Virus record (IMG/VR): IMGVR_UViG_3300020442_000007 | Coordinates: 64,001-128,000 of that record | Strand: one strand, 5' to 3' | From: a virus | Length of the DNA stretch: 64,000 bases | Shown: one piece after another, positions 1 to 64,000 of the stretch | Layout of the letters: every line of letters starts with the position of its first letter | Numbering within the stretch: the first letter of the stretch is position 1 | The notes under the pieces: model-generated | Databases searched by the model: none | The model's input: the letters and a program-made list of their open reading frames with translations, nothing else | What the model was told of the DNA's origin: nothing | Program-made: the position numbers and the translations under genes

Positions 1-420
1 GGACATCAACCTACACATAAAGTATTAGACCATATGCGAGAAAAATGGTCAGAAGAAGCATGGCTCAAACATTGGAACAAATATCAAAAATGCACACACA
101 ACTATTACCATTGTAATTTTGCTGATACTAAAAATCTACGGAAAATTTTGAAAAAATTTCATGCTCCTTACTATGGTAGTGTATTTTGGTATGATGGAGC
201 ATTGAAAAGAATGCCTGCTAATATAAACAAAACTAGTGAACAAAGCCATAAAAATGCAAAAGCATTTATGCGTTCATTAGTAGATTACAATCCAAGTATG
301 CTAGTATATGGTTCAGATCATTGTTGTGCTACATTCAATGGAATAAGTGCTGCAGATGCCCTAGCAAATATGCAAGAGGATACAAGGCAAAAATTATGGA
401 GGGAAATTAATGCGATATAG
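1..420 (+). CDS. hypothetical protein, probably 5'-truncated by the window edge
   Basis: ORF track gives 34..420, but the frame is open back to base 1 (GGA CAT CAA CCT ACA CAT AAA GTA TTA GAC CAT ATG); overlaps the next gene start. Confidence 0.6.
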   Translation, partial: GHQPTHKVLDHMREKWSEEAWLKHWNKYQKCTHNYYHCNFADTKNLRKILKKFHAPYYGSVFWYDGALKRMPANINKTSEQSHKNAKAFMRSLVDYNPSMLVYGSDHCCATFNGISAADALANMQEDTRQKLWREINAI

Positions 421-1024
421 AGGTATATCAGAAGCTGAGCATCATCGGGTCTTACATGAAATAAAAATAGATAGACAATCGTTTATAGACTTTTACAATA
501 TGTTTCCAAAAGAAACACATCTTCCTTGGAATGAATTTAAATTAAAATATAATGCGAATAATCCTTACAGACGCAATCTTACAGACAAATTTAAAATGGT
601 ATATGCTCCTGCATATGAAGGTAAAGAACTTATAGAATATCCAATTATACAAGAATTAATTAGTAAATTTAATTTCAGGAATCCACTGATAGTCACTGAT
701 ATACAAATACTAACTTATGACCCTGGCTTTAGATTTAAAACACATATTGATGCAGAAGTTAATTGGAGTATGTTTTTGCCTTTGATACCAGAAGATGGTG
801 GAGAACCTTTAGTGTATCACGAAGGCGAAAATATGAAAGATCCTGGTCCAGAAATATACCGTGTGCATTATTGTACTGAACACTTGACTCTTACAACAGG
901 AGCAGTAATACATAGAGTTCCGGAAATGGCTGGGCCAAGAGTGCTTTTACGCATCAGGAGTGGCGATGAAACCTATCAAGAGCTTATTGATAAGATTAAT
1001 AAAGGCACATTCTTTAATATATAA
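410..1024 (+). CDS. 2OG-Fe(II) oxygenase superfamily protein
   Basis: HxD (THIDAE), distal His (IHRV) and Arg (PRVLLR) in double-stranded beta-helix spacing. Confidence 0.7.
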   Translation: MRYRGISEAEHHRVLHEIKIDRQSFIDFYNMFPKETHLPWNEFKLKYNANNPYRRNLTDKFKMVYAPAYEGKELIEYPIIQELISKFNFRNPLIVTDIQILTYDPGFRFKTHIDAEVNWSMFLPLIPEDGGEPLVYHEGENMKDPGPEIYRVHYCTEHLTLTTGAVIHRVPEMAGPRVLLRIRSGDETYQELIDKINKGTFFNI

Positions 1025-1034
1025 GTATTTTGCT

Positions 1035-1042
1035 TATAAATA
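1035..1042 (+). promoter_or_regulatory. T4-type late promoter motif TATAAATA (second copy CATAAATA at 1087-1094)
   Basis: Exact match to the T4 late consensus in the intergenic region before the fibre gene. Confidence 0.55.
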
Positions 1043-1127
1043 CATTATACAAAGCAAAAACGAAGATAAGTATTATTGCAATATGGCATAAATACATATA
1101 AGAAACGATATTTCAGGAGTTCTATAA

Positions 1128-2522
1128 ATGGCTTTAAGACTTAGACGTGGTACTAATGCAGAAAGACTGTTAGTTACCCCATTAGAGGGCGAATTAGTAT
1201 ATACCACAGACACAAAAAAGATTTTCGCGGGAGATGGCACAACTATTGGCGGTACAGAAATTGCGGGCCTGAATAGTGTAGTAGCAGATACTACTCCTCA
1301 ACTAGGTGGAAACCTAGATTTAAATAGTCAAAATATAACAGGTATAGGTAACATCACAATAGATGGTACTATTACTGCACCACAATTTGAAGGTAACATA
1401 TTAGCAGACGATAGTACATTGGTGTTCAATAGTGCTACTCAAGCACTAGCAATTACAAACTTAACAATTTCCGGTGATGTAGATTTAACCGAAGCTACAA
1501 ATAAATTAGACGTATTTTCCAATCATGCTAGTACATCTAGCAACATAGTTTTAAATAGATCAAAAGGGACTAAAGCCAGCCCAACTGCTCTTAGTGATAA
1601 TGACAATATTTTTGGTATTAAATTTGTAGGACATGATGGGACTAGCTATACCGGTGGTGCAAGTATTATTTCTGATATTGATGGAACAGTATCAACAGGT
1701 AATGTACCAGCTGATTTATCTTTCAAAGTAACTAATTCAAGTGGTACAGAATTAACACCTATTAAATTAAATTCAAGTGGTATAATTGAAACTAACACAC
1801 AAGTAAACAATTTTGAAAGTTCATTTTTTTATAGTGTAGGAAATTCATCAAATGCTAGAAGTATAGAAAGATACAGATCAAGAGGCTCAGTCGCCGCTCC
1901 AGTAGTCAATAATGTAAACGATCTAATCTACCAAGACAAGTACTATGGTTATGATGGTGCGGCTCATAAGATGGTTGTAAGAACACAAGGTATGGTTGGT
2001 AACAGTAGTATATCATCAGGTGTAATGAGTGGTAGATATCGTGTGCGTATGACAGACGCATCAGGTACAGAAAAGACGTACTTAGATATCAGAGGTAATG
2101 ATGATAAAATACAAATTCGTAGTGATTTAGAAATTCCACAATTTAGTTTAGTAGTAGGTGGTATAAAACATTTTGAGAATAGAATTGTTGGTCTTGATTC
2201 AAACGCAGATATTGAAATCCAAGCATCTGGTACAGGTGATGTAGTAGTATCAGGTGGTTTAAGATCAGATGGTATTAAATTTGAAGGCAACACTATTAAA
2301 ACTACGGATTCCAACGCACCATTAGAGCTTTCAGCTTCAGGCACAGGCATTGTTTCAGCAACAAATTTGACTGCTTTGAATTACATGCAACTTCCGGTGT
2401 ATGCTAACAATACTGCAAGAGATTCAGCAATAAGTTCACCAAACGCAGGTATGCTTATATTCAATTCAACAGGCACTAAATTCCAAGGTTATACTGGTGC
2501 TGCTTGGGTAGACCTAAATTAA
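1128..2522 (+). CDS. tail fibre / virion fibre protein with Mtd_N (hyaluronidase-N)-like N-terminus
   Basis: N-term LRLRRGT..GELVYTTDTKKIFAGDG; PQLGGNLDLN motif; internal repeats (RSKG..PT/RSRG..PV; two DSNA.IE..ASGTG); C-term GMLIFNST..FQGY..W; SD AGGAG. Confidence 0.8.
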   Translation: MALRLRRGTNAERLLVTPLEGELVYTTDTKKIFAGDGTTIGGTEIAGLNSVVADTTPQLGGNLDLNSQNITGIGNITIDGTITAPQFEGNILADDSTLVFNSATQALAITNLTISGDVDLTEATNKLDVFSNHASTSSNIVLNRSKGTKASPTALSDNDNIFGIKFVGHDGTSYTGGASIISDIDGTVSTGNVPADLSFKVTNSSGTELTPIKLNSSGIIETNTQVNNFESSFFYSVGNSSNARSIERYRSRGSVAAPVVNNVNDLIYQDKYYGYDGAAHKMVVRTQGMVGNSSISSGVMSGRYRVRMTDASGTEKTYLDIRGNDDKIQIRSDLEIPQFSLVVGGIKHFENRIVGLDSNADIEIQASGTGDVVVSGGLRSDGIKFEGNTIKTTDSNAPLELSASGTGIVSATNLTALNYMQLPVYANNTARDSAISSPNAGMLIFNSTGTKFQGYTGAAWVDLN

Positions 2523-2525
2523 CAG

Positions 2526-2554
2526 TTGACAATATAAGTAATTCATAGTATAAT
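2526..2554 (+). promoter_or_regulatory. consensus sigma70 promoter, probably leaderless
   Basis: TTGACA (2526-2531), 17 bp spacer, TATAAT (2549-2554); ATG at 2561 with no SD. Confidence 0.85.
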
Positions 2555-2560
2555 TAAACT

Positions 2561-3208
2561 ATGAAAACTAATCCCATTATAGTAGTAAACGCCCTTATGG
2601 GTTCTAAAGGACATCAGATTGCAAGACTGATAGCTAGTTGTTCTAATGTGCGATGGTATGATCATCATTGGAATGGTGCCAATCCTTGGGAACCTTGTAG
2701 TCATATCTTAAATCATGAATATAGCAAATATCATTTTGATAGAAGATTTAGTGATAACTCAACTATACCTCCTGTACTAGATTTTGCAGAACGTAGCAAT
2801 CATGAAGCACAAAAAATTCCATATGATATATTAGGCAAAGATGAAAAATTGATTTATGTTACACATGGAGATTTGGGCGAATCACGTGATTTCTTTAATG
2901 GCAAACATTTGGTAGTTTTTGATAAAGATATAAAAAGATTTTTTGAAACATCTTGGAAATACAAAGTGGGAAAAACAAGAACTCTTATAAGTGAACTATA
3001 TACTGTAGCAGAAGCAAAAGCTATGCTAAAAGGCGTCTTAGACAGCTATACAACGCATCTAAGCGGTGATGACTTTGCTATACATAGTGTAGAGGACCTT
3101 CTTAATATAGACATGTTTAAAATGCTTTGTAGCAAGTTTAATTTGAATTTTGACGAGAACGCATATAATAAAGTATGTAAATTTATAGATGAAAATAGAA
3201 ATAATTAA
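2561..3208 (+). CDS. sulfotransferase-fold (P-loop-like) hypothetical protein
   Basis: N-terminal strand followed by MGSKGHQIARL loop-helix; YVTH motif. Confidence 0.45.
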   Translation: MKTNPIIVVNALMGSKGHQIARLIASCSNVRWYDHHWNGANPWEPCSHILNHEYSKYHFDRRFSDNSTIPPVLDFAERSNHEAQKIPYDILGKDEKLIYVTHGDLGESRDFFNGKHLVVFDKDIKRFFETSWKYKVGKTRTLISELYTVAEAKAMLKGVLDSYTTHLSGDDFAIHSVEDLLNIDMFKMLCSKFNLNFDENAYNKVCKFIDENRNN

Positions 3209-3740
3209 TGATAACCTAAAACCAAAATTGAGATCCTTTTGCCAAAAAGCAGAAGCACTAGGGTATAGTAATAATGCTAGTCTTGATGCAATGAAATTTG
3301 ATTGGTGCCAAGAAATTGGTAAATGGCTATGTGCAATAGAAAATGATGAAATAATTGCAGTAGCAGGATGCCATCCCCTTCCAGAAGTTTCAAAAAATGC
3401 TTGGAGAATAATGTTCAGAGGTTGCGAGCTACCCAAAAAAGATAATTTTAAAGGATTAGGCAAAGGAGATTGGAATAGTATTACACAACGTGAAATGATT
3501 CCATATTTCATTAATTACTGTCCTACAAAGGAAATTTACATAACTACTAATATAGACAACGAACATTCTAATGGCAAGGCTAGCCGTAACCATAGATTAA
3601 TGGGGTTACTAGCCAAACAAGGAATACTTGATTGGCACTCTAATATTACATTATACTATACTGAACAAACTGTTTGGAAACTTAATATAGAGGAATATAC
3701 AAGACGCAGGAATTTGTTAGGAGGAAAATATGTGGGTTAA
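3189..3740 (+). CDS. GNAT-like acyltransferase
   Basis: WLCAIENDEIIAVAG..WRIMFR strand pattern and size typical of GNAT. Confidence 0.5.
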   Translation: MKIEIINDNLKPKLRSFCQKAEALGYSNNASLDAMKFDWCQEIGKWLCAIENDEIIAVAGCHPLPEVSKNAWRIMFRGCELPKKDNFKGLGKGDWNSITQREMIPYFINYCPTKEIYITTNIDNEHSNGKASRNHRLMGLLAKQGILDWHSNITLYYTEQTVWKLNIEEYTRRRNLLGGKYVG

Positions 3741-3987
3741 TTGGAAACATTTAAATGAAGCGAAAACAAAAGCAGGAAGACCAGATGCTGGTTATTTTTG
3801 GCACTTTAAACTTGCAATTAACGAATTCTTTTTCTTGCTTTTTGTATGCATAGGTAGTTTGATACATGCTTTCTTTCCGTGGGTGCTTGATTTTAAATTG
3901 TTAGAATGGCGCATAAACAGGTTAAAAGAATTAAAGAAAAAATTACCAGATGATCCACAACTTAAAAAGGTGAAGTTTTATGACTAA
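3730..3987 (+). CDS. DUF6356-like small protein
   Basis: HL..(G)Y..HF..A....IHAFFPW pattern; paralogue at 16378. Confidence 0.6.
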   Translation: MWVNWKHLNEAKTKAGRPDAGYFWHFKLAINEFFFLLFVCIGSLIHAFFPWVLDFKLLEWRINRLKELKKKLPDDPQLKKVKFYD

Positions 3988-4816
3988 TGTTTTAGATTTA
4001 ATTGCATATAAAAATGGAGAATATAAACCATTAGGACAAATAGGTCCAACAATTTTAGATTTTGGATTTATTCATTGCGATGCTACATATGATGTGATGC
4101 CAGTATATGACGGAAAAGCATTTTGTTATGATAGACATTTGCAGAGATTTAAAAATAGTGCTGAACGATACGGACTTACACTTCCAGACGTTGATCCTTT
4201 AGAAATAATAAAAGAATTAGCAAAACGCAATCCTATTGAAAATGCATTTGTTTGGTTTTTGATATGGCGTGGTTATCCACCTAGTGGAAATCCAAGAGAC
4301 TTAGAAAATTGTCCTGTAAATTTTGCAATGTATATAAAACCAAGTTATCCTATAGCAAGTACGCCTCAAGTGAAATTATTTTTAGATAGAGATACAAAAC
4401 GTGTAAATGATGATTATTATGGACAAACATATAAAAACATGGCTTGGATAGAACTTACAATGAGTCAACGTAACAGGCCAAATAATTATGATACAACTGT
4501 TTTAGTTGACACAAACGGTTTTATAACCGAAGGTCCTGGATTTAATGTTGGCATTGTTAAAGATAAAATTATAATGACATCTGATAAAAATGTACTAAAA
4601 GGTATAACAATGAGTGTCGTTGAAGACATTGCCAACGAAAACGGTTCTACTTTCAAACGCTTACCTATAAGTGCAGAATTTTTTGAATCTGCTGATGAAG
4701 TTTTTATTACAAGCTCAAGTGGAGGTGTAACGGCTACTGATAAAACAGGTGTGGTCACAGATTTTTTGATTGCACAATATGAGAAGAAAAAAACTGAGTA
4801 TGCAACAGAGTTATGA
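3980..4816 (+). CDS. PLP fold-type IV aminotransferase (class IV)
   Basis: DFGFIHCDATYDV, HLQRF, catalytic Lys in YKNMAW, TEGPGFN, LKGIT, ADEVFITSS. Confidence 0.9.
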   Translation: MTNVLDLIAYKNGEYKPLGQIGPTILDFGFIHCDATYDVMPVYDGKAFCYDRHLQRFKNSAERYGLTLPDVDPLEIIKELAKRNPIENAFVWFLIWRGYPPSGNPRDLENCPVNFAMYIKPSYPIASTPQVKLFLDRDTKRVNDDYYGQTYKNMAWIELTMSQRNRPNNYDTTVLVDTNGFITEGPGFNVGIVKDKIIMTSDKNVLKGITMSVVEDIANENGSTFKRLPISAEFFESADEVFITSSSGGVTATDKTGVVTDFLIAQYEKKKTEYATEL

Positions 4817-5550
4817 CAGACTTCAAACAAATATTAAAAGAAGGTTGCACTATATCAAGTAGTGGAACCACTGGCACGCCTAAACAAATTTTTAGATCTC
4901 CAAAAAATTTAGAAGCATGTAATGCTGTTGCTATCAAGGATCAGCATATCACATCAAAGAGCAAAATATTTACTTGCACAAGAATGACTCATGCTGGAGG
5001 GTTATTACTGCAAAGTTTACCTGCATATACATTAGGATGTGATATTCACATTACAAAATTTAATCCTTTTAGTTTTATTAAAGATTTTGAAAAATACACA
5101 CACACCTTTTTACCTCCTGCTATGTGTGAAGCCATAATAAAAACTAAAGGATTTTCAAACGCTAATTTTAACGGAAAAATAATAGCAATGGGCAGTGATA
5201 TAATACCTTGGGATCATATTCGTAAATTTGTAAGCAAAGGCGCAACAGTTATTGCTAATTGGGGTATGAGTGAAATAGGTCCATGTGCAATAAACACAAC
5301 ATTTGAGACACTAAAGTATGTTGACAGGCATGCAGAATGGGCACCTAATGGATTACCTATTATGGGTGAAAATTTAAATTGTTGCTATCAAATTGATTAT
5401 AAAACAGACGAACTACTTGTTAAAGGAGATATCTGTATTCATGATGATTGGTTTGCAACAGGCGATAAAGTGCATTTACATTATAAAATGCCGCAACTAG
5501 GTTATTTTCCTATATTATATTATAAAGCAAGATTAGCACACGCCAGTTGA
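4813..5550 (+). CDS. truncated AMP-binding (ANL superfamily) adenylate-forming enzyme
   Basis: SSGTTGTPK (A3), WGMSE (A5), WFATGD (A7); only 245 aa. Confidence 0.8.
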   Translation: MTDFKQILKEGCTISSSGTTGTPKQIFRSPKNLEACNAVAIKDQHITSKSKIFTCTRMTHAGGLLLQSLPAYTLGCDIHITKFNPFSFIKDFEKYTHTFLPPAMCEAIIKTKGFSNANFNGKIIAMGSDIIPWDHIRKFVSKGATVIANWGMSEIGPCAINTTFETLKYVDRHAEWAPNGLPIMGENLNCCYQIDYKTDELLVKGDICIHDDWFATGDKVHLHYKMPQLGYFPILYYKARLAHAS

Positions 5551-6264
5551 AATTCTTTCAACTATGTGATTTAAGGCTGGATAATAATCATCATCTTTTG
5601 GGTCATGCTTACTTAACACATCAGCAAGTTTATCATCTCTTTTACAAAATTCATTAAAACTTATCGTTTTATTTGGTAAACCTAACCCTTCGAAAATTTC
5701 TTGTACTGTATTATTTCTTATAGTAGGAAAAAAATTTGTGATATTTTGATTTTCAATAGCAATTTGTTTTTTCATACCTACATCATCTTTATACCAAAAA
5801 TAATGAGGATATGATATATCCCAACCTCCACAGATATGCCACCATTCAAAACATTCTTCATTAGTTCTTTGAACACCTATAAACTTTGCATCTGGAAACA
5901 TATTTTTTAGATAGTCAAGATGATAAGCAAACCAATGACTTTTGATTATTTTTTTACCATGATTCCAGTCTGTGTAAGGTTTTTTAAAATCCTCAACAAT
6001 TTGTTCTTTGCTAAGTGTATCAAGTATATCAAACTGTTTTCCAAACTCATGATCAGGACCCCAATACGCACCTCTATGCCAACCCCTGGTAACTAATTTA
6101 CCTGTATCAGGATTGATAGTCTCATGATTGTAAACTCTATCAGGGGTTTCATCAGAAATATTTATATCTATGTTTGATGTTATCATACGTAGTATTCCGC
6201 TCCATCTACTGCCTGGAGCACCTGTCGCTAAAATTAAATCTTTACCTGTGTAATCTTCATACAT
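5533..6264 (-). CDS. sulfotransferase-fold protein (paralogue of 8024..8731)
   Basis: ATGAPGSRWS loop, GAYWGP, IIKSHWF, IGVQR. Confidence 0.55.
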   Translation of the reverse strand: MYEDYTGKDLILATGAPGSRWSGILRMITSNIDINISDETPDRVYNHETINPDTGKLVTRGWHRGAYWGPDHEFGKQFDILDTLSKEQIVEDFKKPYTDWNHGKKIIKSHWFAYHLDYLKNMFPDAKFIGVQRTNEECFEWWHICGGWDISYPHYFWYKDDVGMKKQIAIENQNITNFFPTIRNNTVQEIFEGLGLPNKTISFNEFCKRDDKLADVLSKHDPKDDDYYPALNHIVERISTGVC

Positions 6265-7051
6265 TTTTTATTCCTTCTAAAATCATTTCTGCCATAATTT
6301 TATGTGATTCAACTCCAGGATGAAACCCATCTCTTGCTAAATCTACTACAGTTTCTTTTGCTTCAAACGGCACCTTGGATATATTATGTAGACTTGGCAC
6401 AATAGACTTCCACGCCCTTCTTTCACAATATGCAAGAATTAGTCTTGAATTCGGAAACAAACCTTTTAAAAAAAAGTCAAATAATTTTAAACAGTCAACA
6501 TCTGAATTAGTAAAATGTTTTTTGTATCCTTCTTCTTGTTCTAACTTTCTTATTTTATATATTTCACGTAAAGCCCAACCATAATTTTGAAAAAACCTTG
6601 TATCATTTAAAACAACATAATCAGGATTAAAATTTTTAAATTCTATTAATGGATCTATAATATCAGTTAATGAATCAGCTGAGCTAAAATTTATATAAGA
6701 TGCATTTAATTTTTCTGCCACTAAATATGGAAAACTTTCTTCTACATTCACTCCGGTACCTAGACATAAACTTCCACCGGCAAATATAATCTTAACATCA
6801 GCGTCATAATTTGGTTCAGGTCCTCGGAGACCTAAGCTATTCCATCTATATTCTACATGTTTATTTACAGCATCTTTTTGAGCTATATGTGCCGTAAATA
6901 GATCTCTCCCTCTGCCCCCAACCCAAGGTTTACTATTTTCCTCATTATCTTTTCCGTTCCAAAGATCTATTGTGCAAGGTTCGTTAAACATTTGTTTACG
7001 TATCTTAGGTTGTTGTCCTTTTGTTTTTCTTGGGGTAATAGGTTCAGACAT
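6257..7051 (-). CDS. SGNH/GDSL hydrolase/acyltransferase-like protein
   Basis: NSLGLRG, block I AGGSLCLG with Ser, block V DGFHPG. Confidence 0.7.
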   Translation of the reverse strand: MSEPITPRKTKGQQPKIRKQMFNEPCTIDLWNGKDNEENSKPWVGGRGRDLFTAHIAQKDAVNKHVEYRWNSLGLRGPEPNYDADVKIIFAGGSLCLGTGVNVEESFPYLVAEKLNASYINFSSADSLTDIIDPLIEFKNFNPDYVVLNDTRFFQNYGWALREIYKIRKLEQEEGYKKHFTNSDVDCLKLFDFFLKGLFPNSRLILAYCERRAWKSIVPSLHNISKVPFEAKETVVDLARDGFHPGVESHKIMAEMILEGIKNV

Positions 7052-8015
7052 TAATTATATGCTCTTTAGATCCGTTGTTCATTAAATTAGTAAACTTTTC
7101 ATTTATAAATCCAGTAGCTTGTAAAGTTATTCTTGGTGTGTAGCCCATATTAGAAGCAGCATGCGGCATATTACACCAATCATACACAACACATTCACCT
7201 GCATCATAACCTTGATAATATGTATTTCCGAACTGCCATACATGTCCATAATCCCAAGGTGTTAAAGCTATCAGTATCCTACGTAACATAAGTGGATTTT
7301 TATCTGCTCCTGCGGCAATCCATTTTTCTCTCCATTCTGGTCTAGCATATCTCATCTGTTGATCAATATGGAAAGGTGTTACTTCTCCTAGACGTTGTAT
7401 ATGCACTCTTGATTGATGTACATCATACATACCTACTGCTTCTAACATTCTAAAAAAAACAGCAGAATCAGGATGAGTATCTCTTCTTTCATTATGAGCA
7501 ATTTGATGATGATACATGCAAGATACATCATCTTTGCCTGATGCACGTTTAATGTCCATCATTTCACCTTCATGTAAATCTTTATCTTGCTGACTAGAAT
7601 TACGTGGTCTATAGTTTCCTATAGTATGTTCTTTACATTTTCTTAAAGCTCTTTGTACACCAGCTTCCCAGTCACCTTTAAATTTACACATAACTGTAAA
7701 AGTTTTTTCTTGTGGATCACCTTTTGGATCAAAATGCCAAGTAGACCGCAATTTATTATGATACCATCTACTAGGAATTCCGTCAACCGTGTAAACATTC
7801 ATGTTAGATTTTTTATGACGTTGTAGTTGCTCCTCTGAATACATATCATCTTGGTAATTGCTATCATTAATGTTCACACCTTCTTCAAGTTGTGGAATTT
7901 GATCCGGTACAAGATCTTTGACACGATCACCGGAATAATAATTAACATTATCTTTATCACCTTCAATTGATTTTTTTAAAATTTTGTTTGCATCATCTGC
8001 GTAATCTTTTTCCAT
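7044..8015 (-). CDS. 2OG-Fe(II) oxygenase (Asp/Asn beta-hydroxylase-like)
   Basis: FHIDQ ... PHAASN..PRITLQ; paralogue of 12241 and 14657 genes. Confidence 0.75.
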   Translation of the reverse strand: MEKDYADDANKILKKSIEGDKDNVNYYSGDRVKDLVPDQIPQLEEGVNINDSNYQDDMYSEEQLQRHKKSNMNVYTVDGIPSRWYHNKLRSTWHFDPKGDPQEKTFTVMCKFKGDWEAGVQRALRKCKEHTIGNYRPRNSSQQDKDLHEGEMMDIKRASGKDDVSCMYHHQIAHNERRDTHPDSAVFFRMLEAVGMYDVHQSRVHIQRLGEVTPFHIDQQMRYARPEWREKWIAAGADKNPLMLRRILIALTPWDYGHVWQFGNTYYQGYDAGECVVYDWCNMPHAASNMGYTPRITLQATGFINEKFTNLMNNGSKEHIINV

Positions 8016-8023
8016 ATTTGCTC

Positions 8024-8731
8024 CTAAAAATTGTATTCACACACGTTTACATCAAGCACATATCTTCCATTAAAATTATTAACTTCTTTCGGTTGGCTTT
8101 TCTCTATAGAAGAAATATAAAAATCTAACCAATCATATTCTTCTTTTGATTCTAACCCCCAGCGTTCTTTAAAATAATACCTATCACAAACATTAACTCT
8201 TAATTTGTTTTCTCCTACCCAATTATTCGCTGCGGCTACTTCTTCAAATATTTTTTCTTTGAGTAGGTCATAATTTTTATAATATGTATGATAATCTGGA
8301 TAATCAATAGACTCAAATCCTCCAGCACCTTTCCAGCCTCTGAAATTTTTTATTTCAGTTCTAAGCACAATCATTATTTTTGCTAATGGAAAAGTTTTTC
8401 TTATGTAATCTAATTGTAAGGAAAAATGATGACATTTAATAATTCTATAAGTATCCCAAGTTTTGTCAGCATATGGTCCGTCTATTTCTTGAATTATTTC
8501 TTCTTTAGTCAAAGTATCTAGTTTATCAAATTTTTGTCCGTATTCTTGTCCAGGACCCCAGTACGCTCCTAAGTGCTGTACTGGAGATCTTGTATGTGTA
8601 TACACTCTGTCATCTCTGTGATCAGATATGTTAATTGGCATAATAGTATTTTTTGATATTACGTTAGATACTGCACTCCATTTACTACCTGGGGCTCCAG
8701 TAAAGAATATTAGTTTACTTTCATCATACAT
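8024..8731 (-). CDS. sulfotransferase-fold protein (paralogue of 5533..6264)
   Basis: FTGAPGSKWS, GAYWGP, IIKCHHF, MIVLR. Confidence 0.55.
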   Translation of the reverse strand: MYDESKLIFFTGAPGSKWSAVSNVISKNTIMPINISDHRDDRVYTHTRSPVQHLGAYWGPGQEYGQKFDKLDTLTKEEIIQEIDGPYADKTWDTYRIIKCHHFSLQLDYIRKTFPLAKIMIVLRTEIKNFRGWKGAGGFESIDYPDYHTYYKNYDLLKEKIFEEVAAANNWVGENKLRVNVCDRYYFKERWGLESKEEYDWLDFYISSIEKSQPKEVNNFNGRYVLDVNVCEYNF

Positions 8732-8754
8732 TAATTTTTTTCCTATGTAAATAT

Positions 8755-9495
8755 TTATTTTGGCTTGTAAAACTCAAAATACAATCTGTCACCGTTATCT
8801 TTTTTAAACTTTTCTAATTCAAGATTGTGTTCTTTTGCTAGTTCATATGCTACTTCAAACGACCAAGGAAAGATATCTACAAAAGGTCCTTTTGGCCATA
8901 AATGCCCAGGATTAGCACGAAAATACATTCTACCTCCAGGCATTAATATTTCTACAAGTTTTGCAAATCTTGTATTAATATCACCTCTATCACCGAAGTT
9001 TAAACTACCGAACACTATGATATGATCATAGCTCTCTGGCTCAACAGCAAATTCTAATATATCAACCATATAGTCTGCACTATTATTATATGGATCTATA
9101 CCAATTAGATTTTTAATTCTATTTTTAAATGGATGATATCCACAACCAAAGTCTAACACCGCTTTTGGATCTGTATTGTTTATTGTATCTACTAATGCCC
9201 ATCCGCTGTATTGATATATTTCAGTTTTAGGTTGCCAAATCTCCCCAAAAAACCTATGCATATATCTTGAATCAAGATCAGATACTAATTCTTTCACAGT
9301 AACATCTAAAGTTTCTATATCAAGTTGTAACTTAGATGACACATTGTCTTTAAACTTACGTAACCTAGCTGGTGACCAAGGTAACGAACCGATATTTGTA
9401 TCGATTGTAATCTGATCATTAATATTGTTATACTTAGGTAAATTGAAGGAGTTTTTTAAATTTTCGTCGATTAGACTAAAAATTCGAGTGTTCAT
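8755..9495 (-). CDS. class I SAM methyltransferase with N-terminal acyl-carrier-like domain
   Basis: VLDFGCG motif I, GIDP, LMPGG; residues ~1-78 follow ACP helical spacing; SD AAGGAG. Confidence 0.75.
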   Translation of the reverse strand: MNTRIFSLIDENLKNSFNLPKYNNINDQITIDTNIGSLPWSPARLRKFKDNVSSKLQLDIETLDVTVKELVSDLDSRYMHRFFGEIWQPKTEIYQYSGWALVDTINNTDPKAVLDFGCGYHPFKNRIKNLIGIDPYNNSADYMVDILEFAVEPESYDHIIVFGSLNFGDRGDINTRFAKLVEILMPGGRMYFRANPGHLWPKGPFVDIFPWSFEVAYELAKEHNLELEKFKKDNGDRLYFEFYKPK

Positions 9496-9668
9496 AAAAA
9501 AAATCTCCTTTTTGATAAATAAATGTATGCAATAATAAAAAAAGATTCACTTTTAAAAATTTTTTTATCCGCATCATATAATTACTTATGTTATATGTAT
9601 TATTTAAGGATCAACTCTGAAACTTAAAAATTTAATAATGAAGTATAAACTAAAGGAGATATAACATT

Positions 9669-10724
9669 ATGAAGAAACTAATCATTGGAGTCTTTATGGC
9701 TTTGACGATGTCAGCTACAACAGCTTTTGCTGATTATACGCTGATTGTTCCTCAGGCACCTGGTAAGGGTACTTCTGTATGGAGCGAAATTATCGCTAAG
9801 AACTTAGAAAAGTTCATCGGTGAACCAGTCGTGGTTCGTCATATTCCAGGCGCAAGAGATATTCCTGGTTTTAACAAGTTCCACAACAGCCTACGTTTTG
9901 ATGACAAAACAATTATGGTTGCACACGGTGGTAACGGTGTGTCGTACTTGTTGGATAAAGTTGACTACAACTATTTCGACTATGAACTAATGGGTTCTAT
10001 GAACAATGATATTGTTCTTGGTAAACATGCTGGTGCTGATGAAAAATCAGGAAACTGGACTATTGCAGGTGGATCAGGTTTTGAACCAGATGCAGCGGCA
10101 GTGGCAATGTTACTTTGTGGTCCACAAGGTGACAACACAGTAGACGACTATCTAAAATGTTGGAGAGAACGTGTAACTTGGGTTAACGGTGTATCAGGAG
10201 GCGAAAAGCGTCTTGGTTTTAAAAACGGTGAATTTGATGTAGCACGTGAATCGCCTGCGGCTTGGAAACGTTTCTACGAAGGTATCGAAGGTAATGAACT
10301 TTGGTTCACACACGGTATCCTAGACTTGGAAAATAAAGTACAAATGGCAGACCCAAACTTTCCAGGTACACAGTTCGAGGACTTGTACGAAAAGTTATGG
10401 GGCGAAGCACCAAAAGGTGATTTGTATGAAGCATATCGCTTAACACGTAACTGGCGTGATGCTATCCAAAAGTCTCTTTGGGTAAACAAAGGCAATCCTA
10501 ATGCGGCAAAGATCAAAGCTGCTGTAACTGAAATGATTAATGATCCAGTTGCGAGTGCTGAAATTTATGCTAAAACAGGAACTTATCCTTGGATCCAAGA
10601 TGGCCCAGCATTATTAGCTACTCTAAAATCCCTAATTACAGAGAAAGCTCTTAAAGATGCGGTTAAATGGAATCAGGAAGCATATGGCTTTCCATCAATT
10701 TATAAGCCAGAGCTTTTAAAGTAA
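9669..10724 (+). CDS. tctC: tripartite tricarboxylate transporter substrate-binding protein (TctC/Bug-like)
   Basis: Signal peptide ending AFA-D; LIVPQAPGKGT..PVVVRHIPGA; adjacent to tctA; strong SD AAAGGAG. Confidence 0.8.
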   Translation: MKKLIIGVFMALTMSATTAFADYTLIVPQAPGKGTSVWSEIIAKNLEKFIGEPVVVRHIPGARDIPGFNKFHNSLRFDDKTIMVAHGGNGVSYLLDKVDYNYFDYELMGSMNNDIVLGKHAGADEKSGNWTIAGGSGFEPDAAAVAMLLCGPQGDNTVDDYLKCWRERVTWVNGVSGGEKRLGFKNGEFDVARESPAAWKRFYEGIEGNELWFTHGILDLENKVQMADPNFPGTQFEDLYEKLWGEAPKGDLYEAYRLTRNWRDAIQKSLWVNKGNPNAAKIKAAVTEMINDPVASAEIYAKTGTYPWIQDGPALLATLKSLITEKALKDAVKWNQEAYGFPSIYKPELLK

Positions 10725-10735
10725 AGGATTAACCT

Positions 10736-12244
10736 ATGGACTATGTTATCTGGGCATTAATTGGCACCATGTATGGAATGCTAGTTGGTATTATACCTAT
10801 TGCAGGTGTAACTACCGCCCTGATAACTGTCTTTAGCATGGGAGCATACTTTATGGCTGACCCTTATTTGGGGTTAGTCTTTCTTACTGCAATAGTAGCA
10901 AGTTGTGCAAGTGCAGATAGTTATACAAGTATTCTTACAGGCATACCAGGAGCAAGTACAACTGCGGCCTGTGTTATAGATGGTTATCCAATGGCGAAAA
11001 AAGGCCAAGCCTCAAGAGCAATGGGCATTGCTATTGCTGACTCTACTTTTAACGGAGTTGTATTTGCAGCACTGACATTCTTTTTACTTCCTTATTATGG
11101 GAAGATTATAGTATTATTTGGACGTCCAGAGTTTCTGGGCTTCATGACAATGGCACTAGCCTGTGTAGGCTTTGTGGCAAGTAAAAACGTATTTTTAAGT
11201 ATATGTGCAATCATATTCGGACTAGCAGTAGGTATGGTTGGCGAAGATGTTGTAAGTAATCCTAGACTAACATTTGGTTGGGAATATTTACAAAATGGAA
11301 TAGGAATGGTAGTTTTACTATCAGGCCTGTTTGGAGTACCAGAATTATTAGATGGATTTAGAAGAAAATTAAAATCCGCAGCACCACCAATAAATGGAAG
11401 TTATTGGACAGGTCTTTTCCAAGGCTTCCGTGATGTAAAAACACACTGGCGTGATATGATACGTGGTGGGTTGATTGGTTTCGTTACTGGTTTATTACCA
11501 GGTGTAGGAGGCGCAGTAGGTGACTTCTTAGCATACGGTGCCACAAAGGCTGCACATAAAGAAAAAGACCAAGAAGTTCCTTTTGGTGAAGGTAACCCTG
11601 TAGGATTATTAGGGTGTGAAGGAGCAAACAATGCACAAAAGGTGTCTAGTATGATTCCTGCATGTTTGTTTGGAATACCAGCTGCGCCTTTTGCCGCAAT
11701 GGTAATGGCAATATGTATGTATTTCGGTATGGAGATTGGTACACCAAGTCTATTAGATGATATACAGTTTACAAATAGTTTAGCATTTGGTTATATTTTT
11801 GGGACTATTGGTGTTGCATTGTTAAGTATATTTTTATACAAGTATATACTTAAAATATTAGAAGTGCCTTTTTGGATTTACGCAACTTTTATTTTAGCAG
11901 TAATTGTTTATGCTAATATGCAATACACAGGTGGTTGGGAAGATTTAGCTTTACTTGCTATCTTAAGTGCTATAGGAGTCTTATGTAAAATGTGGAACAT
12001 TAGTAGACCAGCAATTCTAGTTGCATACGTTGTAGCTTTTAAGATAGATGAATACTTTTGGGGAACATTGCAGATTTATGGTTATAAACAATGGAAACCA
12101 GGATTAAGTTCAATGTCTGACTTTAGGTGGTTTGAATTATTTAACATATATAACCATCCTATATTCCTTATATGTATTGTTGTTGCATTAGGAATATTTA
12201 TAAACAGTTTAGTTAGAAAAGATAAAGGACTTGATTACGTATGA
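10736..12244 (+). CDS. tctA: tripartite tricarboxylate transporter permease TctA
   Basis: Polytopic membrane protein with SILTGIPG..DGYPMAKKG, GLLPGVGG, EGANNA, GIP motifs. Confidence 0.92.
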   Translation: MDYVIWALIGTMYGMLVGIIPIAGVTTALITVFSMGAYFMADPYLGLVFLTAIVASCASADSYTSILTGIPGASTTAACVIDGYPMAKKGQASRAMGIAIADSTFNGVVFAALTFFLLPYYGKIIVLFGRPEFLGFMTMALACVGFVASKNVFLSICAIIFGLAVGMVGEDVVSNPRLTFGWEYLQNGIGMVVLLSGLFGVPELLDGFRRKLKSAAPPINGSYWTGLFQGFRDVKTHWRDMIRGGLIGFVTGLLPGVGGAVGDFLAYGATKAAHKEKDQEVPFGEGNPVGLLGCEGANNAQKVSSMIPACLFGIPAAPFAAMVMAICMYFGMEIGTPSLLDDIQFTNSLAFGYIFGTIGVALLSIFLYKYILKILEVPFWIYATFILAVIVYANMQYTGGWEDLALLAILSAIGVLCKMWNISRPAILVAYVVAFKIDEYFWGTLQIYGYKQWKPGLSSMSDFRWFELFNIYNHPIFLICIVVALGIFINSLVRKDKGLDYV

Positions 12245-12987
12245 TGCACAAAACAAATTGGACTAAAACTTTAGAACCTGCAGACAATTATAAAAGTAAT
12301 TGGGATTGGACTGTAGCACACAGTGAATATCATTTTGATAATAATATTCAAGACAAGGAAGGCGAATGGGTTAAAGTTTTAGGCCGATTTGATAATCCTG
12401 AGTTATGGAAAGCAGATAGAGATAGATTAGTTAAAAATGCGACTAAAGCTATAAATTGGGAAACAAGAAAATTCTTTGGACATAAAGAAGATGCATCTCC
12501 AATGTTGAAACAAGAAGAATATGATATTACACAAGGAGGGGGTGATCCTAAAAAACTTATGCTTACAAATATGAAAGATGAGTTAGAGGATTATCCAATG
12601 CTTGTAAAAATGAAAGAACACTTTGGCGTAGTAGGTGGTAAGGACGAATTAAAATATCGTGCCCATGTTCAACTTACAGGTCAAATGTTTAATTTACACA
12701 TTGACAAACTTTGGGATAGATGCATAGAAGATCCTGAACAAGTATGTCGTATTACATTTTTCTTAGATGATTGGCAACCAGGACAGTTCTATATGTATGG
12801 TAATTTTATCTATGAAAGATGGAAAGCCGGAGAAGCTCATATATTTGATTGGCCTAATGTGCCACACGCAACCGCTAACGCAAGTAATTTTGCAAGACCC
12901 TGCATACAGATTACAGGCTTAAAATCAGATAAAACTAGGGAAATTATTGCTAATGGATCGCGTGATACAGTATGGACACTAAAGTAA
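12241..12987 (+). CDS. 2OG-Fe(II) oxygenase (Asp/Asn beta-hydroxylase-like)
   Basis: LHIDKL ... VPHATAN..RPCIQ. Confidence 0.75.
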   Translation: MMHKTNWTKTLEPADNYKSNWDWTVAHSEYHFDNNIQDKEGEWVKVLGRFDNPELWKADRDRLVKNATKAINWETRKFFGHKEDASPMLKQEEYDITQGGGDPKKLMLTNMKDELEDYPMLVKMKEHFGVVGGKDELKYRAHVQLTGQMFNLHIDKLWDRCIEDPEQVCRITFFLDDWQPGQFYMYGNFIYERWKAGEAHIFDWPNVPHATANASNFARPCIQITGLKSDKTREIIANGSRDTVWTLK

Positions 12988-13172
12988 GAAGTCTCGTAAA
13001 GACAGTATCATGGAGATTAACTGGTACACTTTGCACATTTTTAATTAGTTACGCAATATTACGTGACATTAGTATAAGCGGTTCTATTGCAATTATACAA
13101 CTTACTGCTAACACATTTATATTTTATATACACGAACGTATATGGAATATAATAAAATGGGGTAAACTTTGA
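12972..13172 (+). CDS. DUF2061 small membrane protein
   Basis: RSLVKTVSWR ... YIHERIW..IKWG signature. Confidence 0.85.
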   Translation: MDTKVRSLVKTVSWRLTGTLCTFLISYAILRDISISGSIAIIQLTANTFIFYIHERIWNIIKWGKL

Positions 13173-13810
13173 AACCTTTACTTACTATAATGACTGGCCC
13201 GCAAGGAGCCGGTAATCACTTATTCAGTAAAGCACTAGGACAAAATAAAAATATATTTGTATGGCCTGCATTACAAGAAAAGTATTGGGAAGGTCATGAT
13301 TTAGAACCTTTTGCAGAATGCTGGAAAGATCCTTTAAAACTAAATGATTTTGACTGGAAACAAAGTCAGTATTTCATCACAAGTATCAGTTGCCCATATT
13401 TTGATGATGGTGTAGAAACTATTCCAGCATATGATAATTTTATAGAAGTAGCAAGAAAGTTTTGTAGAATTCAATTTCTCATAATAGGGAGAGATAGTAA
13501 TATTTTAAAATTACAACAAGAACGTGTAAGAGAAAAACACACAACACCGTTTTTTATGAAACAGTTAGATAGTATAATACTTGGCAATAAAACAATATTT
13601 GCTAGTCAAGAGTTATTATACTTGTACAAGATAAGATATTTACAATCGTTAGAAAAACAACTAGGATTGTTACCAAATGAAGTAACATTAGATGATACTA
13701 AACTACTAGAAATATTATCTAAAGATGCGAATAAGAAATACATATCACAAGCAGAATCAACATTAGATAAAACAATTCAATTAGCAAGTAGCAGGAAAGG
13801 CGCAGTATGA
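13169..13810 (+). CDS. sulfotransferase-fold protein
   Basis: MTGPQGAGNHLFSK loop, LIIGRD; next to cysC; TTG start overlapping the previous stop. Confidence 0.55.
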   Translation: MKPLLTIMTGPQGAGNHLFSKALGQNKNIFVWPALQEKYWEGHDLEPFAECWKDPLKLNDFDWKQSQYFITSISCPYFDDGVETIPAYDNFIEVARKFCRIQFLIIGRDSNILKLQQERVREKHTTPFFMKQLDSIILGNKTIFASQELLYLYKIRYLQSLEKQLGLLPNEVTLDDTKLLEILSKDANKKYISQAESTLDKTIQLASSRKGAV

Positions 13811-14232
13811 AAATATTAATATTTGGCTTGCCTGGTAGTGGTAAAACCACGCTGGCAAAACCTTTTGCAGAATTAATTGGTGCAATTCATATAAATGCAG
13901 ATGCTGTAAGAGACAAATATAAAGACTGGGATTTTAGTTTAGAAGGCAGAGTCAGACAAGCACAAAGAATGCGTTATCTAGCGGATGGTGTTGTTAGTGC
14001 AGGAAAAGTTGCAGTTGCTGACTTTATTTGTCCTACAGAAAGAGCAAGACAAGAATTTGATGCAGATTATCAAGTTTGGATGGATACTATTAAGGAAGGT
14101 AGATACGAAGACACAAATAAAATGTTTGAAAAACCTTCTAGCGTTAACTATCATGTTTCAAAATGGTTTGAGGATACACATGCACAATTAATGGAGGTAG
14201 TGAAAAATTACATGGAGAAAAATAATGTTTAA
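13807..14232 (+). CDS. cysC: adenylylsulfate (APS) kinase, short form
   Basis: GLPGSGKTT, NADAVR, DFS.EGR.RQ, ADFICP, FEKP. Confidence 0.8.
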   Translation: MKILIFGLPGSGKTTLAKPFAELIGAIHINADAVRDKYKDWDFSLEGRVRQAQRMRYLADGVVSAGKVAVADFICPTERARQEFDADYQVWMDTIKEGRYEDTNKMFEKPSSVNYHVSKWFEDTHAQLMEVVKNYMEKNNV

Positions 14233-14635
14233 CGTTTTTAAGCCTACAACACAAATGTTAGGACGTTGGCAACCTTGGCACAAAGGACACACTGAATTAT
14301 TTAAACGTGCTTTAGCTGAAACAGGACAAGTATGTATTATGATCAGAACTGTGCCGCAAGACACAGATGCATCAGGCGGACGTACAATGACGCAGGATGA
14401 CAATCCATTTATTGTGGCTGATGTAGAAGATAATATAAAAAAGGAACTTGCTAAAGAGGGTTTTGAATATTATAGGGAATACAATATTATGATTGTTCCG
14501 AATATTGTAGATATTAGTTATGGTCGTGGGGTAGGATATACCTTTACAGAGCATGACTTAGGAAAAGAGATACATAGTATTAGTGCTACAGAATTACGTG
14601 CCAAGATGCGTAAAGAAGGTAAGCTGCAGACTTAA
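14225..14635 (+). CDS. HIGH-superfamily nucleotidyltransferase (cytidyltransferase-like)
   Basis: GRWQPWHKGH, DNPF, YGRGVGY, ISATELR. Confidence 0.85.
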   Translation: MFNVFKPTTQMLGRWQPWHKGHTELFKRALAETGQVCIMIRTVPQDTDASGGRTMTQDDNPFIVADVEDNIKKELAKEGFEYYREYNIMIVPNIVDISYGRGVGYTFTEHDLGKEIHSISATELRAKMRKEGKLQT

Positions 14636-14656
14636 ATACTAGAAAGGTAGATATGT

Positions 14657-15373
14657 ATGGCATTTAGATTTGATAAAGATAAGATGAAATATTTGACTAA
14701 TCCTGATGACTATAAAAGTAATTGGGAATGGACAAAAAGTAATAGTAATTACCATTTTGATAAAAACACTATCGATGGTGTCAGTGAAACATTTAGAGTG
14801 TGTGGAACTTTTCATGGTGATTGGGAAGAAGAATTAAAACAAGTTATAAAAGATAGCAAACCAGTTACTTGGGCAACAAGAGGTAAAAAAGGCGAACGTA
14901 AAGACAAGTTTATAGAACAAGAAGAATATGATCTTACATCTGCAGGAGCAAGTGCTGACTTAGAAGTTTCTAACTTTAATAGAAAATGTGAGAAGTATAC
15001 CAAGATAAATGAAATAGCAGAATATTTTAAACTTGAAAATTTTCAAAAAAGAATACATGTACAAACTACAGGGCAAGTTTGGAATCTACACATAGACAAA
15101 CTTTATCAATTTAATCCTGAGGATCCATCTAAAGTAGTAAGAATAACAATCATGCTGAATGACTGGGAACCAGGACAATTTTATATGTATGGTAATCGAA
15201 TGTATGAAAGATGGAAAGCAGGTGAAATACATATATTTGATTGGCCTAATGTTCCTCATTCTACTGCAAATACAAGTTATGTACCAAGAGTAAGTTTACA
15301 ACTTACAGGTGTTAAAACAGAAGACACTGACAGAATACTTAACGAACGAGATCACTATTATTCTGTGGAATGA
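14657..15373 (+). CDS. 2OG-Fe(II) oxygenase (close paralogue of 12241..12987)
   Basis: LHIDKL ... VPHSTAN..RVSLQ. Confidence 0.75.
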   Translation: MAFRFDKDKMKYLTNPDDYKSNWEWTKSNSNYHFDKNTIDGVSETFRVCGTFHGDWEEELKQVIKDSKPVTWATRGKKGERKDKFIEQEEYDLTSAGASADLEVSNFNRKCEKYTKINEIAEYFKLENFQKRIHVQTTGQVWNLHIDKLYQFNPEDPSKVVRITIMLNDWEPGQFYMYGNRMYERWKAGEIHIFDWPNVPHSTANTSYVPRVSLQLTGVKTEDTDRILNERDHYYSVE

Positions 15374-15378
15374 TTTGA

Positions 15379-15732
15379 ATGATAGACATACTAGTTGCAA
15401 ATATAATCTATGTATCTTATAGATTGCTTGTAACTGCTCATATAGTAAAATTTTTATACAAGTACATTCCTTACGGCTTTGCAGTTTTATTAGCCGCACA
15501 AATAAGTTTTTTATACGATGGGGGTGTATTTGCTTATCTATTTCAGGCAAAAGAATTACCAGCACTAATGGATTTTGTTCAAGCTAACGTATTATATACT
15601 TTTCGAGTTGGTGTGGCATGGTGGATTATTAAGATACTATGGGATCAATTGAGTAATTATTATTTGGCTGTGTTTATGGGTGCTCAGCTTACATTCATAG
15701 TAGACTATTTTATTTTTGAGGGAGTGTTTTAG
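15379..15732 (+). CDS. small membrane protein with two internal repeats
   Basis: Hydrophobic; repeat AN.(I/L)Y..(Y/F)R..V...I.K.L....Y..AV...AQ..F..D occurs twice. Confidence 0.65.
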   Translation: MIDILVANIIYVSYRLLVTAHIVKFLYKYIPYGFAVLLAAQISFLYDGGVFAYLFQAKELPALMDFVQANVLYTFRVGVAWWIIKILWDQLSNYYLAVFMGAQLTFIVDYFIFEGVF

Positions 15733-15743
15733 AGGTTAAATAC

Positions 15744-16385
15744 ATGCAAGGAACTAGTTTTATGGATATACAAGATTTTACAGAGTTTGATCAAAGTAGA
15801 TTAAAATTTTTCCAATTGCCTGAAAATTTATCTAGGTTTAGTGCAAAAAGAAACAATGCAAAAATCTCTAAAGAACACGATATACGTGAAATATTTCCTC
15901 TTGATGCAAATATAGTTGATGCTGGTTGTGGAGTAAATCCTTACAAAAAGTATTTTCCTAATTTGATAGGATTTGATTTTGTTGATTATGGTAATCAAGA
16001 TTATGTATGCAAAATTTTAGATGCTCCAATCGAACTAGAAAGTCAAGACGGTGTCTTGTGTTTAGGAGTTTTACATGAGTGTCCGGATGATTATCATCTA
16101 CCTAACATAGAAAAAATGTTATCTTGGTTACGGCCAGGCGGGCTACTTATAATGAGACATAAAAAAGAAACAGAAGCTGATTATGAAGAAAGAAGAAAAC
16201 AACACGGATTTTGGATAGGAATAGGATCTTGGCCACGTAGTAGGATTGATGAATTTACAAATAATTTAAATGTTAATTTAGAATGGATTGTTGAACATTC
16301 AACAAAAAGAACATTTAAACATAATGGTCAAGATTTAAAAAAGACATTTGATGGTCATATATGGTGTTGGAGGAAATATGTATAA
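15744..16385 (+). CDS. class I SAM-dependent methyltransferase
   Basis: IVDAGCG, GFD, LGVLH, WLRPGG. Confidence 0.85.
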   Translation: MQGTSFMDIQDFTEFDQSRLKFFQLPENLSRFSAKRNNAKISKEHDIREIFPLDANIVDAGCGVNPYKKYFPNLIGFDFVDYGNQDYVCKILDAPIELESQDGVLCLGVLHECPDDYHLPNIEKMLSWLRPGGLLIMRHKKETEADYEERRKQHGFWIGIGSWPRSRIDEFTNNLNVNLEWIVEHSTKRTFKHNGQDLKKTFDGHIWCWRKYV

Positions 16386-16623
16386 AAAAATTAAAGAACA
16401 TTTAGAAGAAACAGAATGGGGATATTGGAAACACTTAACGCATAGTGTTCACCAAAGTAATAAACTGATAGCCTGTGCAATTAAATCTTACATACATGGA
16501 ATTTTTCCATGTTGGTATAAAGCTGATGGGCCAATAACTATTTTTAAAATGTATCATCAAATAAAACGTATTCATCATGTAGCAAAATTAGAACGTGAAA
16601 TGAAAGACAAGGGTGAAATATAA
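16378..16623 (+). CDS. DUF6356-like small protein
   Basis: EHLEETEWGYWKHL..YIHGIFP; start moved to ATG 16378 after GGAGG SD. Confidence 0.65.
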   Translation: MYKKIKEHLEETEWGYWKHLTHSVHQSNKLIACAIKSYIHGIFPCWYKADGPITIFKMYHQIKRIHHVAKLEREMKDKGEI

Positions 16624-17207
16624 TGGATGTGATGAGCTTACATAGTATACTTTGTTCATATGGAGACGTGGTAGAATTAGATTATAAATTTTCAGAAAAA
16701 ACAATTACAGAACTAAAACAAATAAAGGATTGGTTACCAGGGCCTAATGGAAAAACTGCAATCAATCTAACTGGTCCTATAGAAGATTTAGGTTTAGACA
16801 CTCCTGCCGAAATTAAGCATGCAAGAAATCAACCATATAATGATAACTTATTAAAATGTCCTAGTATTATAAAGTTTTTTGATAAATGGACAGAACTTGC
16901 AAGGTGTAGGGTAGCAACTATGGACAAAGGTAGTTTTTTTAGATTACACAGAGATGCATTTAGACTAAACGATCAATTTCGTATTTTTATTCCTTTAAAT
17001 AAAACTACAGATGATGAATGGATGTTTATATATGACGGAAAAATACAAAGATTTAAAGAAGGCGTTCCATACGTACTAAACACAAGAAAAACACACGGCA
17101 GTTTCGCAATGGCAGACGATATATATCACATTCTAATGAGTTTATACATTAACGAAAATAATATTAAACAAATAGCAAAAATGCTACCTAATTGTAAAGA
17201 ACACTAA
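16623..17207 (+). CDS. Asp/Asn beta-hydroxylase-like 2OG-Fe(II) oxygenase
   Basis: LHRD, RIFIPL, LNTRKTHGS. Confidence 0.75.
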   Translation: MDVMSLHSILCSYGDVVELDYKFSEKTITELKQIKDWLPGPNGKTAINLTGPIEDLGLDTPAEIKHARNQPYNDNLLKCPSIIKFFDKWTELARCRVATMDKGSFFRLHRDAFRLNDQFRIFIPLNKTTDDEWMFIYDGKIQRFKEGVPYVLNTRKTHGSFAMADDIYHILMSLYINENNIKQIAKMLPNCKEH

Positions 17208-17211
17208 TTAT

Positions 17212-17219
17212 GATAAATA
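17212..17219 (+). promoter_or_regulatory. putative late promoter GATAAATA
   Basis: Same motif as before structural genes, in a short intergenic gap. Confidence 0.45.
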
Positions 17220-17247
17220 AACATAGTAAGTCTAACGGAGAAAAAAT

Positions 17248-17976
17248 ATGAATTATTACTTAATTGTAGGCTTTGGATTTGGTGAAATACGAACTATTGC
17301 AACTAAATTAACTGAAAAGCTATCTGCAAAATATGGCGAAAAAACTGTGCTTAGAGAACAATGGGGCGTACTAAGAGCATGGCGACATAATGATGAGCAA
17401 AATGGTATTAATAATTTTATTATGCCAGCAGGTTTAAGTGGTTTAGCTAGATTTGGTGATAGATTAGCCAAAAATATAACTGATGATACACAACACATTG
17501 TATTACATGGTCCAGGTGTTCTTTTAAATTACGAAAAATTATCTAATATTTTAGCAAGTAATAAAACTGATAGTGTAGATCATGTTAAATTAACCGTAGA
17601 TTCAACCGTTACAACTTATCTAGTCAAGACTACAGAAAACTCAGCAACAATGGCAAATCGTTTACAAACTCAATGGGATACGACTGTTGGTGATATGGTA
17701 CATAGTGGTACAGGAATTGTTAATCCTACAGCTGAACAAATACAAGCATCTAAAGATGCATACTACAAATGGTGTACAAACTATGCTAATACAGCCGCTA
17801 CAATGTTTGGAGATTATGATGAAGAAGCATGGCAACCATGGGGTGGTTGGCAAGATGATTTATCGCCTACTTCAGTTGGTGTAGGAATAACAGACGTCAA
17901 CACTTTTACTAGAAAAGACGGAACAATTTCTAAATTTACACCACATAGTCATCAAATATATTGGACTACACCTTAA
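17248..17976 (+). CDS. hypothetical protein
   Basis: 242-aa ORF with SD GGAG; no recognised family. Confidence 0.65.
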   Translation: MNYYLIVGFGFGEIRTIATKLTEKLSAKYGEKTVLREQWGVLRAWRHNDEQNGINNFIMPAGLSGLARFGDRLAKNITDDTQHIVLHGPGVLLNYEKLSNILASNKTDSVDHVKLTVDSTVTTYLVKTTENSATMANRLQTQWDTTVGDMVHSGTGIVNPTAEQIQASKDAYYKWCTNYANTAATMFGDYDEEAWQPWGGWQDDLSPTSVGVGITDVNTFTRKDGTISKFTPHSHQIYWTTP

Positions 17977-17977
17977 T

Positions 17978-18619
17978 TTATTTGATACCAATTTTCATAA
18001 ATCTAATATAACCGCCTTGATCTGTGAGATCAAGTTCTCCTTCGTAAAGTGTTTCTGACATATGTACACTTTCACTAAATTCTTTAAGACTTTTACTACA
18101 ATTTACGTGTTCTTCTAATTTTGTAAAATTATTACTCTGCAAAATTACCAGCTTGTCTTTAGGAATATTTGAGTACCAATCACTGAAGTTAGCAATATGT
18201 TCACAACTTGTGTTTATAATAGTATCTGGCATATCAGTTAATGTAACAAACTTTTTATCATATGTTAAAGTTTCATAAGTTGTTGGGTATTGCATAGTAT
18301 TAATATCTAACGTTGTTGCTTTAAACTTCCAATTATCAACTACCCAAGGCATATTAAATTTTTCTGCTATTTCTTTACAACTGTCATCCACATCAAAACT
18401 TCTAATTTTTGTTACAAGAACATTAGATTCAAATAACATTGTAGCAAGTGTAGCATACCAACCCGCACATAAAAAAACTATGCCAAGATCAGGACAGTAT
18501 TCTTCTACTTTTTTAACAAGCCATTCTTTACTTTTTAATTGTCCGCCACTAATGCAATCCTTATTAAAATCAGGATTGTCTAAAACATAATATAGACTTT
18601 TAATTAATTGTGATGTCAT
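17978..18619 (-). CDS. class I SAM methyltransferase-like phage protein
   Basis: QLKSKEWL, LCAGWYATL, SFDVD, INTSCEH, LQSNN. Confidence 0.65.
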   Translation of the reverse strand: MTSQLIKSLYYVLDNPDFNKDCISGGQLKSKEWLVKKVEEYCPDLGIVFLCAGWYATLATMLFESNVLVTKIRSFDVDDSCKEIAEKFNMPWVVDNWKFKATTLDINTMQYPTTYETLTYDKKFVTLTDMPDTIINTSCEHIANFSDWYSNIPKDKLVILQSNNFTKLEEHVNCSKSLKEFSESVHMSETLYEGELDLTDQGGYIRFMKIGIK

Positions 18620-19631
18620 TAAACTTTTCTTTTAACCAAACAAAATCGTTAATTTTTTTTAGTTCAGTTGCATTTCCCTTCCATTTTTGACCATATTCTT
18701 TACCAGCGTTAGCACCAGCAATACAATATTCACCAAAAGACTTATTTTTTCCTTTGGTGCACCATTCATTTAATCTTATCTCTGTTTCTTTATCATTTTG
18801 TCCTTGAATTACTTTACTACTGAGTTTTACACATTCTCTAAATGCACTTTTCCAAGTGCTGAATGGATCTGTATTAAATAAAGAAATATTACTTACCTCA
18901 GGCATTGCTTTAAAACGCACACTTATGCTTGTAGTCATATCTGTACTTTCTGTATCTACGTTAAGTGTAAGTTTCCTTGGTAATAATTTTACTCCTCCGT
19001 TGCCATATGTAAGCCTGTTTATAGGATTTTGACTCCTCCATACATGTACAATATTTTGCTCATTAATAGATACTGTCATTTGAAAATCAAAATTATCATT
19101 TATATAAGCATCTCCATCAACAACATAAAACATATCAGATTTACAAAGTTTTGCTGCCTCTATATGAGCTTGATGTATACCAGAAACACCATGTACTCTC
19201 TTAGCCCAAGGCATTTTGTCTAAAAGACGCCTGTAATTTACATCTGCATTAGGTTCATCATAGCTTATAAACACAACATCATACGTTGGTTTAGGTGTAC
19301 TTGCTAATATATCTATTTCTTTCTTGTCTGCGAAAAATCTATATTGTGCTTCTCTAGGATGTACTTCAACTCTTTTAGGGTACAAACAAATGCCATTATA
19401 CTTGTCAGCATTTTTAAATACATGAATTACTTTTTGATCCCATTTTTCAGGTGCATAAGAAAAATCAAAATTATTTTCAACTAGCAAGTCGTCCCATATA
19501 ACCCAAAACATAGTTGTAACTGCTAATTTTTGAGCAGAATCAAAATCTGGAGCATATTTAAGTCCAAAAAATTTATCTTTCAAATCTGTATAATGTTGTG
19601 TCTTTTCACCAACAAAAATTATATCATACAT
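18600..19631 (-). CDS. GT-A (GT2-like) glycosyltransferase with duplicated N-terminal domain
   Basis: DVVFISYDEP, VVDGD (DxD), YGNGGVK, AFRECVKL; paralogue of 27548..28477. Confidence 0.7.
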   Translation of the reverse strand: MYDIIFVGEKTQHYTDLKDKFFGLKYAPDFDSAQKLAVTTMFWVIWDDLLVENNFDFSYAPEKWDQKVIHVFKNADKYNGICLYPKRVEVHPREAQYRFFADKKEIDILASTPKPTYDVVFISYDEPNADVNYRRLLDKMPWAKRVHGVSGIHQAHIEAAKLCKSDMFYVVDGDAYINDNFDFQMTVSINEQNIVHVWRSQNPINRLTYGNGGVKLLPRKLTLNVDTESTDMTTSISVRFKAMPEVSNISLFNTDPFSTWKSAFRECVKLSSKVIQGQNDKETEIRLNEWCTKGKNKSFGEYCIAGANAGKEYGQKWKGNATELKKINDFVWLKEKFNDITIN

Positions 19632-19636
19632 TCTTA

Positions 19637-19665
19637 ATTATATACTTTCTTATGCAAAATGTCAA
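19637..19665 (-). promoter_or_regulatory. consensus sigma70 promoter, probably leaderless
   Basis: Minus strand TTGACA (19665-19660), 17 bp, TATAAT (19642-19637); ATG at 19631. Confidence 0.85.
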
Positions 19666-20825
19666 CCATATCGTATTGCGTCAAATAATTTTAGAAACAT
19701 AGGCATGTGGGACCTTTCTAAGAATTTGGCTTTATTAACTTTAGCAAATTTATTCAACGTTTTCAACGCATTTTTTGTTTCTTCTGATCTACAATTATTT
19801 TTTAACCTTGTTAATTCATGACAAATTAAGTCAGCACGTATACTTACATCTGCATATGTATCATATTTTTCATTTAACAAATCAAAAAAAGTAAAATATC
19901 CTTGCTGATTTAAATATTTCATAGTTTGTTGACATCCAAAAACCATAAATGGCTTTCCCATTACTAGTAACTGCCAAATATCCAGATTAGTGAACAAAGC
20001 GTTTACTTCACTCATGTAAGCCATTCTGTTATTAGGTGCCCAAGGTGTTAAAATTGATATAAGACTATTAGCATGATAATCAATACTATCGTTCTTATGT
20101 ATTATACTACCATGATCATACAATTCGTTTGCCTCTAAAGCAGAATATAGCTGTACACAATTTGGTGCTTGTGGGTATTCTGAAAAATTATGAAATAAAA
20201 GTTTAGGATTGAATTGATCTATGTCAAAATCTAACACAGGCATAGGATCATTTATTGGTTTAAAAAAATTTTTATATTTTACCGTGTCGTTATTGATAAT
20301 TAATCTTGATTCAATTTGCCACCAATCTATAGAATATGACTTATAAGGATCTAATAGCTCTTGGTATGTATTATTCAAATCAGCGGTAACTAAAATAATA
20401 TTTTCCACAGGAACTTTGCATCTCATAAACATTTCTGCCACATGTCTAAGCCTAATTACTTCGTTAGCACCTTGTAATGTTTGCCCTAGCAATAAGACTT
20501 TCATTTTTCCTGCACGTAAATAGTCTAAAGTTTTATGCGGTATATTAATATTGATACCATAAGATACTTCAAATGGGTAGAATATGTCTTCTTTAAATCC
20601 TCTTACAGGATTAAATATATCATCTCCTGTGAATAACTGTATTTCACAATCATTTTTTACCATAGTATAATAAAAACTAGAAATAACTTCTACCATACTG
20701 TCTATGCTGTCTCTATCACCAAACGGATAAGGCCAAGTCTCAGGATGATTATCATGATAAGATGTTATACCGTTAGGAACAGGCCCGCAATCCTTAATAA
20801 CATCATAATAAAAATTAATCGCCAT
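19662..20825 (-). CDS. hypothetical protein with degenerate GT-B (GT10/exostosin-like) C-terminus
   Basis: KPFMVFG..TMKYL..GYFTF..L.EKYD pattern. Confidence 0.5.
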   Translation of the reverse strand: MAINFYYDVIKDCGPVPNGITSYHDNHPETWPYPFGDRDSIDSMVEVISSFYYTMVKNDCEIQLFTGDDIFNPVRGFKEDIFYPFEVSYGININIPHKTLDYLRAGKMKVLLLGQTLQGANEVIRLRHVAEMFMRCKVPVENIILVTADLNNTYQELLDPYKSYSIDWWQIESRLIINNDTVKYKNFFKPINDPMPVLDFDIDQFNPKLLFHNFSEYPQAPNCVQLYSALEANELYDHGSIIHKNDSIDYHANSLISILTPWAPNNRMAYMSEVNALFTNLDIWQLLVMGKPFMVFGCQQTMKYLNQQGYFTFFDLLNEKYDTYADVSIRADLICHELTRLKNNCRSEETKNALKTLNKFAKVNKAKFLERSHMPMFLKLFDAIRYG

Positions 20826-22101
20826 ATTCTTTATACCATTTATTCCATATTTCAGTTAATTTAGGATGAATTTTTGTTACATCTTGATTCCTAATTCTAT
20901 CATAGGTAATTGTTCTTCTTACAAAATGTGTACGCCAATTTTTGTATTTGTCTATTGTTTCTAAATCTACTGGATCTGGTAATTCTAATCTTGCAATAAC
21001 ATGAGGCAAACGACTAATCCTTAATTGTTCATCTGTCAATAGATGTAATCTTGATTTTAATTCTTCTGCTATTTCGATTTTATAACTAAAAGGTATAAGA
21101 TCTATCATTAAATCTATAGGGCCATTTACTGGATTAAACACAATGTTTGTAGATTTGCCATGCTTATACCAATAATCTACTAATTTAGGTAAATCCCATG
21201 CATTGTAAATTTGTGCTGTTGCAAGTAATTGTACTGTGACTGGCATTTTTAAATAATGCTGATATGCTTTATCTAATTCATTCCAGTTTGCTCCATATCT
21301 TATGTAATCGTTTGCATATCCTATACCACACATACTAAATTGCAAGTCAACTTGTCTAAATTTAGGCAAAAGATTTGTTGTTTTACTCTTTAATCTACTG
21401 CCATTGGTAGTAATATCAAGCATTAAATGTGTATTTCCGCTTTCTACACACCATTTTAGTAGTTTATACACGCCTGGCATGAATAACGGTTCGCCGCCTG
21501 CCAGTTTTATAGAAGCCATTTTAGGAATATGTTTTTTTACACTTTCAAAACATACAGGATCGTCAATCCAATCTTGTACATCTTTCCATTCTTCGTTCAT
21601 TATTTCTTGTGTTTCAGGATGTTGTTGCTGTTCTTTAGCAATAGTGCTACTAATTGCACCAAAACACATTCTGCAACCAAAATTACAAAGACGTCCTGGT
21701 CTATAATCCGCCCATGTTGGACCGCCGGTATTATTACCTTTCTCAATATCAAGACGCAAATCTGGATTCTTTTTGAGTCTATATTTTAAATAAACCTCAT
21801 TCAAACTTTCTCTGTCTGAGCCGCCACCTTGTTTATCTTGTTTCCAGCAAGTTGTACAACGTTTTTCAAATTTTCCTTCTAACATTGTCTTACGAACCTC
21901 TTGCATGTCTTCACTTTCCCATACTTCTTGTAAATCATGCCCTTGTACATTTTTTACAATAGGAAAATTATAGTCTGCTAAACAACAAAGATTAACAAAT
22001 CCGTCAGTTGCAATATATTGATGTGTAAAAGGCATGGTACAAAATGCAGGATTATTTTTTATTTGCCATTCTACATTTAAATTATATTTCTTTTCCATCA
22101 C
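20815..22101 (-). CDS. radical SAM protein with N-terminal twitch/SPASM-like domain
   Basis: FC.MPF..DG.V.LCC; CNFGCRMC; AGGEP; TTNG. Confidence 0.9.
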   Translation of the reverse strand: MMEKKYNLNVEWQIKNNPAFCTMPFTHQYIATDGFVNLCCLADYNFPIVKNVQGHDLQEVWESEDMQEVRKTMLEGKFEKRCTTCWKQDKQGGGSDRESLNEVYLKYRLKKNPDLRLDIEKGNNTGGPTWADYRPGRLCNFGCRMCFGAISSTIAKEQQQHPETQEIMNEEWKDVQDWIDDPVCFESVKKHIPKMASIKLAGGEPLFMPGVYKLLKWCVESGNTHLMLDITTNGSRLKSKTTNLLPKFRQVDLQFSMCGIGYANDYIRYGANWNELDKAYQHYLKMPVTVQLLATAQIYNAWDLPKLVDYWYKHGKSTNIVFNPVNGPIDLMIDLIPFSYKIEIAEELKSRLHLLTDEQLRISRLPHVIARLELPDPVDLETIDKYKNWRTHFVRRTITYDRIRNQDVTKIHPKLTEIWNKWYKEYGD

Positions 22102-24340
22102 AATCCTTTATCATTTGTGCAATATCTGACAACGAGTCTTGCCAAGATTCATTTCTTATTTTATCTAATCTCTCCATCCAAGGCCACAAACCTTCATATG
22201 CTACTTCGTCTGGCTCTTTATCCCACATATGTGTTAATATACTTTTGCATCTCTGTTCCACTCTTCTACAAAAAGCAACTTCATCTACATTAGAATCCCA
22301 TCTAGCATACAATCTATCTAGGAAATTTTTGTACTTTTTATCAATGTATTTTTTATATACCACAGGTAAATTTTGTATGTTAAGGACATCAGGTCCATAT
22401 AAATTATGTACAATAATAACTTCTTCAATCCTATTCCAATTTTGCTCCTTCATCCACCATTGCATTTCAGGATAGTGCAAAACGTTTTGTATACTTAATG
22501 TAAGGGTAATACTTGCAATAAGTTTTTCAAATCCATCTTCTCTATCTACACGGCGCATATTTTTTAATACAGTTGAAAACTTTCCTGGATGCCGAATAAA
22601 TTCAAAATGTTTGTTTATCCCATCTATACTCATTCCTAGATTGACTTGCTTAAAATGTTTCCATTGCTTGAATACTGCACTAGGTACTCCTGCCATATTA
22701 GTATTATAGTCTAAAGTAACTTCGTTTGCAGTTCCTTTGTCAATATAGTAATCTAATAATTCTCTATGTTTTAAATTAATTGTTGGTTCGCCGCCTGTAA
22801 AATAATACCTTTTGATAGTATCTAAATTATTCATTATATGTTTCCATAAACTAGAATATGTTTGATCTGGATCAAATAGGTCAGGCACAGTATTTGTACC
22901 GTCTGGTAAAGTTTCAATTTTGACTTTGTTATGTCCTCTATAGTTAAAACGTGTATCTTCAGGATGGAGTTTTACCCAATCGTCGTACCATAAACTGCTA
23001 TCTGTAGGACCACAGCTTCTGCATTTGAGATTACATTTGTTTCCAAATCTTAAGTCCATATATGTAATAGGAAAATCAGTATCTTTAATCGAACCATCTT
23101 TTTCTGTGTTAACTATTGCTTTGTAATAAACATCAGTATACAACTTGCGAGTCCATTGTCTTTTGCTACCTATACCATTAGTCTCCTCGTTAGTACATAG
23201 TTTACATATTTCAGGATCTATACCACTTATCATCTCTTTTCTAATTTGTTTCCATACTGGTGAATTTCTATGTTTAGTGATATCATCTTTGCCGGTCAAA
23301 AGTGTACCATCTTCTTTGTATACAGTTCCAAACGGTGAATTTATCATTTGACAACACATTCTAATGCTTCCGTCAGCATTTGTAGCTAAATGATTCCAGG
23401 GTATAGGGCAAAAAGCATTCCATCTATCTTTATGTACAAGCATGTTTTCCTGTACTGCATCTATGACTTCAGTAGGTTTAATAAGCCTACTTCTTAAATA
23501 AGTTTTAATTCTTTTTCCTTGCGGAGTATCATTATCTACTAAACCTGGCTTACGATAAAGTGCTTCGAGTACTTCTTGATCAGTGTCATGTAAAGCAACA
23601 ATTTCTAAAACATCGTCAGGACAGTCTGGATGTAATATCATTTCTATTCTTTGTTCTGAAGTTCTTACAATATCTAAATCAAATGATATATTATTTGTTT
23701 GTGTTATTTCGCGTTGTACTATGGGTTTGACAAAACCCTGTAAAACTTTATTATTTTTCTTAATCCATTTTTGCACAATTTTTTTAAACTTTTTTGTATC
23801 TAAATTAGGAAAAATTCTTTGTAATTGTACAATAAGACTACCACTAGATTCATGCAATCCATCTATGTTTATAAGATGCATGTTAGCAAAATGATTTTTA
23901 TATTGTTTTAAAGCATCTAAATCTTTTTGAAACTGTCCTACGTGATTTTCAACAAACTTTGTAGGTAAATTTTCTACTTTATTAAGTTTTTGCCAAGCTA
24001 AATTAGTCCAATATTCGAAATTTTTTGTTAAGTGAAATCCAAGAACGGTCATTCTTTGATCCCAATAATTAATTACTTCAGGATCATAGTGATCTTTGTA
24101 CAAATCATGTTTATTTGGATCGTCTTCTCCAACATATTCCCACGGCAAATTTCTATCTCTACAATATCCTATTTTACATTTTGTAAACCATCTGTTTTCT
24201 CCAACGTCTTTTGTAGGTATGGCATTGATTTCAGGTACACATTGGCTCAAAGCGTATGTGATAATTTCTCCGCCGGTGCCGGCTGTATATAATACAAGGT
24301 AATTAACCCTGTTGTTGGAAAAATCTAATTTCATTATCAC
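22082..24340 (-). CDS. fusion: sulfotransferase-fold domain, helical repeat linker, twitch-domain radical SAM
   Basis: YTAGTGGE N-term; HPDCPDDVLE..LHD.D repeat; FCPIPW..CC; CNLKCRSC; TGGEP. Start may be ATG 24334. Confidence 0.85.
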   Translation of the reverse strand: MIMKLDFSNNRVNYLVLYTAGTGGEIITYALSQCVPEINAIPTKDVGENRWFTKCKIGYCRDRNLPWEYVGEDDPNKHDLYKDHYDPEVINYWDQRMTVLGFHLTKNFEYWTNLAWQKLNKVENLPTKFVENHVGQFQKDLDALKQYKNHFANMHLINIDGLHESSGSLIVQLQRIFPNLDTKKFKKIVQKWIKKNNKVLQGFVKPIVQREITQTNNISFDLDIVRTSEQRIEMILHPDCPDDVLEIVALHDTDQEVLEALYRKPGLVDNDTPQGKRIKTYLRSRLIKPTEVIDAVQENMLVHKDRWNAFCPIPWNHLATNADGSIRMCCQMINSPFGTVYKEDGTLLTGKDDITKHRNSPVWKQIRKEMISGIDPEICKLCTNEETNGIGSKRQWTRKLYTDVYYKAIVNTEKDGSIKDTDFPITYMDLRFGNKCNLKCRSCGPTDSSLWYDDWVKLHPEDTRFNYRGHNKVKIETLPDGTNTVPDLFDPDQTYSSLWKHIMNNLDTIKRYYFTGGEPTINLKHRELLDYYIDKGTANEVTLDYNTNMAGVPSAVFKQWKHFKQVNLGMSIDGINKHFEFIRHPGKFSTVLKNMRRVDREDGFEKLIASITLTLSIQNVLHYPEMQWWMKEQNWNRIEEVIIVHNLYGPDVLNIQNLPVVYKKYIDKKYKNFLDRLYARWDSNVDEVAFCRRVEQRCKSILTHMWDKEPDEVAYEGLWPWMERLDKIRNESWQDSLSDIAQMIKDCDGKEI

Positions 24341-25688
24341 TATATCCTACTAGCTTACCGCTATCATGACCCCTTATAGGTACTAAACTTATTGCTCCTA
24401 TCTGCCTACCATTTGCTCCTAAATCATTTATTCCTAATTTAATAATTTTATCATAAAAACTTTGAGCTCTATCTAACATGCCAGGCGGTGTCATTAATTT
24501 AATTTCTAACCAATGATCATCTGGTACTTTTTTATGCCTTTGAATAATAATTTCACAGTTTTTAATAAACCTTTCTTCATTACCAGGATAAAGATCCATA
24601 CTTCCGAAATGAGCACTCATATTTACACTATTAATATATTTACTTGCTTCAGTCCAGTATTTTGTGCTACGACTACCATTTGTAGTAACAAGGACCCATT
24701 GATTCCTACTTTTTAAATGTTTCAAGATATCTAAAAATTTAGGATTCATTGTAGGCTCACCGCCTCCAAAATTCCATCTTATAGTTTCTCCTTTACTCCA
24801 AGAGTCTATGGCTTTATCTATTGTTTCTATAATTTTTTCATAGTCATGATGTGCTTCTTTATTATTATGCACACTTGGCCAGCAATAATCACAATCATAA
24901 TTACATCTTCTTGTTATATCCCACAAGATTTGATGATTAATTGGAAAATTCATTTCTATACCGACTGGAGTAGTATCAAATGCATTTTGTGGATTTTTTA
25001 CTGGGTCTTGAAAATGGCCTTTATCTTGACCATCATAACCATATCTAGTTACATTTAAATTTTCTAAAGCAGGCTCGTCTTTTGCTTTACTTAAAATTAC
25101 ATCTGCTCCGCAACCACAGCTATCAAAAGGACAACTAGTCCATTGTTTAGGAGTTTCCCAACCTGTAAAAATACTTCCCTGTAATCCCCAAATATCATCA
25201 TTCTTTTCTGCTTTCCATTGCCAAGTAGCAGGATCCTTCATAAATTGTTTATACGGATCATCAAAGAATTGTTTTTCTAATTTTTTAATAAAGGACATTA
25301 GCGTAATATGTTGCTCACAAGTTTCCCAATTTTTTTTTGGCATAGGCCAACCATCTCTTGTATTTTCTTCAATCCATTCTTTGTGCGGATATGCTCCTAT
25401 AAATGATTCTCTATATTCTTTCCATAATCTATCAACTAAATCAGGATCATGATTTGTAAAATTTTTAACTTTTTGTTCATGAACTTTACCGTACTGAGAT
25501 GCACTTGCACAATTTGCAATCCACACATTACCATCATAGTCTATGTATAAACTTCTTACACCTGCACTACATTTCCAATCTTTCCAATGGTTAAGATTAT
25601 TAGCAATAACTTCATCAACACTATACAGACTATACTGATTATTTTTATTGTATATTCTTAATTGCCTATTGCCTGTAGGTTGGTCCAT
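24303..25688 (-). CDS. radical SAM protein, circularly permuted (SPASM-like domain first)
   Basis: CSAG..IDYDG..C and CPFDSCGCGAD precede CNYDCDYC, GGGEP, TTNGSR. Confidence 0.85.
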   Translation of the reverse strand: MDQPTGNRQLRIYNKNNQYSLYSVDEVIANNLNHWKDWKCSAGVRSLYIDYDGNVWIANCASASQYGKVHEQKVKNFTNHDPDLVDRLWKEYRESFIGAYPHKEWIEENTRDGWPMPKKNWETCEQHITLMSFIKKLEKQFFDDPYKQFMKDPATWQWKAEKNDDIWGLQGSIFTGWETPKQWTSCPFDSCGCGADVILSKAKDEPALENLNVTRYGYDGQDKGHFQDPVKNPQNAFDTTPVGIEMNFPINHQILWDITRRCNYDCDYCWPSVHNNKEAHHDYEKIIETIDKAIDSWSKGETIRWNFGGGEPTMNPKFLDILKHLKSRNQWVLVTTNGSRSTKYWTEASKYINSVNMSAHFGSMDLYPGNEERFIKNCEIIIQRHKKVPDDHWLEIKLMTPPGMLDRAQSFYDKIIKLGINDLGANGRQIGAISLVPIRGHDSGKLVGYSDNEIRFFQQQG

Positions 25689-26572
25689 TAGATATACCCG
25701 CCTCGCATAGAGTTATATACAACATTGTTTCTGTTAATGTAATTTGCTAATTCTGGTTTTGCAGTATCTATAGCAAAATCTCTATACAATATTCTCAACT
25801 GTTTAACGATGCGATCTGCTGATTTAGGTAAAGTATCTATATCTAATGTATAATAAGAGTTAAATTTTGATCGTAAATTATCTAACAAATAATCATTTTC
25901 TTTGTATTTTTTTGAAAAACTTGTTATAGAATCTTTTATAGATTTTTTGTGTTCGTATGGTGCTGAATCGTTATTAATAATTTTATGATAAAGAGACCAT
26001 ACGTCATTCAACCAAACCCATTCATATTCCAAACCTATTCTATCTGAAATTTTTTGTGCAATATCATCACTACAACCTATTCTGTATGTTATAAAATTAG
26101 GATCAACAGGAGTTTTTAATTTATGAGCTGTTTTAGCATAATACAATGTAGCAAAATATTCATAGGCATAAGATGAACTAAACTTAATGTGTAAAACATT
26201 TACCTTATCTGCAATAGGCGTCAACAATTTTATTGTAGTGCGATCTACATGATCACGAACAACAAAGTTTTTTGTTAAATCTAAATCATTTGTCAAATAG
26301 TATTCTTCATTTATCCAATTACTTTTATTTTCCCTTTCATGTAGTTGACCTATGAAATGTAATCTGGGAATAATACATTGACATTCATATCTATTGCTAG
26401 GAATATTTAAATTATGGTTCCATTGTATACTATAAGAAGGTACATTATTGAAAGATGCAGTATGATTAGCAACAAGTTGGGTAAGATATTCACCGCATGC
26501 TCCTGATGGATACATAACCACAGTAATTTTTTTTTCGTCTAAAAGTTTGTTTACTAGATCACCTTTATCCAT
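25688..26572 (-). CDS. sulfotransferase-fold hypothetical protein
   Basis: VMYPSGACGEYL loop, NRY, VRDH; resembles the N-terminal domain of 22082..24340. Confidence 0.5.
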   Translation of the reverse strand: MDKGDLVNKLLDEKKITVVMYPSGACGEYLTQLVANHTASFNNVPSYSIQWNHNLNIPSNRYECQCIIPRLHFIGQLHERENKSNWINEEYYLTNDLDLTKNFVVRDHVDRTTIKLLTPIADKVNVLHIKFSSSYAYEYFATLYYAKTAHKLKTPVDPNFITYRIGCSDDIAQKISDRIGLEYEWVWLNDVWSLYHKIINNDSAPYEHKKSIKDSITSFSKKYKENDYLLDNLRSKFNSYYTLDIDTLPKSADRIVKQLRILYRDFAIDTAKPELANYINRNNVVYNSMRGGYI

Positions 26573-27546
26573 TACTTTTCCTTTTTACTCATAATATCAA
26601 AATTACAATGGCAGTAGCTTTTATTACAAATGACTGGTTTTGTTGGCCAAGCAATACTTTCTGGCTCTTTCATATTACCCAATGAGCCTCCAACTCTACA
26701 CCAACCTATCATTACAGTACCGTCAAAATCTACTACGATTTGTTCAACACCGCTATAACATTTCCATCCTTCCCAGTTATTTGTATTATCAGCAATAAAT
26801 CTATGTGCGGCACGATTTTTTGTTTCACCCGTTTTAGAATTAATCATGTCCATACTACCTCTATACAGTTTGAAGTCGTTGTCTCCTGTATACTTAATAT
26901 GTTTGCCAAAATCTTCCCATTGTCTATCTATAATATCTAGCTGTTCTTGTGTATAAGGAAACCTTTCACTTCCAAAATCAATCACTAGTGGTTGTAGAGC
27001 AAGGCTGAAATTTGTTGCTTCTTTTACTAATTTTTTTGTTAATTCTACGCCGTTGTTAAATCTATCAATGTCAGTGTGCATCATTATATTTACATGTGTT
27101 CTACACACCTTGGTCATAATTTTAACAACTTCTAAAAAATGATCAGCTTCTGCACTTTCAGGATGAAAACTTAAACATACATGATCAAAGTTATTTTTAT
27201 TTTTCTCCCACCATCTTATTGTACGACTAGCGTTACTTATAAAGCCTATATCGTGACCTTTAGACTTAATGTATTGGGCACACTTTATAAAGTCTTTCCA
27301 TAGTGTAACCTCTCCACCTGTAAATTCAAAATAAACTTTTCTTGGTGCATAATGTTTTTCACATGCATCAATAAATTTTTTTATAATTTCAAAATCATTC
27401 CATCCATATGAACCATTATTAAGTACAGGAGGGCAGTAACTACAAGAGTAGTTGCAGGTATTACCTAGATTCCAATTGACAACAACCCAATCTTTAGCTT
27501 CCTTGTGATGATGGTCTAAGACATCATACACCATATCAGTTTGCAT
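26572..27546 (-). CDS. radical SAM/SPASM-like protein
   Basis: CNYSCSYC, TGGE, SNASR; C-term CYSG..DFDG..WC..CNKSYCHCNFD. Confidence 0.9.
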   Translation of the reverse strand: MQTDMVYDVLDHHHKEAKDWVVVNWNLGNTCNYSCSYCPPVLNNGSYGWNDFEIIKKFIDACEKHYAPRKVYFEFTGGEVTLWKDFIKCAQYIKSKGHDIGFISNASRTIRWWEKNKNNFDHVCLSFHPESAEADHFLEVVKIMTKVCRTHVNIMMHTDIDRFNNGVELTKKLVKEATNFSLALQPLVIDFGSERFPYTQEQLDIIDRQWEDFGKHIKYTGDNDFKLYRGSMDMINSKTGETKNRAAHRFIADNTNNWEGWKCYSGVEQIVVDFDGTVMIGWCRVGGSLGNMKEPESIAWPTKPVICNKSYCHCNFDIMSKKEK

Positions 27547-27547
27547 A

Positions 27548-28477
27548 TTATTTTACCCCCGATCCGCTTAATCCTTTGTGTCGATTAACACGATCAGGCT
27601 GTTGATATATTGATTTAAAAAATTTACTTGCACCTGGTGTAAAAGGCTCGCTATCAATTGGCAACTGTAATTCATTTATTAATTTAATTCCGTAATCCTT
27701 AGAAGAATTAGTCACATCTTCAACACTAGAAAATTCACTTTTCCATAAATCATTAAGATATTCAAAGTCACGAACATTTACATAATCCCAGTCTGTACAC
27801 ATTGTTTTATACACAGCTGCTCTTGTACCAAGCATTGCCCAATCACCATTTTTTACATCTGCTCCAACCATTGCCCAAATATACAACCAATGTAAACATC
27901 TCCAATGCAAATTTAAAAATTCATCTTTGTTTGGTTTGATACCCTGATTAAGTGATAATTTTACACCTTCTCTAAAACCAGCTCTCCATGCTTGTTGAGG
28001 TGTAGCATTATTATATACATCAGAGAAGCAACTATTCATTTGTACATATTTGAGGTCCCAACAAAAATCTACTTGTGCATGTTCATTATCTGGATCTGCG
28101 TTTTCGTGTGTACGCATATTTAACACGTATTCTTTTGGCCAGCATTTTAAACCGCCATTACCATAAACAAGTCCGTTAACTTCATTTTTTCCTGCCCAAC
28201 TTATAACACAATTTTCTAATTCTACGTCATCTTCAAAAGATATTTCTTCTTTTAAAAAATTATTTTTTATTTTATTATCACCGTCTACTGTGATAAATCT
28301 ATCCGTTTCACTTAACTTTGCACATTCTTTATGTGCAGCGTCTGAACCTTTAACTCCATGAACACGTTTTGCCCAAGGAACCTTTGTTAATAAGTCAGCA
28401 TAATTTTCTTCTGCATTGGGTTCATCATAACTTAAATATACTACATCATAATCAAGTACTTTAAATTTATTAGGCAT
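27548..28477 (-). CDS. GT-A (GT2-like) glycosyltransferase
   Basis: YLSYDEP, TVDGD, YGNGGLK, AWRAGFREGVKL. Confidence 0.7.
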   Translation of the reverse strand: MPNKFKVLDYDVVYLSYDEPNAEENYADLLTKVPWAKRVHGVKGSDAAHKECAKLSETDRFITVDGDNKIKNNFLKEEISFEDDVELENCVISWAGKNEVNGLVYGNGGLKCWPKEYVLNMRTHENADPDNEHAQVDFCWDLKYVQMNSCFSDVYNNATPQQAWRAGFREGVKLSLNQGIKPNKDEFLNLHWRCLHWLYIWAMVGADVKNGDWAMLGTRAAVYKTMCTDWDYVNVRDFEYLNDLWKSEFSSVEDVTNSSKDYGIKLINELQLPIDSEPFTPGASKFFKSIYQQPDRVNRHKGLSGSGVK

Positions 28478-28484
28478 CTGGCAA

Positions 28485-29048
28485 TCATTTCCTTACGATA
28501 TGATAAAAATTTTCATCATTTACAGGACAATACAAACTTATTTTATCTAATGTTACTAAATGTGCATCATCTGTTTCTATATCGAATAATTTTTTGTTAG
28601 TAAATTTTTTCATATCAATAGTAAGTTGTCCTAGTAAAATATTAGGGTTATTTTCTTCTGTAACATATACTTTTTTAAACTGACTTAAATATTTATTGTT
28701 GATAATTCTTGACTCAACTAGTCCTGAAATATGTGCTTTACCTTGCCATTTTTCTTTCTTTTTGTCTTGGAAGATATAAAAAGATAAAGGATCATAGCCG
28801 GTAATCTTATCTAGCCGTTTTATTTCATGAATACTTTTATCTACATCAAAATTTTCTGTTTCATCTTTTCTTAAAAATTTTGGAGGAGCTTCAGGACTTA
28901 GTAAAACATAATAATCAACAAGGTTACACTTACCTGATACAAAATCTACATATAAGTCTTTATCGATAACTAAGTGTGGATCATCACTTTTGTTTTCATT
29001 TGTTACTGATAATAAATCTCCTGATTCACTGTAATACACATAAAACAT
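28485..29048 (-). CDS. hypothetical protein
   Basis: 187-aa ORF coupled to neighbours in the operon. Confidence 0.65.
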   Translation of the reverse strand: MFYVYYSESGDLLSVTNENKSDDPHLVIDKDLYVDFVSGKCNLVDYYVLLSPEAPPKFLRKDETENFDVDKSIHEIKRLDKITGYDPLSFYIFQDKKKEKWQGKAHISGLVESRIINNKYLSQFKKVYVTEENNPNILLGQLTIDMKKFTNKKLFDIETDDAHLVTLDKISLYCPVNDENFYHIVRK

Positions 29049-29881
29049 TAAACTGACTCCAATCTACTGATTAACCTATCAGTGAGAAATTCTGGTTCAA
29101 CATAATGTAAAATATTTCGTTGTAAAAAATTTCCAATCATCATAGTTTTATCTTTTGTAAAATAACCACCTAATACTGTGGTCCATTTACTAGGTACTTC
29201 ATGCCAATTTTGACAATGAGGTTTCATGTGAGTAAATGTAATAAAAGAGTTTGGATCTGTTATGTCTAAAGTATTATCTAATATCTTACTAGCAATACTA
29301 CAACTTAAATCCATACTACACCATTTTTGATAATAGTTCCCTGCGAATCTTCCATAAAATAATTCCCAGTTGATCATAATTATTTCTAAAAGTTTAAAAA
29401 ACTCATGAGCTTCGTCGCTTTTCTTAAAATAATAAAATGCAGAATATAAATTAGGCAAATTATTTTCGTCCCATGTTTTTCTGTAATACCTAGTAGTTAC
29501 ATTTTCATTACGATAATTCTTTACATTACTTACAAAAAATAAATTTCTTTTTTTAAGTTCGGACCACCAATGAGTAATATCATGTAATATTAACATATCA
29601 ACATCCATTACAATAGTATGTTCATAAGGAGAAGCATGGTATACTTTCCATCTATTTTCAATCTTCCAATTAGTATCCTTTGCTTGATCTGTCCAAGGAA
29701 TATCTATAATCTTATCAAACACAGATTTGTACTTTTCAGGTACTTTATCATTTGTAATTAATGATATATTTTGATCTTTATTAAATTTATGTATGCTAGT
29801 AGCTAAAGCATATGCCTGCTTAATATAATCAACTTCAGCATTATTCTGTGCTAGTAAACAAAATCCGTCACTCATTTTCAA
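29048..29881 (-). CDS. GT-A (GT8-like) glycosyltransferase
   Basis: YIKQAYALATSI, SPYEHTIVMDVD (DxD), FTHMK. Confidence 0.7.
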   Translation of the reverse strand: MKMSDGFCLLAQNNAEVDYIKQAYALATSIHKFNKDQNISLITNDKVPEKYKSVFDKIIDIPWTDQAKDTNWKIENRWKVYHASPYEHTIVMDVDMLILHDITHWWSELKKRNLFFVSNVKNYRNENVTTRYYRKTWDENNLPNLYSAFYYFKKSDEAHEFFKLLEIIMINWELFYGRFAGNYYQKWCSMDLSCSIASKILDNTLDITDPNSFITFTHMKPHCQNWHEVPSKWTTVLGGYFTKDKTMMIGNFLQRNILHYVEPEFLTDRLISRLESV

Positions 29882-30725
29882 ACTCTTTATCTATTGCTCT
29901 ACCTAAACTAAATTTATTCATAACATGTACATTTGCATCTTCAACTGTAGCACCTACAAAACTTCCTCCACTTGTGTAATCACAAATAAATGTCATTTTA
30001 TTTCCATCTAGATTGTGTAACATATCTCCATCTGAAGCCATATACATATTTCCTGGCATAGTACGTGGCCAAGGACCTAGTTGAAATCCTTGCAATATAT
30101 GAATTGCAATGCTAAAAGCAAAATCATTTCTATAATTGTTATTAGGTATTTGATATATTAATCTATAATAGTTCCAATTGTCTTTTATGTGCTGTATTAA
30201 ATTAAAATACATTTGCATAAAGTCAGATTTCTTAAAATAAAATCCAGTAGCCCACCACATGTCTATTGAACGATCACTTATCCTATCAAATTTTTGTAAT
30301 CTTCTTAAAGTTTTTGCAACATCTGTTGGATGCCTATAAATCAAAAAATCTTGATCCATATTAAAACAATTTAATAATTGATTATTACAAATAATAAAAT
30401 CAACATCTAACACAATAGTTTCATCAAACGGAGTAAGATTGTAACAATCTGGTCTTGAATGATTTTTCCAAGCTAATTTTTTTGTACTATATACTCCGTC
30501 TAAAAAAATTCTTTTTTGTTCTGTATGGGTTATTGGTATTGGTAGAACTTGATCAATATACTTTTGATAGAAAGTGAAAGCTCTTTCGAGATATTCAGGA
30601 TTGTCTGTAACTAATGCTACAGGCAACTTCAAATGTTCTTTTATTTTCTTTGCACAAAAAACTGCTTGTTTTATATAATCTACTTCTAAATTGTTAAGTG
30701 CAAAGAGTAACACACCTTGCGTCAT
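29868..30725 (-). CDS. GT-A (GT8-like) glycosyltransferase, paralogue of 29048..29881
   Basis: YIKQA, TPFDETIVLDVD, RNDFAFSIA, HVMNK. Confidence 0.7.
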   Translation of the reverse strand: MTQGVLLFALNNLEVDYIKQAVFCAKKIKEHLKLPVALVTDNPEYLERAFTFYQKYIDQVLPIPITHTEQKRIFLDGVYSTKKLAWKNHSRPDCYNLTPFDETIVLDVDFIICNNQLLNCFNMDQDFLIYRHPTDVAKTLRRLQKFDRISDRSIDMWWATGFYFKKSDFMQMYFNLIQHIKDNWNYYRLIYQIPNNNYRNDFAFSIAIHILQGFQLGPWPRTMPGNMYMASDGDMLHNLDGNKMTFICDYTSGGSFVGATVEDANVHVMNKFSLGRAIDKEFENE

Positions 30726-31069
30726 AAATTTAGAATGCCTTCAATTGTTCTAGTCTTTTTAAGCTCATTAAATTTTTGTAGATATGCATTTGCATTTGTA
30801 GAATAGATATTCAAAATTTCGTCTAAGAAATCTTGTAAATTTTCTATTTCTATAGGTGAATTATTATCATCTAATAAAATTGAACTGGATTGATTATTTT
30901 GTATTAAAGTATTACAAAAATTAATTAATTCTCTGTTTACATTAAATTTCCCACCATTTACATAATGTACACAATTTTCCAAAAATTTTTCATGTATAAG
31001 ATTACGCTGGTTATTTAACGTAATCATGTGATTAGAAAAATCTAGTGCTTTTTCTAGCCTATCGTCCAT
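30722..31069 (-). CDS. hypothetical protein (first gene of the GT/radical SAM operon)
   Basis: 115-aa ORF with SD AGGAG behind a consensus promoter. Confidence 0.7.
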   Translation of the reverse strand: MDDRLEKALDFSNHMITLNNQRNLIHEKFLENCVHYVNGGKFNVNRELINFCNTLIQNNQSSSILLDDNNSPIEIENLQDFLDEILNIYSTNANAYLQKFNELKKTRTIEGILNL

Positions 31070-31094
31070 AGAATACTCCTTAAGTAATACTACT

Positions 31095-31123
31095 ATTATA
31101 TACTAAAAATTGCTTGTTGTCAA
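31095..31123 (-). promoter_or_regulatory. consensus sigma70 promoter
   Basis: Minus strand TTGACA (31123-31118), 17 bp, TATAAT (31100-31095). Confidence 0.85.
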
Positions 31124-31136
31124 TGGTATAATTGGC

Positions 31137-32159
31137 TTATGCTATTCCTGAGCCAACGAACGCATATGTTGGTGTTGCTATAGAAATTGGACCGTTACAA
31201 CGGGTTTGTGACATGGTAAGATCTATGTCCAAATCTACTTGTTCATCTGTAAAAGGGTCGCCAGTATCAGCATCAGTCCATGAAAATTTGAAAGTAATAG
31301 TCCCATTATTATCATGTTTTGCTTCTACCTTTATACTGTTTTCTGCATACAATACATCAGATCCAAATTTTACAGCAATATCTTGATAACTTGTTGTTAA
31401 ATCTTCTGAACCAAACCCAGCTCCTACTGTTGCTGTTCCGGTTGTTGTAGTTGAACTATTTTTAAATGTTATGGTGCCAAAATTAGATAACATAGTTGCC
31501 CAATCTGCTGACTTAGTACCTGAACCATTTGAACCTGAAGTTGAAAATCTTATGTCTCCTCCAGTATTAAAAAAATGTCTTCTATGGTCATCACCGGTAG
31601 CAGTGACAGCACTACCATCATCATTCTTACATGTATATCCTCCAGCAAAAGTTACATTTACTTCTGCTGTAAGTGTAGTATTCCAACTAGATGTATATGA
31701 TGCTCCTGAAGTAGACGGCGTAATTTTTGATTCTAATACTAAGTGACTTGCAAACACTTGTTCAGGATCTGCTTCTATAGCTGTGAACGTTGGTCCAAAA
31801 TCATTTACGCCTTTATTAGCATCTGGATTTACAATAGTAAATGTATCTGTTGGATTGTCTCTCAACACCGTACTACCTGTACCAACATTTGATTCATCAG
31901 CACCGATAATATTACCACTTACTATTTCACCAATAGCAGTAGAAGTATTCAACTGATGTGCATGTATTAAATTTAAATCTGTTCTTAATCCAGCCCACTG
32001 AGCAGCTGTAATATCAGTAGTCCCAACTATTGCTGTGCCGGTGTTAGCCATAGCTACACCATATCCTCTTTTACCTGTGCCGATACCTAATATTGCATTG
32101 ACTCGTTGAACATAGTCATTGTACAAAGCCGCTTCAACATTAGATCCTACAGATGGCAT
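31137..32159 (-). CDS. virion structural protein (baseplate/fibre-associated), paralogue of 32217..33116
   Basis: G/T/S/A-rich; shared RRHFFN.GG.IRF and DWA.ML...GTI motifs. Confidence 0.65.
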   Translation of the reverse strand: MPSVGSNVEAALYNDYVQRVNAILGIGTGKRGYGVAMANTGTAIVGTTDITAAQWAGLRTDLNLIHAHQLNTSTAIGEIVSGNIIGADESNVGTGSTVLRDNPTDTFTIVNPDANKGVNDFGPTFTAIEADPEQVFASHLVLESKITPSTSGASYTSSWNTTLTAEVNVTFAGGYTCKNDDGSAVTATGDDHRRHFFNTGGDIRFSTSGSNGSGTKSADWATMLSNFGTITFKNSSTTTTGTATVGAGFGSEDLTTSYQDIAVKFGSDVLYAENSIKVEAKHDNNGTITFKFSWTDADTGDPFTDEQVDLDIDLTMSQTRCNGPISIATPTYAFVGSGIA

Positions 32160-32189
32160 ATTTTTTCTCCATTATACGGTAATATAATG

Positions 32190-32197
32190 TATTTATC
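32190..32197 (-). promoter_or_regulatory. putative late promoter GATAAATA
   Basis: TATTTATC on + strand, ~30 nt upstream of a structural gene. Confidence 0.55.
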
Positions 32198-32216
32198 GGA
32201 ATCTAAGGTAATTGTT

Positions 32217-33116
32217 TTATAGTTCTGACGTGTTGTTATACGTCGGAGAAGGAACAGATACATATGTTCCTGATGGTCGTCTGTGGGTGATTGAGCTTAA
32301 TATATCTCCAGTAACGTTTGGATCACCTCCGCCATCTGCGTTATCTTGAAATTGTACATCAAACTCTATTACATTATCAGCTAGTGTACGTGCATTTATT
32401 TGATACATGTTGTTATTGTAGTCATATGCTGTACCTAATTTATGAAATATTCTTTGTGAAGTACCTGTTAATTCAAAGTTACCAATAGCAGTTGGTACTC
32501 CTGATCCTGTTTGTGTAGTTGCATGTGATGCCATTGATATGGTTCCCATACCTGCTAACATAGATGCCCAATCAGAATCTTTTCCGCCGCTTCCGTTTGA
32601 AAGATTAGCTTGAAATCTTATTTGTCCGCCAGCATTGAAAAAATGACGTCTTGCGGCTGCATCAGTAAATGTCACAGTAAAAACATGAGTTATAGTACCA
32701 TTCCATTCAGATACTCTTGTGCTTTGTAATACTGATTCTACAGATGCTTGTGTATCATCACAAAGTTGTCTATCTGCTTCAAGACTGTTGACTAATGTGA
32801 GATAATCATTTATACCTTTTGAAGTATCTGTTGTACCGTCTTTATCAATAGATTCAGATGCACCTATTCTATCTGTTGGATTAATAAGTGCCAAACTTGT
32901 AACACTACCAGTTTGATGTGCTCTACATTTATCTATATCTGATTTTAAATTTTGTAAATGTGTTGCTGTAATGACTGTGTTGGCAGCAACAATTGAACTG
33001 CTTAGTGTCTGACCATATCCTGTATCTGCAAAGCCTTGGCCAAGAACAGTCTCAATTCTACTTTGCAAACCATTAAAGGTTGCAGCTGTAATTAGTTCTT
33101 GGGCGTTAACGGTCAT
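32217..33116 (-). CDS. virion structural protein, paralogue of 31137..32159
   Basis: GYGQ, RRHFFNAGGQIRF, DWASML. Confidence 0.65.
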   Translation of the reverse strand: MTVNAQELITAATFNGLQSRIETVLGQGFADTGYGQTLSSSIVAANTVITATHLQNLKSDIDKCRAHQTGSVTSLALINPTDRIGASESIDKDGTTDTSKGINDYLTLVNSLEADRQLCDDTQASVESVLQSTRVSEWNGTITHVFTVTFTDAAARRHFFNAGGQIRFQANLSNGSGGKDSDWASMLAGMGTISMASHATTQTGSGVPTAIGNFELTGTSQRIFHKLGTAYDYNNNMYQINARTLADNVIEFDVQFQDNADGGGDPNVTGDILSSITHRRPSGTYVSVPSPTYNNTSEL

Positions 33117-33134
33117 AACGAGCGATTCCTATTT

Positions 33135-34661
33135 TTAAACTTTTAACACACATTCAACCAGCTTTTCATTTACATCTTCATTAGACTCTAATGCAATACC
33201 TACAATATCTCTGCCTTCTGAATCAGCTGATTGACATACACCATGATCTCCTACATATACAGGATCGCCCTTTTCTACTCTTCCTATAACACGAACTGGT
33301 ACTCTTCCTTTTAACGCTATTGGTTGTCCTTCACTTTCTGCATTCATAAGTAAAGCAGGTGAATCTGATATTACACCTATACAAATATTACTGCCAGAAG
33401 CAGGACCTGCTTCATGATCAGCATCTGTGCAAATTGCCATAGCTGTTCCTACTGCAAATTCTTTTTGAGTAGTGTACTTTTCTGCTAGGTCAGCATATTG
33501 TGCTTGTGTTGAAACACCAACAAAATAATTAGCTTTGAGTGAACCTGCTGGAATTGTTTGTGCGTTAATTACTTCTGATGTATTTGTACGTGTTGCTACA
33601 GTTCCGTTTGCAACTGTTTCTGAACCTGCTCTGTTTGTACCAGCAACAACGAGATTAGTTGCTTTTTCTGCAAGCCCTGTAAAGTTACTTGCATATACAT
33701 TATTAAATTGATGATCAGCAGTACCTAACGTCACAGTTTCTGTTGATATGCCATCGGCTGCCAAACCTGGGAAGACCGAGTTTGCTTGAATTTTCAAAGT
33801 ATTCTTTATAGATCCGCCTGTATCTTTAGCTCTGATAGTAATTAAAGTACCTATTTCGTTTGCAATTACTGCTTCATTACCATTTTCAACCTTAATTCTA
33901 AAATCATTTGAATCACCAACAGCTAAACCTACATCAGCAAATTCTGCAAGAGCAGTAAAGTTTGCATCTCCTGCTTTTAGATAAGCTGATGAATCAAATC
34001 CGCCTAACTTATCTGCGTTAGATGCTGTACCCCAATATCTAAAGTTTGTAGAAGTTACTCCTCCTGTAGCATTAACAGTATTTTTCAGTGTCATACCTTG
34101 TTTGACAACATCAAATCCTGCTATAGCATTTGTTGCATCTGTACTATCAATTGTAAACGCTTGATTAGACACAATCATCACAACTTCGTCGTTGATAATT
34201 GCTTTAATTATTGAACGAGAAACGCCAGCGTTATCATTTATTGTTGCACTCTTCCATTGTGTAAGAAGAGATCCTGCATCCTGTGGTCCAACTAAAACAA
34301 ATGTTGTTCCATTGAACGCATATAATTGTTCGTTAGCAGTATCCCACCAAAAATCACCTTCTGTTAGTCCTGCTGGTTCTGTAGCACTTACTTCTGCGCC
34401 ACCTGTTGTACGGAATTTTGTTCCATCATAAAACTTTAACTTCTTAGTCGAACTATCAAACCAAATTTGCCCTGAAATTGCTTTAGGAGGTGCTGATGTT
34501 CCTGAAAAGTTTTCTAATAGGAAAACAAAATTTTCATTCTGTATTTCTCCGTATCCGGCATAATTCTTACCAACTAATTTTAAGTCAGTAGTTTGGTCAA
34601 TGGTTCCATCTTCGACAACTGTAAGTTGAGAATTATTATATCTGTCAATTGTGTATGCCAT
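33135..34661 (-). CDS. tail fibre/baseplate protein with C-terminal autocleaving chaperone-like (peptidase G2/IMC-type) domain
   Basis: Shared N-term GKNYAGYGE..NF..LLENF..GQIWFD; C-term YADLAEKY..GRVPV. Confidence 0.7.
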   Translation of the reverse strand: MAYTIDRYNNSQLTVVEDGTIDQTTDLKLVGKNYAGYGEIQNENFVFLLENFSGTSAPPKAISGQIWFDSSTKKLKFYDGTKFRTTGGAEVSATEPAGLTEGDFWWDTANEQLYAFNGTTFVLVGPQDAGSLLTQWKSATINDNAGVSRSIIKAIINDEVVMIVSNQAFTIDSTDATNAIAGFDVVKQGMTLKNTVNATGGVTSTNFRYWGTASNADKLGGFDSSAYLKAGDANFTALAEFADVGLAVGDSNDFRIKVENGNEAVIANEIGTLITIRAKDTGGSIKNTLKIQANSVFPGLAADGISTETVTLGTADHQFNNVYASNFTGLAEKATNLVVAGTNRAGSETVANGTVATRTNTSEVINAQTIPAGSLKANYFVGVSTQAQYADLAEKYTTQKEFAVGTAMAICTDADHEAGPASGSNICIGVISDSPALLMNAESEGQPIALKGRVPVRVIGRVEKGDPVYVGDHGVCQSADSEGRDIVGIALESNEDVNEKLVECVLKV

Positions 34662-34695
34662 TTTTATTAACCCCTAATATGCATTATATTAATAG

Positions 34696-34703
34696 TATTT
34701 ATC
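34696..34703 (-). promoter_or_regulatory. putative late promoter GATAAATA
   Basis: TATTTATC upstream of the 34661 start. Confidence 0.55.
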
Positions 34704-34707
34704 AGCA

Positions 34708-36621
34708 TTACGGATAATTAGTCGTACTACCATGTGACCAAGTAGTCCCATTACTAGTAAAAGTCATTGTATATCTTGTCGGTGTAATGGTTGCTGAACC
34801 TGACACACCTGCCGCATCTACTGCTAAATCTTGCATCACAGACGTCGAAGACGCTACATTGTCTTTATCTACTGCTATATACGACTTATTAAGTGCCGCA
34901 GACAGCAATCCCTGGCTAATATTAATACTTGCACCTGCATAGTTTGTGCAATGTACAGTGGCTATTGCCCCGTTTTTTGTATTTGCAGGATACAATGTTT
35001 GTAAAACTGCAATTACATCATTTACTGGTCCGTTTCCTACTCCTCCAGCGTTAGGATTTGAAAAACCTGTAATATCTAATGCTAACCCTACATTTTCTGA
35101 ATCAATAGTAGTATCAACATAATTCTTTGTTGCAACTCCTTGTGCTGCTACTGGGTCAACAACACCTGTTATTTTTTGTGTGTTTATTGTAATATCACCT
35201 GATGATACTACATTTAATCCCCCGCCTGTAACAGTAATTGTTGAACCATCTAAATTGATGTTGTCAATATCGATAGCACCTAATGTTCCTATATTTACAA
35301 GTCCTGTTGCTGTTGTGACTGTAGAAGCAAGTTCTGTTTTTGTTAAAACTGAAGTTCCATCAATTTTAAAAGCAGGATCAGGATTTATTGCATTAGTTGT
35401 TAAATCAACATTTTGATTAAATGTCCAACTATTTGTTGCATCATACCATAATATATCCTTACTGCCATCAATAGAACGCAGAATTATACCACCACCATCA
35501 ACAGCGGCGTCATTTGCTTGAGTGCTATCGCTTTGTAAACCTAATTCAATATTTTTATCTTCTACACGTAAAGTTGTTGTATCTAAAAATGTTGTATCAC
35601 CTGATACAAGTAAATTTCCACCTACTGTAACATTGCCTGAAAATTTTCCTGCTCCAACTACGTCTAATTCAACAGTAGGAGTATCATTGAAAACGCCTAC
35701 CCTTTCATTAGTTGCATCAATAATGATTCCTGAAATATAAGCATTTCCTTTTCTTACTTTTAAGTTTATATCAGTATTTGCTTGTTGTGCTTCTAATTCT
35801 AATTGATTTGTTCCAGAATTTACTTTTAATATTCCGTATTCGATATCACCTACACCTACTGCTAGTCCTGCTTGATTTTTTACGGATAATTTTCCTGTTG
35901 TCTGTGTTGCACCTACTGCACTCATAAAACTTGCAGTATTAAATTTTGCACCTGATCCGTCTATCAAACTTTCTGCTGATTCTGCAATACCAAAATATTT
36001 AAAATCTGCAGCGATAGGGTTGAATCCTTTTTTGAATAATTGGCGTTTTGGAACTTGAGTGTCGTTGGCATCTTGTGGATATCCAGGAATTCCATTTACA
36101 AGTTCCACAAAATATTGACTGTCAGCAAATACACCAACTAATGTACCGCCAATGAATAATTTTAATGCAGTTCTTGTTACGTTTACAGAGTCAATTACAG
36201 ATTGAACTTCGAATCCAGTTTTTTGTTGACCAGCTTGATATGGTGGTCCTGCTAAAACTAATTCAGATCCATCAAAGAAATACAGCTGATTATTTTTACT
36301 ATCAATCCACAGATCTCCCGCTACCATTGTAGGTTGTGAAGCTGAAACAATAGGTCCTCCTGCAGATTTAAAAGCAGTACCATTATATATTTTTAATCTT
36401 TGCTCTTGAGTGTCAAACCAAAGCTGGCCAGTTATTGGTGTATTTGGTGCAGTAGTGCTAGAAAAATTTTCTAGCAACTTTACAAAATTTTCATTAAATG
36501 CTTCACCAAAACCTGTGTAGTTTCTACCTACTAAAGTTAAACTAGAAGTACTTACATCAATTTGTCCATCAACTAAATCTACAAGTAAGTCACCATTTGT
36601 TTTATTAATTCTATAACTCAT
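34708..36621 (-). CDS. tail fibre protein
   Basis: Same N-terminal domain (GRNY.GFGE..LLENF); VEDKNIELG..GGGI; DP...Q.VATKNYVD fibre motif. Confidence 0.75.
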   Translation of the reverse strand: MSYRINKTNGDLLVDLVDGQIDVSTSSLTLVGRNYTGFGEAFNENFVKLLENFSSTTAPNTPITGQLWFDTQEQRLKIYNGTAFKSAGGPIVSASQPTMVAGDLWIDSKNNQLYFFDGSELVLAGPPYQAGQQKTGFEVQSVIDSVNVTRTALKLFIGGTLVGVFADSQYFVELVNGIPGYPQDANDTQVPKRQLFKKGFNPIAADFKYFGIAESAESLIDGSGAKFNTASFMSAVGATQTTGKLSVKNQAGLAVGVGDIEYGILKVNSGTNQLELEAQQANTDINLKVRKGNAYISGIIIDATNERVGVFNDTPTVELDVVGAGKFSGNVTVGGNLLVSGDTTFLDTTTLRVEDKNIELGLQSDSTQANDAAVDGGGIILRSIDGSKDILWYDATNSWTFNQNVDLTTNAINPDPAFKIDGTSVLTKTELASTVTTATGLVNIGTLGAIDIDNINLDGSTITVTGGGLNVVSSGDITINTQKITGVVDPVAAQGVATKNYVDTTIDSENVGLALDITGFSNPNAGGVGNGPVNDVIAVLQTLYPANTKNGAIATVHCTNYAGASINISQGLLSAALNKSYIAVDKDNVASSTSVMQDLAVDAAGVSGSATITPTRYTMTFTSNGTTWSHGSTTNYP

Positions 36622-38645
36622 TATGTACTCCTACCAGTGTAGATTATGTAATTTATAATTAAATGCGGATTCATTAAATTTAAAGGTTGTCCAACGGCAG
36701 AATCAGATTCAATTCCTCCACTGTTTGGAAGATATTGTCCGCCATTAGTAGCAGTTGGCCCATCACCTCTAAAGGCTCCTGTGTCTGTTGTAGGCGCTGC
36801 TAAATCATTTATTGCATAAAACTGTGTTAAAGCATCACCACGTAGATCGTGCTTGTGATCTGGCAAATTAGTAACTTGAATATTTGTTTTTTCTTGTCCG
36901 TCTTGTGAACCCATAATATCAGCAGATTCGTCTGTAATAACATTTGCACTAGTTCCGCCCATGTTATCTTTACCTACAGTAGTCCTACCTCTTAAATCAG
37001 GAACTTTAAAAAATCCTGTCGTAACAGATGCTTCAGCACCAAAATTATAACCTATTGCAGCAAACAGCAAAGTATAATCTGAAATTCTATATTCAGTACC
37101 GTCACACATTAACCAATCTTGTGGTGCAGTATTTCCTCCATAAGCCATCATAACACCAGCTGGATTAGTTGCTACTGAAGCAAATAAATTTGCCCTAGAA
37201 ATTTTAGCTAATCCTGTTGCACCTGTAACTCTGTTTAACAAAAATTCGTCGTCTGCTTGTGAACTTACAGTAGCACTTTTACCACCAATAATTGTGTTAC
37301 TAATTACTGCATTAAAAGTTTTTGTAGATCCTCCAGTTTGACCATCAAATGTAAATGCTGGGGCTGTAACATCTCCCGCTAATTGAAATGAAGTTGCAGA
37401 AGTAAGTTTATCTGCAGAGCCTGCTCTACCAGACACAGTACCACTTACATTACCTACTAAGTTTCCTGTAAATGCTGTTGAATAAATGTTTTTCCATTTA
37501 ATAGCATCTGTGCCTAAATTATATGTGTTATGTGCAAGCGGCATAATATCTGTTAATGTGCTTGTACCTGCAACATTTAAAGTACCACCTGCATGTACAT
37601 TTTTTGCTACACCGATACCACCCTTAGTTACAATAGAACCTGTGCCTATAGTTTCACTTTGTGTTGTTGAATCTATTGAAGCTGTACCGCTTGCTTTGAT
37701 ATTTCCTGTTACGTCAAGTGCTTCGTCTGGTGCAGTATTATTGATACCTACTCTTAGATTTGAATCTACTCTTAATACAGTAGTTAAAATGCCGTTATTT
37801 TTTACTCTTATATCAATATTAGAACCTTCAATCTGATGTTGAATAACTCCTGCAGATCCTTCAATACCAATGTTTAATTCTGCATTCAGTCCATAATTGA
37901 TTCCTGTATTATTTTGAATATTGATTGGATAATTTGTTGTACTAACAACATCTGCTCTTAAGAAATTTGATGCAGCGATAGCAGAACCTGCTACTACTAA
38001 ACTTTCTGCTTTTTCGCTTATGCCTCTATATTTTAAACTACCTGCTCCTGTAATATCTTTATCACTTAAATTAATTCCTGGCGATATTGTCGAAAAGCCT
38101 TCAATAGCTGTTTTAGGAGTAAACGAATTTGTACTTATAATTGCGGCAGGTTTAGATAGTACATCAAGTTGTATTACTGTGTAGGATACATTATCTGTAC
38201 CTATAATATTAGCTGGTGTTACTCCAGTTGCTAAACCGTCACTAAATTCAGGACCAATAAGAACCCAACCAGAACCAGAAAACAAATATAATTGTTGATT
38301 ATCAGTATCAACCCATAAATCACCAAGTTGTGATGCTGATACATCAGGTGCAGAAACTGCTTTTTTAATTCCTGCTGCAGATACCCAGTTAGTGCCATCG
38401 TAAACTTTTAGCGTTTCAGAGCCTGCTGTATTATCGTACCATAACTGTCCTTCTACACCATTACTAGGTGCAGTATTAAAAGCAAAATTTTCTAATAGAT
38501 GTAAAAAATTTGTTGCAATGGCGCTACCGTATGCAGTAGTATTTCTACCAGGCAACCGTAAAGATGTAGTAGTATTTAATGTGTTATCTTCTAATACTAT
38601 TGTGCCTTTATTAGCGGCATCTGTGTATGAAATAGTATACGCCAT
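36621..38645 (-). CDS. short tail fibre with phage tail collar domain (gp12-like)
   Basis: PAGVMMAYGG.TAP..WLMCDG..LFAAIG..F.VPDLRGR collar; HKH; NYIIY C-term. Confidence 0.85.
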   Translation of the reverse strand: MAYTISYTDAANKGTIVLEDNTLNTTTSLRLPGRNTTAYGSAIATNFLHLLENFAFNTAPSNGVEGQLWYDNTAGSETLKVYDGTNWVSAAGIKKAVSAPDVSASQLGDLWVDTDNQQLYLFSGSGWVLIGPEFSDGLATGVTPANIIGTDNVSYTVIQLDVLSKPAAIISTNSFTPKTAIEGFSTISPGINLSDKDITGAGSLKYRGISEKAESLVVAGSAIAASNFLRADVVSTTNYPINIQNNTGINYGLNAELNIGIEGSAGVIQHQIEGSNIDIRVKNNGILTTVLRVDSNLRVGINNTAPDEALDVTGNIKASGTASIDSTTQSETIGTGSIVTKGGIGVAKNVHAGGTLNVAGTSTLTDIMPLAHNTYNLGTDAIKWKNIYSTAFTGNLVGNVSGTVSGRAGSADKLTSATSFQLAGDVTAPAFTFDGQTGGSTKTFNAVISNTIIGGKSATVSSQADDEFLLNRVTGATGLAKISRANLFASVATNPAGVMMAYGGNTAPQDWLMCDGTEYRISDYTLLFAAIGYNFGAEASVTTGFFKVPDLRGRTTVGKDNMGGTSANVITDESADIMGSQDGQEKTNIQVTNLPDHKHDLRGDALTQFYAINDLAAPTTDTGAFRGDGPTATNGGQYLPNSGGIESDSAVGQPLNLMNPHLIINYIIYTGRST

Positions 38646-38649
38646 CTAT

Positions 38650-39264
38650 CTACGCCTCATTAAAACCAGTTAAACTTTGTACTCTAACTGTGTAGTCAAT
38701 TTGTATTAGTCTATTAAGAGACTTTTGTACAGGATGGAAAATTACATGTGTCAGTAATCTACCTGCGCCATCAGCTGAATATGCCTTAAGTCCTAATTCA
38801 TCAAAAACATATAAACTAGATCCATCAGTTGCAGTATCATATGCATCTTGCCCACTAGGCTCACTATAATCTAGCAAACATGTAACTAAAACATCTGTGT
38901 AGTTTGTACCACTTACGTGTCTTGTTTCAATTTTATTTCTGACAGGATCTAAATTATTAACACTACGATCATCTACTACTTTAGTATGTGTTTGATTATA
39001 TAAACTTGCATTTGTGCCTGTTGAATTTGGTGTTAAGTATGTAATAATTCCAGTAGGATCAACACTTGTACCACCATTTCCAAAACTCATTTCATATATC
39101 CAACCTGCACCTCCGTTGCCTATGCTTTCTGCAAGACTTAAACTCATATTTTCATAATGGATTGCATTACGCTTATCTACAAACGTATGATTAGACTCTG
39201 GATCGTGGATTTTGATGTGTCCTTGTATCAAAACTCCGCTCATATCATGTAAATTGTCTGTCAT
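38650..39264 (-). CDS. conserved virion/baseplate-associated protein
   Basis: Start revised to ATG 39264 (AGGA SD, late motif upstream); FDELGL..LLTHVIFHPVQKS. Confidence 0.65.
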   Translation of the reverse strand: MTDNLHDMSGVLIQGHIKIHDPESNHTFVDKRNAIHYENMSLSLAESIGNGGAGWIYEMSFGNGGTSVDPTGIITYLTPNSTGTNASLYNQTHTKVVDDRSVNNLDPVRNKIETRHVSGTNYTDVLVTCLLDYSEPSGQDAYDTATDGSSLYVFDELGLKAYSADGAGRLLTHVIFHPVQKSLNRLIQIDYTVRVQSLTGFNEA

Positions 39265-39283
39265 ATTATTTTTCCTGTCATTG

Positions 39284-39291
39284 TATTTATC
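39284..39291 (-). promoter_or_regulatory. putative late promoter GATAAATA overlapping the stop codon of the giant gene
   Basis: TATTTATC on + strand. Confidence 0.5.
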
Positions 39292-42200
39292 GAGGTAAGT
39301 CAACACTTGTAGCTCGTAAGAATCTTCCTATATCAGAATCTGCTTGGCTAAGTGGTTCACCTGGATCTGTCCATATTTTTCCTTGTTTTCGTATAATTAT
39401 AACCTTTTGATTTTCTCCTGGAGTATTAAGTAAAGTAACAGTACTACCCGCTAGTGTAAATTCTGCTGGTAAAGTTTCGTCACCTTCTGGACTATCTTGG
39501 GCTATACTACTTGTTGTTACACCATTAATTGTAGTTTCAAACTTATAAGATGCTATTGCATTTTTTCTTAACCGCTTTCCTGCTACAAATACATCAAACT
39601 CGTTCACTCCGTTAGCTCCCGGTGTAAAATCTAATTCAAACGTAGAACTTGTACCGTCTGCTGTAAATACTGTGCTTATTGTTTCGTCTTTGTAAGGCAT
39701 TGAAGCATCAATACTTTGATCATATACTTCTGTACCATGTGTATGTATATCTTTTACACCTGTACCTAATGTGCCTCTTTGTAATTGTTTTAACAAATTT
39801 CCTTCTTTTTGTCTATATTCAATTCTCTCTCCATTAACAAATACTATGCCTGGATATTCAGAACCTTCTGTAGGATTAGTAATGCCACTTGCATCAACAA
39901 GTTCTATAACTTTATCATATGGTTTAAGATCTTTTCCTAAAATATAATTTTTGTCTCCATCTATTCTCTTGTAGTGTGTCCTATTCAACATATCCTTAAA
40001 TTGTCTAAAACCAAATTTTGTAATAACAGTTGGATTACCAAAATGTAAAACCTCTATCCTATCTCCTTGAGACAAAGGACTGACTAATTTTACAAAATTC
40101 TTATCTGTTGTAACACTATAATCTACATCAGGTTTTAACAACTTATTGTTTAGTATAACCCAAACGTATTTAGAATCAACAGCTTGATTTCTTAATTTAA
40201 ATAAACCTGCTCTTAAATTATTTAAGAAATAATAATCTGCACTTCCTTTAGTTATAGGAGTGTTTTCTTGAACTGTGTATGATTCTCTTGAAAATTTCTG
40301 TGCAGTACTGTTACTAAATTGGAATACTCTCATTCTTGTACCAATTGGTCTGTCGACTTCAAAAGAGCAAATAGTCGGCGTCGGCACAAACACAGATGAT
40401 GAATCACCTTGTTGCTCAAAGTATCCAAACCTATATTGACTTTCGGTGATAATATATACAAGGAGTTTATCACCTGCTACACCTACTCCGTCTGCTAATT
40501 TTACTGTGTTACCTTTCTGTTGGTCTAAAGGTGTATCACTATCAAACGCTTCTGCTGATATAAATGTCCAATCAGTTGTATAAGTCAATTCTCTACCATT
40601 TAGATATACTTGAACTTGTGCGGCTTGGATTAATGCAATTGGTATCTGCCAAAGGTCTAATTTATATTCATTTTCAGCAGATACTGTAAATTCTTGATTG
40701 TACCCTGAATGTAATATATCGTCACCTACTTGTACAAGTGTATGTATACCCGAAGGACCATATGAAAAAGGTGCTTGACTTAAAACAAGTGTATCATTTC
40801 CTTGCGGTGTTGTTGCAATAAAGTCATCCACTACTACTTGACTGAAAGAATCTATTTCATTACCGTCGCCTATAAACAACGCATATCGTACAACATCTCC
40901 TGCTTGAAGAGGACTTGCTAATACTAACTCTACATTGTTAGGATATTCACCTGTACTTTTTGTTAAAACAGCATCTAGTTTTTTTCCATTACTTGTAGCT
41001 ATTCCTTGTACATTATCTGTCCATCTAACATTTGTTTCAAACGTATTTGAACTTCCATCACTTACAAAACTATCTATATCTAATATTTGCAATCCTGCTA
41101 CTTCGACTAAGGTTAAATTTATTTTTGCACCATCTGCAGGTGCTACTTCAAAGTCTACAGTTTTATTTGCATAATTTACTTTGTATCCTAGCGTAGAATC
41201 ATCTGTTGTCGGCTCCATAATATCCGAATCAACTTTAACAAACAATGAACTACCTGTGAAAGGTGATTTACCTATGTCAAATGATTTTGTAGATCCATCA
41301 CCAGTATGATTTCTATTTACAACAATACTGCTTCCACCTACTGGTCTTTCAAACACTGAAATATCTACAGCATCAATTACTTGTCCTGGTACAACTTCTT
41401 CTGGACCTTTGCTTGTTGTTGGAGTAACAAAGCCGTCGCCGTCTATTGTAATATCTTCTGCTTTTAAACCTGTAGCTGAATTATAAGCAAGAGATCCTCC
41501 GCTAATAGATGTGTCATAACTTTCTGGGTCATTAATAAAGCTACCATCACTAGTTTCTTTTCTTACAATAATTACATCATCAGCTTGCGTAGGTACTTCG
41601 TATTCTTGTAATTCTATTACAGTAGTAACTCCGTCTCCTGTAATACTCTGCATAATTGCATTAGGATTTTTAATTAATGTAGAATCATAATTAGGTTCTG
41701 GTGCCCAATTAGGATCATCTAACCTAATACCATTTCTATATAAATTATAAACTACACCATTTTCTAATGGTTTGCTTAAAGTAATGCTAATTGTACTACC
41801 GTCTAATTTAAATACTTCATCTTCGTATGTAGTATCATATGTATCCCAAGAATCTGTAAACCAAGGAGCAGAGTCCCAACCAGTGTTACCGCCAAATTCA
41901 AAACTTTTTACTTCAACACCGCCATAGTCAATACCGTCCATTACTTGTGATAAATCATTACCAAATTGACCTGCAACAGGATTGTATTCTAAACTAACTC
42001 TATCAGAAGCTGTCAAATATTCTACAGGTTTTTTGTAATTTATAACAATTGAAGTATTACTAGCAGGAGGTTTAGTAAAAGTTACTCTACCAAAATATCT
42101 ATCATAACCTTTTGAAGTGTCTTTTACATTTTCATATGTATATTCACTTTGCAATGCAAGTTCGCCCGATACAGTAATTTCTACAGTATTTGTTCTCAAA

Positions 42201-45200
42201 TCCATAGGAAATATTAAATCAAATATATAAGCACTACCACTACCTACAAATGTTTGTGTTTCGCTTAATTTTGTTACAACAAATTTTCCTGTAACTCTGT
42301 CAAATTTGACTGTTGTGTGCATTCCTCTTACTAAGCCATCGCCTAGCACGGCAATTAATCTTGCTGGTCTACCTCCTTCGGATATAGAACCGTTAATTTC
42401 TACTACTGGAGGATTTAAATAACCAGTACCTTGATTTGTTATTTCTACAGATGCTATTTTTCCGCCTTGTCCTAATTTGGCTAAAGCTGTAGCTCCTGTA
42501 CCTGTTTCTGAAGTAGACAGGTCTTGTCCAACAAATTTTAATACAGGAGGTTGTGTATATCCGCTACCTGCATCTGCAATTTCAATACGCTTAATTTTGT
42601 AGGATAAATTATCAACCCAATTTTTATTAGGATAGGTTGTTAAATCAGTATCAGTCCCTACTATTGCGTTATCTATAACTTTAACAGCAGGTGGTATAAT
42701 AGACTTACTTGAATTATCATACCTTGGCGGTAAATCAAAATCAGTCACTAGATTTGATGCAACATTAAGCTGATTGTAATCACTTATATATTCGCGTAAC
42801 TTACTCTTGAATGGTTTTACTTCTTTTAGATACTCTTCGTAACTAGGTAAATTGTCATTTTGGAATGTAATTTTTTTACTTAAATCTCCGACATTGTGTC
42901 TTGCTTTAATAAAGCTCGTCTTAAATGCCCAATCAACTAATCCCTGTTCCGCAAAAACATATTTCAAACTTGATAAAAACAAATTATTATATTCTACTGC
43001 AAGTTCATCTACAAATAGATTATCTCTTAATGCTTCTAAAATTATTCTTGTCTCTTTTACTGGCTGTACATCATATACTTTAATATCATAACTTGCACTA
43101 TCAAATCCTGAACCAACCGCTGTGTTAAATAGAGATGGTAAAAATCTTATAGTTCCGTTTTGACGTCCTATTGTTTTATAATTCCTTGTATAATCAATTG
43201 AATCAGCATTATCTATCTTTTCTAATAGAAGCCAACCGCCTGATCCAACGTTTGCTATTTTAACAATATCGCCAGTTGTGTCATCTATAGATTCTAATTC
43301 ATAACTAGAATTTATTAAGTGATTAATTGTTGTGAATTCATTATATCCTGTGTCATACCAATCTATATACTCCCAGAATAAAGATACATCAAATACTTGA
43401 CTTTGTTTTCTTACCCACAGAGTGTTGTTTACATTTCTTTCATATATTGACCATTTTCCAGATAATGTACTGTCGCTGTTTACTAAGACTGCAAATCTTC
43501 TTACTGACAATGTTGTTAATGTTGAACTATAACCGCTACCTTGAGAATCCACTGTTGCAGATATAACTGCACCTACATTGTTTAATGTCAAAGTAATATT
43601 TGCGGCTGTTTCAAAATTTCCAGTTATTTCTACTGTAGGCACAACTTTATAGCCTCTACCAGGATCATCAATTGTTACCCTTACTATTTTACCATCTACA
43701 ATTACCGGAGTCAAAATCGCTTGCTTCACTTTAGCTGTACCTACAAATTCTAAATCTTCAAATGTATCTACAGCTAAATCATATGTGTTGCCAGCTGCTA
43801 ACGGCGCCGCTTGTTTAGAAAGTAACGGTGTAATAATTTTATCATCTACAATTAAATTTTCTTTAAGTACAAGATTGGCTCTATCAATAACTTGCTTAAG
43901 AGCTTCTGTTTTATTTACAAACCAGGATTGCCTTGGATCATTTAAAATTCCATATTTTTCCTTAGCTGATAAATTCGGATCTGGTACTATTCTGCCAGCA
44001 TCATCGTATCCAATTAAACTATCAAACCATTTTCTTTCTATATCAGCATTTGGTTTGCTTGTATCTAAACCAGCAGTATATAATTGATATTGGTTGTGTA
44101 TGTTTATATCTTGATTTTCAATAGTCCAATATTGTATACTTAATGCAACTTCTTTATCTTTTAATAAACTTTCACAATTATGTATAACAAAGCTAGTTGG
44201 ACTTATAAAGTTTATAAATCTATAGCCCATACTTGCAGGATCATCAATATATTTTGCTACATTAAATGCACTTAATTTTCTTGATTCTAATCTTGGAGCA
44301 GTAATTTTGCCTTTTACCCAATAATAATATTTTGTAGAAAATGTTTGTGCAACATCGTCGTAGATTCTTCTAGTTGAATATATTGTATCATCATATTTTG
44401 TAGTGCCACTAATACCTTCTGTGACTCCTTCTGCAGATGCAGATAAAGTATTCCATTCTGAAGGAAGTAATGTAGTTTCAACCCATTCATACACATCAAT
44501 GCTGTTGCCGGTAAATTGTGTGTTCCAATTATTAACACTATAAATTGTGTTGTTCTGATAAGGATTTAAAAATTTAGTAGTAGATAAATCCCACCAAAGC
44601 TCTCCAACTTGATTTTCTCCCCATACTTCAGATTTGCTTGTATTAACATCTGATGTACCAACTGTATATACAGCTGGATCATAATGCAATTTATAACTTA
44701 ATTCTTGTTCTGCAATACCTGGAATTTTTCCTTGTATAGGATCTACATAATCTAAATAGCTTACTAATTTATTTTCTTTTGTATTATACAACAATACTTT
44801 TTTAATTTTTGCAACGTCTACTGTATCTTTAGGTTGAGAATGTGTTTTCCAAATATTAGCAGTTGGTTCTTTTCTATAATCTATAACTGCACCATTTTCT
44901 CCATCAGCCACAGTCTGTTTTGGTAATCCAACATATACATGACTATTATTTGTGTATAAGTTCATACCAAAATCTTTAATGCTATTACTAGAATCTGAAT
45001 TTGCAACTGCTTGCGTTGAATCTTGTAGTTCGTCGTATGCTAATTTCTGGCCATAAACTAAATTTCCGCTAATATTTTCATATAGATATACAACACCAGT
45101 ATCGACAAATTTCTTTGCAAATGTAGTAAAATTATTATCCCAAGTTGTTTGCGGCACCCCTTCTGTTGAATCAAATGTAGTTTTTGCATCTGAGTCGGCA

Positions 45201-48200
45201 TTCTTTGCAGTAATAGCTAGAATGTTTTCATCAAACGCTAATCTAATACCAAATAGTTCAACTTTTTCGTTTGCTCTACTATAAAGTGTTTGAGACAATT
45301 CAAACATTCCTGTAGCAGTATTTTTCTTTAGCACAAAGACTCTACCTTGATCGATTTGTATACGAGACGGGTCTTCTTCGCTACGTTGTGTTTCAGCAAA
45401 CGGCTCACCTATTGCAATAATGTTACCATCACTGCTAAGTGCTATATCAGCACCCCACAAAGTTTTACCTGTCGACCATAAATCAAGATCTACAGCATTC
45501 AAAGGTGCAGGAAAGCTGTTTTCTAATATACTTTGACTTCTTTGATAATTTCCGTTCTTGTTTCTATATACGACTACTTGTGCTTTATCGCCTCCAGAAT
45601 ATCTAGCTAGACCTATTAATACTTCGCCGTCATCTGAAACATCAATTCTATTAAAATTAAATAATCCACCTTGATCTAAAATTGTACTCGGATCAGCACT
45701 ATCAAAAATTGGTTGTATTTCTGTGTTGTTAGGTACATAACCTAAGTAATCTAAAGGTTGTGTCTGTTGTGTCCAATTTGCTCCATTAAAAATGCCTGGA
45801 GATAAATTAGTATTTGCCTTGTAAATACCACGATCTAAATATATAATATCTCCTGTTTGGTAACTTACCAATGGAGAAAACGTACCTTGAAATTTCTTAT
45901 CTTTTGCAAGTTCCCAATCCCAAACATCTCCGTTTATATCTGTGCCATTCTTTATAAAATACGTTCGTCCAGGTATAAATGTGCTATCATCAAGTTCTTT
46001 TCCTATATTCCTAAAATCTCTTAATCTAGTGTAATCTTGTCCTGCGTGAACAAAAAGCCTGTAAAGATCATTTTGTTTTGCAGTTTTAATTTCAGAACCT
46101 AAATAAAAATCTTCATGTGCTTCTGGTACAATATAACTTCTTAAAAACTGGAATCTATTTGTGTTACCAGTTCCAAATACTGAATACATTCCTTGATTTT
46201 CAAAGGTACTTGCTGTTGCTCCGGACACAGCAGGAATACTATAAACGTTTATCCAATCATTATTTCCTGCACTAGGTAAATTTGCGGATACAGGCACACC
46301 TGCTACTGTATTTTCTTCATAAAACCAATACTCTGTATCAATCTGTCTTGAAACTGACGGAATATCTATATTTTCACCTGAATCAATTACAATTAATTTA
46401 CCTATTCCTTCAGCTGAAAGTCCTAATGATTTCTTTTGTATTTCGCCCATTACCCTGTCAACTTGATAAATTGGACTTGTATCTGTAGGCACCCCTATAA
46501 ATTTAATTTCTGCATTGTTACCAAACTGTGATCCATTTGAAAAATCTCCTACTGCATTTTTTACAAAAATTGTAGCGTTCAAAGCATCTCGCTGATAGAA
46601 TGTTACTTCTGCTGTAGCACCTGTTGTAACATCTTGTACAGTATCGCCTATCCTTGGTTCAAAAGGTTCACCAAATAGATTAAATTTTGTAAACTGAAAC
46701 TTTATATAACCGTCCCATAAATCATATACAGTTAATTCTTTGTTTGTTTTCGCATATGATAATCCTATAGCTGAAGGATCATTATTCGTTCCTGTTACAT
46801 ATCGTGAAAGGCTAGGAATTAAAAATTTAAATTTATCACCGTTAGACAAAGTATCTGTAAGATCTTTAGGAGCTCTAATAACATACAAAGGACTTAAGAA
46901 AGGCGTAGTAGCTCCTCCTGCTCCAGGTAATCCTTGATAGCTCAAAGTTTCAATATAACTTGCTAAAGTATCTTCACTCTGTATTGTACTTGTTTCATAA
47001 TCACGTGAATTGTAATAATAGTTAGAAGGAGTCGAACTATCAGTAATTGCTTCTTGAAAAACAAGACCTTTGCCTTCATCTGATGTTGTTGTAAATATGT
47101 TATAGCCGCCTGGGACTGTAAGCATAATGTAACCACCATAGTAACTACTTACATCAATTGTCTCTGCAGGCGCGGATGTAACATATTCACCAACAAAATC
47201 TCCGTTGACTAAAAATAAACTATCAGTACTATCAAAACTACCAGTTATGTTATTTAAATATAAACCTAAACTGCCGCCTACTTCATATGAATATGCAACT
47301 GTAGCCGAGCCTGTTTGAGTCTGTACCTTATCTCCTGCTACAGGTTGGTTTGTAAATGCATTAATATTAAGAATTAAATCTACTTTCATCTGTACTTGAT
47401 GTACGCTACTAAAGAAAGTTGAGTCTAATTCTGGCATACCTCCGCCTGGAAAAGGCTCTCTACTTGTGTATAAAGATTGCTCTTGATTTGCTATAGTTTT
47501 GCTATTCCACTTTAGTTTTACTTGATCGTTGATATCTAAACCAGCATACATTAACTTAGGTGTTTTAACTAAAACATGATCTACATTAATACCTGTAAAA
47601 GGATACTTTCCTGTTAGAAGTACGTCCACTTGTTCTGATGCTTCTGTTGTATTTCCAATTGATTCAATTTGTTGAACAACACTACCAAAGCTAGTAAATT
47701 GAATGCTGTCTGACTGTGGTACAATAGACGTAGTAGCTTTCCATAACTTGTTATTGTATGTTACAATGTCATCTAAAACATAAGCAGAACTAGGATTATA
47801 GTTTTGTTTATATCTTGTTTTTACATTACTTGCATTTGGAGAACCAACAACTAAATACTTTCCATCTGCTGTTACTGAAACTGCTGAACCAAATTTTTGT
47901 AATTTTGGTGGAGTTGTCAAAGGGACAAATTTTGTTACATCAAAATTTTCTCCACCTACGTGTGTTTCACTAACTGTGTAAAATATATTATTTGCTTTGA
48001 CTAATTCACCTTCGGTATAAGTCGCACCAGTATAAAATCTTTTAAATGTAAATGCAGTATCTGTTGGTGCGGTTACAACCTGAGACAAAACAAAATTAGC
48101 ACTTGCTGATCCTCTTGTGTATATATAAACTTGACCATCATCTTCGTCTGGAGAACCTACTGCAAGAACTGTATTGTTTTTATTAGAAGAAATTGCAGTA

Positions 48201-51200
48201 GCGAAAGTTTCATTAGCAATACTTTCCCCACTACTTACATCTTGTAATTTTTGAAAGGCTTCGCTTGCTTCGTATACTCTCCAATTATCTCCGTCTGCTT
48301 TATCGACCCAAAATTTAGATTTTACTTGAGCTAATTTTTGTGCTACATCATTTAATTTAGAAAGTGAATCAGTCCTTACAGAAACTAGTCTACTTAATCT
48401 ACCTTTACAATCTTCAATATCATCTACTTTATCAGGACTTATAAAAGTTATTTTTTCTAAGCTAACAGATTTTACTTTAAAGAATGCACCTATTGCAGAT
48501 TTACTAGTTGACGCTGTAGCAAATGTGCTATCTGCTTGATCTAAAGTTGTTGAAATTAAATCATATACTCCGAATATATCTCCTGCTTTAATATTTTGAG
48601 GAGTAGATGTTAATGATACAGTAAATTCAGTTTCACCGCCAGTAACTTTTTCAACTACAAAATCAGTGTCATCATGTCTGTAAATATTCCAAGTAAGATT
48701 ATCATTACCTACCCAAATAAGATCACCTTGATTACAATTTGCAAAATCAATATCTAAAATACTATCGAAATCTTTAACAATAAATTTTACATCTTCTTGA
48801 TTTACATATCCACTGTCTTTTGCATATCCTTGTTCAGGAGCAACATATTTCTTTGGAAAAGGAGAATGGTCATAGCCTTTTGGTTTTAGATAAGTTTCAT
48901 AAGGTAATATTCTATAAACTAAATCTGTTTCTTCACCAGTTACATTTTTAACAAGCTCAATTGGTTGAGGTGAAAGTCTAAATTTATCTTCATCTAGTTT
49001 ATATTCTACTTCATCAAATCCTGCAGCCGCTCCGTATTGGCCTCTTTTAATTGCCCATTCTTCATAAAATTCTAAACTATCTTTATCTGCATTTCCAAGA
49101 ACATCAAATAATTTTGTTAATGCATTTTTTGTACCTTTATCTTGTATAAATCCTTGATAAAATTTATACTGCGATACATCATCATTAATAATATTTTCTA
49201 AATATTTTCTTTTTTGATATCCAATTAAATGTTGTGCTAATCTTTGCTGTTCGCTATCAAAGTTATCACTGTCTAGATCATAAAAATCTGCAAATTGGTT
49301 TGTTTTATATTCGAAGTTTGGACTCAATCCTGACTCTGGTTTGTAATCTAATCTAGTCCATTGTGTATCTATGAATGATTCTGTACCAGGAACTTTACTG
49401 TTTGCTGTATAATAAAATTCTTTATATTTTACTATATCACCTATAAAATAATCTTTGTTAGACTGCCAATCTTCTATAGTAGCTTGATCATAAACAAATC
49501 CTTCAATGTTCAAACTTCCATCCCAATTAGTAGTTCTATAACCAAGAACTTTAATTCTTTCTTGTCTATATCCTGGTTCTGGATCATAAATTGTATCATT
49601 AAACACAGTTTTGTTGTCAAGTAAAACTACATGCTCTTTTTGAACACACGGTAATTTTATAGCAAAAATGCCGTCGGCAGTATTTTTTGGTCTGAGTATA
49701 AATTCATTTGGATCTTGTCTATCAACTTGTACAAAATCACTTGTGAGTTTTTGTCCGTCAACTTTTAATAAAGTATATCCAAAAAATCCGTCAAAAATAT
49801 TATCTACTACACTATATTCTGTTCTAAACTTTAATTGGTTTGCACCAGGGCTTAAACTAATGAGTGTGCCTGCTGACCAATTATGAAGTGTCCAAAAAGC
49901 AAACTCCTTTGTTGATGTCTCCCAATCATCAACAACGCTTGCACTTTTCCTAAAATTATCAAACACAAATCCTATAGACTCTAAATACTTGCCATAACCT
50001 TGTAAGAAATCACAAACATCTTGTATAGTATTCAATATCGTACCATAAGGTAATTCTAAAGGAGCAAATGTTGCAAATTCTCTCCTTAAGATTATTTCTC
50101 TACCACCCCTTACTGGAACTTTAGGAATTGATGCAAAATTTGATTCCTCAAATGTGTCACCAGCAATGTGCTGTTTTGTAACTCTATAATATTTTCCAGC
50201 TTGTTCAACTATACTTCCTATAGTGTATGTACGTCCACCTTCAAATTCTAAAAATGATTCTGTAGTACCTCCTACTGTAACTACAGGATCTCTATCTCTT
50301 TCAAAATGAGGAAAATATTTAAATGCCGTTGTACTGTCATCGTAGCCTTTGATCTTATAACCATTTGGTCTTTTTTCGATCATTACACCACTATAACTTA
50401 TTGTTTTTACAGGTGCACTTTTATTTAAAAATATGCTATAGTTTTCATCAGGAACAAAAACGTTTCCTTCATTTAAAGGAGTTCTACTATCTAAAATAAG
50501 TTTAAATTTATTCTTATCTGTATATCCTCCAACTTTAAAACCAATTTGATTTGTAATATTTTGAATATTATTTTTATACTGACTATATGATGTAGTAACA
50601 CTAGAAGCCATATAACCTGCAATATAATTTATTAAACCAGAAGTATAAGTTTGCGTAGTATCTAAGTGTGTGTTTGGAAACACTAAACTAGATAATTTTA
50701 TTTGATTACTCTGTGTTTTGTAAATAATCTGTTGTGTTAAATTTCTTATTTGATTAGCTCTATCAAATCCTGTTGCTAACACTTTAGATGGCTGACTCAA
50801 TGTCCAAGCTGTAATTAAACTAAATGGATATTCACTACTTCTTCTCCAAGCAGTCTCTACAGGTGCTTCATCGCCAAATTTAAATGAATCGCCTAATTTA
50901 GCAGAATCAAAACTTTGTACATATCCTGAGTCATTTGGACTTATTAAATTTCCGCTTTCGTTTACAGGAATATAATCTAATAATCCTGGTCGTTTATACT
51001 TGTTTAAAATTTTAATTTTTTTGTTTGGTTCTCTTACAACACCATTTTGTAGATCAGTCCATAAAACTAAATTATCTTTTGTATATGGTGCTGGCCCATA
51101 TTGTGCGTCCCACCAAGTGGGTTTAATTGTAAATCCAAGCATTTCCCATGGGTGTGTATGAGGTCTGTCTGTGTCAAATGCATGTCTATATACACCTCGC

Positions 51201-54200
51201 CAAAATCCTGGCATAGTAGTGCCATTTGGTGATGCCGCAGTTCCATAATTAAATGTAAAAGTATTTGTTCTATTGTAAAAATCATGTAAAGTATAATCTT
51301 TATCTACTAATTTTGTCCATTGTATAAAATCAGATAACATTGGACTGTCTACACTATTTTTATTAAAATCTGTTTTCCTGTATTCACCGCCTTGAAAATC
51401 ATGTATATCAAAAAGAGAACTATCATATTTTACTTTAATATTGTTAAAAATTCTTAATTCTAATTCTAATATTAAATTATCTCTAAAGTCTTTGTAAGCA
51501 ACTGTTTTACTACCATCATGTCCTTGAATTATAGGAGTACCTTCTACCCATTCGTTAATATTTTCTGCAGGTTCTGTAGTACCGTGGTTTGAACTACTAT
51601 TAGGCATATAGAAAGTTCTATTCAAACCTTTAAAAGTATGTGTATGGGCTGATCCTGCTCCGCCTTGTTCTATATCTTTAGTAATTGCTTCTGCTCGAGT
51701 AGCATACAATGGCCAGAACCAACCTAGTTTGCCTGCACCTTTTTGATTTTCTCCTGCTACACCATATAACTTATATGCCCCAGATGGAGACACTGGTGCT
51801 TCAATTTGTACAGTATTATCAATATAAATTTCAGGTTCGTAACTTGGATACAAACCTAATTTTGTAGGCGTTGGTGGTACATAACTTCCGTTGGTTGTTT
51901 CATATTCGTAAATATCTAACAAATCACCGTTTGATTTATTTGCTGTTACACGACAAAAACCTTCACTGTTAAAAGTATAATCCTTGTTGTGTGTTAACTG
52001 TCTCCCATTAAGGTATACTTGTACAGAATCTCTACTTACTGTATCTAAAGTAAATGATTTTGAAAGCAAGAAATATTCTTCTGTATTATCGTCTACGTTG
52101 TGTGTAGTTTTAGTGAAAGATCCTTGTGGTACCATATCTGAGAAATAAAATGGCATTGAGTTAATTTTATCTTTATTCAACTCGGCCATAATTTTATCTA
52201 CATGATCTTTGACAGGACCTTCATAACCTAGGTCATATGCAACTTGCATAAAAGATCTTTTAAATTTTCCATATTCTCTTCTTGCATATTTTAATGCAGA
52301 TATTAGATTAGAGTCTTTATCTAACAAGCTATACATAGATAAGTTTAAAGGAGAACTATGTTTAACAAATCTATTTCCGTATTTTGTAACGTCACCTAGA
52401 TCTCTTAAATTACTCCTGCCAGGGAATTTACCTTTGAAATCTGGTAAATCTTCAACAATACTAGAAACATGATTATTGACTTCTCCAACAGTAAATTCAT
52501 TTAAATTATTATTAAGTGGATTTCTTTCTAAATTACTTGGAAAATCATAATAACCGTTGTCATTTTTTTGAGCTGACGAAGTTGTTTTTAAAATTATTTT
52601 GTCACCAATTGTCAAACCCGTTCTTGAAGTGAATGCAGGAGACAAAAATTTAATTGTTTTAAAATTGTTAGGTGATGTGCCTAATTCGTAATCTATATCT
52701 TTTAATTTAAGTTCATTATTTAAAAAAACTGTAAGATTAAGATCTGCTAATGAAGCACTATTTTCATAGACGTCAATCTCAAATGTAGATGTTGTGTTAT
52801 CAAAAACATATTGTCTAATTACTGGTTGTTTACTATCTGTAGGAGCTTTTTGCCATGCATTTAAATTTGTATACTTTTCAATTGCAGAGTATTTTTGTAA
52901 AAAACCTACATCTGTGTTTTTATAATAAAGTTGGCTACCTATTAGGTATTCAAAATATTCTGTGAGTAAATCAAATTTAAAAGTTATATCGCCAACATTA
53001 GTAATTGTTCTGTAAGAAAGCACAATTCCAACTTCACTATCTAATGTACCAATGTTACCTTCTTTATAACTGAATATTTTATTACCTTTAAAAGTAGAAG
53101 AATTATAAACAGAAGTGTCACTAAAACTTTTATTATTCTCATCAAATAAATCAAACAAAGGTGCCTGATTAACTTTTGTTTTAGTTTGTGCTTGTTTCCA
53201 CTCAGTGCCATTATAATAATACATCAAACCTTTGTATGTCGTACCTTGTGACACTAAAACCACTTCGTTTGTAATGGGTTTGGAATCTGGAACTTCGATA
53301 AGAGATATTTGTTTTTTATTTTGATCTATTTCTATTTCAGGTCCATCAAATTTGAAAAATTTTACTTCGAATATTCTGCCTTTAACTAACGGGTCTGGAT
53401 CAGCAGTAAATAATACACGCATACCATCAATTAGATCTACTCCATCAATATTGTAACCTGTACTTCCTTCTATAGTAGAAAATACATCTTTAGTATGAGT
53501 GTCTAATAAGTTGACATTTTCTTTTGTTTGGGTACCAAAATCAAATAATTTTAATCCTTTATTAAATTCAATAATAGGCCTTTTAGCCCTAGCAGATTCA
53601 TCAATACTTACAGGTTGATCATTTAATAATGCCGCTTGTTCAATTACTGATTTATGAAACCACCTGTTATACCTACTCCATAAGTTACCATCGTTCGCGG
53701 AACGGTTGATAAGCATGTAATCTCTTACAGTAGGATAACCTATTGCAGTATCAAAAGGTTGCCTATCAAATCCTTGTCTGTCAAAATTAATATCTACATT
53801 ATCTACAAATGCACTTGGTACTGTAAGTTCTTTTTCATCAATTAAAACAATCTTATCTCCTACACCTTCAACAAAATATTCGCTTTCAGCATATTTTGCA
53901 GGAGTAACATCACCTATGAATTTTATTTTCATTCCATTAGTAAGATCAAATCCTGCACCTGTAGTATATGTTTTTTTACCTAACACTTCTGCGTCTATAT
54001 CAATAGCAGAAGCTTCTTCAATATTAGCAACTTTAATCAATCCAGCCGCCTCAATATCATTACCTGCTACATAGTATAAAACATTAGGAGTAGTTTCTGT
54101 AGGTGTAAAAGTAATTACACCTTCTTCAGTGCCTTGATTATCAATCAAACTTGTGTCAGATGTTAAAAGAAAACTTTCGTCTAAAGTTCTTTTTGTTTTA

Positions 54201-54847
54201 ATAGTAAAAGGCAACCCAGGAGTGTTAATATCAAATTTATAAGTTACGCCTCTAAATAATTTTATTGTTGGGTTTTGTGTTAACCCATCAGGTGAAAATA
54301 CAAAACCGAAATTATCTAAATTATCAGCAAGTGTAACAGTATAGGTACTAACTACTTCTGTAGTCTGTCCTCTTACATCTACAGTTTGTGGACCACTAGG
54401 CAACCAATAATATTCTCTAAAATTGATAAATTTATCCCAATCAATATGCGGATCCCAACTATAATATTCTTGTTTATTTGTAATACTGTGATCTTTAACT
54501 TTATCATTAAAACTAACCAACTGATTCATATAATCATTATAATCTTTATAAAATTTTACTGAATCTAAATTATCTTTGATTACTGCTGCTGGTTCAAATT
54601 GGTAATTTGCTCTGCTATCAGTAAAGTCACCAATATAATTGTCATCTTTTTGGAAAGATGTAGACGCTTCTCTTCCGTAGTAACCATTTAGTTTTTCTAC
54701 AACGCCAGGTTGTAATAGTTGGTCTAACGTACTAGATAAAAATTTGCTGTTTGGAACTGTTCTAAAATATTTAGGTAAGTGCTGTTCCGATTTTCTTTTG
54801 GCGTTTGGATCAGCTTTTCCATCTTTTTGATGATTATCAAAAGCCAT
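39287..54847 (-). CDS. giant (5186 aa) baseplate wedge/adhesin-like structural protein
   Basis: Follows gp6-like gene; cupredoxin-like, CBM5/12-like, FG-GAP propeller, G.GY..P and Ig-like repeats; uninterrupted 15.5 kb ORF. Confidence 0.8.
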   Translation of the reverse strand: MAFDNHQKDGKADPNAKRKSEQHLPKYFRTVPNSKFLSSTLDQLLQPGVVEKLNGYYGREASTSFQKDDNYIGDFTDSRANYQFEPAAVIKDNLDSVKFYKDYNDYMNQLVSFNDKVKDHSITNKQEYYSWDPHIDWDKFINFREYYWLPSGPQTVDVRGQTTEVVSTYTVTLADNLDNFGFVFSPDGLTQNPTIKLFRGVTYKFDINTPGLPFTIKTKRTLDESFLLTSDTSLIDNQGTEEGVITFTPTETTPNVLYYVAGNDIEAAGLIKVANIEEASAIDIDAEVLGKKTYTTGAGFDLTNGMKIKFIGDVTPAKYAESEYFVEGVGDKIVLIDEKELTVPSAFVDNVDINFDRQGFDRQPFDTAIGYPTVRDYMLINRSANDGNLWSRYNRWFHKSVIEQAALLNDQPVSIDESARAKRPIIEFNKGLKLFDFGTQTKENVNLLDTHTKDVFSTIEGSTGYNIDGVDLIDGMRVLFTADPDPLVKGRIFEVKFFKFDGPEIEIDQNKKQISLIEVPDSKPITNEVVLVSQGTTYKGLMYYYNGTEWKQAQTKTKVNQAPLFDLFDENNKSFSDTSVYNSSTFKGNKIFSYKEGNIGTLDSEVGIVLSYRTITNVGDITFKFDLLTEYFEYLIGSQLYYKNTDVGFLQKYSAIEKYTNLNAWQKAPTDSKQPVIRQYVFDNTTSTFEIDVYENSASLADLNLTVFLNNELKLKDIDYELGTSPNNFKTIKFLSPAFTSRTGLTIGDKIILKTTSSAQKNDNGYYDFPSNLERNPLNNNLNEFTVGEVNNHVSSIVEDLPDFKGKFPGRSNLRDLGDVTKYGNRFVKHSSPLNLSMYSLLDKDSNLISALKYARREYGKFKRSFMQVAYDLGYEGPVKDHVDKIMAELNKDKINSMPFYFSDMVPQGSFTKTTHNVDDNTEEYFLLSKSFTLDTVSRDSVQVYLNGRQLTHNKDYTFNSEGFCRVTANKSNGDLLDIYEYETTNGSYVPPTPTKLGLYPSYEPEIYIDNTVQIEAPVSPSGAYKLYGVAGENQKGAGKLGWFWPLYATRAEAITKDIEQGGAGSAHTHTFKGLNRTFYMPNSSSNHGTTEPAENINEWVEGTPIIQGHDGSKTVAYKDFRDNLILELELRIFNNIKVKYDSSLFDIHDFQGGEYRKTDFNKNSVDSPMLSDFIQWTKLVDKDYTLHDFYNRTNTFTFNYGTAASPNGTTMPGFWRGVYRHAFDTDRPHTHPWEMLGFTIKPTWWDAQYGPAPYTKDNLVLWTDLQNGVVREPNKKIKILNKYKRPGLLDYIPVNESGNLISPNDSGYVQSFDSAKLGDSFKFGDEAPVETAWRRSSEYPFSLITAWTLSQPSKVLATGFDRANQIRNLTQQIIYKTQSNQIKLSSLVFPNTHLDTTQTYTSGLINYIAGYMASSVTTSYSQYKNNIQNITNQIGFKVGGYTDKNKFKLILDSRTPLNEGNVFVPDENYSIFLNKSAPVKTISYSGVMIEKRPNGYKIKGYDDSTTAFKYFPHFERDRDPVVTVGGTTESFLEFEGGRTYTIGSIVEQAGKYYRVTKQHIAGDTFEESNFASIPKVPVRGGREIILRREFATFAPLELPYGTILNTIQDVCDFLQGYGKYLESIGFVFDNFRKSASVVDDWETSTKEFAFWTLHNWSAGTLISLSPGANQLKFRTEYSVVDNIFDGFFGYTLLKVDGQKLTSDFVQVDRQDPNEFILRPKNTADGIFAIKLPCVQKEHVVLLDNKTVFNDTIYDPEPGYRQERIKVLGYRTTNWDGSLNIEGFVYDQATIEDWQSNKDYFIGDIVKYKEFYYTANSKVPGTESFIDTQWTRLDYKPESGLSPNFEYKTNQFADFYDLDSDNFDSEQQRLAQHLIGYQKRKYLENIINDDVSQYKFYQGFIQDKGTKNALTKLFDVLGNADKDSLEFYEEWAIKRGQYGAAAGFDEVEYKLDEDKFRLSPQPIELVKNVTGEETDLVYRILPYETYLKPKGYDHSPFPKKYVAPEQGYAKDSGYVNQEDVKFIVKDFDSILDIDFANCNQGDLIWVGNDNLTWNIYRHDDTDFVVEKVTGGETEFTVSLTSTPQNIKAGDIFGVYDLISTTLDQADSTFATASTSKSAIGAFFKVKSVSLEKITFISPDKVDDIEDCKGRLSRLVSVRTDSLSKLNDVAQKLAQVKSKFWVDKADGDNWRVYEASEAFQKLQDVSSGESIANETFATAISSNKNNTVLAVGSPDEDDGQVYIYTRGSASANFVLSQVVTAPTDTAFTFKRFYTGATYTEGELVKANNIFYTVSETHVGGENFDVTKFVPLTTPPKLQKFGSAVSVTADGKYLVVGSPNASNVKTRYKQNYNPSSAYVLDDIVTYNNKLWKATTSIVPQSDSIQFTSFGSVVQQIESIGNTTEASEQVDVLLTGKYPFTGINVDHVLVKTPKLMYAGLDINDQVKLKWNSKTIANQEQSLYTSREPFPGGGMPELDSTFFSSVHQVQMKVDLILNINAFTNQPVAGDKVQTQTGSATVAYSYEVGGSLGLYLNNITGSFDSTDSLFLVNGDFVGEYVTSAPAETIDVSSYYGGYIMLTVPGGYNIFTTTSDEGKGLVFQEAITDSSTPSNYYYNSRDYETSTIQSEDTLASYIETLSYQGLPGAGGATTPFLSPLYVIRAPKDLTDTLSNGDKFKFLIPSLSRYVTGTNNDPSAIGLSYAKTNKELTVYDLWDGYIKFQFTKFNLFGEPFEPRIGDTVQDVTTGATAEVTFYQRDALNATIFVKNAVGDFSNGSQFGNNAEIKFIGVPTDTSPIYQVDRVMGEIQKKSLGLSAEGIGKLIVIDSGENIDIPSVSRQIDTEYWFYEENTVAGVPVSANLPSAGNNDWINVYSIPAVSGATASTFENQGMYSVFGTGNTNRFQFLRSYIVPEAHEDFYLGSEIKTAKQNDLYRLFVHAGQDYTRLRDFRNIGKELDDSTFIPGRTYFIKNGTDINGDVWDWELAKDKKFQGTFSPLVSYQTGDIIYLDRGIYKANTNLSPGIFNGANWTQQTQPLDYLGYVPNNTEIQPIFDSADPSTILDQGGLFNFNRIDVSDDGEVLIGLARYSGGDKAQVVVYRNKNGNYQRSQSILENSFPAPLNAVDLDLWSTGKTLWGADIALSSDGNIIAIGEPFAETQRSEEDPSRIQIDQGRVFVLKKNTATGMFELSQTLYSRANEKVELFGIRLAFDENILAITAKNADSDAKTTFDSTEGVPQTTWDNNFTTFAKKFVDTGVVYLYENISGNLVYGQKLAYDELQDSTQAVANSDSSNSIKDFGMNLYTNNSHVYVGLPKQTVADGENGAVIDYRKEPTANIWKTHSQPKDTVDVAKIKKVLLYNTKENKLVSYLDYVDPIQGKIPGIAEQELSYKLHYDPAVYTVGTSDVNTSKSEVWGENQVGELWWDLSTTKFLNPYQNNTIYSVNNWNTQFTGNSIDVYEWVETTLLPSEWNTLSASAEGVTEGISGTTKYDDTIYSTRRIYDDVAQTFSTKYYYWVKGKITAPRLESRKLSAFNVAKYIDDPASMGYRFINFISPTSFVIHNCESLLKDKEVALSIQYWTIENQDINIHNQYQLYTAGLDTSKPNADIERKWFDSLIGYDDAGRIVPDPNLSAKEKYGILNDPRQSWFVNKTEALKQVIDRANLVLKENLIVDDKIITPLLSKQAAPLAAGNTYDLAVDTFEDLEFVGTAKVKQAILTPVIVDGKIVRVTIDDPGRGYKVVPTVEITGNFETAANITLTLNNVGAVISATVDSQGSGYSSTLTTLSVRRFAVLVNSDSTLSGKWSIYERNVNNTLWVRKQSQVFDVSLFWEYIDWYDTGYNEFTTINHLINSSYELESIDDTTGDIVKIANVGSGGWLLLEKIDNADSIDYTRNYKTIGRQNGTIRFLPSLFNTAVGSGFDSASYDIKVYDVQPVKETRIILEALRDNLFVDELAVEYNNLFLSSLKYVFAEQGLVDWAFKTSFIKARHNVGDLSKKITFQNDNLPSYEEYLKEVKPFKSKLREYISDYNQLNVASNLVTDFDLPPRYDNSSKSIIPPAVKVIDNAIVGTDTDLTTYPNKNWVDNLSYKIKRIEIADAGSGYTQPPVLKFVGQDLSTSETGTGATALAKLGQGGKIASVEITNQGTGYLNPPVVEINGSISEGGRPARLIAVLGDGLVRGMHTTVKFDRVTGKFVVTKLSETQTFVGSGSAYIFDLIFPMDLRTNTVEITVSGELALQSEYTYENVKDTSKGYDRYFGRVTFTKPPASNTSIVINYKKPVEYLTASDRVSLEYNPVAGQFGNDLSQVMDGIDYGGVEVKSFEFGGNTGWDSAPWFTDSWDTYDTTYEDEVFKLDGSTISITLSKPLENGVVYNLYRNGIRLDDPNWAPEPNYDSTLIKNPNAIMQSITGDGVTTVIELQEYEVPTQADDVIIVRKETSDGSFINDPESYDTSISGGSLAYNSATGLKAEDITIDGDGFVTPTTSKGPEEVVPGQVIDAVDISVFERPVGGSSIVVNRNHTGDGSTKSFDIGKSPFTGSSLFVKVDSDIMEPTTDDSTLGYKVNYANKTVDFEVAPADGAKINLTLVEVAGLQILDIDSFVSDGSSNTFETNVRWTDNVQGIATSNGKKLDAVLTKSTGEYPNNVELVLASPLQAGDVVRYALFIGDGNEIDSFSQVVVDDFIATTPQGNDTLVLSQAPFSYGPSGIHTLVQVGDDILHSGYNQEFTVSAENEYKLDLWQIPIALIQAAQVQVYLNGRELTYTTDWTFISAEAFDSDTPLDQQKGNTVKLADGVGVAGDKLLVYIITESQYRFGYFEQQGDSSSVFVPTPTICSFEVDRPIGTRMRVFQFSNSTAQKFSRESYTVQENTPITKGSADYYFLNNLRAGLFKLRNQAVDSKYVWVILNNKLLKPDVDYSVTTDKNFVKLVSPLSQGDRIEVLHFGNPTVITKFGFRQFKDMLNRTHYKRIDGDKNYILGKDLKPYDKVIELVDASGITNPTEGSEYPGIVFVNGERIEYRQKEGNLLKQLQRGTLGTGVKDIHTHGTEVYDQSIDASMPYKDETISTVFTADGTSSTFELDFTPGANGVNEFDVFVAGKRLRKNAIASYKFETTINGVTTSSIAQDSPEGDETLPAEFTLAGSTVTLLNTPGENQKVIIIRKQGKIWTDPGEPLSQADSDIGRFLRATSVDLPR

Positions 54848-57800
54848 TAGTAACCTCCGCTATAACCTGAACCTGAGCTACCTGATGAACCGCTTGATGA
54901 ACCGCTTGATGAACTGCTTGATGAACCGCTTGATGAACCGCTTGATGAACCTGTACCATAATTACTTCCAGTTGCTCCTGTTGATCCTGTTGCTGAGCTA
55001 GAACTGCTCGCTCCGCTTGATGTGGTATTACTTGTCGCTACACCTGTTGTGTTTGCAGAAGTTGTTGTAGAGCTTTGTATACCTGCAGATACTCTTGTAC
55101 TTGCTGTAACCACAGTACCATCTGCTCGCAACCTACTTGCTGTCACTGCATCAATTACTTCAATGTTATCAACTGTAGCTCCGCTTATGAAGATTTCATC
55201 GCTTTCTGATTTAATTTCATATAAACTACCAAACACTTGAGATGATTGATTAGGCACAATAATAAATGTAACCAAATCTGGTGTCATAGTAGACATAACA
55301 TAATTTGCCATTTCTGAGAAGAAAAATTTATCTCCAAAATCCCAATTTTCAAGAGCAAAATATTGGTTTATTGCGGCAATAATTCTTGATTTTATATCGT
55401 TGTCATTTAAAACAAGATCTGGATTTTTTACTACCTTAAATATTGCTTGCAAATCTGCCTCCGATTTTTCTCCAAATAGCACTTTGTACTTAACTGGATG
55501 ATATATTATTTCATCTGATAATGATTTGATCTTTGATAATGCTGTATTGTACGATAAAGCAAGAGCATCTGAACTAGGCGGTAAAGGTTGTGTTCCTGCT
55601 CCATTCAAATATAATCTAAAGTCTGTATCGTAACTTTTTGTTAAAATGTAAGTGTCAATAATATTACTTGCACTAGGATCAATCCGTGAGCTATCATCTG
55701 CACCGTGAATATAATGGAAAGTAATATCGTCTCGACCGACTCTAGCTCTGTAATCTGTTGTCTGTTCTAACACTCCTGTGGTGTTGTTATAAAATTTAAA
55801 AATATTAGAATTTGAAAAATAAAAAAGTTGTCCGTTGGTATATGAACTTAGGGGATTTAATGAGCCTTCATTATTTAAAACTATAATATTAAGTGTACTT
55901 GCAGGCACGTAATTATAATCCTCTACGCCATCTGTAGTAGTAACTTTCTGTTGAAAAATATATTTTGTCAACGGATTTGTTGTTTCGTCTACAATAGTAT
56001 CAAAAATATCTGGATCATCTACTACTCCGTCATCATCACTGTCGAAGAATGTCACTTCAATTTTTTTACTATCAACATAACCTTCTGCATCTCTATATTC
56101 TTCTGTTAATTCCCAATCATAGTTTACCGTAAAAGGTAAAGCACTATCTGGTTGTGTGTTTATATTCAAAACACTTATTTTATCTTTAACTATTTTTCCG
56201 GTCAAATTATTATAAATTTTGTCAGTCTTATCAAAGTAAAATCTCATTTCTTGATTACTTTCAAAGATATATCTCATTGCTCTGTTTTTAATAGTGTAAG
56301 TTTCACCATTAGTTTCAAAAAGTAACATCCAACTACTATCTAATTGTTGATTTGATATATCTCCTGTTTTACCAGTACTGAACGGAGCATTGACATTTAA
56401 ATTATTTTCTGTAACAATTCTCCAAGATTGTGAATCAGTGCTGTATCTTAATCCGAATGTTTTATATGCAAATACTTGGTCAATCAATTGTGTTGCTACG
56501 TCTGCTTCAAGGGAACCTGCAAGACCAGGAATTATTTCTGCTAATCTAGATCCTGTAGGAATAACATCATTTAATGATACTGGGCCTTGTCCTGAACTTG
56601 CTACTATTGTTCCGTCTCCTGAAACTGCGGCAATTTTGACCCATTTATAATCAACAACACCTTTCTTACCTTGATAACCTGTAGTGCTTACTAGATCAGT
56701 GTTCAAAAAACTCTGTCCTGCAGGTGGTAAAACTTTTATTAACGATCCTGGAACCATTAATTTTAAAAGAGATGAAGTAAATGATCCTAGTTGTGATGTT
56801 ACATCTGCTGTGTTTTTAAAATATCCAGTGCTTAAATTTGTTGTTTTAGTAGATTGTACCCATGTAACGCCTAAATCAATAGTTGAAATTTTAGGAAAAT
56901 TATTATAGTAATAATTTCGAACTTTTTTATCTCTCAAAATAGGTTGTATTACATTAACTATTGCGCCTTCTACATCAGTTTTTGTAACAAAACTAAAAGT
57001 TGTTTTAGGTTCTAAATTTTCTTTGAATAAAACTCCATCTGTTCCATACAAATTTGTTTTACTGTATTTTCCAGTTGCATCAATTAGATCAAAATATCTT
57101 GAAATACCACTTGATGTTCTATTAATAGATTTTACTTTAATAATTTCTTGGCTTACTCCTAAAGGAGAAATTTGATAGTCTTCTCCTGTAACCATTCTAT
57201 TTTGTGTATAATATGTAGAAGGAGCATTTTGTTTAATACTTGCATTAGTTTCACTTACAGTTGAATTATCAACTGTATACTTTAGTTCATAAGTTAAAGT
57301 CAAAGTTTCTACTTTATCTGTTTTTGACAAATATGGTATAGTGACTGTTATTCCACGCATATCATCTGGAGTAATAATAACTCTTTCATTTTTGCTTACT
57401 CTATAAAATACTCTAAAACTTCCTTTTGGTAAATTTCCAAAGACTCCATCTGAGAACATTAAACTAATTCTATCATCTACTCTTGTAAGGACTGCGTAAA
57501 TGTTATTCACACTTTTTGCTAAACTATTATATACTACATTATTTCCTTCAACAGAATCTACTTTTGTCCATAGTTCTTGTTCTGCGCCAAAAGAGTCTAA
57601 TTTATAAAGCCACACATCTGTATTGTTCACGTTTGTAGCATCAATGGCTACAACTTGATTTGTGCTAGGAGTAGTAATATTAAATACTCCTTCGTCTATT
57701 GCACCTTCACGGAAATGACTAAAAAATCCTGTATTAGAACTTGCACTTCCTCTTCCATCATCTCTATATAAAAACGCAAAATTGTTTCCAGGAAATGGTG

Positions 57801-58482
57801 CTTCTTCTTGAATTACTCTATCGTTAACATCGGTAGAAACAATTTCAAATCTTACACTCCTACCGTCTATATTTTTTGAAAAACTATATACAGGAACTTC
57901 TGTATTAGTGCTTAACATTCTGTATTGTTCTGTTGGGATACCATTTGATGTATCTTTTTTAATGGGTCTGCCAAATTTTGCATTTACAGGTAAAGTTGAA
58001 TTTATTACTTTTACAAATTGCTCATACCAATCAGGATTAGTAGGATCGTTCCATACTATAGTTTGATTTGCTAAATTAACATTATTAGAATCTAAAATTT
58101 CTTCTGTTGTGCTTACACTTTCTACTTTCAAAAGTCCGTTAGCTGCTTGATTTCTTTTTGGATTATAAGAAAGTAGCCGTGCTAATCTTAGCACACTTTC
58201 TCTACGTTCAGCTAATTCTAAGTAATTTTCTCTAGCATTTAAGTCGATTCTAAATGATATGTTTTGACCCATATATGCTATAAGATCAATTAACGCTAGA
58301 TATTCACTTGATTCGATATAATCGTTAAAATCTTCCGGATAATTTTCACGCAGATAGTTAATCATCGTACGGCGAAGGTTGTCAAAGTCGTAACTTTGAA
58401 AATCTGCATTTCTAAAAGATTGATATATACGTCTCCAATCTTCCGCTAATAATAATCTATTCTGTCTATCTGTTGCCGGCAT
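54847..58482 (-). CDS. baseplate wedge protein (T4 gp6-like)
   Basis: DFDNLR..YL..FNDY..LIDLIAY..ENYLELA..RESV..LA..LSY.P; QNRMVT.EDY. Confidence 0.85.
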   Translation of the reverse strand: MPATDRQNRLLLAEDWRRIYQSFRNADFQSYDFDNLRRTMINYLRENYPEDFNDYIESSEYLALIDLIAYMGQNISFRIDLNARENYLELAERRESVLRLARLLSYNPKRNQAANGLLKVESVSTTEEILDSNNVNLANQTIVWNDPTNPDWYEQFVKVINSTLPVNAKFGRPIKKDTSNGIPTEQYRMLSTNTEVPVYSFSKNIDGRSVRFEIVSTDVNDRVIQEEAPFPGNNFAFLYRDDGRGSASSNTGFFSHFREGAIDEGVFNITTPSTNQVVAIDATNVNNTDVWLYKLDSFGAEQELWTKVDSVEGNNVVYNSLAKSVNNIYAVLTRVDDRISLMFSDGVFGNLPKGSFRVFYRVSKNERVIITPDDMRGITVTIPYLSKTDKVETLTLTYELKYTVDNSTVSETNASIKQNAPSTYYTQNRMVTGEDYQISPLGVSQEIIKVKSINRTSSGISRYFDLIDATGKYSKTNLYGTDGVLFKENLEPKTTFSFVTKTDVEGAIVNVIQPILRDKKVRNYYYNNFPKISTIDLGVTWVQSTKTTNLSTGYFKNTADVTSQLGSFTSSLLKLMVPGSLIKVLPPAGQSFLNTDLVSTTGYQGKKGVVDYKWVKIAAVSGDGTIVASSGQGPVSLNDVIPTGSRLAEIIPGLAGSLEADVATQLIDQVFAYKTFGLRYSTDSQSWRIVTENNLNVNAPFSTGKTGDISNQQLDSSWMLLFETNGETYTIKNRAMRYIFESNQEMRFYFDKTDKIYNNLTGKIVKDKISVLNINTQPDSALPFTVNYDWELTEEYRDAEGYVDSKKIEVTFFDSDDDGVVDDPDIFDTIVDETTNPLTKYIFQQKVTTTDGVEDYNYVPASTLNIIVLNNEGSLNPLSSYTNGQLFYFSNSNIFKFYNNTTGVLEQTTDYRARVGRDDITFHYIHGADDSSRIDPSASNIIDTYILTKSYDTDFRLYLNGAGTQPLPPSSDALALSYNTALSKIKSLSDEIIYHPVKYKVLFGEKSEADLQAIFKVVKNPDLVLNDNDIKSRIIAAINQYFALENWDFGDKFFFSEMANYVMSTMTPDLVTFIIVPNQSSQVFGSLYEIKSESDEIFISGATVDNIEVIDAVTASRLRADGTVVTASTRVSAGIQSSTTTSANTTGVATSNTTSSGASSSSSATGSTGATGSNYGTGSSSGSSSGSSSSSSSGSSSGSSGSSGSGYSGGY
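54883..54951. repeat. 12-bp tandem repeat TGATGAACCGCT x ~5.75 encoding Ser/Gly (SSSG) tail
   Basis: Read directly; one unit has a C>T change. Confidence 0.9.
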
Positions 58483-58503
58483 ATGTAATATTCCTTATTA
58501 CAC

Positions 58504-58511
58504 TATTTATT
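58504..58511 (-). promoter_or_regulatory. putative late promoter AATAAATA
   Basis: TATTTATT upstream of the gp6-like start. Confidence 0.45.
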
Positions 58512-58535
58512 GTATACAGTAAAGTACGTATATAA

Positions 58536-58985
58536 TTAGGACTTTAAAAAGCCCGCATCTTCGTCGAATCTCATGCGTAAAGTTTCTGAAATATTAAACG
58601 GAAGATATGTTATAGTGCATTCAATTTGTATTCCTTGTTCGTATTGATCAATTACAATTCTGTCTACATTTGTTCTTGGATCATTGTTTATGATTTTTGT
58701 AACATTTTGCGTAATTGCATCTTTAAGTGTTTCAGTAAGCGGTTCAAATAATGCGTCCCAAATTATTGTACCAAACTCAGGATTACTCAACTTTTCGCCT
58801 TGACGTATGTGGAAATGATTAATTAAGTCTTGCTTAATTAAGGAGATATCATATAGGCTTACAGTATTATTTTCAGGATTTACTGTACTCATACCCCTAT
58901 ATGTGGTCTTAGAATTTACAGATTGCTCGCTTTTGTTGCCTGGTACTGTAATTTCTGCATAAATTTTTTTCTCTCTACTACTCAT
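58536..58985 (-). CDS. baseplate wedge gp25/GPW family protein
   Basis: IKQDLINHF..RQGEK...PEFG..IWD.LFEP..DPR. Confidence 0.9.
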   Translation of the reverse strand: MSSREKKIYAEITVPGNKSEQSVNSKTTYRGMSTVNPENNTVSLYDISLIKQDLINHFHIRQGEKLSNPEFGTIIWDALFEPLTETLKDAITQNVTKIINNDPRTNVDRIVIDQYEQGIQIECTITYLPFNISETLRMRFDEDAGFLKS

Positions 58986-58990
58986 ATCAA

Positions 58991-58998
58991 TATTTATC
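58991..58998 (-). promoter_or_regulatory. putative late promoter GATAAATA overlapping the PAAR stop
   Basis: TATTTATC on + strand. Confidence 0.4.
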
Positions 58999-59272
58999 CT
59001 CCAGCAAAAACGTCAGGACTGCCTTCTTTTACTGCGGTGCAATTTTTTCCGCCAACGTCATCACCAACTCTTCCACAACCTAAGTTATTAACAAATACTG
59101 TAGTTGAGCCAACTGTTATGACTTCTGAATGTCCACCACAATGTGCTGTGTTAGGATCACTCTGTCTGCTTATTGCGATTCCGTTTGCAAATACATTACC
59201 AGAACCTTTAGCTCTTACCATACCACCACAATGAGGTACATCATCATCGCCTATTCTTGTGACTGCTGGCAT
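58994..59272 (-). CDS. PAAR-domain spike tip protein (gp5.4-like)
   Basis: PAVTRIGD, GS.NVFANG, GCGRVGD, GSPDVFAG; His/Cys metal ligands. Confidence 0.9.
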   Translation of the reverse strand: MPAVTRIGDDDVPHCGGMVRAKGSGNVFANGIAISRQSDPNTAHCGGHSEVITVGSTTVFVNNLGCGRVGDDVGGKNCTAVKEGSPDVFAGG

Positions 59273-59274
59273 GT

Positions 59275-59784
59275 TTATCTCCTATCATTGTAGTCATAAT
59301 TGTTGTTGTCCATAAACTGTCTTATTGCTTGCTCATTATTATGACATTTGTGTTGTATAGTAATTGTACCTTGTTTAACCACTGGTGTTACAGCAGGAGG
59401 TACTCCAACTAATTCTGTATAATTAACATCTACATTGTAAACTTTATATTTGAACGGACTTAAATCTTGGCTTAATGAAAACAAATTTTTTCCGTCTGGC
59501 ATTTTATGAGCTCCAATTACAGTTTGTGGAGTTTGTTCTTTATCACTTGTTTTTGCATCGCAAAAAGTAAAAACATCGTTCCATCCAGAAATGTATTTTC
59601 CTACAGCAGTAAAGCCTGTGTTAGAATTTGTAATTGTTACTGTATCATCTTCAGCAGTTCCATGTGTTGCTACAACAGAATTTATAGTGCCTCCTGTGCC
59701 TTCAAGAAAACTTACATTTAAAACAAAGTCTACACCTCTAGTAGCTTCTGCTAAATTTTCTACTCCTCCAGTTATAGCGAACAT
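59275..59784 (-). CDS. hypothetical protein between spike and PAAR
   Basis: 169-aa ORF tightly coupled to both neighbours. Confidence 0.65.
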   Translation of the reverse strand: MFAITGGVENLAEATRGVDFVLNVSFLEGTGGTINSVVATHGTAEDDTVTITNSNTGFTAVGKYISGWNDVFTFCDAKTSDKEQTPQTVIGAHKMPDGKNLFSLSQDLSPFKYKVYNVDVNYTELVGVPPAVTPVVKQGTITIQHKCHNNEQAIRQFMDNNNYDYNDRR

Positions 59785-61257
59785 TTATGTAACCAATCCT
59801 GATTGCTCAACACATTTCTTTTTCATGGTGTCGTCTGTTGCACTTTTTTCTTCAGTTTTTGTTGCAGTATCTGCCACTGTAGTTGATGTAGTGCCTTTAG
59901 CTGTACCAACAGGATTAACAATAGCAATACTTGCATCTGTTGCAATAGAATTATGCGATTCTGGAGAATAATTTTCGTGTCCTGCCCAAGGTTCGACTTG
60001 TGGTGACCTTGTAGGTGCTTTGGCATCTGTTGCTGTTGCCGCTGGAGGTCCGTTCATATCAATTTTGTCAGCTGTTTCAAGGTGGTGTTTACTTGTAATA
60101 TTACTTGTTCCACCGCATGTAATTTTTCCGTCTGCACTTACTTTCACTTCCCAATTTCCGCCTGCTGTAGTTTGCTTAATGTCTTTTGCCGCTGTTATAT
60201 TAATATTCCTTCCGGCTTCAATATTAATATCCCTGTCTGCTGTAATATTGTAATCATTCTCAGTATGCACACTGACACTATCTTTTGCGTAGATATCAAT
60301 TTTTCCGTTTGATGTTAATTCAATCCATGTTGTTCCTCTTGCATTTGCAATGTAAATTAAGTCTTCAGAATTATGCATTAAAATCTGATGACCTGTTCTT
60401 GTTTGCAAACGTATTAATTCATTTCTTGGAATAGTAGGATCTCCGCCTTTTTCCATACTTTCCACATTAGCATATTCAGGTCCTGAACTAGATGCCGGAC
60501 CTTTTCTTAAAAAGTTTGCATCTCCGTCATCCATTACAAATGATGAACCGCCTAACCTTGATGCAGGAACTTGTGATTGCGATCCTAAATTTCCATATTT
60601 GTATTTTGGTGCGCCTGGACGTCTATCATAAGGTCCGGGTGTACTCCAACCAAACACCATGCTAGGTAATTCTCGTCTTGCACTAGACGAAGACACACCT
60701 CTGGTATTATCGCCTATTAATCCTGCATTAGTAAGTCTAGTTTCTAGATCGGTGTTTACAGGTTTTACAAATTTCGTAGGGTCATTTCCTTTATGTTTAG
60801 CAAGTTTTTTATTATATTCACCGACAGGTAAATTTTTTGATTTATCTTTATCGTTGAAAGTAGTTGATGCATATCCTGGAATTTGAAAATTCATAAATTC
60901 ATCTGGTACACATCCAATCCAATATCCCATAGATATGTTACCCTCAACAAATATTACTAAAACAATATTTCCCACATCCGGTGGTACTGCCCACATACCA
61001 TAGCTTTGTTGTGAAAACTTGTATCCTTCATTTTCTGTGTTAGCATTAAATGGAGTTACGCCGTAAAATCCTGGTAAGTATTTTACTTGTGCAGTTTGCC
61101 CTGTAGTTTCAGCATTGTTACCTTCTTCAGTAACCTTAAGAATTTCTACTTCTAGACCTCCCATATACGTAGTATCTAGATGACTTACTATTCTAGCTAA
61201 AAAAGGACCAGGATCACCTTTAAGATCTATACTACTAGTTCTTGATTCAACAGCCAT
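59785..61257 (-). CDS. baseplate central spike (gp5/VgrG-like)
   Basis: OB-fold SYGMWAVPPDVG..VLV.F; RTGHQILM..; beta-helix repeats (INIEAGRNINITA); IDMNG. Confidence 0.8.
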   Translation of the reverse strand: MAVESRTSSIDLKGDPGPFLARIVSHLDTTYMGGLEVEILKVTEEGNNAETTGQTAQVKYLPGFYGVTPFNANTENEGYKFSQQSYGMWAVPPDVGNIVLVIFVEGNISMGYWIGCVPDEFMNFQIPGYASTTFNDKDKSKNLPVGEYNKKLAKHKGNDPTKFVKPVNTDLETRLTNAGLIGDNTRGVSSSSARRELPSMVFGWSTPGPYDRRPGAPKYKYGNLGSQSQVPASRLGGSSFVMDDGDANFLRKGPASSSGPEYANVESMEKGGDPTIPRNELIRLQTRTGHQILMHNSEDLIYIANARGTTWIELTSNGKIDIYAKDSVSVHTENDYNITADRDINIEAGRNINITAAKDIKQTTAGGNWEVKVSADGKITCGGTSNITSKHHLETADKIDMNGPPAATATDAKAPTRSPQVEPWAGHENYSPESHNSIATDASIAIVNPVGTAKGTTSTTVADTATKTEEKSATDDTMKKKCVEQSGLVT

Positions 61258-63668
61258 TACGTGCCTCCATGGTCGATTTGATTTTCTTCATTACCTTCAA
61301 TATAAAGAGCATTCTGCGATTTAGATGGTTGTGTAGGATTAGTTATTTCTAAGCCGTCCACTGTTTTAGTTTTTTGTGCTTGATTTTGTTCTTTCTTAGG
61401 TTCTTCCTGATTTCTACGTCTAATTAAATTTAATGTTTGTTCAAACTTACCACCACTAAATTCACTTGTGACGCCAATACATTGGTATAATCCACTAAAT
61501 GCTTTTGTAGGTATAGTTTTTCCGTTAAATTGCATAAATCCCTCATCACGTAAATCAAACGGAGTTCTAAAATTTAAAATACAATCTATTTCTGAGCTTT
61601 GATAATCTGCACTTCCATCTTTTGTTATATTAATAAATTCAGTTTGTTCTGCTGTATAATTTCCTACACCACTATCTGTAATCCAGTACGGATCTCCCCA
61701 AATTTTTAAATCAACTTCTATTAAATCTGCTGGACTGTCTAACAAAGCTTCACTGAATTGTCTTGCTACTTGTACTTCGCTCCATTCTTGAGCTCCTCCA
61801 CCAGTAGTTGTAACGGTTTTTTTAGATTTTTCTGATACTTTTGCAACCCCTTCTGGTGGTAATACTTTTGCATCTCCTTCGTTTTGTTTGTTAGGAGCTT
61901 CTTTATCCGCCTTAACAGCAGCTCCTTGTGAACTTGTCTTACTATCTTTGGATGCTTGTCCTCTTTGAGCACCAATACCTACAAAAAAAGCATTATTAAA
62001 AGTAATATCAAAGTCTAAAACATCTTTGTTTTTTCCTGTGTATATATAATTGTATTCTTTAGCAGCTTGTAGTTTTAAGTCTTCGATTTTTGGAGTAAGT
62101 TTAGTTGGCGAATTAAATCTTGCGGCATTTACTTTATAAGGCACTACCCTATATAAAAATACTTTAGGATTTTTTCCTGTTGAATCAACTGTAGCAGAAT
62201 CATTACTTTCAAATACTTGAGATTCTATCTTAAACCAATCAACCATGTTATATTTGTCTGTGTTGTTAAGTCTTTGTTTTAAACTTCTTCCATATTCACT
62301 GACTGTAACAATCTCTTCGATAATATCTTGTATCTTTGTTCCAGCTTTAAATTGGAATGTTCTTGTAGTTTCAGGTTGTGAACATTTTGCTCTACATACA
62401 ACTCCGTTATCCATTGTTGCTACATTAGGTTCTGTTTGCGGTTTTGCTCCTGTATCATTTTTTGATTTAACTATTTTTGCTTTACCTATGTCGTTTATAT
62501 TGTCTGGATTTTCAGCATATTTACGAATTGTTTCGCCTACTTCTGACCTTTGAATTGATACACCTAAAAGTTTGTTTATTGTTTCATCAAATTTCTTAGG
62601 CACATCGCCTGCTTGAATCCCAGCAATACTTTCAAATATTTGTTGTTTTCTTTCTTGACTTAAATCCTTTAATTCACCTTCTGGTGGATCAGAAGTAGTT
62701 GCACCTGTGTCTTCGCTGTTTGGTTTTCCTAATATCGCTTCTTTGGCACTACTTCTTTCTTTAGGAAACATAATAATATACTGATCTGTTTTGTTGACTT
62801 GTTTTGCTTCTTTACCTTTGAGCAATCGTTCATTAAGTACACTTGTTAAACTTTTACCTCCACTTTGTAAAACTTCTTGTACAGAAGCACCTGATAAATT
62901 TAAATCATTTTTTGCTGATTGTGCATTATCACCAAATGACTGATCATTATGTTTTACAAACGCTACATCATACGTACTACCTTGCTCAGTAACATTAAAA
63001 GAACTTTCTATAACATGTATTGGAAAATATCTTGTTGCTCCAGGCACTAAACTAACATTTCCGTTATCGTCCCAACCTTTAAAATGTAGAGTAAGCATAA
63101 ACGGAGCATCAATATAATTTTTATATCCGCAACTCAAAGCGGCTATTTGTAATGTTTCATAAAACAACCCCATGCTATATGGTTCAAATATTTTAAATGA
63201 TCCTGTTACTGCATCTGCTTGTTTAGTTCCTTTATTATGAGTAATCACTGTGGTCATTTCTATGTCATCAATGTAAAACTCTACTCCACCTAAAGCAAGT
63301 TCTGATGCTGTCTTAACTTTTCTCGAACCTGAACCACCTGATCTACAAATAATTTTCCTAGGTCCATATTTTCTATAAGTTGCGTCTGGACGATTAAGTT
63401 CATCTACAGTCAAACAAGATAAAGTCCAAATGTAATTTACTGTTGCATAAGGTTCCAAAGCATTAGGAAAAGGTGGAGCACCTACTGATCTGCTCATAAG
63501 TGTCCTAAAAGAATTTGTAATAAGTTCTGGTCCAGATAAAGTATTTGCTACTGTTACTACTGTCTTTGATTTAGAGGTTATTGCACCTTTAATTTGATTC
63601 GCAGAACCTTCAACTGCACTATTCAATCCATTAATATCAATATTTGGGGATATTAAAAAAGGATCCAT
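61257..63668 (-). CDS. baseplate hub-like protein (gp27/VgrG-N-like)
   Basis: Position between gp53-like and gp5-like genes; EPY, YNYIYTGKN, I.GDPYW, FSGLY....S.F..GKF.Q.L. Confidence 0.55.
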   Translation of the reverse strand: MDPFLISPNIDINGLNSAVEGSANQIKGAITSKSKTVVTVANTLSGPELITNSFRTLMSRSVGAPPFPNALEPYATVNYIWTLSCLTVDELNRPDATYRKYGPRKIICRSGGSGSRKVKTASELALGGVEFYIDDIEMTTVITHNKGTKQADAVTGSFKIFEPYSMGLFYETLQIAALSCGYKNYIDAPFMLTLHFKGWDDNGNVSLVPGATRYFPIHVIESSFNVTEQGSTYDVAFVKHNDQSFGDNAQSAKNDLNLSGASVQEVLQSGGKSLTSVLNERLLKGKEAKQVNKTDQYIIMFPKERSSAKEAILGKPNSEDTGATTSDPPEGELKDLSQERKQQIFESIAGIQAGDVPKKFDETINKLLGVSIQRSEVGETIRKYAENPDNINDIGKAKIVKSKNDTGAKPQTEPNVATMDNGVVCRAKCSQPETTRTFQFKAGTKIQDIIEEIVTVSEYGRSLKQRLNNTDKYNMVDWFKIESQVFESNDSATVDSTGKNPKVFLYRVVPYKVNAARFNSPTKLTPKIEDLKLQAAKEYNYIYTGKNKDVLDFDITFNNAFFVGIGAQRGQASKDSKTSSQGAAVKADKEAPNKQNEGDAKVLPPEGVAKVSEKSKKTVTTTGGGAQEWSEVQVARQFSEALLDSPADLIEVDLKIWGDPYWITDSGVGNYTAEQTEFINITKDGSADYQSSEIDCILNFRTPFDLRDEGFMQFNGKTIPTKAFSGLYQCIGVTSEFSGGKFEQTLNLIRRRNQEEPKKEQNQAQKTKTVDGLEITNPTQPSKSQNALYIEGNEENQIDHGGT

Positions 63669-63669
63669 G

Positions 63670-63972
63670 CTATCCTCCTAGTACTTCAGTTAATTTTGCT
63701 CCTTGAGGCAAATAAATCTTTGTACCTGTCGTCATGTCGTATACAGGATCTTTTATAATATTCATATTACGTTGGGCAAAAACCCACCATAACTTTGTTG
63801 ACCCGTATAAATCATATGCTAACAAATCTGGTCTATATTGATATTGTGATTCTATTGTATATAAAATATCATCATCATACGCTGGTACTGGCCTAATACT
63901 TAAAATATCTAAGTATTGACCGTTAACAACTTCTGTGTTAGCATATGGACTTTGATTATCATAAGTAGCCAT
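63670..63972 (-). CDS. baseplate wedge gp53-like / LysM-type protein
   Basis: YRPDLLAYDLYG...LWWVFA.RN...DP..G..I.LP. Confidence 0.8.
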   Translation of the reverse strand: MATYDNQSPYANTEVVNGQYLDILSIRPVPAYDDDILYTIESQYQYRPDLLAYDLYGSTKLWWVFAQRNMNIIKDPVYDMTTGTKIYLPQGAKLTEVLGG

Positions 63973-64000
63973 TAAATAAATCCATCATCGCTTGTAAGAC
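63972..64000 (-). CDS. 3' end of an upstream tail gene (partial, ...LTSDDGFI*)
   Basis: Open frame ending TAA that overlaps the next ATG (TAATG). Confidence 0.4.

Follow-up and report, generated by a model that had tools for sequence, protein, structure and literature searches.

A composite island of soluble tailoring enzymes beside the fibre genes of an uncultured marine jumbo myovirus

What does a marine virus do with some 31 kb of modifying enzymes lying against its tail genes, and do those enzymes form one pathway? The locus lies in a window of 64,000 nucleotides, the whole stretch of DNA that we analysed, taken from a genome of ~340 kb. Its major capsid protein shares 66-70% identity with the counterparts in Vibrio phage 2.275.O, Serratia phage BF and Yersinia phage fHe-Yen9-04; the source is an uncultured marine jumbo myovirus, and the window lies in its hypervariable fibre-side region. 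The earlier note on this DNA had read the island as a single integrated route of import, activation, tailoring and transfer, with an adduct on virion proteins or on the cell surface as its proposed product.

The physical description in that note holds. The island (window 410-31069) contains 37 open reading frames of at least 80 aa plus one 66-aa DUF2061 gene, 38 genes in all; 97.9% of it is coding, and 26 of 36 gene junctions overlap or are at most 10 nt apart. Its modifying enzymes are soluble, with TM segments absent from every island enzyme in a TM scan. As claimed, no replication or nucleotide-metabolism genes are interspersed between 410 and 31069, a fibre gene lies inside, and fibre and baseplate genes adjoin:

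1128..2522, +, fibre-like protein with an Mtd_N domain (Pfam 4.3e-9), inside the island
31137..38645, -, five fibre-type genes (31137, 32217, 33135, 34708, 36621)
36621-38645, -, Collar-domain fibre, last listed of the five
58536-58985, gp25 baseplate gene
59785-61257, gp5 hub-lysozyme gene

The left flank, before the window, has a weak radical SAM match and a 5'-3' exonuclease.

Most island families escape sequence searches of Pfam, PHROGs and the PDB, and about half of the enzyme classes named in the earlier note could be verified, the remainder resting on motifs or weak matches. An ACP-like domain, also named there, was not found in the island, nor was any sugar-nucleotide synthesis gene recognised in it. 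The left edge is followed by module C (2561-8731), in which a class IV aminotransferase and a mini-ANL enzyme stand together with a cupin and sulfotransferase-like proteins (genes are named by their first coordinate):

410..1024, +, possible Fe/2OG oxygenase (HIDAE...H; weak matches to Pfam 2OG-FeII_Oxy_3, E 0.13, and PHROG_61, 0.0025)
2561..3208, +, P-loop-like protein, no family match
3189..3740, +, GNAT-like KGLGKG motif by eye only, no Pfam or PHROG match
3730..3987, +, small single-TM protein (TM scan; Pfam DUF6356 2e-4, below cut-off)
3980..4816, +, class IV aminotransferase, D-amino-acid / branched-chain type (Pfam Aminotran_4 1.2e-34)
4813..5550, +, ANL (adenylate-forming) enzyme reduced to a 245-aa core (Pfam AMP-binding 7.5e-16)
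5533..6264, -, sulfotransferase-like P-loop protein (Sulfotransfer_3 6e-4, below cut-off), paralog of 8024
6257..7051, -, SGNH-like motifs (GGS / ND / DGFH) by eye, Pfam DUF6473 2e-3 only
7044..8015, -, cupin / probable Fe-2OG oxygenase (blastp paralogs: 12241 and 14657)
8024..8731, -, sulfotransferase-like P-loop protein, paralog of 5533

Gene 410 shares 11 nt (410-420) with an upstream 377-aa ORF. The predicted aminotransferase is borne out, its match to the NCBIfam D-amino-acid transaminase (1.6e-23) falling below cut-off. The predicted ANL ligase stands as an AMP-binding core but only as a truncated fragment: the match spans profile positions 170-380 of 384, and the protein begins at the SSGTTGTPK motif, without the N-terminal part and the C-terminal domain. 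Genes 3189 and 6257, called GNAT and SGNH in the earlier note, retain only the motifs and weak matches listed.

Module A (8755-15732) comprises a methyltransferase, a secreted binding-protein candidate, TctA, two cupins, DUF2061, a sulfotransferase fold, a kinase and a nucleotidyltransferase; four further genes separate it from module B:

8755..9495, -, probable class I SAM methyltransferase (Pfam Methyltransf_23 7e-3; homolog 1.2e-5)
9669..10724, +, secreted protein with signal peptide, TctA neighbour and putative solute-binding partner
10736..12244, +, TctA-family inner-membrane permease (Pfam TctA 7.2e-86, full length; 10 TM-like segments by TM scan)
12241..12987, +, cupin / probable Fe-2OG oxygenase, downstream of TctA in 29/33 loci (weak AtsK match, E 0.54)
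12972..13172, +, 66-aa DUF2061 membrane protein (PF09834 9.7e-20, 68.9 bits against a cut-off of 23.1), overlooked in the earlier note
13169..13810, +, sulfotransferase-fold protein (AF2 model, pLDDT 84; VIA, Foldseek and atlas neighbours)
13807..14232, +, short P-loop kinase resembling APS kinases (33.4 bits for Pfam APS_kinase, whose cut-off is 21.1)
14225..14635, +, HxGH / ISxTxxR nucleotidyltransferase, motifs invariant, nearest (weakly) to archaeal-type NMNAT
14657..15373, +, cupin / probable Fe-2OG oxygenase, 44% identical to 12241
15379..15732, +, small hydrophobic protein, present with the cassette in 10 loci
15744..16385, +, probable SAM methyltransferase (Pfam Methyltransf_11 3e-3), paralog of 8755
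16348..16623, +, DUF6356 small protein (Pfam 1.2e-10)
16623..17207, +, HxD...H motif by eye, PHROG_25655 (unknown function) 5e-4 only
17248..17976, +, protein without significant family match

Five Fe/2OG oxygenases had been proposed. Three of them, the cupins 7044, 12241 and 14657, share an HxD...H...R that is invariant in family alignment A1; gene 410 has weak matches and 16623 the motif alone. The carboxylate importer is a TctA-family protein, its carboxylate substrate a family-level guess. Protein 9669 shows no TctC/Bug similarity and belongs to no known family (Pfam and NCBIfam searched), and its homologs adjoin TctA in 31 of 33 viral and all six bacterial loci. Complex prediction lends weak support to the pairing: TctA with 9669 scored 0.49 against 0.00 for the best control, with at least 51% of contacts shared between runs and a partner pLDDT of at least 80. 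Of the 80 solved complexes 58 reached that mark, as did 2 of the 110 mismatched pairs, and scores reaching it yet no higher than 0.60 came from only 7 of the 80 solved complexes but from both mismatches.

For gene 13169 modelling confirmed the predicted sulfotransferase fold; each of the 29 best VIA rows is a sulfotransferase (Z 9.4-12.4), led by 4gox (Z 12.4, rmsd 3.4, 171 aligned). It is the one verified case among the roughly six such domains claimed in the earlier note. Genes 5533 and 8024 (42% identical by blastp) match below threshold, four members of the 5533 family matching Sulfotransfer_3, but 2561, 25688 and the N-terminal domain of 22082 gained no such match; 2561 had none in Pfam or PHROG, and its hhalign comparison with the 13169 family was not significant. 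Nor did hhalign link the sulfotransferase-like families of the island to one another. The supposed CysC-nucleotidyltransferase pair fared unevenly. The kinase 13807 is plausible: its PDB-profile matches extending past the P-loop are mostly APS kinases (2yvu, 4.6e-8), and it scores below NCBIfam cut-offs. The nucleotidyltransferase 14225 (NCBIfam 9.6e-7, below cut-off; PDB profile 7e-4) is not recognisable as an ATP sulfurylase. Because no ATP sulfurylase occurs in this record or three relatives, PAPS supply would be incomplete unless the host or 14225 gives APS.

Module B (17978-31069), the fibre-adjacent block, carries four radical SAM enzymes and two GT-A-fold transferases alongside a pair of DxD proteins and a 115-aa protein:

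17978..18619, -, candidate methyltransferase of the earlier note, NeuB 2e-3 only
18600..19631, -, GT-A-fold transferase with N-terminal repeat domain (AF2 pLDDT 92; invariant DxD)
19662..20825, -, 387-aa protein, no family match
20815..22101, -, N-terminal-twitch radical SAM enzyme (NF033640, 293 bits against a cut-off of 170; SPASM + Radical_SAM)
22082..24340, -, 752-aa fusion of a P-loop-like candidate N-domain and an N_Twi radical SAM enzyme (NF033640, 333 bits, residues 309-743)
24303..25688, -, radical SAM enzyme (CNYDCDYC) with long N-terminal extension (Pfam Radical_SAM 1.3e-15)
25688..26572, -, P-loop-like protein, candidate sulfotransferase fold, no family match
26572..27546, -, radical SAM enzyme, paralog of 24303 (Pfam 2.3e-9)
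27548..28477, -, GT-A-fold family paralog of 18600 (36% identity; member of alignment A4)
28485..29048, -, 187-aa protein kept in the block across relatives
29048..30725, -, pair of DxD paralogs (29048-29881, 29868-30725), resembling GT8 by motif only
30722..31069, -, 115-aa helical protein heading the block in all relatives

All four predicted radical SAM enzymes are recovered by Pfam or NCBIfam, 20815 and 22082 as NF033640 members. The four or five glycosyltransferases reduce to the GT-A pair 18600 and 27548, together with the motif-level DxD pair (PHROG_1903, unknown function, 6e-9; 1004 unannotated homologs). The 18600 family numbers at least 6103 unannotated marine proteins; SY.E and D172xD174 are invariant in alignment A4, and the model matches GT-A glycosyltransferases with Foldseek probability 1.0 (VIA Z 11.6, rmsd 2.7, 137 aligned, residues 114-252). 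Among the three proposed methyltransferases, 8755 and 15744 keep sub-threshold matches, 17978 only its NeuB hit.

The blocks carry their own transcription signals:

2526..2554, +, perfect sigma-70 promoter (TTGACA-N17-TATAAT) heading block 2561-5550; 11/12 positions kept in relatives L023 and L030
19637..19665, -, perfect sigma-70 consensus promoter preceding 18600, within module B; perfect in L001, L034 and L039
31095..31123, -, perfect sigma-70 consensus promoter in the gap that separates the enzyme block from the last fibre gene; 10-12 of 12 positions kept in L034-L039
1036 and 1088, ATAAATAC late-type motifs ahead of fibre-like gene 1128
32189 and 34695, ATAAATAC late-type motifs of the fibre genes 31137..38645

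In 165 kb there are 10 perfect TTGACA-N16-18-TATAAT promoters, where shuffled sequence gives 0.35 (maximum 3), and three of the 10 head enzyme blocks and are kept in relatives; further early-type promoters lie at genome 47301, 49674 and 54199. The late-type motifs fall at fibre-module genes in five cases of five, four of them in gaps directly before 1128, 31137 or 33135. Three of the enzyme blocks have conserved sigma-70 promoters of their own, and the blocks do not simply share transcripts with the tail genes.

Relatives separate the modules further. The island genes are no random scatter. Module B keeps its collinear order and its place beside the fibres in every relative examined, L034-L039 included, and its gene order is identical in an unrelated 144-kb contig. 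In three large relatives the conserved linkage to the tail module envisaged in the earlier note does not extend to the TctA cassette. The three large relatives checked (343, 323 and 307 kb) all carry modules A and B, with module B ~15-25 kb from the baseplate gene and the TctA cassette 50-130 kb from it. Because that cassette also lies ~70-130 kb from the fibre-adjacent block in these genomes, the island is not one fixed pathway. Its gene content is hypervariable among relatives: block 2561-8731 is found in nearest relatives only, and no homolog of 25688 was found in L034-L039, even among the nearest. The TctA-cupin-sulfotransferase core recurs in ~30 viral contigs. Across 33 viral loci, many of them near-duplicates whose counts overstate independence, we found the binding protein in 31, the cupin in 29, the sulfotransferase in 28, the methyltransferase (homologs of 8755 flanking TctA, as also in bacterial MAGs) in 24, an N_Twi radical SAM enzyme in 16, DUF2061 in 15, the kinase in 14 and the nucleotidyltransferase in 12. 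A reduced version, with a core of TctA, 9669-like protein, sulfotransferase-like protein and methyltransferase, occurs in six bacterial MAG contigs from several phyla. YcaO-TfuA genes and an 82-aa ORF lie near a bacterial TctA locus. The island is a composite, juxtaposing at least three cassettes of soluble tailoring enzymes, each separately mobile.

What such a composite does is a separate question. Early enzymes could remodel the host envelope, altering its glycans or proteins with sugar, sulfate or methyl groups, and thereby block superinfection by competing phages or prevent re-adsorption of released progeny. A surface-change role of this kind was put forward by Zaragoza-Solas et al. for the host recognition cluster's glycosyltransferases, an analogous and already published general pattern (PMC7029224). 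The conserved sigma-70-type early promoters at block heads, the hypervariable gene content and the presence of a secreted protein and an inner-membrane permease all agree with it. We nevertheless consider this reading unlikely: the transferases, oxygenases and radical SAM enzymes are all soluble, Pfam searches of the island recognised no GtrA/B-type, Wzx/Wzy, polyprenyl-phosphate transferase or O-acetyltransferase gene, and Pfam searches with the TM scan found no lipid-carrier, flippase or polymerase genes in it.

It is similarly improbable that the island has no common product, being independent auxiliary genes dumped together, with modules B and C doing unrelated things and module A a self-contained cassette that takes up and transforms some dissolved organic or sulfur compound. 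The distance of module A from the baseplate gene in the large relatives, its core in bacteria of several phyla, the confinement of module C to nearest relatives and the earlier listing of tctA among viral auxiliary genes whose role is unknown (PMC4164917) all point that way. Against it, modules A, B and C draw on the same families (N_Twi radical SAM, sulfotransferase-like, cupin, methyltransferase), both A and B are present in each large relative, and the distant relative L038 joins GT-like, radical SAM, sulfotransferase-like, methyltransferase, TctA and binding-protein genes in a single fibre-adjacent run.

Hypermodification of phage bases by early transferases, oxygenases, kinase and radical SAM enzymes, evading restriction, is very unlikely. 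Early-type promoters, hypervariability suited to an anti-restriction role and the left-flank radical SAM match and exonuclease would accord with it, but a Pfam search of the island recognised no base-hydroxymethylase, TET/JBP-type or DNA-binding domain, and across relatives module B follows fibre genes, not replication genes. We know of no place in DNA modification for sulfotransferases, a permease with a secreted partner or a D-amino-acid-type transaminase, all present in the island. Radical SAM enzymes of the SPASM and twitch types typically mature peptides, and these enzymes, weak NCBIfam matches to several maturases, the YcaO-TfuA genes and 82-aa ORF near the bacterial TctA locus and the conserved 115-aa first gene 30722, with no family match, would suit a small phage-encoded RiPP-like peptide, or another secreted natural product, matured by the radical SAM enzymes with the oxygenases, sulfotransferases and methyltransferases, but we consider this the least probable of all: the island has no short precursor-like gene, protease or exporter, its coding density is too high for an unannotated precursor (the DUF2061 gene excepted), and NF033640 has no assigned substrate.

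The reading that we tentatively favour is a system that hydroxylates fibre-type proteins and then sulfates, methylates or glycosylates them. In 2010, Iyer et al. described bacterial neighbourhoods in which genes for beta-hydroxylase-type 2OG enzymes, methyltransferases, sulfotransferases, PAPS synthetases and acetyltransferases sit together with genes for T4 tail-collar-family or collagen-like proteins; they proposed that the latter are hydroxylated and then sulfated (PMC2938197). A Collar-domain fibre lies near the island, at 36621-38645. The solubility of the enzymes, the fibre linkage of module B and the lack of lipid-carrier, flippase and polymerase genes also count in favour of this reading. 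Several points weigh against it, among them these: early-type promoters would predict a host-takeover or DNA-modification function rather than virion assembly, module A is unlinked to fibres in complete relatives, and the transporter has no explained role in protein decoration. Under the favoured reading of fibre tailoring, the likeliest target, and the least certain step, would be the phage's own tail-collar-type fibre or baseplate proteins. The enzymes would be produced early and last until assembly; the Fe/2OG enzymes would add hydroxyl groups, which may then be O-sulfated with PAPS supplied at least partly by the phage kinase, O-methylated or glycosylated, with additional edits by the radical SAM enzymes.

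On the evidence of gene order in its relatives, the 38-gene island at 410-31069 (genes are named here by their start coordinates) resolves into three modules, A (8755-15732), B (17978-31069), and C (2561-8731), and not into one pathway. The earlier note had read the island as a single route from import through activation and tailoring to transfer, a reading that came apart across our comparison set of 39 IMG/VR loci, one NCBI contig, three large relatives (G001, G002, and G003), and six bacterial MAG contigs. Module B is collinear and fibre adjacent in loci L034-L039 (55-92% identity), and its order recurs on an unrelated 144-kb contig as fibres, proteins of 116, 286, 279, and 205 aa, a 2OG enzyme, a 305-aa protein, a 547-aa member of the GT-A family, and four radical SAM genes. 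In all three large relatives, the GT-A gene and an array of N_Twi radical SAM genes lie ~15-25 kb from the baseplate gene. Module C occurs only in the nearest relatives, and gene 25688 is missing even there.

Module A is present in 33 viral loci, many of them near-duplicates, with a TctA permease that is 77-100% identical. The binding-protein candidate accompanies it in 31 of these loci, a cupin in 29, the sulfotransferase fold in 28, a methyltransferase in 24, an N_Twi radical SAM gene within 10 kb in 16, DUF2061 in 15, the kinase in 14, and the nucleotidyltransferase in 12. A reduced module A, consisting of TctA, a 9669-like gene, a 5533-type sulfotransferase-like gene, and an 8755-type methyltransferase, is found on MAG contigs whose assignments are Legionellales, Weeksellaceae, and "Marine bacterium B5-7"; ordinary bacterial genes surround it in the third. 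On that contig (BQJD01000039.1, 2341-5551 and 10001-14801), a YcaO-TfuA pair stands 5 kb away from the run of TctA, 9669-like, sulfotransferase-like, methyltransferase, and 2OG genes, together with an 82-aa ORF and a further 2OG oxygenase, a neighbourhood that is possibly a thioamide-peptide cluster.

Modules A and B are both present in three of the three large relatives checked, and the distant locus L038 gathers glycosyltransferase-like, radical SAM, sulfotransferase-like, methyltransferase, TctA, and binding-protein genes into one fibre-adjacent run. Module A is nevertheless found far from the baseplate gene elsewhere; the modules thus keep company genome-wide without obligate linkage. Random co-occurrence without linkage, the outcome that the earlier note had set against its own proposal, thus fails for sub-blocks such as the collinear module B and holds between modules, A lying 50-130 kb from the baseplate gene in G001-G003.

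The phage itself is represented by a record of 165,479 bp, of which the window covers bases 64001-128000, with a CheckV completeness of 47%. The best matches of its major capsid protein are jumbo phages of 349-469 kb, including Vibrio phage 2.275.O (349 kb; 70% identity) and, at 66% identity, Serratia phage BF, Yersinia phage fHe-Yen9-04, and the Erwinia SNUABM phages; its baseplate hub-lysozyme is closest to that of Pseudomonas phage PA5oct (39%). A 342,932-bp contig encodes a protein identical to that of one island gene, and the TctA cassette is also carried on a relative's 342,607-bp genome with terminal repeats. The capsid matches and these two long sequences together indicate an uncultured marine jumbo myovirus of ~340 kb that is neither a pelagimyophage nor a cyanomyophage. 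A megablast search with 50 kb of the window returned no match among GenBank phages.

The island comprises 37 ORFs of at least 80 aa plus one 66-aa DUF2061 gene, is 97.9% coding, and has 26 of 36 junctions that overlap or span 10 nt or less; no replication or nucleotide-metabolism genes are interspersed in it. To its right lie five fibre-type genes, a giant protein, gp25, and a gp5-type hub. Its left flank holds ORFs without a family, a MoxR AAA protein with DUF2201, and a 5'-3' exonuclease; gp14 is not there. A 377-aa ORF without a family (window 1-420, genome 63287-64420; 17287-18420 in locus L042) overlaps ORF 410 by 11 nt. As a homolog of this ORF (60% identity) also precedes the island in loci L023 and L030, the true left border may stand at least one gene further left. 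The principal fibre-side features are as follows.

1128-2522, inside the island: fibre-like protein with an Mtd_N domain (Pfam)
36621-38645, minus strand: Collar-domain fibre (Collar, 5.2e-17), ~5.5 kb from the island edge
39287-54847, minus strand: one ORF of 5186 aa, carrying a CBM_5_12 carbohydrate-binding module at about residues 2349-2376

The 5186-aa ORF occupies the place that VrlC has in pelagimyophages. No collagen-like repeats were found in the fibres. Three consecutive fibre genes, 33135, 34708, and 36621 (33135-38645, minus strand), are 32-36% identical over their first 250-330 residues and then diverge, which looks like one attachment domain bearing three alternative distal domains.

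One glycosyltransferase candidate is 18600, whose model (pLDDT 92) places a GT-A domain at residues 114-252 (VIA Z 11.6, rmsd 2.7, 137 residues aligned). Foldseek returned only GT-A glycosyltransferases on top, with a probability of 1.0 to K4CP, ppGalNAc-T, TarS, and A64R; the structures of PBCV-1 A64R and Mimivirus R699 are among the fold matches, and the fold also matches the IspD and MobA nucleotidyltransferases at Z ~10. D172-x-D174, a DxD motif, is invariant in the family. This family, which includes the paralog 27548, runs to at least 6103 proteins that all lack Pfam domains. A second pair, 29048 and 29868, shows by eye only a GT8-like N-terminal motif and a DxD. Neither has a Pfam or NCBIfam match, the best 120 of 1004 homologs lack a Pfam domain, and an hhalign comparison of the pair with the GT-A family was not significant. 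In a Pfam tally of 74 homologs, no glycosyltransferase family turned up.

All four radical SAM enzymes are firm assignments. Two of them, 20815 and 22082, match NF033640 (N_Twi_rSAM) over the full model with 293.5 and 333 bits against 170, carry the CxxxCxxC cluster motifs CNFGCRMC and CNLKCRSC, and so belong by score to a family without an assigned substrate; 22082 has an extra N-terminal domain of ~300 aa ahead of this part. The other two, 24303 and 26572, are not members of NF033640. Literature searches on NF033640 and on phage systems of radical SAM enzymes, fibres, and sulfotransferases turned up no functional study, either of that family or of an island like this one. Between two of the radical SAM genes stands 25688 (25688-26572, minus strand), a P-loop-like gene inserted recently, on its own, into a conserved operon; the collinear loci L034-L039 have no homolog of it.

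Among the genes with a possible role in sulfation, 13169 is the sole one for which a sulfotransferase fold is predicted. The top 29 VIA matches of its model (pLDDT 84) are all sulfotransferases, led by the olefin-synthase sulfotransferase domain 4gox (Z 12.4, rmsd 3.4, 171 residues aligned); tyrosylprotein sulfotransferases score Z 11.2-11.6 (TPST1, 11.6), whereas P-loop kinases reach only Z 9.4 or less. Every candidate missed the Pfam cut-offs of Sulfotransfer_1, Sulfotransfer_3, and Sulfotransfer_4, the best being 5533 with 20.5 bits versus 27. Genes 5533 and 8024 match Sulfotransfer_3 at 6e-4, and four homologs also match it (best, 2.7e-4); 13169, 2561, 25688, and the N-terminal domain of 22082 have no Pfam match, even in relaxed searches. 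In a look for the PAPS-binding 5'-PSB and 3'-PB motifs and a catalytic base, P-loop-like GxxGxxK/S stretches and a conserved R-D/T could be seen, by eye only, in A2 and A3, our alignments of the sulfotransferase-like families. PDB sequence-profile searches with both families gave no significant match. Comparisons among the families by hhalign gave nothing significant either, and shared ancestry of the "six sulfotransferase domains" could thus not be demonstrated.

Gene 13807 (141 aa) exceeds the Pfam cut-off for APS_kinase (PF01583) with 33.4-33.8 bits against 21.1, over profile positions 2-92 of 152 only, and fails the NCBIfam equivalog cut-offs (TIGR00455, 28 bits against 138.7). Canonical APS kinases have the motif LDGDN.R, at the place of which 13807 reads INADAVR. 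In a PDB profile search, APS kinases made up most of the matches extending past the P-loop, and we call the gene APS-kinase-like with moderate confidence. Its neighbour 14225 (136 aa) is assigned at the same moderate level as a HxGH nucleotidyltransferase: it carries HxGH and ISxTxxR motifs and is nearest to archaeal-type NMNAT (7e-4 to 1e-6). No ATP sulfurylase domain (PF01747) turned up in this record or any of G001-G003, in a scan whose control matched in 5 of 14 genomes. The remaining gene of this group fills an apparent 181-nt gap between the cupin 12241 and 13169, and lies in the same place in G001 (299845-300000).

12972-13172, plus strand: DUF2061 membrane protein of 66 aa (PF09834, 9.7e-20)

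DUF2061 is often found with sulfate-activation genes.

The cupins 7044, 12241, and 14657 are paralogs. Their family keeps H153 and D155 in all 19 sequences compared and H209 and R219 in at least 90% of them, the pattern of an HxD...H iron triad with a 2OG-binding Arg, which makes the trio candidate Fe(II)/2OG oxygenases at motif level only. Neither the family nor its 421 homologs has a Pfam match, the best hit of a PDB profile search was AtsK at E 0.54, hhalign between the cupin-like ORFs was not significant, and of the 74 homologs in the Pfam tally, one matched Asp_Arg_Hydrox (0.0028) and none PhyH. ORF 410 matches 2OG families at E 0.13 in Pfam and 0.0025 in PHROG. A fourth cupin and a third methyltransferase of the 8755 type stand side by side ~46 kb ahead of the window (18094-19259 of the record, C1); given this further pair, the cupin-methyltransferase pair is a repeated unit. 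The assignments of 8755 and 15744 as putative methyltransferases and those of 3189 (GNAT-like) and 6257 (SGNH-like) are likewise motif-level only. Gene 17978 gave no match that would make it a methyltransferase, and 19662 gave no match at all.

Firmer are a class IV aminotransferase (Pfam, 1e-34), a DUF6356 protein with a firm family match, and an ANL core of 245 aa that begins at its SSGTTGTPK motif and lacks both terminal parts. For the 20 ORFs without a family, PHROGs gave three matches, two of them to families of no known function, and relaxed Pfam searches (E up to 5) gave nothing useful. No ACP-like domain was found in any island ORF. The catalogue of enzymes in the earlier note therefore stands in part: the four radical SAM enzymes, TctA, the aminotransferase, the ANL core, the 13169 fold, and the 18600 GT-A fold were recovered; its ACP was not, and the oxygenases, the other sulfotransferases, and the methyltransferases are motif-level calls or below.

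The transporter is the least explained part of the island. TctA is unambiguous (PF01970, 7e-86, 288.9 bits, positions 2-422 of 423), and no TctB match was found among the island ORFs. Always adjacent to TctA is 9669, which has a signal peptide and matches TctC/Bug in none of the Pfam, NCBIfam, and PDB-profile searches. A predicted TctA-9669 complex scored 0.49 against 0.00 for the best control. Of 80 solved complexes, 58 attained that mark, as did 2 of 110 mismatched pairs; with scores of 0.60 or less, only 7 of the 80 did so, together with both mismatched pairs. At least 51% of contacts are common to the runs, and the pLDDT of the partner is 80 or more. The prediction lends weak support to 9669 as a TctA partner of a family other than TctC/Bug. 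The pair may import sulfate, an acceptor, or 2-oxoglutarate for the oxygenases. In SUP05 viruses, tctA has been listed as an auxiliary gene without a known role (PMC4164917); DsrC, sought as a possible link to those viruses, is absent.

Module A could conceivably be a self-sufficient sulfation cassette, in which TctA and its new-family binding protein would import sulfate or an acceptor, 14225 would replace ATP sulfurylase, PAPS would come from the short APS kinase, and the target, once hydroxylated by a cupin, would be sulfated by the sulfotransferase-fold enzyme. The phage would then sulfate its own fibres whatever the sulfur metabolism of its host, alongside the glycosyl and radical SAM edits of module B. 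We regard this full scheme as improbable; if true, it would mean a novel kind of sulfate-activating enzyme and, for the first time, a phage virion that is sulfated.

Promoter sequences set the enzymes apart from the fibres. Exact TTGACA-N16-18-TATAAT promoters occur 10 times in the 165-kb record, compared with a mean of 0.35 (maximum, 3) in composition-preserving shuffles, and look like a set of phage early promoters. Seven are at genome positions 14018, 24983, 47301, 49674, 54199, 128850, and 129737. The other 3 of the 10 are in the island, each in a short gap ahead of the first gene of an enzyme block. Relatives whose proteins are just 39-92% identical preserve 10-12 of the 12 consensus positions at these three sites. 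All five copies of ATAAATAC in the window are at fibre-module genes, four of them in gaps just upstream of fibre-type genes.

2526-2554, plus strand: perfect promoter in the gap before 2561
31123-31095, minus strand: perfect promoter between the last fibre gene and 30722
19665-19637, minus strand: perfect promoter in the gap before 18600
1036 and 1088: ATAAATAC before 1128
32189: ATAAATAC before 31137
34695: ATAAATAC before 33135
39283: fifth copy of ATAAATAC, inside the annotated start of 38650-39306

The T4 late-promoter word itself, TATAAATA, was rejected as the late promoter: with both strands counted, it is strongly depleted in the window, with 3 copies against ~15 expected, and the fibre genes are marked by the variant instead. 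One of its three copies is directly upstream of the fibre-like gene 1128. On the pattern of T4-type phages, the enzymes here would be expressed early from host sigma-70 and the fibres late. No terminator was seen, and the enzymes may also be transcribed by read-through from the fibre genes.

What, then, might these enzymes modify? The transferases, oxygenases, and radical SAM enzymes are all without membrane segments, and the only membrane or secreted proteins are TctA, 9669, DUF2061, 3730, and 15379. No lipid-carrier, flippase, polymerase, or sugar-nucleotide genes were recognised in the island. Every one of the enzyme classes present has well-known members that modify proteins, among them tyrosylprotein sulfotransferase, Asp/Asn and Lys hydroxylases, ppGalNAc-T, SunS-type transferases, and SPASM/twitch maturases, and structural neighbours of the protein-modifying kind are among the fold matches of 13169 and 18600. 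Iyer et al. described bacterial neighbourhoods in 2010 that combine a beta-hydroxylase-type 2OG enzyme, a methyltransferase, a sulfotransferase, a PAPS synthetase, and an acetyltransferase with T4 tail-collar or collagen-like proteins, and they proposed that these proteins are hydroxylated and then sulfated (PMC2938197). The island resembles those systems in its combination of enzyme classes beside a tail-collar-family protein, having cupins, a sulfotransferase fold, an APS-kinase-like gene, methyltransferases, and a Collar fibre; it differs in being phage borne, where theirs are bacterial operons and a purely computational prediction, and in its GT-A proteins, four radical SAM enzymes, and TctA.

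Given the soluble enzymes, their protein-modifying classes, this precedent, and the nearby Collar-domain fibre, we rank first, and tentatively, a hydroxylate-then-cap system acting on fibre-type proteins, the chemistry being read from folds and families and the target from position and precedent only. The fibre-type proteins would be hydroxylated first, the hydroxyls would then be capped with sulfate, methyl, or glycosyl groups, and the radical SAM enzymes would contribute further edits. Remodelling of the host envelope, which has been proposed in print for the glycosyltransferases of host-recognition clusters, would suit the early promoters, but soluble enzymes without lipid-carrier machinery argue against it, and we consider it unlikely. 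The same low standing falls to a set of independent auxiliary cassettes with no common product: module A is independently mobile and present in bacteria, yet the recurrence of enzyme families between modules and the tight packing in L038 tell against it. Hypermodification of DNA would again fit early promoters, and is very doubtful given that sulfotransferases, a permease, and a position that tracks the fibres do not fit it. A RiPP-like product, for which precursor, protease, and exporter are all absent, is the least credible of all.

Our preferred hydroxylate-then-cap reading also invites comparison with virus-encoded glycosylation of virions. Mycobacteriophages glycosylate their capsids and tail tubes, and PBCV-1 A64R and Mimivirus fibril glycosylation are further cases. 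Common to those systems and to this island are soluble GT-A-type transferases near structural genes, which there act on virion proteins without a host lipid-carrier route. The island, where virion modification is a prediction, differs in its lack of sugar-nucleotide genes, in enzymes with sigma-70-type promoters of their own instead of a place inside a late structural operon, and in sulfation, radical SAM enzymes, and a transporter that have no counterpart there.

Zaragoza-Solas et al. (2020, PMC7029224) have already published the general pattern as the host recognition cluster (HRC): in pelagimyophages and cyanomyophages, a large hypervariable island lies in the structural region beside the giant baseplate gene and the fibres. 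Like the HRC, with its fibres, GT8-type glycosyltransferases, radical SAM cassettes, transport genes, and cassette gain and loss between close relatives, our island with its fibres, glycosyltransferase, and radical SAM cassettes varies among loci L001-L039. The HRC extends from the giant baseplate gene VrlC to the neck gene gp14; here the right side fits, with a giant gene and fibres, but gp14 is absent on the left. The HRC is borne by pelagimyophages and cyanomyophages, in contrast to the ~340-kb jumbo phage here, and its description includes neither a sulfation/TctA cassette nor early-type promoters, both of which are present here. New, then, are a different jumbo lineage, a permease-oxygenase-DUF2061-sulfotransferase-kinase-nucleotidyltransferase cassette held in common with bacteria, and conserved early-type promoters.

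Fibre-side enzyme islands are among the commonest unexplained gene sets of ocean phages, and one GT-A-like member has more than 6000 unannotated relatives. The island offers three testable handles on them: a portable permease-oxygenase-sulfotransferase-kinase cassette that bacteria have too, conserved early-type promoters that set the enzymes apart from the late fibre genes, and a match to the 2010 prediction that tail-collar proteins are hydroxylated and then sulfated. If such islands decorate virions, then phage host range, survival, and metagenomic host prediction would depend on that chemistry; if they remodel the host instead, they would constitute a major class of superinfection or metabolic-takeover genes.
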